Of a DNA stretch of 64,000 nucleotides, positions 1 to 64,000 are shown piece after piece. A program made the translations under genes and the position numbers. The DNA lies in contig MENI01000052.1 of NCBI GenBank assembly GCA_001768195.1, forward strand, positions 235-64,234, in the 5' to 3' direction. Within the stretch, counting starts at the first letter, position 1, and each line of letters begins with the position of its first letter. Source of the stretch: Bacteroidetes bacterium GWA2_40_15. GTDB lineage: Bacteria; Bacteroidota; Bacteroidia; Bacteroidales; VadinHA17. The notes below the pieces were generated by a model. The model had not been told where the DNA came from. It saw only the letters and a list, made by a program, of their open reading frames with translations, and made no database searches.

Positions 1-819
1 ACAAAACTCAAAATGCAGGTCGGTGTACAGGGTATGTCGGATGATTCGTATGAAACTGCGCATAAAATGATTCAGGAAGGGGCGCTTGGGAAAGTTGTCA
101 TGGCTCATATTGATTACTCCAGGAATTATCCTGATGATTTCTGGGCATACCCAATCGATGCAGATGCCAAACCCGGGATAAATCTCGACTGGGAAGCCTG
201 GCTTGGTCCTGCACCAAAACGCCCCTGGGACCCAAGAAGATATTTTCAGTGGAGACGGTACTGGGATTACTCAGGTGGAATTGCAACAGATTTATTTATT
301 CATCGTGTGACCAGGATCATTAAATCGGTGGGATTAAAATTCCCGGATTATGTTGTCGCGACCGGAGGCACCTGGAATTTTGTAAACAGTGTGGCCGAGA
401 TACCTGATACTTTTAACATGATGCTGGACTATCCGGAAAAGACCACTGTAATGGTAGTTTCATCACTGGCAAATGATATGCCGATCAGGCACGTGATCAG
501 AGGGCACAAGGCAACACTGGAATTTACGAAAGAAGGGTTTACAATAACGCCACAGGAACAATCAGAAATGGCTACCATAAGCGGTACAGGTGAGGCTCTG
601 AAAGGAGCCAAACAGTTTACCCATAAGAAAACCGGTGCCGAAGACGTAACCCTGCACCACAGGAATTTACAATCTGCGATCAGGAAAAACGAAGCCCTTA
701 ATTGTGACCAAAACCTTGGTTTCTATGGTGTTGTAGCATGTATGATGGGAGTTGAATCATTTCGTAGCAGGAAATATCTGAAATGGGACCATCAGAGTAA
801 AAGGGTTATTGAAAGCTGA
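1..819 (+). CDS. Gfo/Idh/MocA family oxidoreductase, C-terminal part (5' truncated by window edge)
   Basis: Frame open from base 1; [19 protein letters not shown] and [18 protein letters not shown] motifs typical of Bacteroidota Gfo/Idh/MocA proteins. Confidence 0.85.
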
Positions 820-856
820 TTATCCAGGCGTGATTTTCTGGTATAAATTCAGATAT

Positions 857-1546
857 TCAGAGTTTTTGTAAGAATTCAGCCAGTTTAAAAAGATCTTCTT
901 TGGAATCAAATTTTACTTTATTGGTTTTCAGATATGATTTTATTGTCTTTTTACTTCCAGGATATAAGTCCAGAACATTTTTCCTGTTAAACAACCGAAA
1001 ATCATTCTCAGTAAGCTTTATATAGTAACGAATTGTCTTTTTGAAAACTATATCCTTATCTGCTGTAAGCTTATAAAAATTACCATCGGCAGGCAATGAA
1101 GAGTAAGATGAGGATGCACCTCCGGAACTTGCGGTTCCGTATGGATCCTTTTTCTGTATCTCCTTGAGGTCTATGAACTGTTTCTGTCCTATCCCGGGAG
1201 AGCCGCTTCTGATCAACTCAATATAGCCATTATCGTAATAAAATGTATCCTGTGCAATAAGTACCATCCTGACATCTTTCCTGTTGGCAATAGACAAGGT
1301 ATCATGTCTCTGGATGAACTCTATTTCTCCTGCAATGAAATTATAATTCAGATTTCTGTCAGATTGGCTTCCATTTGTGAATATTACCCTGCCCGGTATA
1401 AACTCGGAATAAAGATATCTTTCAGCAACGGTAAAATAATCAAGCAGCTTTGTTCCGGCCTTAACGACTATCAGATCATTATTCTGTGCAGATAAACTTC
1501 CGGTCAGTATCAGGGCGGTGCCTATTGTAGTTATTGTTCTTTTCAT
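857..1546 (-). CDS. Hypothetical secreted protein
   Basis: 229-aa ORF with Sec signal peptide (MKRTITTIGTALILTGSLSA-Q). Confidence 0.75.
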   Translation of the reverse strand: MKRTITTIGTALILTGSLSAQNNDLIVVKAGTKLLDYFTVAERYLYSEFIPGRVIFTNGSQSDRNLNYNFIAGEIEFIQRHDTLSIANRKDVRMVLIAQDTFYYDNGYIELIRSGSPGIGQKQFIDLKEIQKKDPYGTASSGGASSSYSSLPADGNFYKLTADKDIVFKKTIRYYIKLTENDFRLFNRKNVLDLYPGSKKTIKSYLKTNKVKFDSKEDLFKLAEFLQKL

Positions 1547-1600
1547 CCGGGAAATAAGTATTTGAGTGGTAAAATTAAGACTTATTTATTGTAAAAAAAA

Positions 1601-3457
1601 TCAATAGATACTTCTGTCGACCGGTTTGCTTCTCATGAATTCGCCACTGATTGTTCCGAACTGAAGGTAATACCAGAAGGTATTCTTTTCTGTTTTCTTC
1701 ATACTGGCTTCAATCAGCGACTTATTGCCTTTCAGATCATTCACGACCTGTGCATATCCGGAGAATCTTTTTCCTGTTTCAGGATCTGTGGATAATCCTC
1801 CCAGGTCAGGCACCGCCTTTGCAAAATTTCTGTATGCTACAATTGCTTCATCAATATGCCTGGGGAAAGAGGTGTATCCCATGGATTTCATATTTTTTAC
1901 TTCCTCTTCAACCGCAATCAGATCTTTTTCAAGCAGCAGTCGCGCCATTTTGTATTCGAAAGCTTTTCTGTTTAAATGGTTGGACTTTATAAGCTGATCA
2001 ATATTCCTTGCTTCGCCGGGAACTATGAAAAAATCGGACTGTGGCATCAGTTTTATTTTTTCTCCAAGCTCCGGATCAGCTTTTACCAGTTCAGGGTTGA
2101 AAAGGTATTTCTCATATTTTCCGGCCCAGTTCCTGTATTTCAGGGTTTTTTTGAGAACACCGAGGTATCTCTCTGCAGGCCTGAAGTTACCATTTATCAA
2201 TTCTGTCCTTATCAGCATCTTTATGTTCTCAGGAGTGTATCCATTCCGGACCATCAGTTCAAAGGCAAGATGACGGGCTTCGTTGATAAGACCTATGGTG
2301 TAGTAATAATGTATTGTCCGTGAAGCCTGTTCACGATTTCCTTCCAATGATAAAGACATTGGCCCGGAACTCTGGCGGCTGAAAAACATCCTGCTGCATA
2401 ACTGGTCTTTCTCAGACAGTGCCAGGTTGTAATAAAACTGCTCAATAATATTTGGGGCAGAATATTTCTCAATACGTAAAATTACTTTATCTGTCTGCCC
2501 GTTAATGAACATCCTCTCAGTTTTCATTATTCCTTCAAGAACCGGATTATTTTGCCATAAAAGAAACAAAACTGTTGCCGGGAAAAAAGAAAGAATTGTT
2601 ACAGGAACAAGATAACCTTCAATTCTTTTGTATCTAAGAATAACTGATAATCTGATGAATAAAGGATAGATAACAAAAAGCGAACCGGCAATTAAAAGAG
2701 GAATTGTATAAATGCTATAGTCATTGATAATCAGTGGATAATCGAGAATAGTCTTTAATGGTTGAAGAAAAAGCACTTTGTAAAACAATACCAAAGTCAG
2801 GATCGATACGGCAAGCTGGATCAACGGAAATACATACCTCTCTTTTCCATTTTCAAATAAGCCACAGTACATAAAATACATTCCCAGGTATACCAGGGCA
2901 AATGTGCCGGCTATATAGTAGAATAAAGGGAACAATAATAACAGGATAATCCGGACTTCTATTCTTTTTATAGCGATTGATGCACGAAACCAGAGAGCAA
3001 CTGAAAGAAATCCCAATGTATGAAAGATATAATAGTTGTAGTTTGCCTGACAGATTAGTAAAGCGAGAGGTAATAGAATAATAAGGAATATACCTTTGGA
3101 ATCTTTTTGCGTAAACAGGTTTAAAACAGATCTTAGAATCAAGCAGATAAGTATAAACAGAATGGAATTTACCAATGAACCGTATATAGTGCTGAAATAG
3201 CCCTGGGTGAGGAAGTTACCTGCATATACAAGCAATCCGCCGGGTCTGGATAGATACTTCGCGAGATAATCAAATGAATATATGAACAGGGAGTTGTTTT
3301 CCTGGTGGAAAAAGATGCCGTTTCCGAACCATTGAAAATATACAAAAGACAAGGCAAATAGCAGTAGAAGAGAGATTTGGGTTCCATACCCGGAAATACT
3401 CTCAGATACTTTGAGGAAACGAGGTTTTAATTGATATTCAGCCTCTTTCTTTTTCAT
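1601..3457 (-). CDS. DUF6057-like polytopic membrane protein with C-terminal helical domain
   Basis: Many N-terminal TM helices, PGGLLVYAGNFLTQ, AFEYKMARLLLEKDL and TFWYYL motifs; downstream of a TolB-like gene as in other Bacteroidales. Confidence 0.75.
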   Translation of the reverse strand: MKKKEAEYQLKPRFLKVSESISGYGTQISLLLLFALSFVYFQWFGNGIFFHQENNSLFIYSFDYLAKYLSRPGGLLVYAGNFLTQGYFSTIYGSLVNSILFILICLILRSVLNLFTQKDSKGIFLIILLPLALLICQANYNYYIFHTLGFLSVALWFRASIAIKRIEVRIILLLLFPLFYYIAGTFALVYLGMYFMYCGLFENGKERYVFPLIQLAVSILTLVLFYKVLFLQPLKTILDYPLIINDYSIYTIPLLIAGSLFVIYPLFIRLSVILRYKRIEGYLVPVTILSFFPATVLFLLWQNNPVLEGIMKTERMFINGQTDKVILRIEKYSAPNIIEQFYYNLALSEKDQLCSRMFFSRQSSGPMSLSLEGNREQASRTIHYYYTIGLINEARHLAFELMVRNGYTPENIKMLIRTELINGNFRPAERYLGVLKKTLKYRNWAGKYEKYLFNPELVKADPELGEKIKLMPQSDFFIVPGEARNIDQLIKSNHLNRKAFEYKMARLLLEKDLIAVEEEVKNMKSMGYTSFPRHIDEAIVAYRNFAKAVPDLGGLSTDPETGKRFSGYAQVVNDLKGNKSLIEASMKKTEKNTFWYYLQFGTISGEFMRSKPVDRSIY

Positions 3458-3482
3458 TATGGTTAATCTCTCTCTTTCTTTT

Positions 3483-4964
3483 TTAATTACCGATCCATTT
3501 TGCTTTCAAAGGGTCTTGCTTTGATGCTTTCATGAAATCTATAGGGCCTGTTTTTATTTTTCCGGTAACAAGTTCAGGTCTGTTAAATGTTTTGCCCAGC
3601 CTTTGATATAATGAAGGATCTTTTTGGGGCAATACAAATGGTTTGCCGACACTGTCTTCCGTACCGAAATATGCGAAATAGGGTCGGGCCGTCAGTCCGT
3701 CACCACGTTTACTGCTGAAAACAATCCATTTACCGTTTGATGACCATGAATGCCAGCTTTCGGTTTCATTACTGTTCAGATTCATCTTATCAGTTTTCAT
3801 GGTTTTCAGATTTAGAAGGTACAGGTCGGCCTCCTTATGCCAGATTGAAAATGTCCCATAATCATGGAGAGTGAATACCAGAAATTGACCATCCGGTGAA
3901 ACTGACGGGAAAGAGACTGACTTATCCTTTTCAGATGCATTAAATACAACCTCGGCGTTTCCAAAAAGTGATAAAGCTGAGTCAAATGACCTTCTGACCA
4001 GGTCGTATTTAACCCCTTTGAAGTCATATCCATCTTTAACCTGGATTGTCCTGCAATAATAAAGATAGTTGCCCTCGGGAGACCAGCAGGGGAAGGTTTC
4101 CATATACTTTACTGAATCATCCTGCGGTAACCCGGACATCCCGTTTCTTTCAACATCATATAAAAACATCGAAGAGTACATATCTGAAACTTCAATGTTT
4201 TTATCTGTATGCATATGAAAAGACTGCACCGTTTTGTTTGATGAGAAAGCCACATATTTCCCTGAAGGGTGCCATGATGGATAGACCGCATTTGCGGGCA
4301 TATTTTCTGTTCTTAAAGCAGTACGGGTGATCTTCTCTCCGTCAATAAAATATGTTCCTCCCAGAGAGCCTCGTACATGTAATAAAAATCTGTCAGACTG
4401 ATTTTGTTTAAATGAATGGCAGTTAACGCAATTATCCTTAAGCAGCTGATTTTCAAATATAGATGTCTCTCTGAAATCTTCTGTTGACCTCTGGACTATT
4501 TTCATTTCGACCCATGACTCATAGCCGGGATAGAGTAACCGGTAGCAGAGATATGGGTCCAGCGGTTCATTGGCAACTCTCATGATTACCGGATCATATT
4601 TCTGAAGTTTTTTCTCTTTATCTACCGATATAATATCGATTTCAATATTTCCCTCCTGACTTTCTGCAAGTAATTTTTTCCATAATTTCAGGGGAAATTG
4701 AACGGTTCCATCAGAAGATTTTATGATAAAACTGGTTCCTGCTAAAGAGACGGCTCTGACTAAAAACGAGGTTCCCTCTTCCAAAATTATAAAATTCATC
4801 GGCGCAATATTCTTTGGTATGGTGACACCTGAATAATCCGGCTCAATTACAGGTTCGCGTCCTGTTGATGCGATGTTTTCATATACAGCTTCTTTACAGC
4901 CGCTGAAGAAGATTAATATTAAAATTATTAAAACTAAACCAGAAAACTGTTTAATGGGATTCAT
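3483..4964 (-). CDS. TolB-like/PD40 beta-propeller lipoprotein with a CxxCH motif
   Basis: Lipobox FFSG-C; repeats YPSWHPSGKYVAFS, FPCWSPEG, FPSVSPDGQFLVF, WHSWSSNGKWIVFSS; CVNCH. Confidence 0.8.
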   Translation of the reverse strand: MNPIKQFSGLVLIILILIFFSGCKEAVYENIASTGREPVIEPDYSGVTIPKNIAPMNFIILEEGTSFLVRAVSLAGTSFIIKSSDGTVQFPLKLWKKLLAESQEGNIEIDIISVDKEKKLQKYDPVIMRVANEPLDPYLCYRLLYPGYESWVEMKIVQRSTEDFRETSIFENQLLKDNCVNCHSFKQNQSDRFLLHVRGSLGGTYFIDGEKITRTALRTENMPANAVYPSWHPSGKYVAFSSNKTVQSFHMHTDKNIEVSDMYSSMFLYDVERNGMSGLPQDDSVKYMETFPCWSPEGNYLYYCRTIQVKDGYDFKGVKYDLVRRSFDSALSLFGNAEVVFNASEKDKSVSFPSVSPDGQFLVFTLHDYGTFSIWHKEADLYLLNLKTMKTDKMNLNSNETESWHSWSSNGKWIVFSSKRGDGLTARPYFAYFGTEDSVGKPFVLPQKDPSLYQRLGKTFNRPELVTGKIKTGPIDFMKASKQDPLKAKWIGN

Positions 4965-5039
4965 CTTTTGATTTTTTCAGTTGTAGGGCTGAAATCTGTA
5001 TTTTTTTAAATCATAATAGACATTTCTATTATTCAATCT

Positions 5040-6227
5040 CTATTTTAAGATCTGACCAGCAGCCAGTAACACCATTCCCGGAATATATCCATGATAACCC
5101 GTATCCATAACCAGCTGCTTCTGTTCAGCTGGTATTGCCCAGCCTGTGTAGGCATTCTTGACTTTACCATCCTCCGATACACAACCGGAAATAAAGCTCC
5201 AGGCTTTTTGAACATAATCAGTGTAGCTTTTTGATATCCACCCTTTATCCATTGCTTCCTGGATGCATCCTGCAGTCATAGCTGTTGAGGTAACCTCTTC
5301 AGGAGATGTCGGGTCATCAACCCATACGTGTAGTCCTCCATTAGGGCCCTGGTGAGCCACCAATCCATCTGCAATCTGAGAAAATGTTTCAGTAATAAAC
5401 TTATAATCCTGGTGATCTTCTGGTAAATGTCTCAATAAAGCTGTCAGAGTATATACCATCCATCCTGAAGCCCTGCACCAATATGTTTTACCTGGTTCTC
5501 TTTGTTCCAGATATATAGTCCTGGTCAACTTTTTTTCGGTATCAAAAAAGAGGTTAATCGACGTTTTGGCCTGGAAAACGGCGTTCTTCAAATACACCTT
5601 TGATGTACTTTCGTCAACAAGGGCTGATGCATCTGCCATGGCCCGAACTGAAAAATATCCTCCGTCAGGGATACACCATTTATGATAATCGTTATCATCA
5701 TGCGCCATATAACCAAACCTGTCGCGTGCAGTATAGTGTAGAATAGCGTCTGCTACCGAGAGGCATACTCTCTTTGCATCTGCGTTTTTTATTTGCTGAT
5801 ACAATACATAGCATGGAAATGACACACCTAATGTACCTGCATAAAGTGAAAAAGGGAGTACCCCATCTCTTATAATTCTGGCTTTGTTGCCCGAGTAAGT
5901 TTTCAGGTACTCTTCATCACTCAGTTTATTATCATGATCGATATGGTAGTTAAGCCAGTTTTCAACATACTGAATACCTTCAGGATACCCCTTCTCTGCC
6001 CATACTAATAAGGCTTCTGTCTGGATGGTGCCAAACCAATCCGTATTGAGACTTTCAAATGGTTGTTCCAGTGTTTTACTGATTAAGGCTTTTATGTTAG
6101 TTGGAATAGCTGGCTTATTTGCAGCATTTTCTGTCGTTTGACTGATCTTTTGAGGGTTGCCATTTAATATGATGCAAAAAACAGCAACGATCGTAACCAC
6201 TATTTTTTCTGTATTGCTACGCTTCAT
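5040..6227 (-). CDS. Glycoside hydrolase family 88/105-like protein
   Basis: YWCRASGW, HQGPNGGLH and EEVTSTAM resemble the WxRgxGW and E-T/S-S-x-TA motifs of GH105/GH88; signal-like N-terminus. Confidence 0.7.
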   Translation of the reverse strand: MKRSNTEKIVVTIVAVFCIILNGNPQKISQTTENAANKPAIPTNIKALISKTLEQPFESLNTDWFGTIQTEALLVWAEKGYPEGIQYVENWLNYHIDHDNKLSDEEYLKTYSGNKARIIRDGVLPFSLYAGTLGVSFPCYVLYQQIKNADAKRVCLSVADAILHYTARDRFGYMAHDDNDYHKWCIPDGGYFSVRAMADASALVDESTSKVYLKNAVFQAKTSINLFFDTEKKLTRTIYLEQREPGKTYWCRASGWMVYTLTALLRHLPEDHQDYKFITETFSQIADGLVAHQGPNGGLHVWVDDPTSPEEVTSTAMTAGCIQEAMDKGWISKSYTDYVQKAWSFISGCVSEDGKVKNAYTGWAIPAEQKQLVMDTGYHGYIPGMVLLAAGQILK

Positions 6228-6309
6228 TATATTGTTGTTTGTCTGTACATCAGTAAGCCTGCAAAAGTTTCAAAAATTCTCATATTCTGATATCTGTTCA
6301 TTAACAAGG

Positions 6310-8391
6310 TTATTGCTGTCTGATAATGGAGGCTGTTCCATCCTCTGATATGTGTATATTGAGATAAGCATATCCGAAACCATCGGCCACGGGCCTGTGA
6401 CAGTGCTTATCAATTACTTCAGTCCAGAGCAACTCAGATTGAACAGCAAATTTTAAAGGGTTCTCTTCAGACGGTTTTTTGTCCAGACGGATCATGGCAG
6501 ACATCAATGACCGTCCCGTGCTGAATGAATGATATGCAATATCTTCAAGTACAACACCCGGATTGTTAGCGTTATTAATTGGGATAACAGGGTGCCAGGT
6601 ATCTGTATCACGGGGATCATAAGCATCCGGAAGCTGAACCCATATAGAAAATATCTCGCCTGGTTCAGCCTTCCCGTTACCGTTTCCTTTGCCTTCAGAG
6701 ATCATTGCCGTGTTTAGCGGCCTGTCCCACTCATTCCATGCATATTTGAAAACCGGAAGCTCCTCTGATCTGCCGTCGAATATTTTGATCTGAACACCTT
6801 TATCAGACAATGTTCTGCTTTTCACAACAACCGGAAGAATATGTTCCCGGTCAAGTATAACACCTCCTGCTTTCATAGAGATCCTTATAAATGCCCTGTT
6901 CTCATCAGGAGAAGAGATTAAAGCTTTGCAGATCAGCATTGAATCTACTTTTGTTTTGCTTCCGGCTTGCAGCAATACGGTTGATGTATGCCTGGTGAAT
7001 GAAAGTATATCTGTGCTCTCGCTGGCAGCACTTATCTCAACAAGCTGGGCTGATCCGGAAAGATTCAGGATCTCAAATGTAAGAGGTCTTAAACAGTTGT
7101 TTTCGAGATAGATATTTTCATTAATGGTGTCAGTGAGTAAAATTACAGGCGGCTGAAGTTCTTTTCCTGTAATCCCTATTTCTTCACCTGCCCCTCCCCG
7201 GGTTGTCAGAACCAGCTTCCCGTTCCGGTCAGCCCTGGTCTTTTCTTCCCATATTTCGTTTTTCTTATATGAATAATGCACCAGCTTATACTCTTCTCCC
7301 GGAATGTATACAGGAGGTGTGAAAACAGAAATCTTAAACTCTGAAAGTGATCTCCCCCAGGGTAGTTTTTTCCTGGTATATATTCCTGCTCCGTTTTTGC
7401 TAACATTTCTCAGGTATATCCAGCCAGCTTCGTTTTTATCACTTTTTACTTCATAGCCCCATGTTTCGAATTCAGGATAGAGATTTATTGCTGAGAAGCA
7501 GGGGATAGTCTTTTTTTCAGAGCCGAACAGCCTCATGTGAAAATCAAACTGCAGGTCAACTCCTGCAGCATGATGATTGCAGAATTCCGCCATATGGTAC
7601 TCGTTATCGAAGCCGGCTCCTTTAAATGCATTATGAAGTTCTGTGGTGTAATATTTAATATAGTCGCCGGTTGTTGTTGTATGCCTGAATGGCAAAGCGC
7701 GTAAATTTCTCCATAGTTGCTGAACATCGACTGTTGTTGAATATGCAGTCTCGCCAACATCATAAAAATTCGGGGAATGACAGAACTCCGAGGCGCTGCT
7801 GAAGAGATGAGGATTGGTTGCTGCAATCCATATAGCTGTATTGCCCCCCATTGATAATCCTGATATTGCCCTGAACTGTGGTCCTTTTTTAGTGTTGTAT
7901 CTTGAGTCGACGACATCAAATAACTCCCTTATATACAGGGAGAAGTTATAATAATTGCCCTTCCAGTCTTTTGCCTGTGATGGAAAATAAACCCCGCAAC
8001 CATCTAGTCCATTGATCTTCCCATCTACACATATTATAATTACATTGTTGTTATATGTGTAATTCTCAAAGTCAGCATTACTTGAATAATCATATGCAGG
8101 ATCATGCTTTCGGCCGGTTACAGACGGGGGTGTCAATCCGAAATCTGCATAGCTGTATGTACCACTCTTTTCATAGCTGCCTCCGCATCCGTGGAAATAA
8201 TAGATCACAGGATACCTTCTGGCCTGGTTTAAAGGATTGTAATCAGGAGGTGTAAATATCCTGAACGACCTTTCTTCATTGAAAACCCTGCTGAAGTGAC
8301 TCTCATCGTTGTAAGAGAAAAGTGTCAGCGAAAAGCACAGCAGGAATATGTTCAGCAGGAAGAGCTTATAAATCATCGGGATATAATTCAA
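6310..8391 (-). CDS. Secreted alpha/beta-hydrolase esterase with long C-terminal extension
   Basis: YPVIYYFHG and RAISGLSMGG (GxSxG nucleophile); signal peptide. Confidence 0.75.
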   Translation of the reverse strand: MNYIPMIYKLFLLNIFLLCFSLTLFSYNDESHFSRVFNEERSFRIFTPPDYNPLNQARRYPVIYYFHGCGGSYEKSGTYSYADFGLTPPSVTGRKHDPAYDYSSNADFENYTYNNNVIIICVDGKINGLDGCGVYFPSQAKDWKGNYYNFSLYIRELFDVVDSRYNTKKGPQFRAISGLSMGGNTAIWIAATNPHLFSSASEFCHSPNFYDVGETAYSTTVDVQQLWRNLRALPFRHTTTTGDYIKYYTTELHNAFKGAGFDNEYHMAEFCNHHAAGVDLQFDFHMRLFGSEKKTIPCFSAINLYPEFETWGYEVKSDKNEAGWIYLRNVSKNGAGIYTRKKLPWGRSLSEFKISVFTPPVYIPGEEYKLVHYSYKKNEIWEEKTRADRNGKLVLTTRGGAGEEIGITGKELQPPVILLTDTINENIYLENNCLRPLTFEILNLSGSAQLVEISAASESTDILSFTRHTSTVLLQAGSKTKVDSMLICKALISSPDENRAFIRISMKAGGVILDREHILPVVVKSRTLSDKGVQIKIFDGRSEELPVFKYAWNEWDRPLNTAMISEGKGNGNGKAEPGEIFSIWVQLPDAYDPRDTDTWHPVIPINNANNPGVVLEDIAYHSFSTGRSLMSAMIRLDKKPSEENPLKFAVQSELLWTEVIDKHCHRPVADGFGYAYLNIHISEDGTASIIRQQ

Positions 8392-8543
8392 AAATTTTAA
8401 TTAATGGTTGAAAACCAGAATCTTTGTTAAGATACAACAAAAACTGCATCACCTGTCACCCGGAGGGTTATTTAGTTTATTTGTTTTTTGCCTTATGATG
8501 ATTAAATTGCATCCCGTTTCATATTTTAAATGTATTCCTGTAT

Positions 8544-9926
8544 ATGATTTTGATTGATAAAAACCTTAAACCCGCCGACCTTTCAAAAAAATTAAAAAGG
8601 TTCTGGCAGCTATCCGGAGAAAAAATTCATCTGATTGAAAAGCAGTATGATGAATCGAAAGGCTCACCTGTATTTACGGTAAATGGAAAATATTCAACCC
8701 GGGGCTGGACCGAATGGACACAGGGTTTTCAATATGGCTCTGCCATTCTGCATTATGATGCCACCGGAGAAGAAGACATGCTTGATTATGCCAGGAAGAA
8801 GACAATTGAAAAGATGGCCCCTCATCTAAGCCACATTGGTGTCCATGATCACGGTTTCAACAATGTAAGTACATACGGAAATCTTCTCAGGCTGATGAAA
8901 GAAGGAAAGATACCTTACGATGAATGGGAGAAGAATTTTTATGAACTTGCCCTCAAGATATCAGGCGCCGTCCAGGCTTCCCGCTGGACAACTATAAAGG
9001 AAGGAGGTTTTATTCACTCTTTCAACGGGGCACACTCACTTTTTGTAGATACCATCCGTTCATGCCGGGCCCTGACATTAAGTTACATACTCGGACATAT
9101 TTTCAAGGGAGAGGGAGATGTAAAAATAAATATGCTTGAACGGGCAATGCTCCATATGAAAGCAACAGCAAAATACTCAGTATTCTATGGTGAAGGGCGC
9201 GACAGTTTCGATGTATGGGGGAGGACAGCACATGAAAGCATTTTCAATGTAAAAGACGGCAATTTCCGCTGTCCGGGTACACAGCAGGGATACTCCGGTT
9301 TCACCACATGGACCAGGGGATTGGCCTGGGCAATGTGTGGTTTTGCTGAGCAGCTTGAATGGATTGAAACGATTAATACTGAGGAGCTTGCTCCGTTAGG
9401 GGGGAAAGAGGCTCTTAAAGCAATCTTCCTTCATGCAGCCAGGGCTACCTGCGACTTTTATATTGCCACTACCCCGGTGGATGGCGTTCCATACTGGGAT
9501 ACAGGCGCTCCCGGACTTCAGAAAATGGGTGATTACATGGACAGGAAATCTGATCCGTTCAATTCCTTTGAACCTGTTGACAGTTCTGCAGCTGCCATTG
9601 CTTCTCAGGGCTTATTGAGGCTTGGAAGATACCTCACGGATAATGTCGACCAGGAAGAAGGTAAAATCTACTGGCTGGCAGGACTTAAAGTAATTGATAC
9701 ATTGCTTGAAGAACCATATCTCAGTACAGACAAAGCTCATCAGGGTCTTCTTCTTCACACAATTTATCATCGTCCCAATGGCTGGGACCATGTACCTGAA
9801 GGAAGCAAAATACCGTACGGTGAATCGTGCATGTGGGGCGATTACCATATCCGTGAAGCATGCCTTTACCTCGACAGGATAATCAGCAACGGAAAATATT
9901 ATACCTATTTTAATTGTGTAAAATGA
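8544..9926 (+). CDS. GH88-like unsaturated glucuronyl hydrolase (no signal peptide)
   Basis: HDHGF, QGYSGFTTWTRGLAWA, VPYWD, DSSAAAIA and WGDY motifs. Confidence 0.85.
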   Translation: MILIDKNLKPADLSKKLKRFWQLSGEKIHLIEKQYDESKGSPVFTVNGKYSTRGWTEWTQGFQYGSAILHYDATGEEDMLDYARKKTIEKMAPHLSHIGVHDHGFNNVSTYGNLLRLMKEGKIPYDEWEKNFYELALKISGAVQASRWTTIKEGGFIHSFNGAHSLFVDTIRSCRALTLSYILGHIFKGEGDVKINMLERAMLHMKATAKYSVFYGEGRDSFDVWGRTAHESIFNVKDGNFRCPGTQQGYSGFTTWTRGLAWAMCGFAEQLEWIETINTEELAPLGGKEALKAIFLHAARATCDFYIATTPVDGVPYWDTGAPGLQKMGDYMDRKSDPFNSFEPVDSSAAAIASQGLLRLGRYLTDNVDQEEGKIYWLAGLKVIDTLLEEPYLSTDKAHQGLLLHTIYHRPNGWDHVPEGSKIPYGESCMWGDYHIREACLYLDRIISNGKYYTYFNCVK

Positions 9927-10756
9927 ACATCGATCCGGTAAAAGACCTTTCGCGTCTCTGTATTCATACAATCACTACAAAACCCTGGAACATTGAAGAG
10001 GCTGCAAAACACTATTCTGCTTCTGGTGTGAAAGGAATAACAGTATGGCGTGACGCACTTGCCGGCAGGAATATAAGAGAGACCGGAGATATGCTTCGGG
10101 ATAACGGACTTTCAATAGTCTCCCTTTGCCGTGGCGGATTCTTTCCCGGCACAAGCAAAGAGAAAAGAAAAGCAGCCATTGATGATAACAGAAAAGCAAT
10201 TGAAGAGGCCTTTGAACTTGGGACAGATAAGATTGTACTTGTCTGTGGTGCAGAACCTTCACAATCCTTAAAAGAGTCAAGAAAACAGATCTTTGAGGGG
10301 ATCTCTTCAATTCTCACTGATGCTAAGGCAGCAGGTGTGAAACTTGCAATTGAGCCATTGCATCCGATGTATGCCGACACCCGTTCGGCAATAAACACCC
10401 TTGCCCAGGCAAATGATATGGCTGAAAAACTTGATAGTAAGGTTGTGGGAGTGGCAGTGGATGTATATCATCTCTGGTGGGATCCTGACCTGAAAGAAGA
10501 AATTATGAGATGCGGGAAGAACAAAAACCTTCTTGCATTTCATATCTGCGACTGGAAATCACCCACAATTGACCTCCTAAACGACCGTGGCCTGATGGGG
10601 GAGGGCTGTATCCCGATCAGGAAGATAAGATCATGGGTTGAAGCAGCAGGATTTAATGGCTTTATAGAAGTTGAGATCTTCTCAAACATCTATTGGAAGC
10701 AGGATCAGAGTGAATTTTTGAAAAAAATTGTAAGTGCTTATAAAGAATTTGCATAG
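9923..10756 (+). CDS. Sugar phosphate isomerase/epimerase (AP-endonuclease 2 TIM barrel)
   Basis: AIEPLHP, VDVYH, FHICD and EVEIF metal-binding motifs; ATG at 9923 overlaps the upstream stop (ATGA). Confidence 0.85.
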   Translation: MNIDPVKDLSRLCIHTITTKPWNIEEAAKHYSASGVKGITVWRDALAGRNIRETGDMLRDNGLSIVSLCRGGFFPGTSKEKRKAAIDDNRKAIEEAFELGTDKIVLVCGAEPSQSLKESRKQIFEGISSILTDAKAAGVKLAIEPLHPMYADTRSAINTLAQANDMAEKLDSKVVGVAVDVYHLWWDPDLKEEIMRCGKNKNLLAFHICDWKSPTIDLLNDRGLMGEGCIPIRKIRSWVEAAGFNGFIEVEIFSNIYWKQDQSEFLKKIVSAYKEFA

Positions 10757-10764
10757 TTAATGTT

Positions 10765-10911
10765 AACACCCACTGCCCTCAAAGGCTTCTGAATTAAGAA
10801 TGAAGAACAAACGAACAGCAAATTAAGAAGTTATGGAGATCAGTTCTGAATTCTGATTTCGTTTGTTCAAATGTTCTTACTTCGAAAGTCCCCCCTGTGG
10901 GATTTAGGGGT
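10765..10911. repeat. Degenerate palindromic intergenic element (ACCCCTAA-type ends) with internal 11-bp inverted repeat
   Basis: Right end aaagtcccccctgtgggatttaggggt resembles the reverse complement of 50242-50298; gaacaaacgaa (10805-10815) pairs with ttcgtttgttc (10858-10868). Confidence 0.5.
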
Positions 10912-10944
10912 GAAAAAGTGTTAGAAAAAAAGCAGTATAATATT

Positions 10945-12099
10945 ATGAAACAACACACAGTAGGGATTATCATGAACGGTGTAACAGGCAGGATGGGAAC
11001 CAACCAGCACCTGCTCCGTTCCATAGCTGAAATAATAAAGCAGGGTGGAGTAAAAGTCGGTCCGGGTGAAACAATTATGCCCGATCCAGTTCTTGTTGGT
11101 CGCGATGAGAATAAACTCAGAAAGCTTTGTGCGATGACCGGAATAACCAAGATGACCACCGATCTCGATTCTGTTCTTGACGATCCTTCTAATTCTCTCT
11201 ATTTCGATGCTCAGACAACCGGCAGAAGGGCTGATGCAGTAAAAAAAGCTGTTAAGGCAGGCAAGCATATATATTGTGAAAAGCCAATAGCTGTAAGTAC
11301 TGATGTTGCCATGGAGCTTTATAATCTTTGTAAAAATGCAGGATTGAAAAATGGGGTTGTGCAGGATAAGCTATGGCTTCCGGGAATTATCAAGCTGAAG
11401 AGGCTGATACAGCAGGGATTTTTTGGTAAAATACTTTCGGTGAGGGGGGAATTCGGCTACTGGGTGTTTGAAGGCGATACAATTGCTGCCCAGCGTCCTT
11501 CGTGGAACTACAGGAAAGAGGATGACGGCGGTATAATTGTCGATATGCTCTGCCACTGGCGCTATGTACTTGATAATGTATTTGGAAATGTTACGGCTGT
11601 TTCGTGTATCGGTGCAACTCACATAGATAAAAGGGTTGATGAGAACGGAAAGGAATACAAATGCACAGCTGATGATTCAGCTTATGCCACTTTTGAGCTG
11701 GAGAACGGCATTATTGCACATTTCAACTCATCATGGACGGTGAGGGTGCGCCGCGATGATCTTCTTACTCTCCAGGTTGACGGCACAAAGGGGTCGGCTG
11801 TGGCCGGGCTCCGTGAGTGCTATATCCAGCATTATGGGAATACTCCCAAACCTGTCTGGAATCCCGATATTGCACAACCTATCAATTTTTTTGAGGGGTG
11901 GTCGAAAGTGCCAGAGCAGGAGGTTTATGAAAATGCTTTCAAGGTTCAGTGGGAACTGTTCCTGAAACATGTTGTTAAGGATGAGTCATTCCCATGGGAC
12001 CTGAGGGAAGGTGCAAAGGGGGTACAACTTGCAGAAAAAGGTCTTGAAAGCTGGGCTAAACGTTGCTGGGTTGATATACCTGAACTGAAAAACATTTAA
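10945..12099 (+). CDS. Gfo/Idh/MocA family oxidoreductase
   Basis: GIIMNGVTGRMG Rossmann start, HIYCEKP, GGIIVDMLCH; ATG at 10945 preferred over the GTG at 10897 inside the repeat. Confidence 0.9.
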   Translation: MKQHTVGIIMNGVTGRMGTNQHLLRSIAEIIKQGGVKVGPGETIMPDPVLVGRDENKLRKLCAMTGITKMTTDLDSVLDDPSNSLYFDAQTTGRRADAVKKAVKAGKHIYCEKPIAVSTDVAMELYNLCKNAGLKNGVVQDKLWLPGIIKLKRLIQQGFFGKILSVRGEFGYWVFEGDTIAAQRPSWNYRKEDDGGIIVDMLCHWRYVLDNVFGNVTAVSCIGATHIDKRVDENGKEYKCTADDSAYATFELENGIIAHFNSSWTVRVRRDDLLTLQVDGTKGSAVAGLRECYIQHYGNTPKPVWNPDIAQPINFFEGWSKVPEQEVYENAFKVQWELFLKHVVKDESFPWDLREGAKGVQLAEKGLESWAKRCWVDIPELKNI

Positions 12100-12109
12100 A
12101 ACGGAAAAT

Positions 12110-13117
12110 ATGAAAACCACACGCAGGAACTTTATTGCAAAATCGGTGCTGACAGCAGCAGGTGTTACAGCAGGGATGAACTCAGGACTTTTAAGAGGCG
12201 CTTCACTGACTGATAATTATGCAACTCCGGCTTTTTCCGGAGCTGATACCGATGCATTTAAAATATGCATCTTTTCAAAGCATCTTCACTGGCTTGATTA
12301 CCAGGGAATGGCAAAGGCTCTGGCTGACCTGGGGTTTGACGGAGCCGATCTTACTGTAAGGCCCGGAGGTCATGTCCTGCCTGAAAAAGTGGAGACAGAT
12401 CTTCCAAAAGCAGTTGAAGCACTGGCGAAACAGGGGAAAAAGGTGTACATGATTACCACATCAGTTATAGATGCTGATGACCCGGTATCGGAAAAGATCC
12501 TGAAAACAGCCTCCTCACTTGGCATTAAGCACTACAGGACGGGTTATTTGTATTACAAGGACAAAAATCCTGTAAAGGACGATATAACACAGTTTCACAA
12601 ACATTTGAGCAAACTTGCGACACTGAATGCAAAATATTCAATTTCAGGAGAATACCAGAACCACTCCGGCAACTACGGGCAAGGGATATATTTTGGAGCC
12701 CCCATATGGGATCTTGCGGCAGCTCTTGAAAAAATCAATTCGCCATGGCTTGGATCCCAATATGATGTTTACCATGCAACTGTGGAAGGTGCAAATGCCT
12801 GGACTGTAGGACTCAGGATGATAAGTCAGTATATCAGGTCAGCGGATATTAAAGACTTCAGATGGATGACGCAGGATGGAAAGACCAGGTCTGTTACTGT
12901 TCCGCTTGGTGAGGGGATGGTCGATTTCAGAACTTTCTTCTCCCTTCTGAAGGAATACAAGGTAAGTATCCCTCTGTCAATACATTATGAGTATCCGCTT
13001 GGTGGCTCAGAGCATGGCAATAAGGAGCTGACAATGAAAAAAGAGGATGTACTTGCTGTAATAAAGAAGGACCTTGAGACACTGAAGGTTTACCTGAAGG
13101 AAGCGAAACTTATATAA
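12110..13117 (+). CDS. Tat-exported sugar phosphate isomerase/epimerase-family TIM barrel protein
   Basis: TRRNFI Tat motif; FDGADLTVRPGGHV, YQNHSG, YDVYH, IKDF and HYEY motifs. Confidence 0.85.
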   Translation: MKTTRRNFIAKSVLTAAGVTAGMNSGLLRGASLTDNYATPAFSGADTDAFKICIFSKHLHWLDYQGMAKALADLGFDGADLTVRPGGHVLPEKVETDLPKAVEALAKQGKKVYMITTSVIDADDPVSEKILKTASSLGIKHYRTGYLYYKDKNPVKDDITQFHKHLSKLATLNAKYSISGEYQNHSGNYGQGIYFGAPIWDLAAALEKINSPWLGSQYDVYHATVEGANAWTVGLRMISQYIRSADIKDFRWMTQDGKTRSVTVPLGEGMVDFRTFFSLLKEYKVSIPLSIHYEYPLGGSEHGNKELTMKKEDVLAVIKKDLETLKVYLKEAKLI

Positions 13118-13127
13118 CAATCAGATT

Positions 13128-14993
13128 ATGTTGCAGCTCTATATATTTGCTCCGCTTATCTTCCTTCTGGCAAATGCAAACACAGAAGTACAACCATCTT
13201 CTGAAAATAAGGATTACAGGGGAGAAGAGGTGCTCATGTCTGGTTCAGAAAAAAGAGAACAATATGTTCTTTCTTCTGAGGGAAAATCAGATTACATTAT
13301 TTCGATTGACACCAGGGCATCTGAATCAGAGAAATGGGCTGCAAGTGAACTTCAGTACTGGCTGAAGGAGATCACAGGAGCGGAACTGCCGGTTCGTGAG
13401 ATTAATGATGCTTATTCTGGTCCCCGGATAATAATTGGTTATAATAACCTGGTAAAGAAAAAAACAGGAGCAGAACCACCTTCAGAATCAGATGAATCAT
13501 TCCACTATATCAATTCAGGACCTGATATCTGCATTTACGGCGGGAGCCAGCGTGGTACAATGTATGGGGTATTGACATTTCTTGAAAATGAGCTGGGATG
13601 CAGATGGTACACACCTGTTGTAAGTGTTATTCCGAAACGGAAGGAAATCACTTTTACAGCATATGATCATTCGGAGACTCCAGGAATAAGAGTTCGCAAC
13701 GACTTTTACTTTGAAGCATTTGATCCGCTCTGGTGTGCAAGGAATAAAATGAACGGGGCGATGGGATCTACTAAAGATACCCTGAATTCTGAAGAGAGAT
13801 GGGCTGAGGCAAGAATACAACCCGGAGGCATTGAGAGTTACTGGGCTGTCCATACTTTTTATCCGCTGGTGCCCCCTGAGGAATTTTTTGACAGGCACCC
13901 TGAGTACTATAGCCTGATTAATAACAAACGAACATATCAAAAAGCCCAGTTATGCCTGACAAACACCGATGTTCTCAGGATCGTTACGGAAAGAATAAAG
14001 AAAATAATGCTTCAGAATCCGGGTTATCTTATATACGATGTATCTCAGAATGACTGGGATAATCCCTGCCAGTGTGATAAATGCCAGGCAATTGTAAAAC
14101 AGGAGGGCAGTGAATCAGGTGTTGTTCTGTGGTTCGTCAATAAAGTGGCGGAGAACGTGGAAAAGGAGTTCCCTGATAAATATATCGGAACACTGGCATA
14201 CAAGTATACTCGTAAACCATGTAAAACAATTCGTGCAAGGAAAAATGTTGTTGTTCGTTTAAGCAGCATAGAATGTTGCTTTTCGCATGATATTAAATCA
14301 TGTCCGAGAAACGAAGCGTTTCTTGCTGACCTTAAAGGATGGTCTGCAATTGCACCAAACCTCTATATCTGGGATTATGTTGTATATTTTCAACACTATC
14401 AGATGCCATATCCCAATATTCGTGTCCTTCAGCCAAATATCAGGACATTCAGGGAGAACAATGCCATTGGAATAATGGAGCAGGGAGCTTATCAGAGTCG
14501 CGGGGGAGAATTTGCTGAGCTCAGGTCCTATATCATATCACGCCTTTTGTGGAATCCTGATTGTAATGTGGAAGATGTTATTGATGATTTTGTTTACGGG
14601 TATTATGGAAGAGCAGGAAAAAATGTCCGTGAATATTTCAATTTGCTATATTCAGGGATTACTCCTGAAACCCATATGCATATTGAAACTCATAATTATG
14701 AAAGACTGACAGCCCGGGATAAAATGTTTTCAGATGAATTTGTTGAAAAGTCATGCCGTATTTTTGAGGAGGCTGCTAAAGTGGCCGATAACGATGAAAT
14801 ATTGCATCGTGTAGAACTTGCATATTTACCGGTATTGTATCTCAAATGCAAAAGAACACCGGTTATTGCAAGGAATGATGGAACATACGCAAAATTCAAC
14901 GAAATTGTAAAACGCGAAGGAATAACCCGTTATGCGGAATACGGAGAAGAGACTTTCAGCTCATTTCACAGCACTGTTGAAACCGCAAAATAG
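13128..14993 (+). CDS. DUF4838 domain protein (GH67/GH20-like N-terminal domain)
   Basis: RGTMYGVLTFLENELGCRWY, HPEYYSL, QLCLTN, CQCDKC, YIWDY and LLWNP motifs. Confidence 0.8.
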   Translation: MLQLYIFAPLIFLLANANTEVQPSSENKDYRGEEVLMSGSEKREQYVLSSEGKSDYIISIDTRASESEKWAASELQYWLKEITGAELPVREINDAYSGPRIIIGYNNLVKKKTGAEPPSESDESFHYINSGPDICIYGGSQRGTMYGVLTFLENELGCRWYTPVVSVIPKRKEITFTAYDHSETPGIRVRNDFYFEAFDPLWCARNKMNGAMGSTKDTLNSEERWAEARIQPGGIESYWAVHTFYPLVPPEEFFDRHPEYYSLINNKRTYQKAQLCLTNTDVLRIVTERIKKIMLQNPGYLIYDVSQNDWDNPCQCDKCQAIVKQEGSESGVVLWFVNKVAENVEKEFPDKYIGTLAYKYTRKPCKTIRARKNVVVRLSSIECCFSHDIKSCPRNEAFLADLKGWSAIAPNLYIWDYVVYFQHYQMPYPNIRVLQPNIRTFRENNAIGIMEQGAYQSRGGEFAELRSYIISRLLWNPDCNVEDVIDDFVYGYYGRAGKNVREYFNLLYSGITPETHMHIETHNYERLTARDKMFSDEFVEKSCRIFEEAAKVADNDEILHRVELAYLPVLYLKCKRTPVIARNDGTYAKFNEIVKREGITRYAEYGEETFSSFHSTVETAK

Positions 14994-14995
14994 CT

Positions 14996-15052
14996 TTGAA
15001 GAAAGACCTTGAGACACTCAAGAATTTTCACAAGGAAGCGGGTTTGGTGTAG
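14996..15052 (+). pseudogene. Remnant 3' end of a homologue of the 12110..13117 isomerase
   Basis: Translates LKKDLETLKNFHKEAGLV* vs IKKDLETLKVYLKEAKLI* at the end of 12110..13117. Confidence 0.75.
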
Positions 15053-15068
15053 ATTCAGATTTTATGTT

Positions 15069-15354
15069 GGGCTAAAGCCCTGTTATATAGATTTCCGTTT
15101 ACCGTTGGCTGAAGCCAACGGCAATTGAGAGGAAGTATCTCCCATTTTTGCTAAAGCCCTTTTAAGCAGATCTTTAAATTTTGGCTGAAGCCAACAGTAA
15201 TTGAAAAGAAGAATTTTCCTGTAGAGTTAGCTTTATTAACTCTTGCGGAGGGCAACGGTGATTAAACCAGCAACTTCCGGGGTGTTTCTTTCAGTTACCG
15301 TCGGTTTTAACCGACGGTATTAGCCGGTTCAATACAAGCCGGGACTTTAGTCCC
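15069..15354. repeat. REP-like cluster, family A (CCGTTGGCTGAAGCCAACGG and GGGCTAAAGCCC hairpins)
   Basis: Hairpins at 15069-15080, 15101-15128, 15181-15204, 15296-15319 and 15341-15354. Confidence 0.85.
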
Positions 15355-15477
15355 TCCGGGTTTTCTTATTTCATATACTTGTCGGACCAGTTGGAGGATA
15401 TCTTTCAGAAAGAATATTATTCCTTTGATACATATTCAAATACCACAGGAAATTCTTAACTTTAATACCTTGCACTT

Positions 15478-16365
15478 ATGGAAACAAAAAAATATACACA
15501 AGTCGGAACCTTTTCTATAATTTCTATTGGCTCTGCTTTGATTCTCTGCATTGTAATAATGATAATAACCGGACTTAATGACCTGGCTCCTGTTGGAATT
15601 ATGGGCTTTGTCGTTATGACTTTGTTGATCTGCCTTCTGATCTTTTACAAACTGACAATAACCATTGACAACACTTACATTCGATTCTCTCTTGGCACGG
15701 GACTAATTGCTAAAAAGTATCTGATCTCCGATATTCAAAGCTGTAAATCAGTTAGTAATAACCTTATTTACGGAATTGGAATCAGAAAGATCCCAAAGGG
15801 CTGGTTATATAATGTAAGTGGATTAAAAGCTATTGAAATCAAATTCAAAAACTCAAAATCAGTTATCAGAATTGGAACAGACCATCCTGATGAAATTGCA
15901 GGAATAATTTCTAAAATGATTAAAGCAGATCAATCAGGGAGTGGCATGGATTATAAAGATAAGACAGCTTTTCGCCTGGTATGGATAATTATGGCAATAA
16001 CTTTATTAATTCCTGTTATTTTAATCCTTATTGGCAATAGAGATCCGGGAATTACTTTATCAAAACCAGGACTTAAAATAAGTGGAATGTACGGTTTGAC
16101 AATCAATTATTCAGACATTAAACAACTTGACACATTATCGACATTACCACGTATACAAATGAGAACCAATGGATACGCATTTGGAAAATCTCTTAAGGGA
16201 AATTTCAGACTTCAAAATAACGAGAATGCCAAATTGTTCATTACCAAAAGGGTACCTCCGTATATATTGATCAGGACTGATGATCTAAATGTTTACTTAA
16301 ATTTCAAAGAATCAAAGAAAACGGTTGATTTATTTAAAACCATGACCAAAGTCCGGAAAGAATAA
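15478..16365 (+). CDS. Membrane protein with two bacterial PH-like domains
   Basis: TM pair + GIGIR..WLYNVSG..IGTD domain, then TM + RTNG..KGNF domain; AT-rich. Confidence 0.7.
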   Translation: METKKYTQVGTFSIISIGSALILCIVIMIITGLNDLAPVGIMGFVVMTLLICLLIFYKLTITIDNTYIRFSLGTGLIAKKYLISDIQSCKSVSNNLIYGIGIRKIPKGWLYNVSGLKAIEIKFKNSKSVIRIGTDHPDEIAGIISKMIKADQSGSGMDYKDKTAFRLVWIIMAITLLIPVILILIGNRDPGITLSKPGLKISGMYGLTINYSDIKQLDTLSTLPRIQMRTNGYAFGKSLKGNFRLQNNENAKLFITKRVPPYILIRTDDLNVYLNFKESKKTVDLFKTMTKVRKE

Positions 16366-16406
16366 AAGGATTTTTTTATTGAAATACAGTTCGTTCATAA
16401 GTTGGA

Positions 16407-16556
16407 GGCTGTTGAAAAAGTCTTTAAGTAGTTGTTTTTACCTTAGTGTTACTTTGTGCTCTACTTTGTGATCCTTTGTGGTTCAATGCTTTATTTTTTA
16501 CCACCAAGGTACTCAAAGGTTAACACAGAGGTTCACAAAGGACTTTTTCAACAGCC
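16407..16556. mobile_element. 150-bp MITE-like element, copy 1
   Basis: Perfect 16-bp terminal inverted repeats ggctgttgaaaaagtc / gactttttcaacagcc; near-identical inverted copy at 33467-33616. Confidence 0.9.
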
Positions 16557-16743
16557 GCAAACTTTTTTCATTCTATCCTGCAACGAAACTATGCTTATGT
16601 TAACGCATATGCCCGGAGGGGTTGAATAATGAACTCAGTATACCCGGTTGAAGTAAACCTGGTCCATTTAATTGTAAAGTTTATTATAAATTTCTAACTT
16701 TAAATACAGAATTCATCTATTCATCTACCAAAAATCGTTCATC

Positions 16744-17283
16744 ATGAAACAAAGGCATCCATACAGAAGCAGACAAATTGAAATTGTTAAAACAATCTTC
16801 ATTTCTTTGTTTATTATTTTTTCATTGGATCTCAATGCTCAGACGCCAACCAACTTCTCGGGCAGATGGGAGTTTGATAAGGCCAAAAGCGACAAGGATG
16901 AACGAGGGGATGCATCCTTTGATGGTGCAATTATTCTGGAAATAAAACAGAATACTGATACAATTACATTTACCAATACATTTTTCCTGCCGGGTAAGGC
17001 TGGTAAAACTTTACGGCCCGACTCATATCTGACTAACGGTATAGTGACACCTGATGAGTCCGGAATCGATCCCGCCAAAAAATTTGTAAAATGGTCCCCG
17101 GATAAGAAAATACTTACAACTAATTATGTCATGACAGCTACCATTGATGGAGTTGCGCAGGATTTCCTTACAGCAAAGACTTACAAACTCGATGAGAACG
17201 GAAAAACATTAGTTGTTGATGAGTTGAACAGAAGTAAGCTGAATGGAGAAAAAACAATCAAAAAAGTATATCAAAAAAAATAA
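16744..17283 (+). CDS. Hypothetical secreted protein (lipocalin-like beta barrel?)
   Basis: Signal peptide then NFSGRWEFDKAKS, resembling the lipocalin/FABP GxW start. Confidence 0.65.
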   Translation: MKQRHPYRSRQIEIVKTIFISLFIIFSLDLNAQTPTNFSGRWEFDKAKSDKDERGDASFDGAIILEIKQNTDTITFTNTFFLPGKAGKTLRPDSYLTNGIVTPDESGIDPAKKFVKWSPDKKILTTNYVMTATIDGVAQDFLTAKTYKLDENGKTLVVDELNRSKLNGEKTIKKVYQKK

Positions 17284-17316
17284 ATAATACTCTCCTCTAA
17301 AAGCAAGTTTAAGTTA

Positions 17317-17727
17317 ATGATCCAGTCTGTTTCCTTTGAAAAACATCTTATTGCACCCTGTGGTATGAACTGCGGGACCTGCATTGGCTATCTCCGGGAC
17401 AAAGACAAATGTCCCGGCTGCAGGATAATTTCTTCAGACAAAGCTATTATAGTCAATAGATGTATTATACCGGGATGCAGCTATCTGCAAAAGACAACAT
17501 CAAAATTCTGTTATGATTGTGAAAAATATCCCTGTCGGAGGATCAAAAACCTGGATAAAAGGTACCGTACAAAATATCGGACAAGTTTCATTGAGAACCT
17601 GACAATGATAAAAGAAAACGGATTGCACAGCTTTCTGGTTTTTGAAGCAAAGCGCAGGACTTGTAAAAATTGCGGATCTGTGTTAAGTGTCCACCGGGAC
17701 AATTGTATTAAATGTAACCAGATATGA
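17317..17727 (+). CDS. DUF3795 family cysteine-rich protein
   Basis: APCGMNCGTC, CPGCR, FCYDCEKYPC and ENLTMIKENG motifs. Confidence 0.85.
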   Translation: MIQSVSFEKHLIAPCGMNCGTCIGYLRDKDKCPGCRIISSDKAIIVNRCIIPGCSYLQKTTSKFCYDCEKYPCRRIKNLDKRYRTKYRTSFIENLTMIKENGLHSFLVFEAKRRTCKNCGSVLSVHRDNCIKCNQI

Positions 17728-18440
17728 TTAATAAGAAAGTATCCGAGATCAGGGATTTTTGTACCAGGAATTCAAACCAGGCCAACATTGAAAAATATTC
17801 AAGATACTTCAAAGATGGATTCAATGGTTACGGAATAGACCAGAAAGTATTTGAACAACAGAGAGATGCCTGGATCAATCTCTGGAAGAATGAAATGAAT
17901 CTTGATAAGTACCTGGAACTTGGAGATACCTTAGTCCGGATCGGTAAATACGAGGAAATCTCTTTTGCAATTTCATTTGTAGCCTCTGAAAGAAAAAACT
18001 ATTCCGAAAAAACATTCGATAGAATCGGTACATGGTTTGATTATGGAATAACAAACTGGGCAAATACAGATGTCCTGTGCATGCTGGTTCTATCTAACTT
18101 CTTAATCGACAAAGTTGTTCCCTATACAAAGCTACTGGAATGGACAGATTCTCATTCTGAATGGAAAAGAAGAGCGGTTCCTGTGACTCTGGTCGAACTG
18201 GTAAGGAAGGGACTGACCCCTGATGAGGCCATACCCCTGATTGAGCCTTTGATGTACGACAAATCAGAAAATGTTCAGAAAGGTATCGGGACTTTATTAC
18301 GCGGATTATGGAAGAGTCATCCTGAGAGAATTGAAGCTTTCCTTCTGAAGTGGAAAAATTCCTGCGGCAGATTGATAATTCAGTACTCTACAGAGAAAAT
18401 GGATAAAGAGTACAGGAAGAAATTCAGGAGAGAAAAATAA
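17724..18440 (+). CDS. DNA alkylation repair protein (AlkD-like HEAT repeat)
   Basis: NWANTD, WTDSHSEWKRRA and VQKGIGTLLR motifs; ATGA overlap with upstream gene. Confidence 0.8.
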   Translation: MINKKVSEIRDFCTRNSNQANIEKYSRYFKDGFNGYGIDQKVFEQQRDAWINLWKNEMNLDKYLELGDTLVRIGKYEEISFAISFVASERKNYSEKTFDRIGTWFDYGITNWANTDVLCMLVLSNFLIDKVVPYTKLLEWTDSHSEWKRRAVPVTLVELVRKGLTPDEAIPLIEPLMYDKSENVQKGIGTLLRGLWKSHPERIEAFLLKWKNSCGRLIIQYSTEKMDKEYRKKFRREK

Positions 18441-18448
18441 CTTCTTAT

Positions 18449-18528
18449 ACCGTTGGCTGAAGCCAACGGCAATTGAGAGGAAGAATCTCCCTTTTGGGCT
18501 GAAGCCAACTGTAATTGAGAGGAAGAAT
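18449..18528. repeat. REP-like cluster, family A
   Basis: 18449-18491 matches 15101-15143 at 42/43 nt in direct orientation; second degenerate unit follows. Confidence 0.85.
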
Positions 18529-18544
18529 ATACCTGGTGTTTTTT

Positions 18545-19843
18545 TTACTTCAGCCACTTATCAAACCAGTCAAACGCCTCTTTCTGCATATCGGAGTCAA
18601 ACTTGTGCTCGCCCGGGTAGAAGGTACATTTGTATCTGTCTGAAGCACCTGCTTTTTTGTATACCTCGCTGAGGATTTTGTCGGCAGCATTCATCTCCGG
18701 TACAGTATACAGATCGTCATTTGTATCATTCAGTACAAGAGTTGGAAGCGGAACCCTTAAACCAAGTATTTCGGGAAAATCCAGCTCATTGGGCAGTATT
18801 GGCACATAGGTCATCCATGTGTGAGTGAATGACTTATTGAGAACAAAGTCTTTCCATGTTGTCATGAATCCAACGCATACAGCACATTTGATCCTGCTGT
18901 CGAGTCCGCCTGTGAAGACTGTCCGCATACCCCCACCTGACAATCCCCCACAGCCTATCTTATCCTTTATCACATCTTTCCTGGCACTGAGGATATCCAG
19001 TGCAACCCTGTCTTCTGCCATAAAGACCCCCGGCCATGTTGTACCTGCGCTGAAAAGCGATTTTGCCATTATATGCTCATGTTCACCTGCCCAGCTGTTA
19101 TATTTTTCAATATTCTTCGGATCCTCAGGGTTGTTGTCATTAAGCCCATCTCTTTGCTGTTCAGGCACATCCTGCATCAACACTCTACGGCTTGCGAAGG
19201 GGAAGGCATCTGATACAAGCACAACGTATCCTCTTTTTGCTACCTCATTTGCCCATGCTCTTCCACTGTAGTAATTTGTCTGATGCTCTTTCATAAGTGG
19301 ATGCTGATCATCACCGGTCCGGGTGATCTTCCTGGTTCCAAAATACTTATTTCCACCATGATCATGAAATGCGAGTATGCCTGGTAAAGGAGTTTTTGCG
19401 TCTGCTGGCTTCAGGAGTATAGCATCAGTGGGACGACCATACGGCAGTCTCCATGTAAGTTCTTCAATATGAAGACCATCCCATATATATTGCTTCTTAA
19501 CTGTAACTTCAGGAGCTGATCCTATATTGGGAACAGCAAGCCTGTCTCTGACTTTTGCATCTGCAGCCTGGTGCCATTTTTTTATGTCCGTCCACTCTTT
19601 CCTTCGAAAAGAGAGCGATGGCATTTTATTATTGGCCAGGGATGTTGCCCATTCACCATATTGTCCTATTAAGCTGAGGTTTTCTTCTTGTGTCATTCTG
19701 TTAATATTTGTTTCTGAAATTATTTCGGGAAAGGGTATAGAACTTTCATTACCTGATGCCAGGCTTTCTGTGAATCTGCTGCCGGCAATACCTAATCCTG
19801 CCATTCCGGCATATTTGATGAATTTTCTTCTGCTGTTTTTCAT
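18545..19843 (-). CDS. Tat-exported alpha/beta hydrolase (dienelactone hydrolase/acetylxylan esterase-like)
   Basis: SRRKFIK Tat motif; FHDHGG, GGLSGGG nucleophile, YPGEHKF. Confidence 0.85.
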   Translation of the reverse strand: MKNSRRKFIKYAGMAGLGIAGSRFTESLASGNESSIPFPEIISETNINRMTQEENLSLIGQYGEWATSLANNKMPSLSFRRKEWTDIKKWHQAADAKVRDRLAVPNIGSAPEVTVKKQYIWDGLHIEELTWRLPYGRPTDAILLKPADAKTPLPGILAFHDHGGNKYFGTRKITRTGDDQHPLMKEHQTNYYSGRAWANEVAKRGYVVLVSDAFPFASRRVLMQDVPEQQRDGLNDNNPEDPKNIEKYNSWAGEHEHIMAKSLFSAGTTWPGVFMAEDRVALDILSARKDVIKDKIGCGGLSGGGMRTVFTGGLDSRIKCAVCVGFMTTWKDFVLNKSFTHTWMTYVPILPNELDFPEILGLRVPLPTLVLNDTNDDLYTVPEMNAADKILSEVYKKAGASDRYKCTFYPGEHKFDSDMQKEAFDWFDKWLK

Positions 19844-19932
19844 ACCAGGTTAAATTAGCTGATTTATCACAATGAAGGTACAATAAAAAATTTTTAACCG
19901 CAAAGCAGAATCTTGACTGATAGCTTTTTCCA

Positions 19933-20037
19933 GCTACAAAGAGTTCCACTGAGGTTCACAGAGTTCCACAGTTCCACAGAGTGAAGAGGATTGATCAATT
20001 GATAACTCTGTGCTCCTCTGGATTTCCTCTGTGTAAG
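19933..20037. repeat. Gene-less GxxExxY-type end pair (CACAGAG variant, degenerate)
   Basis: Tandem ccactgag/ttcacagag/ttccacagag units followed by inverted ctctgtg units. Confidence 0.65.
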
Positions 20038-20167
20038 TTCTTAAATATATGAAGCTAAGACCTTCCAGTGTTAATAACAGACAGATATTAAGTCAATGGT
20101 GTTTGAAGGATTTATTTCTTCAACCTAATTCTTACCTTTATATCAAACCTTCTTCTATACTGAAAAA

Positions 20168-22444
20168 ATGAAATACTTTAAATTTTCGTTGCTGCTGATT
20201 CTGGTAATCCTTCTATGGATGTGCAGAGAATCTTCTAAGAAGGGTTCTTTTACAAAGAATGATTTTATTGATCCTCCGATATATTACTGGCCCAGACCAT
20301 TGTATTTCTGGAATAATGCAACTGTCACCGCAGATGTACTGATTGAACAGATGCAGTCACTCAGGGATAAATGCGGATACGGAGGATTTGGGGTTGTCCC
20401 GTTCGGTAGGGACTTCAGTCCTGAATATTTGTCAGAGGAGTATCTGAAACTATATGGTACAATGCTGGAAAAAGCAAAGGACCTGGGTATGACAATAAGC
20501 CTTTATGACGAATTCGGTTTTCCCAGCGGATCGGTAGGGGCTTTTGCCGAAGGTGATGGGAAACCACGTTTCCGGCAGAAATATCCTGATCAGACTATAC
20601 AGAGGCTCGATAAAGCAGAAGAAGAGATAACAGGCCCGGTTATTTACAGGAAAAAGGTCCCGGAAGGAAAACTTATGGGTGCTGTTGCAATGGACTTAAA
20701 GAGTAAGGAACGAATCGATATTACAGGAAGTGTTACTGATGGTATGCTTAAATGGGATGTCCCGTCAGGGAAATGGAAAATCATGTTCTTCAATTGTGTG
20801 ATTGATGGTAATCCGTTAGCAGATTATCTAGATCCTGAAGCTGTGGGTTATTTTACAAAAATGGTACATGATGTTTACTATGACCGTTTCAAAGATTATT
20901 TCGGTACAGTTATTTCCGGAACTTTTTTTGATGAGCCTTCAATGTATCGTGCACAATTCCGGATGTGGACGCCCATGTTTAATGAAAAATTCACCGGTAA
21001 ACATGGTTTCAGTCCGGTCACACTTTACCCTGCTTTATGGTATGATATTGGTGACGAAACATGGTCAGCCCGTAATTATATGTTTGGTTTTCGTGCGGAA
21101 TTGTATTCAGAGGGATTTCATAGGGTAGTCAGTGACTGGTCTGTAGCTCATGGAATAACAGCTACAGGTCACACGGCTCCGGAAGAAGCAATTATTCCGG
21201 CAAACGGACCGGGTGATCTTATGAAGTCATTTAAATACCTTGAGATCCCCGGAATTGATAAGATAGGTGGCCACCGGCCTGCAGAAAAGTTCTATAAATT
21301 AGTCAGTTCCTCAGCTAATAACTGGGATAAGAAACTTGTGATGTCGGAGACATTTGGTGCAATGCCAAATTACGATGAACCGGGAGACCTGGCGTGGAAT
21401 GATATTTGGTCGATTGCCAATGACCAGTACACCAAAGGAATAAATATGCTCATCCCTCATGCTGTCTGGTATGATAATACAAAGGTCACCTATAAACCTG
21501 AGCTTTCATACCGGAGTACGCTATATGCCGACAGCCTTAAGGATTTCACAACTTATCTCTCCAGGCTTAATGTGATTTTGCAGTCGGGAGGAAGACATGT
21601 TGCGGATATTGCAGTACTTTATCCTGTGCATTCTCTTTTAGGTGATCATTATTTCTATACAGAAACAGGTCCTGCCAATGTCGACGGATGGGTTGATCCC
21701 GAAAACAGCTTCTTCAATGATGCTGTCTCAAAGATAGACTATGTTGATATCGGGGGTTGGCTTATGAATGGTAACGGCCTCGATTTCACCTATATTCACC
21801 CTGAAGTTCTGGATGAAAAATGCTCTGTTGCCGGGAGCAGGCTTGAATTGAAAAACAGTACAAACTATGAGAATTACAGCGTACTCTTACTTCCTTCCTG
21901 TTATATGCTTTCTCTGAGCAACCTGAGGAAAGTGGTTGAATTTTACAATTCCGGAGGAATGGTTGTCTTTACCAGCCGTCTTCCGCATAAGTCATGTGAA
22001 ACCGGAAAGGATATGGAGGTTGACAGTCTCATCAGATCTGTTTTCCCCGGACTGGAGGATGATGCCTGGGAAATGAAAGAAAATGAAAAAGGAGGCAAAG
22101 CCTTCTTTATGCCCGATCCTGATGCAGTTGGAATCTCGGAAATTTTATATGGTTCCGGACTGTATTTTGATGTCAGCTATCCGTTAAACCCTGATATTCA
22201 ATATATTCATAAAGTCGTTGACAACAGGAATGTCTATTTCTTTGCCAATTCAGGGAAGAGCGGTATTCAAACTGAAGTAACGCTCAGAGGTAAAATCAAG
22301 GTTGAAGAATGGGATCCTCACACAGGTGAAATCAGGAAGGCTGAAACCAGATATTCTGAAAATAAGTCTTCAGGTTCAAATTCAACAGTTGTTGAAATAA
22401 ACCTCAAGCCTTATAATTCAATATTCCTTATTGAAAAAGAGTAG
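20168..22444 (+). CDS. GH106 (alpha-L-rhamnosidase)-like glycosyl hydrolase
   Basis: PRPLYFWN, YLSEEY, LYDEFGFPSG, FFDEP, IPGID and MSETFG motifs; probable lipoprotein signal. Confidence 0.75.
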   Translation: MKYFKFSLLLILVILLWMCRESSKKGSFTKNDFIDPPIYYWPRPLYFWNNATVTADVLIEQMQSLRDKCGYGGFGVVPFGRDFSPEYLSEEYLKLYGTMLEKAKDLGMTISLYDEFGFPSGSVGAFAEGDGKPRFRQKYPDQTIQRLDKAEEEITGPVIYRKKVPEGKLMGAVAMDLKSKERIDITGSVTDGMLKWDVPSGKWKIMFFNCVIDGNPLADYLDPEAVGYFTKMVHDVYYDRFKDYFGTVISGTFFDEPSMYRAQFRMWTPMFNEKFTGKHGFSPVTLYPALWYDIGDETWSARNYMFGFRAELYSEGFHRVVSDWSVAHGITATGHTAPEEAIIPANGPGDLMKSFKYLEIPGIDKIGGHRPAEKFYKLVSSSANNWDKKLVMSETFGAMPNYDEPGDLAWNDIWSIANDQYTKGINMLIPHAVWYDNTKVTYKPELSYRSTLYADSLKDFTTYLSRLNVILQSGGRHVADIAVLYPVHSLLGDHYFYTETGPANVDGWVDPENSFFNDAVSKIDYVDIGGWLMNGNGLDFTYIHPEVLDEKCSVAGSRLELKNSTNYENYSVLLLPSCYMLSLSNLRKVVEFYNSGGMVVFTSRLPHKSCETGKDMEVDSLIRSVFPGLEDDAWEMKENEKGGKAFFMPDPDAVGISEILYGSGLYFDVSYPLNPDIQYIHKVVDNRNVYFFANSGKSGIQTEVTLRGKIKVEEWDPHTGEIRKAETRYSENKSSGSNSTVVEINLKPYNSIFLIEKE

Positions 22445-22456
22445 TCGTCAGACTTT

Positions 22457-23530
22457 CTATTTTATAAGTTTTCTGATAGTTGGTTCAAGCTCTTCGGCTA
22501 TACGCAGCATGCCGATGTCATTCGGGTGGACTCCGTCAACGGTACCCTCATAGTCATCGCCGATAAGACCTTCACCTTTCCTGTAATAGAGTTGCTTTAT
22601 TCCCGACTTCTTTAAAGTGTCATATGCTCTTTTCAATTCCAGATTTTTCTTATGGTTTTCTGATTCAAGAGGTTTGGTGAATCCGTTTACATAGGGAAAA
22701 GCTTCAACAAGTAAAACAGGAACATCAGGTCTTTTCTCCTTCAGATATTTTACCAGTGCAACTGCTCTTTCGTAGATGAGGTCTCTTGTTGTATTAGGAT
22801 TGCAATCAATGACATACAGAACTGCATCAGTTTCGCACAAGGCTTCTCCAACCGAAAGGTCGAATGTACCGCTTCCGCTGAAGCCCATGTTTATAAATGG
22901 CCTGTCGAGTTTCCTTGCCAGGATATTGGTAAACAGTAACCCGGGCCTTGATGCACAGCCTCCCTGTGCAATGCTGCTTCCGTAATATACAACAGGCTTT
23001 TTTGCAATAAGATAATTCTCCTGTGGCATTGTGATGGAAGCCGGGTTACTGATACCTATCGATACTGTATCTGCTCCATCATATAGCGGAAGATTCAGGA
23101 GGTACTCCCTGTAATTATTGCCCGCTCCCCCCACCATCATGAATTCATTCCTTTTACCCTGTACTCTTCCCGTATTGATGTACTTCCAACTTCCATCAAC
23201 ATATGAATAAAGGTCCACACCTTTTATCCCTGTAAAAGGCATATGATCCATAACAGCGTCATTCTTTACTGCCCACCTTACTGCAATAAAAGGGGAGTTT
23301 GTCCTGAAACGTATGGAGATGCCTGCTGAATGTTGACCGAGATTCCACACGGGTTCCCTTAACTTATCCTTATAATTTGCAGGGAATCTGGCATAGTTCT
23401 TTTCAGAATGAAATCTTCCTATTATGGTAAACTGCTGACCATCATAATATTTAATGGTGTCAATTGATTGTGCCTCAATTAAGACAATAGATGTAAGCAA
23501 TGCCAGTCCAAAACTGAATATAGTCTTCAT
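22457..23530 (-). CDS. SGNH/GDSL hydrolase with GxDLY N-terminal domain
   Basis: GVDLY, LPLY, YGSSIAQG, NMGFSGSG and DGVHPND motifs; signal peptide. Confidence 0.9.
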   Translation of the reverse strand: MKTIFSFGLALLTSIVLIEAQSIDTIKYYDGQQFTIIGRFHSEKNYARFPANYKDKLREPVWNLGQHSAGISIRFRTNSPFIAVRWAVKNDAVMDHMPFTGIKGVDLYSYVDGSWKYINTGRVQGKRNEFMMVGGAGNNYREYLLNLPLYDGADTVSIGISNPASITMPQENYLIAKKPVVYYGSSIAQGGCASRPGLLFTNILARKLDRPFINMGFSGSGTFDLSVGEALCETDAVLYVIDCNPNTTRDLIYERAVALVKYLKEKRPDVPVLLVEAFPYVNGFTKPLESENHKKNLELKRAYDTLKKSGIKQLYYRKGEGLIGDDYEGTVDGVHPNDIGMLRIAEELEPTIRKLIK

Positions 23531-23539
23531 AAACTGTTT

Positions 23540-24805
23540 TTAGGCTTCTTCAACAACTTTCCATCCAACTGAATCGGCAAATGCAAATACCGGCTCCTTC
23601 AGATCACCATAGAATGTAACCCTGTGCCATCCCCATGCAGACCATTGTCCGAATAGTTTTTCAATATCACCAACAGGTTCGGCGCATATCTTGGTTCTGC
23701 ATGCCCTGTCATCCGGATCATTGCCAACAGCTTTTGCCTGGTGGAAGAGTATCTCTTTTTTTGAAGCATCAACTTCAAGGGTAGTTGTCAGGTAATCAAC
23801 AGGAAGTACTGATCTGACAGATGCTCCCTGCCTGTCTTCGGAATGGGTCATTATTGTGAAAGGATTAACAGGCCCATCAGGTCCGAAAGCCTTATTAGAA
23901 GCAACACAATGTGCATATATGATCTGGCGTTTTGAGGTATCTATAACAGGATCGGAGATATACCCCGGCCGGCCTGTCATATTTGTGAATGTAACCATCG
24001 TTGCTGTTGATCTGACATCAGCTTCGCAGGCACCTACAAGCCCATCATTCAGAAGTTCATGGAATCCAAGACATGGATATGCATGAATATGTCCTCCATA
24101 GAATCCTCCCAGGCAATTGATTGTTATGCCATTGGCATTATGGGTTTTTAGTACTGACTTCATTCCCAGATACATGGCAGCCGAGGTTTGCAGTGTCTCA
24201 TCAGGAATATCGATGATTTCGGTTGCCGATTTTTTCCATTTTTTAACAATGGCTTCTGCTTCATCCTTATCTGCTGTCTCCCAGGCTTTATTGACTTCGG
24301 CAAAGGTTATGTACTCAACCGGGATACCCAGAATTGCATCTGCAGCTCCTGATTTATGATCGCGGGCTACCAGTATCCTTGACTCCTTATTCATCCTCCG
24401 GCATTCTTCTGCACCCAAAGCTTTCAGATTATCAGGTTTGCATGTCAGGTTGCCTGGTTTTGGAGTTGAATTAATCCTTGCAGTTCTTGTCGCTGCGGCA
24501 AACCCGGCTGCTGTTCCTCCTTTGCTTATTACATCAAAACAACTTACTGCTGTCAGAAGATCCTGCGTGCGCGACGAAGCCACAAATCCTACATTTGGCC
24601 AGTCGGGTTTTGTCTGCTGAAGGGCATGCAGTGAATAGATATTCCTGATCTTCAGTTTTTTTGCAGATCCGTTTGATGGTGCTGCGCCAAGAAATGACAC
24701 AGGCTTAAGGGCAAAACAAGCTCCGCAGGCTGCACATGCAGAAATAAATCCACGCCTTGAGGTACGCAAGGTTGTTTTTGAGGAATAGTTAATTTCAGAT
24801 TTCAT
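23540..24805 (-). CDS. Tat-signal L-fucose/L-arabinose isomerase-like protein (possibly internally shortened)
   Basis: SRRGFI Tat motif; ITINCL, YPCLG, ACEAD, YAHC, CRTK and HRVTFYGD motifs. Confidence 0.7.
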   Translation of the reverse strand: MKSEINYSSKTTLRTSRRGFISACAACGACFALKPVSFLGAAPSNGSAKKLKIRNIYSLHALQQTKPDWPNVGFVASSRTQDLLTAVSCFDVISKGGTAAGFAAATRTARINSTPKPGNLTCKPDNLKALGAEECRRMNKESRILVARDHKSGAADAILGIPVEYITFAEVNKAWETADKDEAEAIVKKWKKSATEIIDIPDETLQTSAAMYLGMKSVLKTHNANGITINCLGGFYGGHIHAYPCLGFHELLNDGLVGACEADVRSTATMVTFTNMTGRPGYISDPVIDTSKRQIIYAHCVASNKAFGPDGPVNPFTIMTHSEDRQGASVRSVLPVDYLTTTLEVDASKKEILFHQAKAVGNDPDDRACRTKICAEPVGDIEKLFGQWSAWGWHRVTFYGDLKEPVFAFADSVGWKVVEEA

Positions 24806-24838
24806 GGTTATTATTGTTTATAAATATTTTGGTAAGGA

Positions 24839-26725
24839 TCATTCTATTACATTAATTATTATGCTGGAGATGTTAGTTTTATCATGATAGATCCTGTGGG
24901 TCGCTTTCTGAAAATCCTTCTCATCGGCCTGGTAGATATCAACAAATTTCTGCGGATTGCGGTCAACAAGAGGAAACCAGGAGCTCTGAACCTGGATCAT
25001 AATACGGTGCCCTTTCCTGAAGCAATGGGCTACATCGGGTAGCGCATATTTAACCTTAGCCGGTGTTTCCGGAACAAATGGCTCCGGCTTCTCAAAACTG
25101 TTTCTGAATTTTCCTCTCATTACCTCACCCCTGACAAGCATCTGGTATCCATCCAACTTGCAGCTTACTTTATCATCTGCCTGATTACTATAATTATCAG
25201 GGTAGACATCGATCAGTTTGACAACCCAGTCAGCATCGGTTCCGGTTGTTGAAACCATCAGGTCAGCAATAACAGGTCCTGCAAGTACTACGTCATCTTC
25301 CAGAGGCTCTGTCTGATATACCATTACATCAGGCCTTCTGGATGCAAACCTCTGGTCATTTTTCATGTACTCCTGTGTCCTGGACAGGTGAATACCGTCA
25401 TCGTACGGGACCGGTTTAGACGGATCGCTTACATATTCATCATAGCTATCCTGTTCCCTTGATGCAGTAAAAGAAAGAAGCCCATCCTTCTGCAGGTAAA
25501 GAATTTTTTCTGTACTTTTTTCAGGGGGCCATCTCTCAAATTTGCGCCATGTATCCGATCCTGTTTCAAAGATAAATGCTTCAGAAGGAGCAGAAACAGA
25601 TTTATTGTTAAGATACTTCTCGAAGAACGGGAATTCCACATTTTCCTGGTACCATGTTGCTGTGTTTTTCTCAGGTTTTATGTCGCACATTATCTCACTG
25701 GCTTCACCATACCAGCCTCCTGTTCCTCCTGACCATCCTCCGTGATACCATGGCCCCATGACAAGGTAGTTATGATTTCCTGTGTTCTGTTTCTCAAGAG
25801 CCTCGTAAGTGTGCAAGGCACCCCAGCAATCCTCCGCATCAAAGAAACCTCCGACAACGAGTGTGGCAGGTTTGATATCTTTTAGATGGGTACGGATATT
25901 CCTGGCTTTCCAGAAATCATCATAATTGCCATGCCTCATAACATCATTCCAGAACTTTAATGTATCTCCGAAATACTTAAGCTGAACATTCTTTACAGGG
26001 CCCAGTTCAAGGAAAAATTTGTAGTTATCCTGAGTATAGTATTTAAAAGGTTTAGGTCCTTTATCAGGTGTGATTGGTTCTGGTCTTGGCTTTCCGAATG
26101 AGGAGTAAAAGTTGAATGCATCCATCATCATGAAGGCTCCGTTATGGTGCCAGTCATCACCTATAAACCAGTCGGTTACCGGTGCCTGGGGCGATACTGC
26201 CTTTACCGCAGGATGGGCTCCGGGCAATGAAGCAGAGGCGTAAAACCCGGGGTAGGAGATGCCATAAATTCCCACATTCCCGTTATGGGAAGTAAGATTT
26301 TTCATGAGCCATTCAACAGTGTCATATGTGTCACTGCTCTCATCTATGTCGCGTTTCCCTTTCTTCTCAGGATTATGCGGACGAATATCAACAAATTCGC
26401 CCTCGCTCATCCATCTTCCTCTGACATCCTGATATACAATTATATATCCTTCTTTTACAAACAGCATTGAGGGAATAAGTGACCGGTGGTACTTATCTTC
26501 ACCATAAGGAGAGAGCGAATATGGAGTACGCGTGATAATTACAGGATGTTTTTTTGATTTGTCAGCAGGTTCATAGATTGTTGTGAAAAGTTTCACACCG
26601 TCGCGCATTGCGATGTAATGTTCTGTTTTTATGTAGTTTTGACTTATATAAGCTGCCTTTTCATCTTTTTGTGCATATGAACTTAAGCCGATACCTAATA
26701 TCAGTATGAATATTGTCTTTTTCAT
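24839..26725 (-). CDS. CocE/NonD family hydrolase (alpha-amino acid ester hydrolase/glutaryl-7-ACA acylase-like)
   Basis: MRDGVKL, RTPY, QDVRGRWMSEG, GISYPG, GPWYHG and QSSWFP motifs; signal peptide. Confidence 0.92.
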   Translation of the reverse strand: MKKTIFILILGIGLSSYAQKDEKAAYISQNYIKTEHYIAMRDGVKLFTTIYEPADKSKKHPVIITRTPYSLSPYGEDKYHRSLIPSMLFVKEGYIIVYQDVRGRWMSEGEFVDIRPHNPEKKGKRDIDESSDTYDTVEWLMKNLTSHNGNVGIYGISYPGFYASASLPGAHPAVKAVSPQAPVTDWFIGDDWHHNGAFMMMDAFNFYSSFGKPRPEPITPDKGPKPFKYYTQDNYKFFLELGPVKNVQLKYFGDTLKFWNDVMRHGNYDDFWKARNIRTHLKDIKPATLVVGGFFDAEDCWGALHTYEALEKQNTGNHNYLVMGPWYHGGWSGGTGGWYGEASEIMCDIKPEKNTATWYQENVEFPFFEKYLNNKSVSAPSEAFIFETGSDTWRKFERWPPEKSTEKILYLQKDGLLSFTASREQDSYDEYVSDPSKPVPYDDGIHLSRTQEYMKNDQRFASRRPDVMVYQTEPLEDDVVLAGPVIADLMVSTTGTDADWVVKLIDVYPDNYSNQADDKVSCKLDGYQMLVRGEVMRGKFRNSFEKPEPFVPETPAKVKYALPDVAHCFRKGHRIMIQVQSSWFPLVDRNPQKFVDIYQADEKDFQKATHRIYHDKTNISSIIINVIE

Positions 26726-26735
26726 TTGGCAGATA

Positions 26736-28016
26736 TTATTTTTTTTCGTAAATTATATCCTTCGATCCCGAAATGGTATTGCCCCCGGCTGTAACTTTTG
26801 AACTTTTCTTTCCAACGATGATCGCTGTTTTCTGATTCCCTTTTCCTGTTGAACGGATTGTATTGTTTTTAATAACAATATCATGAGTTTCTCCGCCTAC
26901 ATAGAATCCTGCTGACTCCTTAACTGTTCCGTTGTTTTCAATAGTATTTCCTGTAAATGTGTTTCGGTGACCTGCGTTCTGTTCATTTTCATTACGAAAC
27001 AGTACACCGTGGTTTGCATTTTCGTAAACACGATTGTTTTCGAAGATATTGTCGGTATCCTTATGTCCGATCGAAATTCCATTGTCGAGGTTGGCATAAA
27101 TGGTATTATTCCTGAAGACACCATTCTGTACTCTCCAGCATAAGTAGAGTCCGTCGCCTTTATTGTGATGGCTTATGCAGTTTTCAACAATTGGTCTGTC
27201 GGATCCGGTACCCGGATGAAAACCGAGTCCGTCGCCGTAGGATGCCTCGCAACCTTTAAGTGTAATATTTTCAGTAACCTGCAAGCTGAAAGAGTCGCCA
27301 TTGAATTCATTGACCTGTACATTTTCGACAAGACAGTTTTTCGATTTATGAATATAAACACCTCCTCCGCGACAGCCGTTGATATAGTCGTTGGTGGCTT
27401 TGTTTCCTTCTATTAGCAGGTCCGATATTTTTACATTTTGTGCATTGACAGCCTCAATTATTGAGCAGCCGTTTGATACTACTCCGTTTAATTCAGCAAC
27501 ATAATCATATACTGTTCCGTTGTCAAAATAGATTACATTATTTGTGATATCTGTTATTACTGCCGTTGTGACATCCCATCCCTGGTTATGGGCGTCATCG
27601 AACAGCTGAATGCCCATTCCCTTTTTAAATCCGCTGGCATCTTTTACAACAGCTTTCATCATTCCCCAGTCGGCATCTATTATGTAGCTGGTTTTAAATC
27701 CATTACATTTTTTAAGTAGTGATGATTTCCCTGATCCTTTCAGTGTTATATTGTCAGATAACCTTACAGGACCGGTTACATCGTAGGTTCCCGGATTCAG
27801 TTTAACAGTTCCTCCTCCTCTTGTTTTAACTGCATCAACTGCTATCTGTATTGCAGCTGATGTAAATCCGGGTATGTCAGCATCAGATCCGCCTACAGTG
27901 ATAAGCTGTTCCGCATATCTGACATCCACCAGTCCGATTCCCTGTCCGATGCTTGTTAAGCTTAGACATAATAATACGATTGCTAATACTGTGACAGATG
28001 TAAACTTTTGTTTCAT
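26736..28016 (-). CDS. Right-handed parallel beta-helix protein (pectin lyase-like fold)
   Basis: AIQIAVDAV..GGGTVKLNPGTY N-terminus; repeated ENC/NNTI/GDG beta-helix turns; signal peptide. Confidence 0.85.
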   Translation of the reverse strand: MKQKFTSVTVLAIVLLCLSLTSIGQGIGLVDVRYAEQLITVGGSDADIPGFTSAAIQIAVDAVKTRGGGTVKLNPGTYDVTGPVRLSDNITLKGSGKSSLLKKCNGFKTSYIIDADWGMMKAVVKDASGFKKGMGIQLFDDAHNQGWDVTTAVITDITNNVIYFDNGTVYDYVAELNGVVSNGCSIIEAVNAQNVKISDLLIEGNKATNDYINGCRGGGVYIHKSKNCLVENVQVNEFNGDSFSLQVTENITLKGCEASYGDGLGFHPGTGSDRPIVENCISHHNKGDGLYLCWRVQNGVFRNNTIYANLDNGISIGHKDTDNIFENNRVYENANHGVLFRNENEQNAGHRNTFTGNTIENNGTVKESAGFYVGGETHDIVIKNNTIRSTGKGNQKTAIIVGKKSSKVTAGGNTISGSKDIIYEKK

Positions 28017-28030
28017 AACTTGTTAAATTT

Positions 28031-28282
28031 AATTAAGAGTTAAAATAAATATTTAACCACAAAGGCACTCAAAGTGATACACGAAGGCACACAAAGGGAT
28101 AATTAAAAAACAACTCTTTTTATGCCAGCTTTTAAATGTCTAACATTAAAATTTACTAATAAACCTAATTTGCAGTTAGATAATTTTAAATACGTCTTCT
28201 ATATTCATTTACTAAATTTACTTTGAGTTCCATTGTGCAATCCTTTGTTGCCTTTGTGGTTAAAAAATTTTAACCCTTAATT
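28031..28282. mobile_element. Gene-less GxxExxY-type end pair inside an outer 16-bp inverted repeat
   Basis: Inner perfect IR tttaaccacaaaggca (28052-28067) / tgcctttgtggttaaa (28249-28264) with tandem CACAAAG units; outer IR aattaagagttaaaat / attttaacccttaatt (15/16). Confidence 0.75.
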
Positions 28283-28303
28283 GGCATTATTAGTTTATGT
28301 TTA

Positions 28304-30232
28304 TCATTTTTGTTTCATCTCTTCTATCAATTCTCCTATTAATATCCGGCTTTTATCCCATGTTTCTGCTTCAAAGCTCCATACATCAAGATTGCCTATC
28401 GAATTGGGACCAAATGGTTGCCTAATAATGGAGTTAACAATAGAATCAACTCTGATATTATTGCCGTCAGCTTCAGCAAGGAGCCTCATAAATTCATATT
28501 CCTGTACTCCGTCGCGCATGGTTTTAAGACGGATTGAAGGACATGGACCATTTACATTTGGAATTACTCCCGGGGCATATATCATAAGTGCGCTTCCATT
28601 TATCTTTTTAAAAGTGAACTCTGCCTCCTTCTCTGATCTCTCTTTGGAAGCATCTTTCCACGATTCAGTGTCGTACCATCCGTTTACCCATCCTGCACCT
28701 GCACCCCAGCTGAGCCAGGAAAAGGTGCGGTATTTCCAGCAGCACCAGCTTATTGCCCTGTCGTTCACCAGTGGAAGATCGAGAATTGTAGAGCTGCCCA
28801 CCCAGCTGTTTATTTTGCTCTCATAAAGCATAGGTCCGTAAAGCCATACCTTTATACCCATTTCCTGGTACTTCCTGATTGTATTGTAGTCATATTCAAT
28901 TGTATGCGATGCCCATGAGCTTATTGAGTTCTTAACTATCTGCAGTGCTTCCTCTGTGTATCCTCCGTCAATCCTGAACAAGGCTTCAGGGTAATATTCC
29001 CTGAACATATCACCATAATAAACCATCCTGCTCCATGCTTCAGGGAAATATGATTCATCGAGACCATTCAGATATACTGTGATATCTGTTTTTTCAGGGT
29101 CAATCAGGGATTTGAAATGGGTGCGGACGTTTTTAATAAAATCAATATATACAGCCCTGTTTTGCGGTTCCCGTTCAACATCAGGTTTACCGATGTCTGG
29201 CCATCCTCTGGTCCCGTGTTTGCCATAAACATCGAATGGCAGCACAAATGTTTCGATTGGTTCTCCGTAGCCCGGGCCATATTCGTAACCATATTCAGCG
29301 GTAAATGCTTTTCCGGTGAAATATTTTGAAAGGCGCTCATCAACCTGTTTCCAGTCAATGTCTGTTTTTCCGATCCGGTTCGTCTTCAGATCCGGTTCGT
29401 AAGTGGGGTCGAGCATAGCGATCCTGTTGCGTTTAAGTAGTTGATAAACAGATAATTCCTGTTTTTCATTCATGCTTTTCATGAATCCTTCATGCTGAAG
29501 GCTTGCTTTGAACCTGTTCTTGTTAGGTATAGCAAAATCCCATACTGAAAGTTCCACCGGGATCTGCTTTGTTTCACTGCCGATTGTTACAGAAAGCATT
29601 GTATTATATATCCCCGGCAGGGTCTTCTCTTTTTCAAAAGGAACATACTGATCAATCCAGACTATCATTGATTTCTGATTATCAATCCTGTTATTGAAAT
29701 CGGGCAGCCACAGAGGATAGGTCCAACGCCTTGTTACGAGTGATGAGTCATCCTGTATGTATTGAAAAGGGATGAGTGCATCCGGATACCATCCGTTGCC
29801 GAGTGAAGCTACCGGATAACCTGTGCTTGGAGATTTTACCTCCACTGACCATTCAAGGAAAAGTTCAGGTTTGATGGCGAATTGTATGTTATTCCCTTCG
29901 AAAGCCGGCATCTCAATCCTGATATTATCAAGGATATCAGTGGTATTATTGGATATAACAAGCTGGAATGATATGTATTCCCCTCTTGCGGAATGCAGTG
30001 TAACCTTTTTTCCGTCGAAGATCAGGTTTTTTTTCAACATATCTTCCTGTTGTACAGGGGCATCCTTAAGAATAAGAAACCTGTTATCAATAATTGTATT
30101 TGAAGTTGGATCAAGCCTTACGGATGAAGGCAAAACGTAGATGCCCCAGTCTGATGAGTTTTCAGCTTTATCGCCTGAATTACAGCTGAATGCAAAAACA
30201 GAGCCAAGCAGAATAAGGGTAAGGTTCTTCAT
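28304..30232 (-). CDS. DUF4091 (GH123-like) lipoprotein
   Basis: Lipobox AFS-C; ARGEYISFQ, WYPDAL, LDE and PSIRLKTMRDGVQEYE motifs. Confidence 0.75.
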   Translation of the reverse strand: MKNLTLILLGSVFAFSCNSGDKAENSSDWGIYVLPSSVRLDPTSNTIIDNRFLILKDAPVQQEDMLKKNLIFDGKKVTLHSARGEYISFQLVISNNTTDILDNIRIEMPAFEGNNIQFAIKPELFLEWSVEVKSPSTGYPVASLGNGWYPDALIPFQYIQDDSSLVTRRWTYPLWLPDFNNRIDNQKSMIVWIDQYVPFEKEKTLPGIYNTMLSVTIGSETKQIPVELSVWDFAIPNKNRFKASLQHEGFMKSMNEKQELSVYQLLKRNRIAMLDPTYEPDLKTNRIGKTDIDWKQVDERLSKYFTGKAFTAEYGYEYGPGYGEPIETFVLPFDVYGKHGTRGWPDIGKPDVEREPQNRAVYIDFIKNVRTHFKSLIDPEKTDITVYLNGLDESYFPEAWSRMVYYGDMFREYYPEALFRIDGGYTEEALQIVKNSISSWASHTIEYDYNTIRKYQEMGIKVWLYGPMLYESKINSWVGSSTILDLPLVNDRAISWCCWKYRTFSWLSWGAGAGWVNGWYDTESWKDASKERSEKEAEFTFKKINGSALMIYAPGVIPNVNGPCPSIRLKTMRDGVQEYEFMRLLAEADGNNIRVDSIVNSIIRQPFGPNSIGNLDVWSFEAETWDKSRILIGELIEEMKQK

Positions 30233-30318
30233 AAAGGTTCAATATTTGAAAATATCTGCCTGGTACTGACAGGCTTTTTACAGGATTAATTAACTGATTT
30301 AAAATTAGTAATAAAAAT

Positions 30319-30485
30319 TAATATTGAGTCTACTCCGAAGAGTATATTTTTTTGCCACCAAGGCTCCAAGGCACAAAGTTACACCAAGAATAAGTCATTG
30401 AAAGATAAGCCCTTGGTGAACCTTGGTGTCTTTGTGTCTTCGTGGCAATTTCTTTTTTGGATTTATCGGAGTGGACTCAATATTA
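30319..30485. mobile_element. Gene-less GxxExxY-type end pair inside an outer 20-bp inverted repeat (MITE-like)
   Basis: Outer taatattgagtctactccga / tcggagtggactcaatatta (19/20); inner ttgccaccaaggctccaaggcacaaag... / ...ctttgtgtcttcgtggcaa (30352-30448). Confidence 0.8.
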
Positions 30486-30564
30486 GAAGGTATATTTCTG
30501 GTATCTGATAATTCGAATCAGTATATTTATGGCTATATGTATATATACTTTTCATGCTGATAAT

Positions 30565-30679
30565 ATGAATTCAAAAGAAAGAGTACTTCATCCTCGGTCC
30601 CGGACATACATATATCCAGGCTGATACTCCACTGGAGAACATTGTTGCCATGTATGACACTGCCTTTTCCTATATATAG
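30565..30679 (+). pseudogene. Uroporphyrinogen decarboxylase-family gene remnant (N- and C-termini fused, interior deleted)
   Basis: MNSKERVL joined out of frame to FILGPGHTYIQADTPLENIVAMYDTAFSYI*. Confidence 0.75.
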
Positions 30680-30749
30680 ATTCAGTAAATATTTCCAGAT
30701 GAAATTTTTGTTATATTGTGTCCATCAAAAATCTTTTTAATCAATTAAA

Positions 30750-32054
30750 ATGACGTTAAAAAATTACACTGTGCACAGGCCGGTTCAGGCAATGTGGATG
30801 ACAGTAGGAACAATCGGATTGTTCTTTTTTATTTTCGGATTTGTAACATGGCTCAACGGAATCCTTATTCCCTATCTGAAGATATCTTGTGAACTGAACC
30901 ATTTTGAATCGTACCTGGTAGCGTTTGCATTTTATGTTGCTTACGTTATAATGGCAATACCATCCTCATGGATTCTGAAAAGAACAGGTCTTAAATCAGG
31001 TATGATGTACGGATTATTTGTCATGGCAGTTGGGGCGCTTTTCTTTGTACCGGCTGCGATGACCAGAACCTATGGGATGTTTCTTACCGGCCTTTTTGTT
31101 ATGGGTACAGGGCTGGCCATACTTCAGACTGCCGCAAATCCATATATTACATTGCTCGGGCCGATCGAAAGCGCAGCACAGAGGATCAGCATTATGGGTA
31201 TCTGCAATAAATCTGCAGGGATAATCGCCACTTTCCTGTTTGGCGTTATGGCTCTCAGCGACGGCGATGCCCTGCTTGCAAGCCTTAGAAGCATGGATGA
31301 TATACAGAGAGCCACAACTCTTGATGAACTGGCTTCAAGAGTGGTGATTCCCTACCTCGGAATGGCGATAATTCTGGTCCTGATAGGCATTTTTGTCAAG
31401 AAATCAGGATTGCCTGAGATTGATCCCAATGGTAAGAATAAGGAGGAGGATGTTAAGGAGAGCGGTGCCCGGTCCTCTATCTTCCAGTATCCCTACCTGC
31501 TTCTGGGAGTCATTGCGATATTTTGTGATGTAGGACTGGAGATTGTAGCCGGTGATACAATAATAAGCTACGGACTTAGTCAGGGAATACCCATTTCCAT
31601 TGCAAAACACTTTACATCACTCGTTATGATTGCCTCAATAATTGGTTATACTATCGGAGTTATTGCAATACCACGTTTTATATCACAAAGTAAAGCTCTC
31701 CGTACGTGCGCAGTACTGGGTATAATTCTTACGGCTCTTGCAATAAGTACACCAGAAACGGCTTCAGTAGTCTTCATTGCACTGCTGGGGATGGCCAATT
31801 CGCTGATATGGCCTTCAGTATGGCCACTTGCAATAGATGGTCTGGGACGGTTTACCCGGATTGGCTCATCTCTGCTGATAATGGGTAACCTGGGTGGTGC
31901 CCTGGTCCCTTTACTCTACGGAAGGCTGGCAGATGTATTTAATCCGCAGCAGGCCTATCTGGTTTTAATACCGTGCTACTTCTTTATTTTATATTTTGCA
32001 ATGCATGGACATAAGCTGGGAAAAAGAACAAAGCCGGTGCCGGAACCATTGTGA
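30750..32054 (+). CDS. FucP/GluP-family MFS sugar transporter
   Basis: FFIFGFVTWLNGILIP, LQTAANPY, GMANSLIWP motifs; about 12 TM helices. Confidence 0.9.
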   Translation: MTLKNYTVHRPVQAMWMTVGTIGLFFFIFGFVTWLNGILIPYLKISCELNHFESYLVAFAFYVAYVIMAIPSSWILKRTGLKSGMMYGLFVMAVGALFFVPAAMTRTYGMFLTGLFVMGTGLAILQTAANPYITLLGPIESAAQRISIMGICNKSAGIIATFLFGVMALSDGDALLASLRSMDDIQRATTLDELASRVVIPYLGMAIILVLIGIFVKKSGLPEIDPNGKNKEEDVKESGARSSIFQYPYLLLGVIAIFCDVGLEIVAGDTIISYGLSQGIPISIAKHFTSLVMIASIIGYTIGVIAIPRFISQSKALRTCAVLGIILTALAISTPETASVVFIALLGMANSLIWPSVWPLAIDGLGRFTRIGSSLLIMGNLGGALVPLLYGRLADVFNPQQAYLVLIPCYFFILYFAMHGHKLGKRTKPVPEPL

Positions 32055-32120
32055 TTTCTTATTCTTAAATTGCACCTGTAACATTTCAGATGGGATATAT
32101 ACTATACTAATTCACAGATT

Positions 32121-33431
32121 ATGAAAAATTTAACAAGAAGGAGCTTCATTAAAACCGGAACAATGGCAACCATAGGAATGGGAATGCTATCTGATCCGGG
32201 ATACGCATCAGAAGCATCTGCAAAAAATGTCAGGATTGCAGTTATCGGTACCGGAAACAGGGGCACGGGGCATGTTCATAATCTTCTTACAATTGAAGGT
32301 GTTGAGATTGTTGCAGTGTGCGATCTGGAAGAGATCAGGGCCCGGAATGCAGCTGACCTGTGTGTAAAGGCCGGAAGGAAAAAGCCTGCCATTTATGCCG
32401 GGGATCATTTTGCTTACAGAAACCTGCTGGATAAGGAGAAGACAGATGCGGTCATTATAGCAACCTACTGGGATTCGCATACCGCAATTGCAGTGGAGAC
32501 TTTGAACAGAGGAGCATATCCGGGAATCGAGGTTCCTGCAGCCCTTACAGTTGAAGATACATGGAAGCTTGTTGAAACCTCCGAGAAAACAGGTATCCCC
32601 TGCATGATGCTTGAGAACTGGAGCTTCAGGCAGGATAACCTGGCTGCCCTGAATATGAAGAGGCTCGGTCTTTTCGGTGAGATCGTCCATTGCCACTGTG
32701 CCCACTCACACGACTGTATTGACCACTGGTTTTTCGACAGTAAGACCGGCGATCAGAGGTGGCCTGCCGAATACCTTCTCAAGTATAACAGGGATCAGTA
32801 CCCGACCCATAGTGTGGGGCCTGTAATAAGCTGGATGGATATCAACCGCGGCGATATTTTTACAGAGATCTATTCCACAGCTTCAGCTTCAACAGGGATT
32901 AATTCATACTTTAACAAAAAGTTCGGTCCCGATCATGCCAACTCAAAAATCAAATGGAAGCAGGGGGATATTGTGACATCACTACTTAAAACAAGGTCAG
33001 GAAAAACTCTTGTAATCAATTACGATATGCAGCTTCCAAGGCCCTATTCAAACAGGTGGTTGCTTGAAGGTACCCTTGGAGTATATGATGAAGAGAAAAG
33101 TTCCATTTACCTTACTGATTTGAGTCCGAAGTATCACGAGTGGGAACAGTGGAAGCCTTATGAGGTACAGTATAACCACAAATGGTGGCAGGCCGATTTA
33201 TCCTCACAATCTCATGGGGGAACCGATTATGTAATGATGAACGAGTTCATTAATTCCGTTAAGGCAAAGGGCCCGGCACCAATTGATGTTTACGACTCGG
33301 CAGTAATGACTGCAATTGTTGAATTGTCAGGTTTATCTATAGAGAAAAATGCACCGGTTCCCTTCCCTGATTTTACAAAGGGGAAATGGCAAACCAATAA
33401 ACCATATTTTGCATTGGACAGAAGTCTTTAA
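32121..33431 (+). CDS. GH109-like NAD-dependent glycosidase (Gfo/Idh/MocA fold), Tat-exported
   Basis: TRRSFI; VIGTGNRG, IEVPAA, CMMLEN, YPTH, PRPY, HGGTD and FPDFTKG motifs. Confidence 0.85.
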   Translation: MKNLTRRSFIKTGTMATIGMGMLSDPGYASEASAKNVRIAVIGTGNRGTGHVHNLLTIEGVEIVAVCDLEEIRARNAADLCVKAGRKKPAIYAGDHFAYRNLLDKEKTDAVIIATYWDSHTAIAVETLNRGAYPGIEVPAALTVEDTWKLVETSEKTGIPCMMLENWSFRQDNLAALNMKRLGLFGEIVHCHCAHSHDCIDHWFFDSKTGDQRWPAEYLLKYNRDQYPTHSVGPVISWMDINRGDIFTEIYSTASASTGINSYFNKKFGPDHANSKIKWKQGDIVTSLLKTRSGKTLVINYDMQLPRPYSNRWLLEGTLGVYDEEKSSIYLTDLSPKYHEWEQWKPYEVQYNHKWWQADLSSQSHGGTDYVMMNEFINSVKAKGPAPIDVYDSAVMTAIVELSGLSIEKNAPVPFPDFTKGKWQTNKPYFALDRSL

Positions 33432-33466
33432 CCCCTCTAAGAAAATGATATTCATTTAATAAAGGG

Positions 33467-33616
33467 GGCTGTTGAATAAGTCCTTTGTGAACCTTTGTGT
33501 TAACCTTGGAGTACCTTCGTGGTAAAAAACAAAGCATTAAACCACAAAGGCTCACAAAGTAAAGCACAAAGTAACACTAAGGTAAAAACAACTACTTAAA
33601 GACTTTTTCATCAGCC
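33467..33616. mobile_element. 150-bp MITE-like element, copy 2 (inverted relative to copy 1)
   Basis: Reverse complement of 16407-16556 with about 9 substitutions by manual alignment. Confidence 0.9.
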
Positions 33617-33730
33617 CCCATAAGAGGGGGTGAGGCGGAAACAAAGTCTGGGAAAATTTGTTAGTTTAACAAGTTGATTTTGATAAGTTTGTTTTAGTAC
33701 TATCTATTTAAGATTTAATAGTACCAAAGT

Positions 33731-34636
33731 ATGAAAGTAAAATTTTGCAGAACAGAAGTTGAATTTCCAAGTGAGAAGCTTGGCGAATTGAGGGATTCAA
33801 ATGAGCTTCTGAATGATCTCAGTGCATTAAATTCCAGAATTGAGCAGGATGGTTATCTGCTATTGAGGGATTTTTTTGACAGGGAAACTGTTTTAAAAGC
33901 GCGTGATGCCATTGTAAGATATATGGACGAAAACAATGCGCTTGTTAAAGGAACACCTTTACTTGAAGCTGTCATGCCCCGGACAGGTAAAGAGGTAAGA
34001 ATGACCGGTCAGAGTGTGATCACCCATCATCCGCAATCACTTCAGCTTTTTGAAAACAGTAAACTTTTTGATTTTTTTAAATTGTTTTTCGAAGATGATG
34101 CAGTAACATATGATTATAAATGGTTGCGTGCTGTTGGGAATGAGAACTTTACCGGTTGCCATTATGATGTTGTATATATGGGAAGAGGTTCTAAAAATGT
34201 TCATACCGTCTGGATCCCTATTGGTGAAATACCTGTCAGCCAGGGAACTCTCGCCATCTGTGAAGGTTCGCACAACCTTGAATCATTTGCACGTCTGAGA
34301 AATACATACGGAGGCATTGATGTTGACAGGGATATGATAAGCGAGGGATGGTTCAGTTCAGATCCTTATGAGATAACCGACAAGTTTGGCGGTAGATGGC
34401 TTACAACAAACTTTAATCCCGGTGATATATTAATTTTCGGCCTCTATACTCTTCATGCATCCACAACTAACCTTACAGATAAGTTCAGGATAAGCTGTGA
34501 TATACGTTTTCAACCCAAAGGAGAGAAGATGGATGACAGATGGGCAGGAAAGAGTCCTGTCGGGCATTATGCATGGGGTAAAGATGAAAGAAAAGAGAGA
34601 CCTATTTCTGAACTCAGAAAAGAATGGGGAATTTAA
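33731..34636 (+). CDS. Phytanoyl-CoA dioxygenase (PhyH) family protein
   Basis: DGYLLLR, HYD and LHAS (HxD...H triad), VWIP, GSH, RISCDIRF. Confidence 0.88.
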   Translation: MKVKFCRTEVEFPSEKLGELRDSNELLNDLSALNSRIEQDGYLLLRDFFDRETVLKARDAIVRYMDENNALVKGTPLLEAVMPRTGKEVRMTGQSVITHHPQSLQLFENSKLFDFFKLFFEDDAVTYDYKWLRAVGNENFTGCHYDVVYMGRGSKNVHTVWIPIGEIPVSQGTLAICEGSHNLESFARLRNTYGGIDVDRDMISEGWFSSDPYEITDKFGGRWLTTNFNPGDILIFGLYTLHASTTNLTDKFRISCDIRFQPKGEKMDDRWAGKSPVGHYAWGKDERKERPISELRKEWGI

Positions 34637-34674
34637 TTATTTATTGTTTACCAATTAGTTTAACATAATAAATA

Positions 34675-35754
34675 ATGATAAACATCGAAGCAAGCGTTTC
34701 AAAAGGTTGGCTCCACAAAAACGGAGGATTCAATTTTGACAACAGGTATTATATGGACCCGGTTTACAGATGGGAGCAGGATAGTACTATAAATAAATTC
34801 GTTAAGGAAAAATTTCCGCGCTATACTATCTATAACATGGAAGCAAATCTTCTGCAGGCAAAACATGTAAAGGATAATCATGTGCTGGTCGGAGCCATTC
34901 AGCCAAATATGATACTGGCTACAATTTTGGGAGCTGAGTTCTCTTTTTTTGAAGACAAGGATGCAGATGTCGCAGGAAAACCTCTTGAGTTTATTGCCAG
35001 AAAGGAAGAGTTACCTTCAATATCAGCAATCCTGGGACATCCCCTTGTAAAGGATCTTGAAAATCAGATTAAGGATATAAGCGAGACCAGGCCGGATATG
35101 AAGGTTATTCCGCCATTTTTCTGGGATGAATCGGGAAGGGCGACCATTCATGGCATTATAACCACATCGCTGAAGCTTACAGGTGATAACATAATGATCA
35201 CCATGATGTCGGATCCTGATCTGGCACATGCCATACATCAGTGGATTGTTGATGCCTACATAGCTCTTATTCAGCATTTTGCGGACACAGGCAAGCTTCC
35301 TGTGACCTCCATACATGTTGGTGAATGTGCCGGGACAATGATCTCATCCGAACTATATGATGAGTTTATTGTGCCCTATATCAGCCAGCTGGGTGAAAAG
35401 CTTGGATTGGTACGCATTCATACATGCGGTATTTCTGATCATATCATGAAGCCAATATCAAAGATTAAGAACCTGAACATAATCGATACAGGTTCAGGAA
35501 CATCCATCAGCAAAATCAGAGAGCTTATGGGACCGGATTTTACAATTCATATTGCTCCACCAATGGAGCTTTTAATGTCTAATGTTCCGCAATCACAGAT
35601 ACTTGACTGGCTCAATAAAACTCTTGATGAGAACCAGGGAGGTCCGCTCCAGATAGCTTATCATATTGAGCCAGACTATGAGCTTGGCAACTGCCTGGTG
35701 ATGCATGATGAACTTGAAAGGAGAGGGCTGATTGAGAACAAGAGGCTGTATTAA
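34675..35754 (+). CDS. URO-D/MtaA-CmuA-like (methylcobamide methyltransferase fold) protein
   Basis: DPDLAH, MISSELYDEFIVPY and IHTCG (HxC) motifs. Confidence 0.7.
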   Translation: MINIEASVSKGWLHKNGGFNFDNRYYMDPVYRWEQDSTINKFVKEKFPRYTIYNMEANLLQAKHVKDNHVLVGAIQPNMILATILGAEFSFFEDKDADVAGKPLEFIARKEELPSISAILGHPLVKDLENQIKDISETRPDMKVIPPFFWDESGRATIHGIITTSLKLTGDNIMITMMSDPDLAHAIHQWIVDAYIALIQHFADTGKLPVTSIHVGECAGTMISSELYDEFIVPYISQLGEKLGLVRIHTCGISDHIMKPISKIKNLNIIDTGSGTSISKIRELMGPDFTIHIAPPMELLMSNVPQSQILDWLNKTLDENQGGPLQIAYHIEPDYELGNCLVMHDELERRGLIENKRLY

Positions 35755-35772
35755 GTAATAAAGAAAGCATAA

Positions 35773-35901
35773 TCAATTACCGTTGGCTTCAGCCAACGGT
35801 TGATAAAGCAGATAAATTATGGACTTTAGTCCGTAATTATTGGGCTAAAGCCCGGGTAAGTAAATTGTAGTTTACCGTTGGCTGAAGCCAACGGTAGTTG
35901 A
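35773..35901. repeat. REP-like doublet, family A (complete inverted arrangement)
   Basis: 35773-35800 and 35874-35901 are 27/28-nt inverted copies enclosing ggactttagtcc and gggctaaagccc. Confidence 0.9.
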
Positions 35902-35966
35902 CTCAAACATCCGATTAAATATCTATTAATCAAAGTATTAAAAGTTATAGTTTAAGAAGTATTTGT

Positions 35967-36779
35967 ATGAAAATCATTCAATTTATAATTCTGGTTATTA
36001 TGTTTACATCATGTACCAACCCAGGCAAAGTTCTTTACCAGGAACTGACTCCTGATGAATTCAGTACCAGGCTTGCTGAATGCCCTGTAGCATACCTGCC
36101 TCTCGGTACTCTTGAATGGCATGGCGACCACCTGCCTCTCGGTTCAGATGGGATGCAATCGCTTGGGGTTTTTAAAATTCTGGCACAGGAAGCGGGAGGC
36201 ATTGTTATGCCAATGCTTTTTATTGGTCCTGATGGTTATGACACAATCATCAATGGCAGGGAATATTATGGAATGGACTGTGCAAGCCTCTTCAGCGAAC
36301 AGGGGAATTATGAAATTCAGCAGTTGCCGGGAAGCGCTTACTGGGTGCCGGATTCAACATTCGATATAATGATGAATGGCATAATGAAACAGCTGAGCCG
36401 GGCAGGATTCAAAATTGTTATTGCGCATGGTCACGGACCATCGACAAATTACATCGGGGCCAATGCTCAGATATTCAGGGAAAAGTATGATCTTACAGTT
36501 ATGAATTGCTGGGGCAACGATAAAGATGATCTTTGCCTTATGTGCGACCATGCAGGTGCCAACGAGACTTCAATAATGATGTATCTTCATCCGGATCTTG
36601 TTCATATGGAGAAACTTCCGGCTGATACCTCTGTATGGCCAAAAGGAATGCTTGGGAAAGACCCCAGGATCCATGCCAGCAGTAAACATGGTAAGGATAT
36701 TATTGATTTTGAGGTTAAAAAGATGCAGGCTATAATAGAAAAAGAACTGGAGAAGCTAAAGTTGCTGGCGCGGATTTAG
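35967..36779 (+). CDS. Creatininase family amidohydrolase, probable lipoprotein
   Basis: PLGTLEWHGDHLPLGSD, HGHG and DHAGANETS motifs; lipobox FTS-C; stop codon lies inside a repeat. Confidence 0.9.
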   Translation: MKIIQFIILVIMFTSCTNPGKVLYQELTPDEFSTRLAECPVAYLPLGTLEWHGDHLPLGSDGMQSLGVFKILAQEAGGIVMPMLFIGPDGYDTIINGREYYGMDCASLFSEQGNYEIQQLPGSAYWVPDSTFDIMMNGIMKQLSRAGFKIVIAHGHGPSTNYIGANAQIFREKYDLTVMNCWGNDKDDLCLMCDHAGANETSIMMYLHPDLVHMEKLPADTSVWPKGMLGKDPRIHASSKHGKDIIDFEVKKMQAIIEKELEKLKLLARI

Positions 36780-36861
36780 CGGAGCGTAATCCGTGTCTTT
36801 TGTTTTTGGCACCAATTACAACCAAACGAAGGGAGCTTGCCGAAGGCAAATTAGCGCCTGC
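36764..36861. repeat. REP-like doublet, family B, copy 1
   Basis: gctggcgcggatttagcggagcgtaatccgtg...ggcaccaattacaaccaaacgaagggagcttgccgaaggcaaattagcgcctgc; direct copy at 39905. Confidence 0.85.
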
Positions 36862-36886
36862 GATATAACATTTAATTAATCATTCT

Positions 36887-39800
36887 ATGAGATATCTGCT
36901 TTTGATTTTACTCTTTCTGGAATCAACTGCCTCTGCTCAGGATTCTAAGATCAGGGAGGTTAACAGGCCTATGACGACTTTCCCATATTCTGATCCCGAT
37001 CCGGTTCCTAAAATTGGGAGGGTTTATCCGTACTTCAGGTTTGACGGATTTACAAACAAGCCTGTAATTCAGTCCTGGAAAATGGTGGAACTGGAGAATG
37101 ATTACATCAGGTTGGCCGTAATGCCTGAAATGGGAGGAAAAGTATGGGAGGCATATGAAAAATCGGAGAACTTTCCTTTTGTTTTCACCACCAGGGCGGT
37201 CAAATTCCGCGATATTGCTTTGCGGGGGCCATGGACCACCGGTGGCCTTGAATTTAATTTTGGAGATATAGGTCATGGTACAACAGTGTCAACGCCTGTA
37301 GACTATTTTACCAGGACCAATACTGACGGGAGCGTTAGCTGCTTTATTGGAGCAACTGATTGGGCATCCGGAACTACATGGAGAGTTGAGATAAAACTTG
37401 ACCCGGATAAAGCATATTTCACTACCCGGTCATGGTGGTATAACAATACTCCTGTTGAGCAGGAGTATTATCACTGGATCAATGCCGGTTTCAAGGCTGA
37501 AGGTGACCTTGAATTTATCTTTCCGGGAACACATCATATAGGCCATGGTGGCAGGGGAGATAACTGGCCGATTGACTCAATGGGCAGGCAGATCTCCTTC
37601 TACAGGCATAATGACTTTGGAAGCTATAAATCATATCATATAATAGGACGATCTTCAAATTTCTACGGAGGTTTTTGGCATGCCGACAATATGGGCTTCG
37701 GCAGATACTCTCCATATTATGAGAAACTTGGGAAGAAAGTATGGATACTCGGATTATCACAGGAGGGTGATAGATGGGAAAACCTTCTTGGTGATAATGA
37801 TGGCCTGAATGTTGAGCTTCAATCCGGCCGTCTTTTTAACCAGGCTTCACGCGGAAGTGAACGGACTCCATTCAAGCAGGTGGGTTTTTCACCTTATACA
37901 ACTGATTCCTGGAGCGATAAATGGTTTCCGGTGAAACATACCAGGGGTATGACGCATTCCTCTGCCAGAGGTGTATTAAACATGAGGTTGGACAATGACT
38001 GGTTGAAGATTGACTGGATGGCACTTGAAAACCAGAATGACTCACTGGTTGTTTCTAAAAGTGATAAAACCATCATAAGGCAAAAAGTTGTTTTAAAACC
38101 CCTGGAGCTTTTTCGCGATTCGGTAAGATGGGAAGGTGATCCGGATAAACTGATTGCGAGGATAGGCAATGATATTATTACTGAAGAATCAGGAGAACCG
38201 TTAAACCGCCCGATAGAATCACCGGATAATTTCGACTGGGAATCCGATTACGGATTGCTGGTAATGGGGACTGACCTTGGACGGCAGAAGAATTATAAGG
38301 CAGCCGAAGAGTATCTTTTAAAATCACTTGCAAAGAATCCTGATCTTGTTCCGGCACTTACCCGGATGTCGCAGATAAAGTACAGGCAGGGACTATATGA
38401 TGAAGCCCGAGGATTTGCCGGAAGAGCCCTGGCTGTAAATACTTACGATGCAGAGGCTAATTATTTCTGGGGACTCACCAGCGAGATGACCGGCCATCCT
38501 GCAGATGCACTCGACGGGTATTCAGTAGCTGTTCTTTCACAATCGGTAAGACGCGCTGCATACATCAGGTTGGCATGGATGGCTGTTGAAAGAAAAGACT
38601 GGTATGAGGCTGACAAGTTGATTGACAGATGCCTCGTTAGTTATCCTCACGATGAACTTGGATGGAATGTAAAAGCTGTAATTAAACGTTATCTTGGGGA
38701 TAAGGTTACAGCAATTTCAGTCATTGAGGAACAACTGAAGAGGGATCCTTTAAACCATATTTCGCGCTTCGAAAAATATATGATCACCCGGTCAGAATCC
38801 GACAAAAAGGAGTTTATAGATTTTATCCGCCAGGAGCTGCCGCATGAAACATTTATTGAACTTGCCCTTCAGTACCATAAATGGAACCTTGATGAAGATG
38901 TTTTGATCATATTGGACCTTTCTCCTTCGCATCCGATGGTTCATATCATGCAGGCATTTCTGCTTGACAAAAGGGGCGAGAGAGAGCTTCCCCCGGGAAA
39001 ACTTGAACTTGCCCTTAACGCATCACCAGAACTTGTTTTTCCATTCCGGACTGAAATGGCAGATATGTTTTCATGGGCTGATAAACGTAAACCAGACTGG
39101 AAATGGAAATATTATGAAGCTCTTATTTACTGGCAGAATAACCGCATTGAAGAGGCAAGAAGATTATTCACTGCCTGCTCAGATGATCCTGATTTTGTCC
39201 CTTTTTATCTTGCCAGGGCAGCACTTTTCGGTGATCAGAATGATATTGTCAGGAGTTCACTTGAGAAAGCATACAGTCTCGATCCGTTTTTCTGGCGTAC
39301 AGGCCTGAGGCTTTCCAGATTTTATGCCGGTGACGGACAGCCTTTAAAAGCGCTCGAAATTGCTTCCATGAACTATAAGTCACATCCCGGCAGTTTTATT
39401 ACGGGCCTTCAATATGCACATATGCTTAAGCTTAACAGGAAATATCCTGAGGCGCTGAATATTCTTGGCAAACTGGAAATGCTTCCTGCTGAAGGAGATG
39501 TAAATGCTCACACTCTCTTCAGGGAGACAAATATCCTTTATGCTATCGAACATATGAAAACCCGAAGATGGAAAAAAGCAGTTGTTGCTCTGACCCAGGC
39601 AGAGAGATGGCCGGAGAACCTCTTTTCAGGTGAGCCCTATTTCCCTGATAACAGGGTTACACAATTCATGCGTGGATACTGCTTTGAGAAACTTAAAATT
39701 CCGGCAGAAACTGAGAAGTCATTTACCTATATTAAGGAGTATAAAAATCCTGATGGCCGCAGATACCCTTCCGGCAACAGTCTTACAAAACTTGTTGAGG

Positions 39801-39901
39801 CCGGATCAAGAGATTATAAAATCATTACCAGCTCTGTTTTTAATGAATTGAAGAGTGATCGTGACAATGAAGTATTAAAAGCATTTCTGGAAATACTCTA
39901 A
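36887..39901 (+). CDS. DUF5107 domain protein with TPR repeats
   Basis: YPYFRFDGF, LENDYI..MPEMGGKV, GGLEFNFG, GKKVW and ELQSGR motifs; helical TPR C-terminus; signal peptide. Confidence 0.88.
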   Translation: MRYLLLILLFLESTASAQDSKIREVNRPMTTFPYSDPDPVPKIGRVYPYFRFDGFTNKPVIQSWKMVELENDYIRLAVMPEMGGKVWEAYEKSENFPFVFTTRAVKFRDIALRGPWTTGGLEFNFGDIGHGTTVSTPVDYFTRTNTDGSVSCFIGATDWASGTTWRVEIKLDPDKAYFTTRSWWYNNTPVEQEYYHWINAGFKAEGDLEFIFPGTHHIGHGGRGDNWPIDSMGRQISFYRHNDFGSYKSYHIIGRSSNFYGGFWHADNMGFGRYSPYYEKLGKKVWILGLSQEGDRWENLLGDNDGLNVELQSGRLFNQASRGSERTPFKQVGFSPYTTDSWSDKWFPVKHTRGMTHSSARGVLNMRLDNDWLKIDWMALENQNDSLVVSKSDKTIIRQKVVLKPLELFRDSVRWEGDPDKLIARIGNDIITEESGEPLNRPIESPDNFDWESDYGLLVMGTDLGRQKNYKAAEEYLLKSLAKNPDLVPALTRMSQIKYRQGLYDEARGFAGRALAVNTYDAEANYFWGLTSEMTGHPADALDGYSVAVLSQSVRRAAYIRLAWMAVERKDWYEADKLIDRCLVSYPHDELGWNVKAVIKRYLGDKVTAISVIEEQLKRDPLNHISRFEKYMITRSESDKKEFIDFIRQELPHETFIELALQYHKWNLDEDVLIILDLSPSHPMVHIMQAFLLDKRGERELPPGKLELALNASPELVFPFRTEMADMFSWADKRKPDWKWKYYEALIYWQNNRIEEARRLFTACSDDPDFVPFYLARAALFGDQNDIVRSSLEKAYSLDPFFWRTGLRLSRFYAGDGQPLKALEIASMNYKSHPGSFITGLQYAHMLKLNRKYPEALNILGKLEMLPAEGDVNAHTLFRETNILYAIEHMKTRRWKKAVVALTQAERWPENLFSGEPYFPDNRVTQFMRGYCFEKLKIPAETEKSFTYIKEYKNPDGRRYPSGNSLTKLVEAGSRDYKIITSSVFNELKSDRDNEVLKAFLEIL

Positions 39902-39904
39902 GCC

Positions 39905-40069
39905 GCCGGCGCGGATTTAGCGAAGCGTAATCCGTGCCTGATTGTTTGTCACCAACTACAACCGACCGAAGGGAGCTCGCCAAAGGCAAATTGGCGCCAG
40001 CATGCCCGATGGTTTTGCTGGTGCGGATTTAGCGAAGCGTAATCCGTGCCTATTCGTTGGCGCCAGCAA
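39905..40069. repeat. REP-like family B, copy 2 (39905-40001) and shortened copy 3 (40015-40069)
   Basis: Same sequence as 36764-36861; copy 3 keeps the left arm and the terminal ttggcgccagc only. Confidence 0.85.
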
Positions 40070-40078
40070 TCAATTGGT

Positions 40079-41218
40079 TTAACTTACTCCAAACCGATCC
40101 AGTTTATAAAACCTTGCAGCGTTATCCCAGTAAATCTTTTTAAGAGATACCTCATCGAGTCCTATACCATCTATTTTCCATTTTCCCTGGATAGGGGTGG
40201 GGTGATCGAACACTTTATCAGTTGTCTGTAAATACCTCCAGTGTATTTCATAGAACTTCCTGTGTTCTTCAACAGTGAAATCTTTGCATGGTCCTGCCCC
40301 CTGAACATCACATTCCGACCAGTATGCCAGATCGGTTCCGAACATGATACGATCCTGGTTCCTGGTGAAGAACTCATGTCCCTCCCCGGAAGGGTGTTTC
40401 CCAAGTTCTCCAATACGGGCTGCAGTGTCGATCCATAGATTAGGGATTTCGTCGAGCCATCTGCCAACAGCTTTTATGTTTTCTGAATATCCTGCTACAT
40501 GTACTGCAACAAACTTAACGCCAGTGAATTTCCTGTAAACATTATTAACCTGCTCAAACAATGTTTCGAGAGGCGGATATTTGTTTGGGTCGGCAAATGA
40601 CCATTCAGGATGCAGCTCCAGCTCCTCCCATCTTTCGTTGCCTGGCTCCCATGGCTTGAAAAATGCTACCGGATCACCTGTATGGAAAGCTACCGGAATT
40701 CCAAGCCTTTCAGCCCTTTCCCATATCGGAAACAATCTTGGATCGTCAATTGCAATAAGTTTGCCTTCACTGTCTTTAGCATTAAGCCCAAGCTGTTTCA
40801 GGTTTTTCAGGGCTATTGCACCTGCCCTGACTGCTTTCTCAAGCATATCAGGAGCTTTGCTGAAAAAATCCGGATCGCTTTCTGCCAGAGACCAGTCGTA
40901 AGTGTAATGCAAACCTATCCTGTTCCTGTAAGGTTTAAAAGCTTCAGCCAGTTCATAAAAAGCCTTGTCGCCGGTATAGAGGTCATCCCCTTTTCCTGAC
41001 AGAGAGGCAATGACTACAGCATAACGGATCAGGTTATCATCCATAACCTGCAATGCTTTCTTTACCTTATCTGGTGTAATATGAACATGAGCATCTATTA
41101 CCCTTCCTCCGGCCGGTTTTATGTCATTCTGATCAGGTCCGCACCCGGAAATACCTGCCAGTGAAATAGACGCTGCTGCCATACCAGTCTGTTTAATAAA
41201 ATTTCTTCTGTTTATCAT
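40079..41218 (-). CDS. Amidohydrolase_2 family protein, Tat (lipo)protein
   Basis: NRRNFIK; IDAHVH, FHTGDP, DTAARIGELG and DRIMFGTD motifs. Confidence 0.88.
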   Translation of the reverse strand: MINRRNFIKQTGMAAASISLAGISGCGPDQNDIKPAGGRVIDAHVHITPDKVKKALQVMDDNLIRYAVVIASLSGKGDDLYTGDKAFYELAEAFKPYRNRIGLHYTYDWSLAESDPDFFSKAPDMLEKAVRAGAIALKNLKQLGLNAKDSEGKLIAIDDPRLFPIWERAERLGIPVAFHTGDPVAFFKPWEPGNERWEELELHPEWSFADPNKYPPLETLFEQVNNVYRKFTGVKFVAVHVAGYSENIKAVGRWLDEIPNLWIDTAARIGELGKHPSGEGHEFFTRNQDRIMFGTDLAYWSECDVQGAGPCKDFTVEEHRKFYEIHWRYLQTTDKVFDHPTPIQGKWKIDGIGLDEVSLKKIYWDNAARFYKLDRFGVS

Positions 41219-42597
41219 TTCTTTGAACCTCTGTATTCACCTATTTTACCATATACTTCCGATCTTCTGTCTTTTCTCCAAACGCCGTCCCAAACTCCCA
41301 GTCCTGCATTGCCTATCCAGTACCACTGCGGATTGAAATTAAGGTCAATTGTTTCAGTAAGAAGAGTGCCCTGGGTTCCGCTCTCCTGCAGGATATCGCC
41401 TGCCGGATTAACAATTACACTATGTCCGTCAAATATATTGGTTACGAAAAAGACACCATTGTCAATTGCACGGCTTCGGGCTGTAACTTTCCATGCTTCA
41501 GTGGTTCCCCTTACATCTCCCCATATTGGGCAGAGAAGCATCTCAGCTCCGTTCAGCGCAAGGCTTCTTGAGATTTCCGGGAAAGCTATATCCCAGCAAA
41601 TAAGTATGCTTATTTTCCCAAAATCGGTTGTAAAGACGGGAAAAGTGGTTCCGGGTACTGCCCCCTGCTCTGTTTCTGAGTCGGGAAGCTGAACCTTTTC
41701 ATAGATGCCCTGTATTTTGCCTTGTCTGTCATATAGTGCAGCAACATTCTTCAATGTATCCCCTTTCCAGCTGTACAGGCCTGATACAATGTACATTCCA
41801 TATTCTTTGGCTTTTGCCGACATCATCACTGATGCGCTGCCTTCAAGCGTGTTTGCTTCCACTTTCTGCATTCCAAGTCCTGTATCGCAGGTAGGCCATC
41901 CTTCAGGAAGGCAGACAATATCGCAGCCAGCTTTACCTGCCTTATCGAGCATATCGCTCATCATAGCTACATTCTTTTCAACTGTAGGTCCTGGCGGACG
42001 GAAATACATGGTCCCGACTTTTACATTGCGGGGAGGCACATCGGCACATGGCTCCAGTAAGATATCATCCCACCATAGCGTACCTGTACTCCAGCGGAAT
42101 ACCAGCGATATCTCAGCTGTTTCTGCTCCCTTAACGGCTTTGATCTTATCAGAAGCAAGAAGCCATCCATCCTTATCATCTGTTATATGATAGATATAGT
42201 TGTACCCAACCTGCTCTCTCCCTTTAAACCACTTAACCCTGATAAGCACACTCTTATCAATAGAGGTGATTTTCTCTGCCCTGAATCTTGCATTGAACTG
42301 GTAAGTCTGCCCTTCTCTGATCTGAACTATCTGTACTACTTTCCCCTGTCCGTTTGGATTAGTGCTTTCCATTTTCAGGCTGTACTTTTCACTGAATTTC
42401 ATTTTGCTGTCAATGGATACTGAAGGTAACATTGTTGCAATCGGGCCGGTAATAGTCCAGCTTTCAGGTTTTCCTGCAGAATCCTCAAATCCCGGATTTT
42501 TTACCAGGTTAACTGCCATCATACCATAAGAAATTGATTGACATATAATAAAAAACACTGATAGCCAGCTTATTGCATAAATTTTTCTCATAGTCAT
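41215..42597 (-). CDS. Carbon-nitrogen hydrolase with N-terminal CBM4/9-like domain
   Basis: NLVKNPGFE start of galactose-binding-like domain; E-K-C triad in LPEG, YEKVQ and ICWD; ARSRAIDN. Confidence 0.85.
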   Translation of the reverse strand: MTMRKIYAISWLSVFFIICQSISYGMMAVNLVKNPGFEDSAGKPESWTITGPIATMLPSVSIDSKMKFSEKYSLKMESTNPNGQGKVVQIVQIREGQTYQFNARFRAEKITSIDKSVLIRVKWFKGREQVGYNYIYHITDDKDGWLLASDKIKAVKGAETAEISLVFRWSTGTLWWDDILLEPCADVPPRNVKVGTMYFRPPGPTVEKNVAMMSDMLDKAGKAGCDIVCLPEGWPTCDTGLGMQKVEANTLEGSASVMMSAKAKEYGMYIVSGLYSWKGDTLKNVAALYDRQGKIQGIYEKVQLPDSETEQGAVPGTTFPVFTTDFGKISILICWDIAFPEISRSLALNGAEMLLCPIWGDVRGTTEAWKVTARSRAIDNGVFFVTNIFDGHSVIVNPAGDILQESGTQGTLLTETIDLNFNPQWYWIGNAGLGVWDGVWRKDRRSEVYGKIGEYRGSKK

Positions 42598-42605
42598 ATC
42601 TTATA

Positions 42606-42681
42606 TCTTTTGTCTTTTGTCTTTTGTCTTTTGTCTTTTGTCTTTTTCCATAGGCCTTCCGCCTTTCGCCCTTCGCCTTCT
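42606..42681. repeat. Two adjacent heptamer tandem repeats: (TCTTTTG)5 and (GCCYTYC)4
   Basis: Five perfect TCTTTTG units at 42606-42640 plus one imperfect; gccttcc gcctttc gcccttc gccttct at 42654-42681. Confidence 0.9.
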
Positions 42682-43606
42682 ACCCTGTTATCCAATCATA
42701 CGTACAACCCTGGTTGAAATGAATTGTTTCAATATCAGGATATTTCTGTTTAATAATCTGGTTGAGCGACCTCATTCCCATTTCTTCGCTTACTCCATGG
42801 TTTATTACGATCAGGGGGTGTCCGGTGTCAGCTGCAAATACAGTCTGAATATGAGTTCTCACCACATCATCGATGGCAATGAACACATCAGGATTGAGGT
42901 CTGCAAAATCCATCGGATCGCAAATCCATCCGGTTCCGACTCCAACACTGGCTACCTCTCTTGACGGATCACCATAAAAAGCGACTCCGGGTTGGCCAAT
43001 TTCCCTGAGTTTGCCGGCAAGAGCTGTCGCAAAAGATGAAGCAGTCTGCTTTTTAAATTTATATACATTATAATATGTTCGTGATGCAATTATATCGCTG
43101 TTCCTGAATCCGAGGAATTGTCCTAATGCAAAAGGTATACCTTTATCCTGCAGGGCATCAAGCGTATCATGGTTTCTGATGATTACCAGACCATTATCAT
43201 TGATCCATTTCTTTTTCTTCTGAATCTGCGACATGTATTGCTCCTTTGTATAATCAGGCCATTTCTGAAGAAACTCCGGAACTTCGTCAAGATCCCTGTG
43301 AGTATAGAATGTCGGCTCATGCGTGATAAGAACATTCACCCCCGAATCAACAGCTTTCCTGCAGGTTTCCCAGTCTGACATCCAGCATGTGCCAATCTTA
43401 TTAACAACTGTATCAGGATTTCCTATGATGATGCGGTCAACTGTATCGCTCTTCAGCTGCACATGCGAAGTCAGGAACTGTTGTAGTAAGGCAGCTGTTA
43501 AATCTGACCTGCTACTTGCTGAATGCGATACTGCTCCGGATGTTCCGGTGGCAGCCAGGTAGCTCCCTGAGAGCGCTGTGATCTTAATGAATTCTTTTCG
43601 TTTCAT
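42680..43606 (-). CDS. Nif3-like dinuclear metal-centre protein with Tat-like leader
   Basis: TVDRII.GNP, ITHEPTFY, RNHD and NHGVSEE motifs; MKRKEFIK leader. Confidence 0.8.
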   Translation of the reverse strand: MKRKEFIKITALSGSYLAATGTSGAVSHSASSRSDLTAALLQQFLTSHVQLKSDTVDRIIIGNPDTVVNKIGTCWMSDWETCRKAVDSGVNVLITHEPTFYTHRDLDEVPEFLQKWPDYTKEQYMSQIQKKKKWINDNGLVIIRNHDTLDALQDKGIPFALGQFLGFRNSDIIASRTYYNVYKFKKQTASSFATALAGKLREIGQPGVAFYGDPSREVASVGVGTGWICDPMDFADLNPDVFIAIDDVVRTHIQTVFAADTGHPLIVINHGVSEEMGMRSLNQIIKQKYPDIETIHFNQGCTYDWITG

Positions 43607-43656
43607 AATATTCAGATTGATCTTTATGCGGTATCTTAGCAGATATAAATGTACGA

Positions 43657-44769
43657 ATGATTTTATTAAACAGCGGTATCGGTAATTATGTTATAAGCAA
43701 TGGTAAGAGATATTCCTACTTTGGCGGGAATAATTATCTCGGTCTTGCCGGCCACCCTGCAGTTAAGGAGGCATCGATAAAAGCAACAGAGAAGTACGGA
43801 GTTAATTTTTCGGCTTCCAGGATCACTTCAGGAACAGCAGATATTCATCTGGAACTCGAAAGTAAATTATCAGAATTTAAAGGTAAGCAGGATGCGGTTG
43901 TATTTGCATCAGGCTATCTTGGAAACAGCATCCTGCTGGAAGTTCTTAAAGGAAGGTATACAGCCGTTTTCATAGATCAGTATGCCCATCCGAGTTTAAC
44001 AACAGCCCTGCACTGTGATAATAAAGATATCCATTACTATAATCATTGTGATGCTGAGCACCTTGAAGATCTTCTTGTTCGTCACAAGGGATCATCCCCT
44101 CTGATCATGACGGATGGGATTTTTGCATTAACAGGTGAAATAGCCCCGCTTGACACAATATATCCACTGTTGAAAAAATATAGTGCACTCCTGATCGTTG
44201 ATGATGCCCATTCAACCGGTATACTCGGGAAAAATGGCAAAGGTACCCCCGAGTATTTCAATCTTCAGGATGACGAAAATATCTTCCAGTCCGAAACAAT
44301 GAGTAAGGCTCTTGGTGGTTATGGTGGATTTATTTCAGGAAGTACGATTATTATTGATTCAATCAGGGAAAAATCAGCAATCTACCTGTCTTCCACCGCC
44401 CTTCCTCCATCTGTAGTAGCTGCAGGTATAGCATCACTGGAGATTATAAAGAATGAACCGGGACTTCGTGTTCAGATGCTTCACAGAGCCTCCGGACTGA
44501 GAAAAGAGATTGCCGGCCTGGGTTTCTATACCAACAAGGATGAGACGCCGATAATACCGGTCATGTTTTCAGAGAAGCACAAGGCAATGGGACTTTCTTC
44601 TTTTCTTGAAGATAGCGGGATTATCGTTCCATTCATGAATTATCCGTCAAAACAGGATTTACACATACTCAGAATAGCTGTTTCTGCCGGTCATACAGAT
44701 AGCCAGGCAGATGAATTGACAGGGTTGCTGAAAAAGTGGAAGAACAGGAATCAGGTTGGCTCTACATGA
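43657..44769 (+). CDS. Class II PLP-dependent alpha-oxoamine synthase (BioF/Kbl family)
   Basis: NNYLGLA, ASR..SGT..H..LE, DDAHSTG and TMSKALG motifs. Confidence 0.88.
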   Translation: MILLNSGIGNYVISNGKRYSYFGGNNYLGLAGHPAVKEASIKATEKYGVNFSASRITSGTADIHLELESKLSEFKGKQDAVVFASGYLGNSILLEVLKGRYTAVFIDQYAHPSLTTALHCDNKDIHYYNHCDAEHLEDLLVRHKGSSPLIMTDGIFALTGEIAPLDTIYPLLKKYSALLIVDDAHSTGILGKNGKGTPEYFNLQDDENIFQSETMSKALGGYGGFISGSTIIIDSIREKSAIYLSSTALPPSVVAAGIASLEIIKNEPGLRVQMLHRASGLRKEIAGLGFYTNKDETPIIPVMFSEKHKAMGLSSFLEDSGIIVPFMNYPSKQDLHILRIAVSAGHTDSQADELTGLLKKWKNRNQVGST

Positions 44770-45599
44770 ATGGTTACATTCAGATTCCGGTACACACTTG
44801 TAAGCTCATTTTCAATCTTGTCGCAATATGTATGCGCATCACCAACTGAAACTTTTTCAGGTATCTGGATATGGAGATCAATAAACAGATAGTTTCCTGC
44901 CATCCTTGTCCGCAGGTCGTGATAATTTACTTCAAGGTTTCTCAGCCTGTTTTCCAGTACCTCAATATCTTCATCTTTCCATGCTGTATCCAGAAGAGGG
45001 CTGAAAGCCCTTTTAAGCAGGTTGTATGACTCAAAGATTATAAAGCCTGCAACTACGATAGCAACAACCGGATCGATCCATTTTATTCCTGTAAGCATTA
45101 TCAGTACAAGGCCTGCAGCTACGCCAAGGGATGTATATACATCAGTCTTAAGGTGCAGTGCGTCGGCTTCAAGGGCAACTGAGTTGGTTTCCCTGGCTAC
45201 TTTATATAATCGCCTGGAAACTAATATATTTACCAGTGCCGAAATGACCATTACAAGGGTTCCTAAACCAACAGATCCGAGTTCAAAGGGTCCACCGGTT
45301 AATTTTCTGACAGCCTCGTAAATTATCCAGATGGCAGCAACAAATATGAGCAATGCTTCTATCACCCCCGATATATTCTCAACTTTTCCGTGTCCGTAAG
45401 GGTGCCGTGAGTCGGGAGGATTATCCGAAACCTTTACTGAAAAGTAAGCGATAAGTGCAGCCACAAGGTCCATTGAAGAGTGTATAGCTTCAGATATGAT
45501 ACTGACCGATCCGCTTAATATCCCTGCAATTACCTTTAATATTATAAGTAAAGTATTGGAGAGAATCGATAAACGGGCTACACTAACTTTTGCCTTCAT
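44751..45599 (-). CDS. Cation diffusion facilitator family transporter
   Basis: SEAIHSSMD, HPYGHGKVE, ADALHLKTD and IHVEP motifs. Confidence 0.93.
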   Translation of the reverse strand: MKAKVSVARLSILSNTLLIILKVIAGILSGSVSIISEAIHSSMDLVAALIAYFSVKVSDNPPDSRHPYGHGKVENISGVIEALLIFVAAIWIIYEAVRKLTGGPFELGSVGLGTLVMVISALVNILVSRRLYKVARETNSVALEADALHLKTDVYTSLGVAAGLVLIMLTGIKWIDPVVAIVVAGFIIFESYNLLKRAFSPLLDTAWKDEDIEVLENRLRNLEVNYHDLRTRMAGNYLFIDLHIQIPEKVSVGDAHTYCDKIENELTSVYRNLNVTIHVEPT

Positions 45600-45620
45600 G
45601 TCGTTAAAATCAGCCGGATT

Positions 45621-46601
45621 CTATACAGACAAAATTTTTGCGAGTTCTATAAGATTACGATTTACATCTTTGTGAAGTTTTACCGCCCTTCGGAAAGGAA
45701 CAAGGGTTATCTCCCCGTTTGATATTCCTACCATCACACTTTTCTGGTCATCAATAAGCGCTTCAACAGCAGCATGTCCCAGACGGCTGGCATTAACCCT
45801 GTCGATAGCTGAAGGTGATCCGCCTCTCTGAAGATGACCCAGCACCGAAACCCTGATATCATATTCTTTAAAATCTTCCTTTACCGACTCGGCAATTGCA
45901 AATGCTCCTCCACCCTCATCTCCTTCAGCAACTATTATAATGTTACTTGATTTCTTGCGGGTGTTGCCACCTGCTATCATAGCTTTAAGATTCCTTTCTT
46001 CACCTTTTATCTCAGGTATTATTATCGCCTCAGCTCCACTGGCAATTCCGCTGTAAAGGGCAATGAATCCTGCTTCTGCACCCATAACCTCTACAAAGAA
46101 CATCCTGTTATGGGCGCTGGCAGTATCCCTGATCTTATCAACGGCTTCTACTACTGTATTGAGGGCTGTATCATAACCTATTGTATAATCAGTTCCAAAA
46201 ATGTCATTGTCAATGGTCCCGGGTATCCCCACAAATGGGATATCATACTCTTCATTGAATAATCTTGCTCCGGTAAATGAACCGTCACCACCAATTACAA
46301 CCACTCCGTCTATTCCTGCTCCCTTTAGATTACCATAGGCTTTGGCCCTTCCTTCCGGAGATCTGAATTCCTCGCATCTCGCGGTCTTAAGTATTGTTCC
46401 ACCTCTTTGAATAATATCACTTACACTATTGGCATACAGAGGTTTGAAGTCTGCATCTATCATGCCCTGGTATCCGCACATTATGCCCATTACCTCACGC
46501 CCTTCATAAATTGCTGTTCTTACTACTGCACGTATGGCAGCGTTCATTCCCGGGGAGTCTCCTCCTGATGTCAGTACCCCGATCTTCCTGATTTTTCCCA
46601 T
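45621..46601 (-). CDS. pfkA: ATP-dependent 6-phosphofructokinase
   Basis: LTSGGDSPGMNAA, GGDGS, PGTIDND and LGHLQRGG motifs. Confidence 0.96.
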   Translation of the reverse strand: MGKIRKIGVLTSGGDSPGMNAAIRAVVRTAIYEGREVMGIMCGYQGMIDADFKPLYANSVSDIIQRGGTILKTARCEEFRSPEGRAKAYGNLKGAGIDGVVVIGGDGSFTGARLFNEEYDIPFVGIPGTIDNDIFGTDYTIGYDTALNTVVEAVDKIRDTASAHNRMFFVEVMGAEAGFIALYSGIASGAEAIIIPEIKGEERNLKAMIAGGNTRKKSSNIIIVAEGDEGGGAFAIAESVKEDFKEYDIRVSVLGHLQRGGSPSAIDRVNASRLGHAAVEALIDDQKSVMVGISNGEITLVPFRRAVKLHKDVNRNLIELAKILSV

Positions 46602-46628
46602 TAAAAATTATGTTTTAAAACGAAGCCG

Positions 46629-46659
46629 CAAAGATAGTAATAATTCCATGCAAGGCAAA
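46629..46659 (-). promoter_or_regulatory. Bacteroidota sigma-A promoter for pfkA
   Basis: Minus strand TTTG-N19-TATCTTTG matches the -33/-7 consensus. Confidence 0.65.
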
Positions 46660-46679
46660 ACGTAACAATATATTAACAT

Positions 46680-47555
46680 TCAGATATTTGAAACAATATC
46701 CCTGATGTTTTCAATGAGCCATTTGGGGGTTGAGGTGGCTCCGCATACTCCTGCACTCGTTTTTCCTTTGAACCACGTCATATCCAGATCTGCTGCTGAT
46801 GATACAAAGTAGGTGTGAGGATTTACCGATTTACAAACCTGATAGAGCATTTTTCCATTGGAACTTTCATAGCCGCTCACGAATATAATTATATCGTGGT
46901 TCCTTGAAAAATCCTTCAGGTGAGGCTCCCTGTTTGAGACCTGCCCGCATATCGTCCTGTTTACTTTAAGCAGTTTATCCGGATTTCTTTCACCATTCTC
47001 GCGGATCTTATTCCTGATGGTATCAGCCAGCATATTATAATCCCTGACACTCATGGTAGTTTGTGAAAAGAGACTTACCGGCCGCGTAAAATCAATTTTA
47101 TGCAGGTCCTCAATCCTGCTAACCAGAATTCCATTATTACCTATCTGTCCGAGAAGTCCGATAACCTCAGCATGCGCCGGTTTTCCGAAAATGACTACCT
47201 GTGTTTTACCTTCATGGTTTTTTGTCCATGAATCTTTTATTCTCAGCTGAAGCTTTTTAACTATGGGGCAAGTGGCCTCAATTATAATAATATTATTCTT
47301 CTGTGCAGTAAGGTATGTTTCAGGAGGTTCTCCGTGAGCCCTGATGAGCACCTTGCAATCCCTGAGTTCCCTGAATTCATCATGGTTGATGCATACAAGC
47401 CCCATGGCAGATAACCTTTTCACTTCCATATCATTATGCACAATGGGACCAAGCGAGTATACCTTTTCTCCCTCAAGGAGTGCCTTCTCTGCTATCTCAA
47501 CCGCATTCTGAACGCCAAAGCAGAACCCCGACTTTTTATCAATTTCTACCTGCAT
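46680..47555 (-). CDS. ispH: 4-hydroxy-3-methylbut-2-enyl diphosphate reductase
   Basis: GFCFGV, IVHN, RAHG, ATCP, SQTT, TICGQV, SSN and GATSTP motifs. Confidence 0.96.
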   Translation of the reverse strand: MQVEIDKKSGFCFGVQNAVEIAEKALLEGEKVYSLGPIVHNDMEVKRLSAMGLVCINHDEFRELRDCKVLIRAHGEPPETYLTAQKNNIIIIEATCPIVKKLQLRIKDSWTKNHEGKTQVVIFGKPAHAEVIGLLGQIGNNGILVSRIEDLHKIDFTRPVSLFSQTTMSVRDYNMLADTIRNKIRENGERNPDKLLKVNRTICGQVSNREPHLKDFSRNHDIIIFVSGYESSNGKMLYQVCKSVNPHTYFVSSAADLDMTWFKGKTSAGVCGATSTPKWLIENIRDIVSNI

Positions 47556-48240
47556 TAATCTTTTTTTCGATTATCTCTCTTACCCATTGCATCTGTGCAT
47601 CAACAGTCATCCTGCTGTTGTCTAAGACTATTGCATCATCGGCCCTTCTGAGAGGACTTATATCCCTGTTCTCGTCTGCTATATCACGTGCAATTATACC
47701 TCTTTTTATCTCTTCAAAATCAATGTTTATACCTTTTGCTTTCAGTTCATCATAACGTCTTCTGGCCCTGATATCAGCCGCTGCAGTCATGAATATCTTA
47801 AGATCTGCATCGGGGAATACAACCGTACCGATATCCCTTCCATCCATAACAATTCCCTTGAATGCTCCGATCTGCCTCTGAAGTTCAACCATTCGTGCAC
47901 GTACTTCAGGTATCTGGCTTATCCTGCTCACATATGAAGTTACCTCCATATTCCTTATCTCTGCCTCTACATTTTCCGAGTTCATGAAAGTTTCGTGGGT
48001 ATTAATATCAGGATTATAGATAAAGTCAATATTGATATCTTTCAGCTCTTCGAGTATGCCTCGTGTATTTAATCCCTGTCCGGAAATGAATTTTCTTCTT
48101 ATGCAGTAGAGTGTTACAGCACGGTACATTGCACCGCTGTCAATAAATATATAGTTAAGCTCCCTTGCTATCATTCTGGCAAATGTGCTTTTACCGCATG
48201 ATGAATATCCGTCGATTGCTATAATCAGTCTCTTTTCCAT
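47539..48240 (-). CDS. cmk: Cytidylate kinase
   Basis: IAIDGYSSCGKST, DSGAMYR and DGRDIGTVVFP; start at 48240 (MEKRL) more likely than 48276. Confidence 0.95.
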   Translation of the reverse strand: MEKRLIIAIDGYSSCGKSTFARMIARELNYIFIDSGAMYRAVTLYCIRRKFISGQGLNTRGILEELKDINIDFIYNPDINTHETFMNSENVEAEIRNMEVTSYVSRISQIPEVRARMVELQRQIGAFKGIVMDGRDIGTVVFPDADLKIFMTAAADIRARRRYDELKAKGINIDFEEIKRGIIARDIADENRDISPLRRADDAIVLDNSRMTVDAQMQWVREIIEKKINAGRN

Positions 48241-48282
48241 TTGCACAAAGGTTACAAATAAACCCCAATCATCCAAGATGGT

Positions 48283-49317
48283 TCATTTACGGCCGGACCT
48301 GTAAATCATATCCGGCCTCACAATAAGGGAAACATGATTGCTCGCTCCGGCCAGATGATAGGTAGCTCTTCCGAATTCAATGTCGATCCATGAAGTCTTT
48401 ATCCCGAATCCCCATGAAAATCCGACAGTTGAAACTTTTGAATCGACCTTCAGTTCGCTCCGGCGCTGGTGGTTATAGCCGGCGCTCAAATAAAAATTCC
48501 TGTGGGGGATAAGCTCGGTACCTATAATTACATGTCGCAGTATATTCTCAGCCAGGTCCGATTCTGATTCAGGTTGTTCACCCGATGAGGTGGGGGTTAT
48601 ATACTGATGGATGAGATCGAATTTCTCAAGATGCCTGAGAGTGAGAGAGAATCTGAACGGTGCATGTGCCAGCCTCTGGGAGACTCCGGCCTGGATCTCA
48701 AATGGCAGTTTCTGTTTTGGTTCTCCGGCATAGGATGTCAGCTGCAGCCCTATGTTTCTGACAGCCAGTCCTGCTGTGAAAAGTTTACTGCGGTTATGAT
48801 AGGATGCACCCAGATCCATCGCAAGTCCGAAGGAAGTATATCTTTCAAGATGGGATAAAACAGGTTTAAGATTCACTCCTATATTGAATAGAGAATCAAT
48901 TTCACGTGAAAAGATCATTGAAAAGGCGTATTCGGAAGCATTGAAGGTTCCGGTTATGATGCCCGATTCATCAGCTTCAGTGAACGACCCGTAGTTGAGA
49001 TAGGTAATGCCTCCGGCGAAATTACCAATACCACTGAAAGTCCGGGAATACATCGCCATCCCGTAATTGATACCGGCAAAATAGTTCACATAATTGAGGG
49101 CAACACTCTTGCTCATCGATGAATTTAAGAGTCCGGGATTGTGATAAACCATGTTCAGGTCATTACCGGCTATTGCAACATTTGAACCTCCCAGTGATGA
49201 AACAAAAGCTGAGTGAGTAAGATTCAGGAATTCATAGACATTATCCCCACCGGTCTGCGAAAATGAAGTAATTGACAGGGTGCTGAATATGAGTATATTT
49301 AGTGCTCTTTTAGGCAT
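48283..49317 (-). CDS. porQ: Type IX secretion system protein PorQ
   Basis: GGDNVYEFLNL, NPGLL, RLAHAPFRFS and GYNHQRRSEL motifs; usual position upstream of cmk; start at 49317 (MPKRAL) just below a TATCTTTG box at 49334-49341. Confidence 0.88.
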   Translation of the reverse strand: MPKRALNILIFSTLSITSFSQTGGDNVYEFLNLTHSAFVSSLGGSNVAIAGNDLNMVYHNPGLLNSSMSKSVALNYVNYFAGINYGMAMYSRTFSGIGNFAGGITYLNYGSFTEADESGIITGTFNASEYAFSMIFSREIDSLFNIGVNLKPVLSHLERYTSFGLAMDLGASYHNRSKLFTAGLAVRNIGLQLTSYAGEPKQKLPFEIQAGVSQRLAHAPFRFSLTLRHLEKFDLIHQYITPTSSGEQPESESDLAENILRHVIIGTELIPHRNFYLSAGYNHQRRSELKVDSKVSTVGFSWGFGIKTSWIDIEFGRATYHLAGASNHVSLIVRPDMIYRSGRK

Positions 49318-49450
49318 AATCGTCTTACAGGTGCAAAGATAGCATGATTTACAATAACGTGATGGCTGAACATATATTTCAAGGGATCGGTTATATTCAT
49401 AAACATCTGATTTCACACACTTGCGCGGTTTTAAAGATCAATTGAAACAT

Positions 49451-49618
49451 GGAGATCCCTCGCTTCGCTCGGGATGACAGGTAAGTTTAAAGGGGGAGAG
49501 GAAGAAGCGGCGATTCAGAAAAACTGAAGCTATTTATCATTTATTACTGCTGAATCGCCGCTTCTTCCTCCTTGAACAATAAAAACGATTGTCATCCCGA
49601 GCGAAGCGAGGGATCTCC
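49451..49618. repeat. 168-bp nested palindromic element, family C
   Basis: Perfect 29-bp outer IR ggagatccctcgcttcgctcgggatgaca (49451-49479 / 49590-49618) and perfect 21-bp inner IR (49498-49518 / 49550-49570). Confidence 0.92.
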
Positions 49619-49691
49619 CCCTGGTTATGCAATACTTAATTATAATTATACTTCTATCCAATAATTTATTAATTTAGTATTATAATCTTTT

Positions 49692-50150
49692 ATGCTACTT
49701 ATGTATAAAAAATTCACATGTGCAAAAGCAGTTACATTTGGACTGCTATTGCTTTGTGTCAGCATGTTGGTCCTGTTCCTGGCAGTAGGATATCCATGGA
49801 TTTCCGGGAACATTCATTCCATGGCAGATTTGATATCAAGGATATTTTTGGGGATAATTGTACCAGCATTTTCTCTTTGGTTGTGGTTTGGTACATTTTA
49901 TACAATAGAGCAAGATAATCTTACAGCAAGATCGGGCCCGCAGGTTTTTAAAATACCTGTCAGCCAGATTACTCATATTAGGCTTAATCAGAAAACTATC
50001 GGAGGATTATGGAAGCCAACCCTTTCATGGAACTCTATTAAGTTGGAGTATAAAGGATTTGATTCAATAAACATTTCACCTGAAAGACAGGATGAATTCC
50101 TGTCTGAATTAATGAAGATCAATCCGGATATTGAGATTAAGCCGGAATAG
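49692..50150 (+). CDS. Bacterial PH-domain membrane protein
   Basis: Two TM helices then TFYTI..L..RSG..IPVSQI...ISPERQDEF..L..INPDI. Confidence 0.75.
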   Translation: MLLMYKKFTCAKAVTFGLLLLCVSMLVLFLAVGYPWISGNIHSMADLISRIFLGIIVPAFSLWLWFGTFYTIEQDNLTARSGPQVFKIPVSQITHIRLNQKTIGGLWKPTLSWNSIKLEYKGFDSINISPERQDEFLSELMKINPDIEIKPE

Positions 50151-50241
50151 AATGCGGTGATAGGTACTCTGTAATCGGTTTTCGGAAAACAGTGATCGGT
50201 AAGTGTTCTGATAAACCATTGCGCCGTTGTGCCATTTATTT

Positions 50242-50298
50242 AACCCACCCCTAACCCCCCGACGCTATCGGTCGGGGCAGGCTCTCCCAGGAGGGGAA
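50242..50298. repeat. ACCCCTAACCC...GGAGGGGAA palindrome interrupted by a second hairpin
   Basis: aacccacccctaacc [ccccgacgctatcggtcggggcaggct] ctcccaggaggggaa. Confidence 0.6.
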
Positions 50299-50343
50299 CT
50301 GTAAACACCTGCCTTTGTGCCGGTGCTTCCCAACGTTTTTTCC

Positions 50344-51267
50344 CTATGCTGTTTTCCCTGTGAGAGTGAGGGCTTCATCAACCGGTTCGATGCGGCCTCT
50401 CAGTTGCGACATATATAAACCGGCCACAACAACTATCATCCCTATCAGGTTCTGAATAGTAAGTTTATCTCCAAGCAGAACAAAGGAGAATAATGCTGTA
50501 AAAAGAGGTATGCTGTTTGTGAAAACATTGGCCTTCAACAGACCAAGGTTCCTTACCGAGTATGCAAAAAGGATAAATGCCGCACATGAGGCAAACAGAG
50601 CAAGCTGCATTACAGGCAGAAACATCCTGAAGTTTAAAGTAAGCCCTGCGAAAGATTTTATTTCCATCGTAAGGAAGAGCGGAAGAAACAGGATCGCCCC
50701 GATAACATTCTGAACATTTACGATATATATCGGACTGTAATGATCAACAAGCCTGCTGAGGGTCAGGTTGTAACCTACTGCAGCAAAGACAGCCAGAAAT
50801 ATCAGGGCCAGCCCCTTGATATTATATGAGATGCTGCCATCTTTATTCATAATAAATACCAGCACACCTATAAAAGATAGTATAATACCCAGGTAGTTTA
50901 TGACTTTTAGTTTTTCTTTGAAGAATATCCAGGCTCCTATGGTGGCAAATACAGGAATTGTTGAGATCAGCACCGAGCAAACTGTTGCTGATACATAAGT
51001 AAGGCCATAACTTTCGCCAAGGAAATAGATAAAAGGTTCAAATAATGCCATCATCAGGAAGAGCTTGTAATCTTCCTTGCGGATCTTCACAAACCGTTTT
51101 GTGATTGTCAGGTAGGATGTCAGGAGAATCACTGCGAATACAAGCCTTAAAAAGACTATTGTAATTGGCCGGAAGTTTTCATTGGCCATCTTGAACCAGA
51201 TGAATGAAAAGGCCCAGAAGATCATAGCCAGTATGACAGCCCCGTAAACCCTGATTTTATTATTCAC
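50344..51267 (-). CDS. DMT/EamA family transporter
   Basis: About 10 TM helices; IFWAFSF, FLRL, FFKEKL and LLGDKLT motifs. Confidence 0.92.
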   Translation of the reverse strand: MNNKIRVYGAVILAMIFWAFSFIWFKMANENFRPITIVFLRLVFAVILLTSYLTITKRFVKIRKEDYKLFLMMALFEPFIYFLGESYGLTYVSATVCSVLISTIPVFATIGAWIFFKEKLKVINYLGIILSFIGVLVFIMNKDGSISYNIKGLALIFLAVFAAVGYNLTLSRLVDHYSPIYIVNVQNVIGAILFLPLFLTMEIKSFAGLTLNFRMFLPVMQLALFASCAAFILFAYSVRNLGLLKANVFTNSIPLFTALFSFVLLGDKLTIQNLIGMIVVVAGLYMSQLRGRIEPVDEALTLTGKTA

Positions 51268-51327
51268 TTTGATAGAAGCCTGTTGTCTGTTTAAGGCGCT
51301 GCGAATTTATCTAAAAAATGTTACAGA

Positions 51328-51358
51328 TTTGGTAGTGAATCATAAATTATTATATTTG
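51328..51358 (+). promoter_or_regulatory. Bacteroidota sigma-A promoter for the etf operon
   Basis: TTTG-N19-TATATTTG. Confidence 0.7.
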
Positions 51359-51438
51359 CCGCCGTTATGTTTTGGTTAATGGCAATTCTGACCATTAATC
51401 TGTTTATAGTAAGTAAAATAACTAATATCAGACTTTAA

Positions 51439-52188
51439 ATGAAAATTCTGGTTTGCATCAGTAATGTTCCCGATACAACTACAAAGATCAGATTTGCTCC
51501 GGGAAACACTTCAATTGACATTGCCGGTATCCAGTGGGTAATCAATCCGTGGGATGAGTTATCACTTACACGTGCCCTGGAACTTAAAGATGATGCTGCA
51601 AATGGAATAAAATCTGTAACTGTGGTACATGTAGGTCCTGCAGCTTCTGAACCAACCATTCGCAAGGCTCTTGCAATTGGGGCTGACGATGCTGTAAGAG
51701 TGAATGCCGAACCCCGGGATGCTTATTATACAGCAGCACAAATTGCCGAAGTGGTTAAAAAAGAACAGTTTGATATCATTTTATGTGGAATCGAGTCGAG
51801 CGACTACAACGGATCAATAGTAGGAGGAATGGTCGCTGAATTTCTGGGCGTGCCTTCAGTTTCATCTGTATCAGGCATTAAATTTGAGAATGGACAGCCT
51901 GTTATGACACGCGAGATTGACGGAGGAAAAGAGACTGTGACAGTTCCGGTTCCTTTTGTAGCCATCGTACAGAAAGGAATAGCAAAAGAACCAAGAATTG
52001 CAGCAATGAGAGGGATTATGATGGCTCGGTCAAAGCCTGTTAAGCTGGTCGAACCTGTTGCTGTTGAATCTCTTACACAGGTCCTGGAATATGAAAAACC
52101 TGCTCCGAGAGCTGCCTGTAAGTATATCGATTCTGAAAATCCGGCTCAGCTTATCGGACTTTTACAGAATGAAGCCAAGGTAATTTGA
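51439..52188 (+). CDS. etfB: Electron transfer flavoprotein beta subunit
   Basis: KILVCISNVPDT, INPWDE, ALAIGAD and REIDGG motifs. Confidence 0.96.
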   Translation: MKILVCISNVPDTTTKIRFAPGNTSIDIAGIQWVINPWDELSLTRALELKDDAANGIKSVTVVHVGPAASEPTIRKALAIGADDAVRVNAEPRDAYYTAAQIAEVVKKEQFDIILCGIESSDYNGSIVGGMVAEFLGVPSVSSVSGIKFENGQPVMTREIDGGKETVTVPVPFVAIVQKGIAKEPRIAAMRGIMMARSKPVKLVEPVAVESLTQVLEYEKPAPRAACKYIDSENPAQLIGLLQNEAKVI

Positions 52189-52218
52189 ATTTAGTAAGAA
52201 ACAGTTAATCAATACAAT

Positions 52219-53187
52219 ATGTCAGTATTAGTATATACAGAAAATTGGGACGGTAAATTCAAGAAACTGTCATTTGAACTCGTCTCTTATGCAGCCGGCG
52301 TTGCAAAAATGACCGGTAGTTCAGTAACTGCATTATCAGTTGGCAGGGTTGAAGATGCCGAACTTAAAAAGCTGGGAGATTACGGAGCAGCAAAGATCGT
52401 GAATGTGAACAATGATCAGCTCGCCGTGTTCGATAGCCAGGTTTATGCAGGAGTGTTAGCTGATATTAGTGCCGGGAAGGGATCAAAAATCATAATCCTG
52501 GCTAACAATAATACAGGCAAAGCAATTGCACCGCGTCTGTCGGTGAGGCTGAAGGCAGGAGTGGGTTCCGGTGTCAGCAGGCTTCCGCTTAATCTTAATC
52601 CTTTTACTGTTTATAAAAGGAGCTACTCAGGAAATGCATTTGCACACATGGAAATAAACTCAGATATTAAAATACTGACTCTTGCCCAGAACTCATTCGA
52701 CATTGCTTCAACTCCAAATACTGCAACAATTGAAAACACCTTTGTTACCATTGAAGCCTCGCAGGTGAAAACGGTTGTGAAGAATGTTGAAAAGCAGACC
52801 GGGAAGATGCTTTTAACCGATGCCGATATTGTTGTTTCAGGGGGACGCGGAATGAAATCTCCCGATAACTGGGGACCGATTGTTGAGCTGGCTGACCTGC
52901 TCGGAGGCGCAACAGCATGTTCACGACCTGTTTCCGATGAGGGATGGAGACCTCATACCGAACATACCGGGCAGACTGGCAAAATAATTGCCCCGAACCT
53001 TTACATCGCCGTTGGTATCTCCGGTGCAACGCAGCATCTCGCAGGAATAAGTTCCTCAAAATATATAGTAGCTATCAACACCGACAAGGACGCTCCGATT
53101 TTCGAAGCAGCACAGTATGGTATAGTTGGCGATGCACTCAAAGTGCTTCCAAAATTAGTGGAGGCAGTAAAAGAAATTAAGAAATAG
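52219..53187 (+). CDS. etfA: Electron transfer flavoprotein alpha subunit
   Basis: [25 protein letters not shown] and [11 protein letters not shown] motifs. Confidence 0.96.
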
Positions 53188-53191
53188 TTAT

Positions 53192-53650
53192 TGCCACAAA
53201 GGCGCAAAGTCGCAAAGAATTGAAAGATGACACAACTTCTATCATCTGAAGAAGAAAGAATTGGGAAAGAAATAGTTAATGCATCATTTATTGTTCATAA
53301 AGCCTTGGGCCCCGGATTACTTGAGAAAGTATATGAGGTTTGCTTAAGTCATGAATTAAGAAAAGCAGGTCTAAATGTAGACAGACAAATTGATATTCCT
53401 ATCGTTTATGATGGGATAACATTTGAGGAAGGTCTGAGACTTGATCTGTTGGTTAAAAGTAAAGTAATAATTGAATTAAAGGCGGTTGATATCGTAAATC
53501 CTGTATGGGAGGCTCAGATTATAAGCCACCTTCATTTAACCGGGAAACGACTTGGATATTTGATAAATTTTAATGTACCACTTATAAAGGATGGAATACG
53601 CAGATATGTCAAAACATAATAAATCTTTGCGCCTTCGCGCCTTTGTGGCA
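53192..53650. mobile_element. Putative GxxExxY element: single nuclease-fold gene between 27-bp inverted repeats
   Basis: tgccacaaaggcgcaaagtcgcaaaga (53192-53218) vs reverse complement of 53624-53650, 25/27 identical; lies between etfA and the FadF-like gene. Confidence 0.75.
53227..53619 (+). CDS. GxxExxY protein (PD-(D/E)XK nuclease superfamily)
   Basis: [13 protein letters not shown] (GxxExxY), RLDLLV..VIIELK and LGYLINF motifs; 130 aa. Confidence 0.95.
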
Positions 53651-53683
53651 TTAAAAAGGTAATCCCAAACGAATATTTACAGC

Positions 53684-55003
53684 ATGCTGAAACAAATCAT
53701 ATTTACAATTACACTGCTGATAACTATCGGCGTCTTTTCTTATACAATTGACAGACTCATAAGCTTTTTCAGATTCACCCGGCCTGCATTCCCGGTAAAA
53801 GATATTGGAAAAAGAATAATGGTCACCCTCGCAGTTGCCATGGGACAGACCAAGATATTCCGCAAGCCTGTTATCGGACTGGCTCATGCGCTGGTTTTCT
53901 GGGGTTTCTGTGTAATTCTATTCGGAAGCATAGAAATGGTTATCGACGGATTGACCGGTACTGAAAGAGTATTAAAGGTACTGGGGGCCATCTATAATTT
54001 CCTTATGGCAACAGGCGATATTTTCGCTCTCATCGTTGCAATTTCAATCATTATATTTCTTTCACGCCGCCTCTTCTTTCACATCAAAAGGTTCGAAGGG
54101 ATTGAAATGAAGAAAAGGTCGCATACCGATGCCAACATTTCTCTCTCTTTTATACTACTGTTGATGATATCTCTTATGACAATGAATATCGGATATGTTG
54201 GATATGAAAAACTCTCCGGTGGGGATATCGCAGGGATATACCCTGTTGCAACCGTACTGGTAACACTTTTTAAAGGAATGAATGCTGAAAGCCTCAAAAT
54301 CGTTTACGAATCTTCGTGGTGGACGCATATTCTTTTAATCTTTTTCTTTGCAAATTATCTTCCTTATTCAAAGCATTTTCATGTATTCATGTCGGTACCA
54401 AATGTATTTCTTTCGAGGCTCGATCCTCTGGGAAAGATTCCGAATATGGATAATGTGACCCGTGAGGTTAAGCTTATGCTTGATCCTGCAACTGCTTTTA
54501 CGGCAGCGCCCGAAGGAGTTCCGGTTGAAAGGTTTGGGGTAAAGGATGCTGAAGATGCCTCCTGGAAGAACTATTTCGATTCATTGTCTTGCACCGAATG
54601 TGGCCGATGTACCTCAGTATGCCCGGCAAACATTACAGGCAAGAAGCTGTCACCCAGGAAGATAATGATGGACCTGCGTGCCAGGATGAAAGAAAAAGGT
54701 CCGCTGATGGTTAAGAACGGGAGAGACTTCAGTGATAACAGGTCACTGCTGAGAGACTTCATTTCGGAGGAGGAGCTGTGGGCGTGTACAACATGTAATG
54801 CATGTGCTAAGGAATGTCCTATAAATATCAATCATCCGACATTAATAATTGATATGCGCAGATATCTTGTTATGGAAGAAGCTTCGGCTCCCGGAGAGCT
54901 GAAAGCAGTTTTTAATAACATTGAAAATAACGGTGCCCCATGGCAATACTCTGCTGAAGACAGGCTGAATTGGGCACGGGATCTGGAGATAATCATTAAA
55001 TAG
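53684..55003 (+). CDS. FadF-like membrane Fe-S oxidoreductase, N-terminal part (TM domain + 2x4Fe-4S)
   Basis: HALVFWGF, YLPYSKHFH, CTECGRCTSVCP and CTTCNACAKECP motifs. Confidence 0.9.
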   Translation: MLKQIIFTITLLITIGVFSYTIDRLISFFRFTRPAFPVKDIGKRIMVTLAVAMGQTKIFRKPVIGLAHALVFWGFCVILFGSIEMVIDGLTGTERVLKVLGAIYNFLMATGDIFALIVAISIIIFLSRRLFFHIKRFEGIEMKKRSHTDANISLSFILLLMISLMTMNIGYVGYEKLSGGDIAGIYPVATVLVTLFKGMNAESLKIVYESSWWTHILLIFFFANYLPYSKHFHVFMSVPNVFLSRLDPLGKIPNMDNVTREVKLMLDPATAFTAAPEGVPVERFGVKDAEDASWKNYFDSLSCTECGRCTSVCPANITGKKLSPRKIMMDLRARMKEKGPLMVKNGRDFSDNRSLLRDFISEEELWACTTCNACAKECPININHPTLIIDMRRYLVMEEASAPGELKAVFNNIENNGAPWQYSAEDRLNWARDLEIIIK

Positions 55004-55045
55004 TCTCTGTGGCTCTCTGTGCTTCTCTGTGGAACTCAGTGTAAC
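55004..55045. repeat. Solo GxxExxY-type right end (CTCTGTG variant)
   Basis: tctctgtgg ctctctgtg cttctctgtgg aactcagtgtaac. Confidence 0.65.
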
Positions 55046-55064
55046 AAAAAAGAATTAATAAATT

Positions 55065-55859
55065 ATGGAAACCCGGAAAATTGAAATACCTGTAATGGCC
55101 GACCTCTTTGCCAGGGGAGAGAAGCCTGAATACCTCTTCTGGGTAGGTTGTGCAGGAGCCTTTGACGACAGGTACAAAAAAGTTGTAAGGGCATTTGCAA
55201 AAATACTTACCCATCTTAATACCAGTTATGCAGTACTGGGTAAGGAAGAGACGTGCACCGGCGATCCGGCCAGAAGAGCAGGCAACGAGATGCTTTACCA
55301 GATGCAGGCCCTGCAGGTAATTGAAATTTTCAAAATGTATGAAGTCAGTAAGATAATAACCATCTGTCCTCATTGCTTCAATGTTTTTAAGAACGAATAT
55401 CCCGATCTGGGAGGCAACTATGAAGTCATAAATTATCTCCAGTTCCTGAACAGGAATATTGAGGAGGGAAAGCTTAAAACAGATCCGGAATCACTTGAGA
55501 ATATATCGGTAACATATCACGATCCCTGCTACCTGGGAAGGGCAAACGATATCTATGACGAACCTCGCAGCATCCTTAAGAAGCTTACAGGTAATCTTGT
55601 GGAAATGGATAGGAATAAAAGCTTTGCATTATGCTGTGGAGCCGGCGGAGCCCAGATGTTCAAGGAGGCTGAGAAAGGCGACAGGGAGATATTTATTGAA
55701 AGAACTGAAGATGCCCTTAAGACAGATGCGAAAGTTATTGCAACAGCATGTCCGTTCTGTATGACGATGCTTACCGACGGATTGAAATACAAAAACAGGG
55801 AAGAGGAGATAAAAAATCTTGATATTGCAGAACTTATTGCGCAATCACTTGAAATATAG
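55065..55859 (+). CDS. CCG-domain Fe-S protein (FadF/HdrD-like C-terminal part)
   Basis: FWVGC, CTGDPARRAG, CPHC, YHDPCYLGR, CCGAGG and ACPFC motifs. Confidence 0.92.
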   Translation: METRKIEIPVMADLFARGEKPEYLFWVGCAGAFDDRYKKVVRAFAKILTHLNTSYAVLGKEETCTGDPARRAGNEMLYQMQALQVIEIFKMYEVSKIITICPHCFNVFKNEYPDLGGNYEVINYLQFLNRNIEEGKLKTDPESLENISVTYHDPCYLGRANDIYDEPRSILKKLTGNLVEMDRNKSFALCCGAGGAQMFKEAEKGDREIFIERTEDALKTDAKVIATACPFCMTMLTDGLKYKNREEEIKNLDIAELIAQSLEI

Positions 55860-55886
55860 AATAATCCAAATAATTATCTGACAACA

Positions 55887-57665
55887 ATGGGAAACAGTAA
55901 ACTATTAAAAAGCGGTGAATTTCTTGTAAGTGAAATTGATTCCGGGAACGTATTCATTCCTGAGGAGTTCAATGAGGAACAGAGAATGATAGCACAGACA
56001 TGCAGTGACTTCCTTGAGGCTGAGGTCTACCCAAACCTTGAAAAGGTGGAAAAGAGCGACAGGGAGCTCATGAAGACGATCCTGAAGAAGTCAGGTGAAC
56101 TTGGATTAATGGGAGTATCAATACCTGAAGAATTTGGCGGATTCGGCCAGTCTTTTGTAACCCAGATGCTCGTTGCCGAAACTACCGGCGCAGGCTATTC
56201 ATTCTCAGTGGCTTACATGGCACACTGTGGCATTGGTACCATGCCAATAATGTATTACGGGAATAAATATCAGCGCGAGCATTATGTTACAAAGCTGGCT
56301 ACAGGTGAATTACTCGGAGCTTATTGTTTAACTGAACCGGGTGCAGGAAGTGATGCAAATTCGGGAAAAACAAATGCAAGGCTGAGCGAAGACAGCAAAC
56401 ATTATATCCTTAACGGACAGAAAATGTGGATCACCAATGCCGGATTTGCCGATACTCTTGTTGTATTCGCCAAAATTGACACCGACAGGGTACTCAGTGC
56501 ATTTATTGTTGAGAGCAGTTACCCGGGAGTTGTTATCGGACCGGATGAACACAAGATGGGAATAAAAGGATCCTCAACAGCACAGATTTATTTCAACGAT
56601 GTAAAGGTACCTGTCGAAAACCTTCTGGGCAAGAGGGGAGAAGGATTCAGGATCGCTCTCAGCATACTCCATATGGGACGTCTTAAGCTTGGAGCCAACG
56701 TTATTGGAGCGGCAAAAAAAGCAATAACCCAATCAGTAAATTATGCCAATGAGAGAAAACAGTTCGGTGTTCTTATTTCGACTTTCGGCGCCCTGAAACA
56801 TAAAATGGCTGAGCAGGTTATTCGTCTTTTTGCTTCTGAATCAGCAGTTTACAGGGTAAGTAATGATGTTGATACTCTTATGAAGAAAATGACTGTTGAT
56901 TGCGGTGATTACGGAAGAGCCATGATAGAGTCGATAAGCCATTATGCTGTTGAGGCAGCTATACTGAAGGTGGTTGGTTCGGAAATGCTCGATTTTGTTG
57001 CTGATGAGGCTGTTCAGATACACGGCGGTATGGGTTATTCAGCCGAAATGGCTGTTGAAAGAGGTTATCGCGACTCAAGGATTAACAGGATCTTTGAAGG
57101 AACAAATGAGATCAATCGTCTTCTTGTTGTTGATACGGCTATGAAGCGTGCCATGAAAGGCGAATTTGATCTTTTCGGAGAGGCTGAAAAACTCTGGTCT
57201 GATTTGAATAATATATCAAGTGGCAAAAAAGATGGTGAAAGCTACTTCGAACAAAAATACAGGTATATAAAGAACTTCAAAAAGGCGATTCTTATATGTA
57301 TTCACGGAGCTAACAAAACCTTCCAGAAAAACCTTGTGTACGAACAGGAGGTACTCAACAATTTAGCTGAAATGATGATGGAGACATATGTATCCGAATC
57401 TTTGGCTCTGAGAGTTGAAAAAATGGCTTCAATGAAGAGTGATATTTCACTTTATAAAGATATGCTTGATGTGAATATTTCTGAAACAGCAAGTGTTGTC
57501 AGGAAATCAGCGCTCGATGCAATATGCACTTTCTGCTCATCGGAATCATGTGAAGCACTTCATAACGCGATAGATAATCTTACAAAAGTCGGATGTGTAA
57601 ATGTTAAAGATGCAAGGAGAAGGATAGCTGATAAGCTTATAGCTGATAATTGTTATAAATTCTGA
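55887..57665 (+). CDS. Long-type acyl-CoA dehydrogenase (FadE-like)
   Basis: AYCLTEPGAGSDA, NGQKMWITN, EHKMGIKGSST, QIHGGMGY and RIFEGTNEI motifs. Confidence 0.95.
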   Translation: MGNSKLLKSGEFLVSEIDSGNVFIPEEFNEEQRMIAQTCSDFLEAEVYPNLEKVEKSDRELMKTILKKSGELGLMGVSIPEEFGGFGQSFVTQMLVAETTGAGYSFSVAYMAHCGIGTMPIMYYGNKYQREHYVTKLATGELLGAYCLTEPGAGSDANSGKTNARLSEDSKHYILNGQKMWITNAGFADTLVVFAKIDTDRVLSAFIVESSYPGVVIGPDEHKMGIKGSSTAQIYFNDVKVPVENLLGKRGEGFRIALSILHMGRLKLGANVIGAAKKAITQSVNYANERKQFGVLISTFGALKHKMAEQVIRLFASESAVYRVSNDVDTLMKKMTVDCGDYGRAMIESISHYAVEAAILKVVGSEMLDFVADEAVQIHGGMGYSAEMAVERGYRDSRINRIFEGTNEINRLLVVDTAMKRAMKGEFDLFGEAEKLWSDLNNISSGKKDGESYFEQKYRYIKNFKKAILICIHGANKTFQKNLVYEQEVLNNLAEMMMETYVSESLALRVEKMASMKSDISLYKDMLDVNISETASVVRKSALDAICTFCSSESCEALHNAIDNLTKVGCVNVKDARRRIADKLIADNCYKF

Positions 57666-57720
57666 TAATATTACTGAGAATTCAAATTTTTTAAAACATG
57701 AAAATGAAAGCTCGATTTGG

Positions 57721-57828
57721 GGACAGAAACCACCTGAATTCATGAGTACTCACCCATTTGACGAAACCCGCATCCGGAAGATAAAAGATGCTCTGCCTGA
57801 GGCACTTCCATATTACAATAAACAGTAA
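57721..57828 (+). pseudogene. C-terminal remnant of an M48 family metallopeptidase gene
   Basis: Translates GQKPPEFMSTHPFDETRIRKIKDALPEALPYYNKQ*, with the PEFxSTHP...RI signature and no upstream gene body. Confidence 0.8.
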
Positions 57829-57885
57829 TTTTCATTCAGGGGAACAATTCCTTTCTATTTATTGCAATTAATATCAATCCGTGTA

Positions 57886-57982
57886 TTGATATTTGTCAAT
57901 TTTGCCAATGTTAAAGAGCATAGCATAATTGAAAATTTAAATACCTGCAAAGTTTGATTGTCGGGATAATAAAATATATTTG
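57886..57982 (+). promoter_or_regulatory. Possible Fnr/Crp-type box and sigma-A promoter for the cytochrome cluster
   Basis: TTGAT-attt-GTCAA (57886-57899); TTTG (57953) and TATATTTG (57975-57982). Confidence 0.45.
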
Positions 57983-58009
57983 TGAATTATTTAACAATCC
58001 ATTTTAAAC

Positions 58010-58417
58010 GTGAAACAAATGGCAAAAATATCGAAGAATTTGTTGTTACTGATAAGCATTATTGCGGGTGTTATATATTTCTCATCATGTGAAAAATATA
58101 CATTCCGTGTGGAGGGTTTGCCACCTGTTGATACATCAGGTACTGATACGACCAACTATGTCTCTTACAGTGCAGAGGTTCAACCTATTTTCAATGCCAG
58201 TTGTGTATCCTGTCACAAAGGGGCGAGAAATCCTGACCTGAGACCGGAAAATTCCTATGCCTCTCTTACATCAGGAGGTTACGTGACTCAACCGGCTGCA
58301 GACAGCAAGTTATATAAACAGCTTAATGCCAGCAGCCATAAATCAATAACCACCCAGGCACAGAAGAATACAATCTATCTGTGGATCTCCCAGGGAGCAA
58401 AAAACAATAAAAAATAA
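58010..58417 (+). CDS. Monoheme cytochrome c lipoprotein (planctomycete-type cytochrome domain)
   Basis: Lipobox FSS-C; VSYSAEVQPIF..SCVSCH...WISQGA. Confidence 0.8.
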   Translation: MKQMAKISKNLLLLISIIAGVIYFSSCEKYTFRVEGLPPVDTSGTDTTNYVSYSAEVQPIFNASCVSCHKGARNPDLRPENSYASLTSGGYVTQPAADSKLYKQLNASSHKSITTQAQKNTIYLWISQGAKNNKK

Positions 58418-58441
58418 ATCAACCAGATAATACAAATAAAT

Positions 58442-59302
58442 ATGAAAAAGATCTTTATCATCCTGTCATTATCATTATTTCTGGCTCCTGTATTTGCTCA
58501 GGAGGAATCAGCAGGACCGGAACCTGTAACCGGTACTTTTAACACTGCCAGTTTGATTGATAACCATACTATTGCATCACCCTACAAGGGGGGGATTGAA
58601 ATGCAGATTCACCACAGATTCAGCCTTATTGAGAATATAAAAAATCTCTATGGGATCTATGGTGCAGCAAATACAAAGATAGGCCTGAATTACGGAATCA
58701 CCGACAGGTTAATGATCGGAGCAGGAACCACCAAAGATTATAAACTCCAGGATATTCAATGGAAATATGCTATTCTTCAGCAGAAAGCTGATAACAGCAT
58801 GCCTTTCTCCCTGTCATATTATGGCAATATGGTTATTGATGCAAGGGCTGATGAGAATTTTGGTCCTGAAGCCAGCTATAAATTTATTCACAGGATATCA
58901 TATTTTACACAACTTATCCTGGCAAGAAAATTCAGTGAGAAGTTCTCAATGCAGGTTGCTCCTTCTGCCATTTATTTCAACTCGGTACCTGAATATTCTG
59001 ACACAACCGGTTACAAAAACTTCAACCTTGGGTTGTCAGTTGGCGGCCGTTACAATGTGGCAGGCAACCATTCCCTGATGTTTGAATATGACCAGCTTCT
59101 TACAAAGCAGGATATGGCTGACGAAGATCACCCAAAACCGAATCTTTCACTAGGTTGGGAGATCAATACCGGAACTCACGCATTCCAGCTTTTTGTGGCA
59201 AACTATTCAAATATTATCAATCAGTATAACCTTTTGTATAATTCGAATGATTTTGCCGATGGCGAATTTCTGGTTGGTTTCAATATTACTGTAAGATTTT
59301 AA
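58442..59302 (+). CDS. DUF5777-like outer-membrane beta-barrel
   Basis: Signal peptide; IHHRF, YGITDRL, EINTGTHAFQL and terminal GFNITVRF. Confidence 0.82.
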   Translation: MKKIFIILSLSLFLAPVFAQEESAGPEPVTGTFNTASLIDNHTIASPYKGGIEMQIHHRFSLIENIKNLYGIYGAANTKIGLNYGITDRLMIGAGTTKDYKLQDIQWKYAILQQKADNSMPFSLSYYGNMVIDARADENFGPEASYKFIHRISYFTQLILARKFSEKFSMQVAPSAIYFNSVPEYSDTTGYKNFNLGLSVGGRYNVAGNHSLMFEYDQLLTKQDMADEDHPKPNLSLGWEINTGTHAFQLFVANYSNIINQYNLLYNSNDFADGEFLVGFNITVRF

Positions 59303-59320
59303 TTGAATAAGAATTCAGGG

Positions 59321-60295
59321 ATGAAGTTTTCTATTTTCCGCTTTCTTATCCTTCTTGTATTTACATTACTGGTTTCGCTTAAGGCTAATGGTATTTTCCG
59401 TGTTCAGTCAGAAAGTATAAACCAGGATTCTGCTGCATTTATTTCACCTTACGAAGAGGATAACCAGCGATGCTTTGTATGTCATGGCCAGTCAAAGTAC
59501 ACCTATAAAAATGAAACTCTTGGCAGAGATATAAAAGCTCTTATGTTCAGTGAAAGGATCATCCGGAAAGATGAATATTATCAATCGAACCACAAAAGTT
59601 TCAGCTGTACCGATTGCCACTCTTCAGAATATGCGAATTTCCCTCACGCCGGAGAACTAAGAATGGAACCCAGGCTGAATTGCATCGACTGTCATGGAGG
59701 TGATGAGACATATCATTTTGATGGTATTGAGGAAGAGTACAAACAGAGTACTCATTTTAAACTTGAGGAAGAGGGATTTTCCTGCTGGGAATGTCATGAT
59801 CCTCATACCTATAAGATAAGTAAGAGAACCAGCCAGAATCTTAAAGAGACGATAGCTTATGATAATGCCATCTGCCTTAACTGCCATTCAGACTTCGACA
59901 GGTTCGAACTGCTCACTGACCATGAGGAGATAAATATTCTGAAAAAACATGACTGGCTTCCCAACCAGTCTGCCCATATGGCGAGTGTAAGATGTATAGA
60001 GTGTCATACACAGATAAATGAAAACCTGCCTGTTGCACATCTTATCAAACCAAAAACCGAGGCAGTAAAACGCTGTAACGAATGTCATTCGCAGAATTCT
60101 ATGCTGATGGCTTCACTCTATAAGTTTGAATCTAAGGAAAAACGTAAAGATGGTTTCTTTAACGGAATAATTCTCAACCAGTCGTATGTGATCGGAGCTA
60201 ACAGGAATGAATACCTAAATTTCATGAGCCTAATCATATTCGGTGGTATTCTTGCAGTTATAGGAATTCATGTCTTTTTCAGAATCAATAAATAA
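59321..60295 (+). CDS. Heptaheme cytochrome c with C-terminal membrane anchor
   Basis: Seven CxxCH motifs (CFVCH, CTDCH, CIDCH, CWECH, CLNCH, CIECH, CNECH); signal peptide; C-terminal TM helix. Confidence 0.9.
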   Translation: MKFSIFRFLILLVFTLLVSLKANGIFRVQSESINQDSAAFISPYEEDNQRCFVCHGQSKYTYKNETLGRDIKALMFSERIIRKDEYYQSNHKSFSCTDCHSSEYANFPHAGELRMEPRLNCIDCHGGDETYHFDGIEEEYKQSTHFKLEEEGFSCWECHDPHTYKISKRTSQNLKETIAYDNAICLNCHSDFDRFELLTDHEEINILKKHDWLPNQSAHMASVRCIECHTQINENLPVAHLIKPKTEAVKRCNECHSQNSMLMASLYKFESKEKRKDGFFNGIILNQSYVIGANRNEYLNFMSLIIFGGILAVIGIHVFFRINK

Positions 60296-60320
60296 AATCT
60301 AATATTTCAAAGGAAGCAAA

Positions 60321-60953
60321 ATGTACCTTTACCCAAAATGGATCAGAGCCTGGCATATTCTGAATTCAATCCTGTTCATAATACTTATTGTTACCGGATT
60401 GAGCATGCAATATACCGGTAAGAAGGATTATGTTCTGGTGGTCGGATTTGAAGAGGCAGTCAGATGGCACAATATATCGGCCATTATTCTGACTATCAAT
60501 TACATCTTTTTTGTGGCAGGAAATCTTTTTACCAGGAACGGAAGATATTACAGGGTTAAGAGGGAACACTTTTTTTCTGATCTTTTCAAGCAGCTGAAAT
60601 ATTATTCATGGGGAATGTTCCATGGCGAAAAGCACCCGTTTCCTGTAACAATGGAGAGAAAATTTAATCCGCTCCAGAAGCTTTCTTATATACTTGCCAT
60701 GTATGTAGCTTTACCGCTTATCATAATTTCAGGATTAGGTCTCCTTTTTCCTGAGATAGTTGTTAAAGGTTTGATGGGTGTGAGCGGAATGCTTCTAACC
60801 GACCTGCTTCATATTACTATGGGATTTTTTCTGTCAGTTTTCATGATTATTCATGTTTATACATGTACTCTGGGTAAAAGACCAGAATCACTATTCAGGG
60901 GAATGATAACAGGATATCATGCCACGGAAGATCATTATGACCTTGAGGATTAA
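60321..60953 (+). CDS. Di-heme cytochrome b (HydC/FdnI/PhsC-like)
   Basis: RAWHILN, RWHN, FNPLQKLSY, LLH and IIHVY motifs; four TM helices. Confidence 0.9.
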   Translation: MYLYPKWIRAWHILNSILFIILIVTGLSMQYTGKKDYVLVVGFEEAVRWHNISAIILTINYIFFVAGNLFTRNGRYYRVKREHFFSDLFKQLKYYSWGMFHGEKHPFPVTMERKFNPLQKLSYILAMYVALPLIIISGLGLLFPEIVVKGLMGVSGMLLTDLLHITMGFFLSVFMIIHVYTCTLGKRPESLFRGMITGYHATEDHYDLED

Positions 60954-61011
60954 TAAAGCTTCTGTTTAATAAGCTCCCGTTAATTAGTTTGAATAAAGAA
61001 ATTTGAACGAA

Positions 61012-61971
61012 ATGGAAAAGAATGAAAACAGCAAATCATCGAGACGGAATTTTCTCAGGAATGTAGGTATCGGAGTTGGAGCAGTATCTGTCACAGGTGT
61101 TGCCGGAGCAAATCTACTGAGCCGAAATGAGGCAAGCACCAAATCAGGTAAAATGGTTAAGCTGCTTTCACCCGACGGCAGCCTTGTTGAAGTTGACCAG
61201 AGTGATATTAAACCCGCAAAGGAAATCCAGTCTGAGGTTAAAAGTGCAGCAAAGTCAGGACTTCCCAACAGGAAGTTCGCTATGGTTGTTGACCTCTCAA
61301 AATGTGCAAATGCACGTGCCTGTGTCGACGCCTGTCAGGAGGGACACCTTTTGCCAAAAGATCATGAATGGATGAAGATATACATGCTTCAGGATGATAA
61401 TCTTACCGCCAAATACTGGTTTCCGAGGCCCTGTTTCCACTGCGACAAACCAATGTGTGTAAGCGTATGTCCGGTAGGTGCAACTTATAAACGGCCTGAT
61501 GGTATTGTCCTGGTTGATAACCAACGCTGCATAGGCTGTAAATTCTGTATGACTGGATGCCCTTATTCAGCAAGGGTCTTTAACTGGAAAGATCCTGAAG
61601 TTGAGGTTCCGGAAGGTCATGTTTATGACCCTGAAACAAATATCCCGCCTGTTGAGGGCACGGTAGGCAAATGTGTATTCTGTGCTGATAAGCTGCGTAA
61701 CGGAGAACTTCCCCGTTGCGTATCGGCATGCCCCATGGGAGTTCTCTATTTCGGTGATCTTCTGGAAGATACTGTTACAAATGGTGTTGAGACGGTACGA
61801 TTCAGCAAACTTATGACCGACAGGGCCGGTTACAGGTACAAGGAAGAGCTGGGTACTTTACCATGCGTCTATTATCTGCCTCCTTCAAACAGGGAGTTCC
61901 CTGTTGAGACCGGATTGGATGGAGTTGATGAGTCAATATCCGGTAGGTACAGGAATGTTGGACCGCGTTAG
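61012..61971 (+). CDS. Tat-exported 4Fe-4S dicluster protein (NrfC/DmsB-like)
   Basis: SRRNFL; CANARACVDAC, CFHC..CVSVCP, CIGCKFCMTGCP and CVFC..CVSACP. Confidence 0.92.
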   Translation: MEKNENSKSSRRNFLRNVGIGVGAVSVTGVAGANLLSRNEASTKSGKMVKLLSPDGSLVEVDQSDIKPAKEIQSEVKSAAKSGLPNRKFAMVVDLSKCANARACVDACQEGHLLPKDHEWMKIYMLQDDNLTAKYWFPRPCFHCDKPMCVSVCPVGATYKRPDGIVLVDNQRCIGCKFCMTGCPYSARVFNWKDPEVEVPEGHVYDPETNIPPVEGTVGKCVFCADKLRNGELPRCVSACPMGVLYFGDLLEDTVTNGVETVRFSKLMTDRAGYRYKEELGTLPCVYYLPPSNREFPVETGLDGVDESISGRYRNVGPR

Positions 61972-61994
61972 TATTTACTCACCTAATCTGAAAC

Positions 61995-63305
61995 ATGATG
62001 GAAACCGACAAAAAGCTGATAGCAGATCTCACTCCGGAAATTGAGACTACAAGTATAAAATGGTATATAACATTCTTTGTCTTGCTGGCTGTTTTTGTTG
62101 TTGGGATATATGGACTTATACAACAGATCGACAAGGGACATATTGTAACAGGTATGCGCGACAATGTAGTCTGGGGCTTCTATATTGTGAACTTCATATT
62201 TTTTATGGGACTCAGCTATTCGGGAGCTCTCATTTCGGGGGTGCTTCATCTGTTTCATACATCCTGGAGAAAACCTATCATAAGGATGGCTGAACTTATA
62301 ACAGTCATATCCCTTATAATCGGCCCCTTCTTTATCTTCTTCTGTATCGGGCGTCTCGACAGGCTTCATTTCCTCTTCATTCATCCACGGATACAGTCTC
62401 CGATTACCTGGGACGTAATAGCTATCCTTACTGACCTCTTCGGATGTTTTATATATCTGTATCTTTCTTTTATTGAAGATTTTGCCATACTTCGGGACTA
62501 TCCCTACCTCAATGTTGCTCCATGGAAGAAGAAACTTTATCGGATATTGTCACTTGGTTTCACCGGAACTGAAAAGCAGAGAAAGATCCTTGCAAATGCA
62601 CGGACTGTCATGGCAGCAATGATTATTGCAATAGCAATTATAGTTTACTCGGTACTCGCGTGGATCTTTGGTGTTACTCTCCAGCCCGGATGGCATTCAA
62701 CAATTTTCGGACCCTATTTTGTGATTGCTGCTGTCTTTTCCGGTACCGGATTACTGATTATTCTGATGTGGATTTTCAGAAGAGTATATCATCTGGAGGA
62801 GTATATTACAAAACGTCATTTTGTTAATGTCGGTGTGCTACTGACAATAATAGCGGCTTTCTACGGTTATTTCACCTTCAGCGATTACCTTACGAAATGG
62901 TATGGATCAATAAAAATGGACTCCATTCTTATTGACAGGCTGTTCACTGATTATTATTCAATGTTCATTTTTGCCAACTATGTGGGAATCCTTCTTCCGG
63001 GCATAATAATTGCATTTCCGAAATTCCGCTCAATTCCCAGTATCACCGTTGCGGCCATGATTGCACTTACTGCACTCTGGGTGAACCGTTATATAATTGT
63101 TATCCCTACTCTTGAAACTCCATTTCTTCCAATTCAGGATATACGGCCCGACTGGATAAGCTATTCACCAACATGGGTAGAATGGTCTCTGACACTGGCT
63201 GGAGTGTCAGTATTTGTGATGCTCTTTATGCTGATCTCAAAAATTGCTCCTATCATTTCGATTTCCGAAATGCAGGAGGAGGATAAAACAGAAATTTTGC
63301 ATTAA
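61995..63305 (+). CDS. NrfD/PsrC family integral membrane quinol-interacting subunit
   Basis: WGFYIVNFIFF, IRMAE, GRLDR, SPITWD, WHSTIFGPYFV, RYIIVIP and YSPTWVE motifs. Confidence 0.92.
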   Translation: MMETDKKLIADLTPEIETTSIKWYITFFVLLAVFVVGIYGLIQQIDKGHIVTGMRDNVVWGFYIVNFIFFMGLSYSGALISGVLHLFHTSWRKPIIRMAELITVISLIIGPFFIFFCIGRLDRLHFLFIHPRIQSPITWDVIAILTDLFGCFIYLYLSFIEDFAILRDYPYLNVAPWKKKLYRILSLGFTGTEKQRKILANARTVMAAMIIAIAIIVYSVLAWIFGVTLQPGWHSTIFGPYFVIAAVFSGTGLLIILMWIFRRVYHLEEYITKRHFVNVGVLLTIIAAFYGYFTFSDYLTKWYGSIKMDSILIDRLFTDYYSMFIFANYVGILLPGIIIAFPKFRSIPSITVAAMIALTALWVNRYIIVIPTLETPFLPIQDIRPDWISYSPTWVEWSLTLAGVSVFVMLFMLISKIAPIISISEMQEEDKTEILH

Positions 63306-63316
63306 TTGATTTATCA

Positions 63317-63916
63317 ATGACTGACATTATGAGAAGAGCATTAAAAGCAACGGTGATCCTGGTATTTCTTCTGTTCCCTGCCGCAAGTGTTCATTCACAG
63401 GATGAAGCCACAGATAATACTTTTCAGGATGTGGTACTCAAAATGACTCTTGAAGAAGTTGACAGTATTAAAACTGTAACAGTTGCGGCGCATACTTTAG
63501 AAAATGGCGAAGAAGTACCTGTTAGCGGTGAAACTGTAAGTGTATTTGTTCCAAGGATGTTCAGCAATCTCACTATCGGAGAGCTCACTCTCGATGATGC
63601 AGGTACTGCAAGTATTGAGTTTCCTTCCGATCTGCCCGGCGGGAAGGAAGGTAACCTGACAATTGTGGCAGCATTCATTGACAATTCACTGTTTGGAAAT
63701 GTTGAGAAGCGTGAAACAGTACACTGGGGAATACCTACAGACTATCTGCCTTCAAGCCACCGGGCTCTCTGGACACATAAAGCACCAACCTGGATGATAT
63801 ATACATTATCTGTGCTCCTTGCCGGTGTTTGGGGGCATTATCTCTTTGCGATAATAAGCCTGATCAGGATTAAGATTGATGCAGTCAGGAAAGCCAGGAA
63901 AGACTACAGGGTCTGA
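63317..63916 (+). CDS. Hypothetical exported protein with C-terminal TM anchor
   Basis: Signal peptide, Ig-like middle (FPSDLPG), C-terminal helix VWGHY. Confidence 0.75.
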   Translation: MTDIMRRALKATVILVFLLFPAASVHSQDEATDNTFQDVVLKMTLEEVDSIKTVTVAAHTLENGEEVPVSGETVSVFVPRMFSNLTIGELTLDDAGTASIEFPSDLPGGKEGNLTIVAAFIDNSLFGNVEKRETVHWGIPTDYLPSSHRALWTHKAPTWMIYTLSVLLAGVWGHYLFAIISLIRIKIDAVRKARKDYRV

Positions 63917-63928
63917 TGAACCTTTATG

Positions 63929-63962
63929 AGGCTGTCCCTATCTGGGAAGCCCCTGTTTTTTT
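63929..63962 (+). terminator. Possible intrinsic terminator
   Basis: ggctgtccc-tatct-gggaagcc imperfect stem followed by a T run. Confidence 0.4.
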
Positions 63963-64000
63963 GTCTTAAACTGTCAATATTGTAATCTTCAAATATGATG

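Follow-up and report, generated by a model that had tools for sequence, protein, structure and literature searches.

Six sites in the window, the 64,000-nucleotide stretch of DNA analysed here, are genuine: each is a decayed or gene-less copy belonging to a widespread family of palindromic elements. This family, whose complete copies bear a small nuclease gene, is apparently undescribed: the literature searched gave no description of the arrays and no role for GxxExxY. We think it probable, though well short of certain, that these are arrays of short words whose complete members are cassettes of one small GxxExxY (PD-(D/E)XK) gene between two inverted arms, and that gene loss, spread and nuclease-promoted insertion produced the copies seen today.

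The original prediction, made from the sequence of the window, placed tandem CACNNAG-like units at six intergenic sites. Tandem CRCNRAG-type words are present at all six, at the coordinates given, and every site is intergenic. An arm consists of an A/T run, a CCRC or ACAC terminus and then 3-4 CRCNRAG words that lie 8-13 bp apart, about one helical turn (arm coordinates in the window are nhmmer positions on the contig minus 234; paired gene-less copies are given without a strand). The proposed architecture has terminal CCAC motifs, but at 16.4 and 33.5 kb the CCAC ends point towards the middle of the copy ('inward') instead of outward. The 16.4-kb copy is a gene-less composite (16403..16556, 154 bp) in which two word arrays lie within an outer hairpin, GGCTGTTGAAAAAG.. 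/ ..CTTTTTCAACAGCC; the arms are at 16440-16487 (minus) and 16495-16542 (plus). Its reverse-orientation twin at 33.5 kb (33467..33620, 154 bp; arms inside the outer hairpin at 33481-33528, minus, and 33537-33583, plus) is 94% identical to it, and a copy on another contig (C59:5176-5301) shares 97% identity with this family. The 19.9-kb copy, of the CACAGAG family (19917..20040), is paired as proposed, although its left arm (19944-19982, plus) is degenerate; the right arm (about 20004-20037, minus) ends in GTGTAAG, and an orphan TTTTTAACCGCAAAG terminus occupies 19917-19931. At 28.1 kb lies an internally deleted GxxExxY cassette (28051..28265; arms 28051-28098, plus, and 28220-28265, minus). 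The gene-less pair at 30.4 kb (30349..30449; arms 30349-30390, plus, and 30410-30449, minus) has arms of the GCCAC family, the type that also flanks the resident GxxExxY gene, and is nested in an additional inverted repeat, TTGAGTCTACTCCGA.. / ..TCGGAGTGGACTCAA. Finally, the expected solo end was found at 55.0 kb as a four-word arm of the CACAGAG family (55004..55048, minus) that fills a 61-bp gap between two genes on the same strand and has an ACAC rather than a CCAC terminus. Spacers in the five gene-less copies measure, in window order, 7, about 22, 121, 19 and 8 bp, compared with 405 bp around the gene.

That gene (53227-53619, 130 aa) is the sole GxxExxY gene of the genome by tblastn and family search, and it sits between the arms of a full-length cassette (53188..53654, plus strand; arms 53188-53218, plus, and 53624-53654, minus, 90% alike). 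The protein scores 135.6 bits against TIGR04256 (cut-off 35) and 129.7 bits against PF13366 (PDDEXK_3; cut-off 22), with no other Pfam match. Its D73, E83 and K85 are intact and, together with G30, E33 and Y36, are invariant across 41 sequences. Modelling with AlphaFold2 (pLDDT 95.2) predicts a restriction-endonuclease-like (PD-(D/E)XK) fold, for which the best Foldseek matches were weak (Cas4 4ic1 and 4r5q, lambda exonuclease, and Hjc 1gef; E 2e-3 or worse, TM 0.44-0.51); the best match in a sequence search of solved structures was an unrelated Pcc1 chain (E 0.068). Judging by the D/ExK motif, 16 invariant residues and the modelled fold, the nuclease looks active. A 2012 superfamily survey gives the function of PF13366 as 'Unknown' (Steczkiewicz et al. 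2012, PMC3424549).

A profile-based count of the ends across the genome, as the original prediction had envisaged, yielded 72 loci and about 102 arms, versus 0-1 in shuffles. A strict pattern (at least three words, gaps of at most 16 bp) gave 77 clusters in the 4.77-Mb genome versus 0-1 in three block shuffles, and the window contains 14 occurrences of the 8-mer CACAAAGG where 2.45 are expected, a count reached in none of 100 shuffles. Genome-wide, 30 arm pairs were detected along with 42 further arms, many of which have degenerate partners; mini-palindromes are nested within arms. Seven of the 72 loci fall in the window, where about one is expected from its length, and 62 of the 72 have no overlap with ORFs of at least 100 aa, which make up 88% of the genome. 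At least five arm families coexist with the one GxxExxY gene, and five BLAST families have at least four loci each. For four of these five an intact cognate gene is absent from an assembly that is 99.98% complete, and the 24 loci of subfamily A and the 6 of the CACAGAG family have neither a gene nor a remnant in this genome.

The relationship between gene-less copies and the cassette is written into the copies themselves. The 28.1-kb copy contains a 29-aa C-terminal GxxExxY remnant (28109-28195, minus strand) that aligns to TIGR04256 positions 89-116 (E 3.2e-5) and matches the profile of A1 with an i-E of 1.4e-9 among 217,379 peptides. It also holds a 10-aa N-terminal remnant on the minus strand, visible in an alignment with the C76 and C83 copies. 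When the whole genome was searched in six frames, the best four profile matches were the gene and three fragments, all beside arms, including C85:4749-4820 (2.3e-6) and C76:110751-110828 (1.4e-3). Readable N-terminal pieces occur at C85:554 and in C83, so that the 28.1-kb copy is joined by three to four other remnant-bearing loci (C76, C83 and two places in C85). The presence of remnants inside copies implies that gene-less forms derive from gene-bearing cassettes, and since their breakpoints differ, the deletions were independent and took place within the cassettes. Gene-less palindromes thus arise from nuclease cassettes by internal deletion in place, with the 28.1-kb copy as one intermediate. 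This evidence comes from the 28.1-kb, C76, C83 and two C85 copies, and the short-spacer copies stand outside it.

Arms and gene also travel together, both within the order and across many phyla. Word arrays were found on at least one flank of all 13 genes of the first loci, and flanks outscored all 100 shuffles at 28 of 41 order-level GxxExxY loci and likewise at 48 of 79 cross-phylum loci. Outward arrays stood on both sides at 58 of 80 cross-phylum loci, and 76 of the 80 had at least three words, compared with 20 for the reversed pattern. The genes are generally bracketed by such arms, and the proposal that the gene-less copies are related to the GxxExxY ends is supported. The type of arm goes with the protein clade: the proteins closest to the window's (69-77% identity; Cytophagales, Marinifilum and Flavobacterium records) have the same GCCAC arms, and word type requires 11 changes on the protein tree versus 13-19 in 500 shuffles. 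An association between clade and word is expected equally under simple linkage. The suggestion that the two ends of a copy co-evolve holds at the level of families but not copy by copy: within BLAST families, arms were no closer to their own partners (0.62-0.64) than to the partners of other copies (0.67-0.68), and the own partner was the best match in only 1 of 30 comparisons.

Across 201 genomes of the order, copy number correlated with GxxExxY gene number (Spearman 0.61), a comparison that the original prediction had proposed. Repeat abundance followed gene presence by the medians (14 with the gene, 0 without), but with 10 exceptions, namely those of the 84 gene-less genomes that had at least 10 matches (224 in G039). 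At least one match was present in 97 of 117 genomes carrying the gene, the other 20 having zero, and 60 of the 84 without it had no match. Discordant genome pairs within families came out as 8 with more, 4 with fewer and 5 ties.

These exceptions bear on a different order of events, in which the palindromic arrays are primary (REP-like, self-spreading or kept), GxxExxY is a homing-type selfish gene at their centre, and gene-less copies are mostly unoccupied targets. The gene always lies at a palindrome centre, consistent with homing, and nesting at the apex is general here: the outer hairpin encloses nothing at C116 and arrays or other inserts elsewhere, arms contain mini-palindromes, and the 30.4-kb copy is itself nested. 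Most families are also without a gene, some have multiplied recently in the absence of a cognate one, and many arrays persist in the 10 genomes just described. We nevertheless consider this account improbable, given that remnants at four to five loci record deletion in place, that a given arm type stays with its protein clade, between phyla too, as expected if arms are part of the moving unit, and that most gene-less genomes have zero arrays. The homing-target and cassette-deletion readings are not mutually exclusive.

Some gene-less forms have multiplied as such in this lineage. The 24 copies of subfamily A end sharply and have one loop in common, and their flanks are unrelated; nearest-neighbour identity is 89-95% in 15 of them and 94-97% in the 16.4/33.5-kb family, compared with 77-79% between coding DNA here and that of the closest species. 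In 19 of the 24 subfamily-A copies, which share ancestry, it is the word-sense strand that folds more stably. The youngest copies are composites within a separate outer hairpin, which was also found empty (C116:13986) and around unrelated inserts, and their families have no intact cognate gene. The two youngest families spread inside this hairpin, so the GxxExxY protein may have had no part in their recent spread. It is conceivable, though in our judgment rather unlikely, that the recent copies (16.4 and 33.5 kb and most of subfamily A) were moved by a mobiliser of the outer GGGGCTGTTGAAAAAG hairpin, with the arrays as passengers from an older invasion. At least one hairpin half accompanies 16 of the 24 subfamily-A copies, the eight whole copies that lack it all fall among the nine with a nearest neighbour at only 73-79% identity, and the same hairpin brackets arrays of both polarities as well as unrelated hairpin-rich inserts. 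However, such a mobiliser would account for only two of the six window sites, and neither a long autonomous element with outer-hairpin ends nor a candidate transposase was found within 6 kb, where hairpin pairs are 31-391 bp long. The 500 bp on either side of each of 11 full-length DUF559 genes were also free of the hairpin.

The elements do not keep their positions from one species to another, and they are intergenic whatever the orientation of the flanking genes. In the related genome G008, the region orthologous to the 19.9-kb site is a 58-bp intergenic region and that of the 28.1-kb site a 76-bp one, both missing the element; the 33.5-kb site has only GGGGTGAGGC-type hairpins in G008 and a DUF559 gene between other hairpins in G235. 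At 77-79% identity these relatives blur the element boundaries, and their intergenic DNA was too diverged for base-by-base alignment to yield exact ends. Contigs from four runs (X8-X11, Logan) either bridge elements unchanged (30.4 kb by X9 record 30; 28.1 kb by X8 record 21) or break at them, with no clean empty site; loose ends at 30347, 30378, 30412 and 30459 reflect other copies in the metagenome runs. A 'skip' from 28074 to 28206 in X10 was considered as an empty site and set aside, as 29 other letters lie between the two sides and it looks like another copy. Neither the G008 and G235 comparison nor the contigs revealed an excision or insertion event with exact ends, and with no exact empty site among them no target-site duplication was definable; the flanking A/T runs are themselves inverted and are therefore read as part of the repeat.

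Strictly intergenic location, A/T runs beside the arms and strong hairpin potential (z -4 to -7.6 in most subfamily-A copies) are also features of functional DNA maintained by the host, for instance terminators, RNA-stability hairpins or sites bound by nucleoid or regulatory proteins, which would not be mobile DNA at all. We regard this as very improbable. Flanking genes are oriented much as in the background (tandem 51, convergent 4 and divergent 13, n=68, versus 72/14/14%), elements are co-oriented with flanking transcription in 6 cases and anti-oriented in 8, and a gathering search of the window against Rfam returned 0 matches. The lack of conservation in the closest species, a range of 0 to 311 copies within one genus and the gene remnants inside copies likewise speak against it.

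Although derivation of the gene-less copies from nuclease cassettes is supported, their mobilisation by the GxxExxY nuclease is an inference. In the cassette model, the nuclease would recognise the words, or a hairpin or cruciform formed by them, and could promote cassette insertion, probably at the apex of pre-existing palindromes; gene-less copies might then be moved in trans or be relics. A bolder version, which we put forward only tentatively and at less than even chances, would make GxxExxY the engine of an undescribed kind of prokaryotic mobile DNA, with the phased CRCNRAG words as a recognition code that the nuclease reads and that co-diversifies with the protein, insertion at palindrome or cruciform apices, and a build-up of gene-less hairpins like that of REPINs in proteobacteria. 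A large orphan family spread over many phyla would thereby gain a function; should the nuclease move the arms, it might also offer a source of sequence-programmable DNA-binding or DNA-cutting modules. Independently of the engine, GxxExxY genes emerge as the coding core of a repeat-bounded cassette that decays into gene-less palindromes, which can reach dozens to hundreds of copies per genome. The elements supply the very large PF13366/TIGR04256 orphan family with a mobile-element-like genomic context and a testable role, and account for one class of intergenic repeat, present in Bacteroidota and in other phyla, at which assemblies break and which comes between genes of an operon.

Several known systems resemble these elements in part. 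Small DUF559 (Vsr-like PD-(D/E)XK) genes of the same genome are likewise bracketed by hairpin repeats and occupy the same kind of intergenic site, as at the G235 ortholog of the 33.5-kb copy. These cassettes are multi-copy with many fragments (33 DUF559 matches and about 11 full-length genes, versus one for GxxExxY); they differ in protein family and in having G/C-rich CCCCTCTCCC-type hairpins instead of phased words. The outer hairpin was tried as a DUF559-element end and rejected on its distance from those genes (11/11). Stem-enclosed small ORFs, tandem heptamers and tiny nested palindromes are known from ORF-bearing 23S rRNA intervening sequences and from cyanobacterial STRR and small dispersed repeats. 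Unlike the former, the window elements lie outside rRNA genes, and unlike STRR their words are 8-13 bp apart rather than head to tail. With IS/MITE systems they share terminal inverted repeats, sharp ends in unrelated flanks, nested insertions, and internally deleted non-coding derivatives that outnumber coding copies; they differ in having no recognised transposase family (the gene being PF13366), no target-site duplication definable from the sites compared, a cassette of only about 470 bp, and arms that are tandem word arrays. A further parallel is with the REPIN/REP elements and their RAYT transposases (Bertels & Rainey 2011, PMC3116915; PMC3337134). In both, inverted copies of a repeat flank a gene present once or a few times, the same repeat is scattered between genes as inverted doublets that lack the gene, copy number correlates with gene presence, and the elements seem to be inherited mostly vertically and to decay once the gene is lost. 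However, RAYT is an HUH/Y1 (IS200-like) enzyme rather than one with a PD-(D/E)XK fold, and REP, as described in PMC3733652, is one short palindrome with a GTAG/CGTC head rather than 35-45 bp of 3-4 phased 7-bp words. Here one gene is accompanied by several arm families, and the in-copy remnants record a decay of cassettes in place that the REPIN model does not feature. If the nuclease does move the arms, the two systems would be parallel partnerships of repeat and enzyme built on different folds.

The six gene-less sites in the window, comprising copies at 16.4, 19.9, 28.1, 30.4 and 33.5 kb and a solo arm at 55.0 kb, carry tandem words as the original prediction described. An arm consists of an A/T run, a CCRC or ACAC terminus and three to four CRCNRAG words, and a copy is usually an inverted pair of arms. 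When clusters were strictly defined as at least three CRCNRAG words spaced at most 16 bp apart, 35 + 42 were found in the 4.77 Mb of the source genome, compared to 0-1 in three shuffled genomes. A profile made from four-word arms (cut-off E < 0.1) recovered 102 arms in 72 loci of the genome, seven of which fall within the window; their words are spaced 8-13 bp apart, most commonly 9-10. Thirty clear pairs can be made out among the arms, with outside termini in 24 and central termini in six; the other 42 arms are single matches, for most of which a degenerate or interrupted partner could be read by eye. Contrary to the predicted placement of CCAC at copy ends, the 16.4- and 33.5-kb copies have their CCAC termini face to face, and the predicted [A/G]CCAC sequence is replaced by ACAC in the 55.0-kb arm and in the right arm of the 19.9-kb copy. 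The 16.4- and 33.5-kb copies are twins in reverse orientation (94% identical), a copy on contig C59 is a third member with 97% identity to this family, and an additional hairpin, GGGGCTGTTGAAAAAG / CTTTTTCAACAGCCCC, closes off the 154-bp unit around each of the three. Such 'inward' pairs could stem from tandem iteration if the outer arms were lost afterwards. Elsewhere in the order, genomes were seen in which arms alternate in tandem every 100-170 bp, in places next to a GxxExxY gene (G101:C151:17-667, adjoining a gene at 847-1188; G037:C141, C189 and C233; G195:C11:25084-25443). On contig C112 of the source genome (53604-53750), a four-word CACGGAG arm passes straight into heptamers (CCCCACG/CCTCACG) repeated head to tail.

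The only intact GxxExxY gene in the genome, as judged by tblastn and the family model, lies at 53227-53619 (TIGR04256, 135.6 bits; PF13366, 129.7 bits) and is flanked by two inverted three-word arms that are 90% alike. Sixteen columns are invariant among 41 GxxExxY sequences, including G30, E33, Y36, D73, E83 and K85. The predicted structure is confident (pLDDT 95.2) and its fold is only distantly like Cas4, lambda exonuclease and Hjc resolvases (E 2e-3 or worse); no solved structure matched the protein by sequence. Proteins in Ignavibacteriota, Cytophagales, Marinifilum and Flavobacterium records share 66-77% identity with the resident protein (window 53227-53619 compared with loci L059-L065), which is at most 51% identical to 40 proteins sampled from its own order and forms a long branch on the order-level tree. 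By these sequence comparisons, the gene likely arrived horizontally.

Linkage of gene and arms extends across taxa. In genomes of the same order, an inverted repeat in the 150-bp flanks beats all 100 shuffles in 28 of 41 GxxExxY genes. We also compiled 80 loci whose record titles name at least ten phyla, covering Bacteroidota, Ignavibacteriota, Chloroflexota, Acidobacteriota, Planctomycetota, Verrucomicrobiota, several proteobacterial classes, cyanobacteria and others. The flanking inverted repeat beats all 100 shuffles in 48 of the 79 testable loci, outward-pointing words (at least two per side) occur on both flanks in 58/80, and at least three words are present in the flanks of 76/80, as against 20/80 for the reversed pattern. 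The closest proteins to the resident one (69-77% identity) belong to a different phylum or to different orders; since its closest relatives in Cytophagales, Marinifilum and Flavobacterium records share the identical GCCAC arm type with 8-bp spacing, gene and arms seem to move as a single unit. Word type changes 11 times on the protein tree for 28 labelled genes, while 500 label shuffles required 13 or more changes. Linkage alone would be equally expected to yield this association, which is thus no proof that the protein reads the words.

The gene-less copies were predicted to be relatives of the GxxExxY ends, and gene remnants inside some of them are direct evidence of an origin in cassettes that carried the gene. 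When all 217,379 stop-to-stop peptides in the genome were searched with a profile built from 41 GxxExxY proteins, four matches were better than E 0.01, each located between or beside arms, with every remaining match at E > 5. Besides the resident gene, these are window 28109-28195 (E 1.4e-9), C85:4749-4820 (E 2.3e-6) and C76:110751-110828 (E 1.4e-3). Placing three AACCACAAAG copies side by side showed that the 28.1-kb copy still has 10 codons of the N-terminus and about 30 of the C-terminus, the C76 copy has 25 N-terminal codons joined to the final nine, and in the C83 copy a frameshifted N-terminus remains. Because the 28.1-kb and C76 copies are not derivable from each other, at least two independent deletions must have taken place, in cassettes formerly at different loci. 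At C85:496, a GCCAC-type arm leads into 27 N-terminal codons, with the last right-arm word coming immediately after them.

BLAST clustering of the 72 loci yielded five arm families: subfamily A (24 loci of about 146 bp with AACCGCAAAG arms), a CACGGAG family (10 loci), the AACCACAAAG family (seven loci, among them the window copies at 16.4, 28.1 and 33.5 kb), a CACAGAG family (six loci, including the 55.0-kb arm) and a GCCAC family (four loci, including the 30.4-kb copy), whose arm type is that of the resident gene. Outside these families are one pair and 19 singletons, several of which read as GCCAC-type arms. The 24 subfamily-A copies have common sharp ends, unrelated flanks and a single shared loop sequence; since a shared loop is not expected from independent deletions, gene-less forms also multiply. 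For 15 of these 24 copies the nearest neighbour is 89-95% identical over about 140-150 bp, and nearest-copy identity in the 16.4/33.5-kb family is 94-97%; for comparison, identity to the closest species in the collection is only 77-79% in orthologous coding DNA. In subfamily A, the word-sense strand (CRCNRAG in the 5' arm) was observed to fold more stably than its complement in 19/24 copies; the mean gap of 5.8 kcal/mol (RNA parameters) fits G-T wobbles on one strand, and element orientation bears no relation to flanking transcription.

The outer hairpin is carried by the young copies. Nine copies match their nearest neighbour at only 73-79% identity, and eight of them are the eight whole subfamily-A copies that lack this hairpin. 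The hairpin stands empty at C116:13984-14015, with a 16-bp stem and a loop of 2-3 nt, and elsewhere encloses word arrays of either polarity or unrelated hairpin-rich inserts; further sites are C77:9027-9384, C67:7870, C23:4657 and C89:23933-24324. Its sequence contexts suggest either a landing pad or a small mobile element in its own right; no long element bounded by its ends was found within 6 kb, and it does not occur within 500 bp of any of 11 full-length DUF559 genes. In some copies a left-arm word is interrupted by a mini-palindrome of 16-20 bp (TCCCGAGTACTCGGGA or CCCGATAGCTATCGGG type) that sister copies lack (e.g. C123:54700-54720, C2, C78, C87, C26 and C88:91300; also C83:31200), which hints at a nested mobile unit that is smaller still.

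The predicted intergenic placement was borne out in the window; genome-wide, 62 of 72 loci make no contact with ORFs of at least 100 aa, which cover 88% of the genome. Word arrays are unlikely to serve as terminators, since the orientation of flanking genes is the same as background (51 tandem, 4 convergent, 13 divergent). Sites differ in the closest syntenic relatives, G008 and G235. In place of the 19.9- and 28.1-kb elements, G008 has intergenic regions of 58 bp and 76 bp, in alignments that, like those to G235, are too diverged for exact element ends; no clean empty site was found in contigs of four public runs. G235 lacks window 27944-30705, a segment present in G008 that comprises the 28.1- and 30.4-kb elements and the ORF between them (28304-30232, 642 aa, no Pfam match), and these elements could indicate a variable segment or a recombination hotspot. 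At the 33.5-kb site (window 33432-33620), G235 instead carries a DUF559 (Vsr-like PD-(D/E)XK) gene (L058, C40 about 30200-30840) surrounded by hairpins of CCCCTCTCCC/GGGGAGAGGGG types. With 33 DUF559 matches in the source genome, about 11 of them full length, DUF559 cassettes are a second small-nuclease cassette family using like intergenic sites. An intergenic G/C-rich hairpin-type repeat at window 50225-50300 (..CCCACCCCTAACCCC..GGTCGGGGCAGG..) resembles the flanking repeats of DUF559 cassettes and is unrelated to the word arrays.

Repeat abundance tracks gene presence in part. The survey covered 201 genomes from the order, all with a completeness of 90% or more and in most cases one or two from each family; the gene was called at E <= 1e-10, and the three-word CRCNRAG pattern that was counted misses other word types. 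The gene is present in 117/201 and the pattern in 121/201 (Spearman 0.61), and the reversed pattern is near zero in all but one genome. Gene-bearing genomes have a median of 14 matches versus 0 in gene-less ones, 60/84 of which have none, but ten gene-less genomes have at least 10 matches (224 in G039) and 20 gene-bearing genomes have none. In 17 families whose genomes differ in the gene, the gene-bearing member has more matches in eight, fewer in four and equal numbers in five.

The predicted resemblance between the two ends of a copy exists at the family level but not copy by copy. Within-copy arm identity is 0.644, a value reached by 28 of 5000 permutations, versus 0.594 for permuted partners, and the dominant word is common to both arms in 20/30 pairs (11.8 expected). 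Ends match by family, since within a BLAST family an arm is at least as similar to the partners found in other copies as to its own (0.683 overall; in subfamily A, 0.667 versus 0.616 for the own partner). The own partner is the best match in one of 30 copies, and left and right arms of subfamily A differ in words and spacings. No ongoing co-evolution of the ends is therefore evident, as own partners within families are not the closest.

Gene-bearing cassettes of this architecture decay to gene-less forms, some of which multiply, and positions are not conserved. We propose that the nuclease recognises the phased words or their hairpin and promotes cassette copying, with palindrome apices as the favoured target. 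The latter idea derives from the nesting of gene in arms, arms in outer hairpin and mini-palindromes in arms, and from the position of the 30.4-kb copy within another inverted repeat. The literature on GxxExxY/PF13366/TIGR04256, Bacteroidetes REPIN/RAYT, these words, MITEs, palindromic repeats and nucleases yielded no account of the arrays or of a GxxExxY role, supplements aside. The proposed analogy to RAYT/REPIN or IS/MITE pairs stands insofar as the layout works alike, but it departs from the defining features of both systems in enzyme family and repeat form, and no target-site duplication could be defined. On this comparison, word-array cassettes are best filed as a variant of the REPIN/RAYT- and IS/MITE-like kind rather than a member of either.
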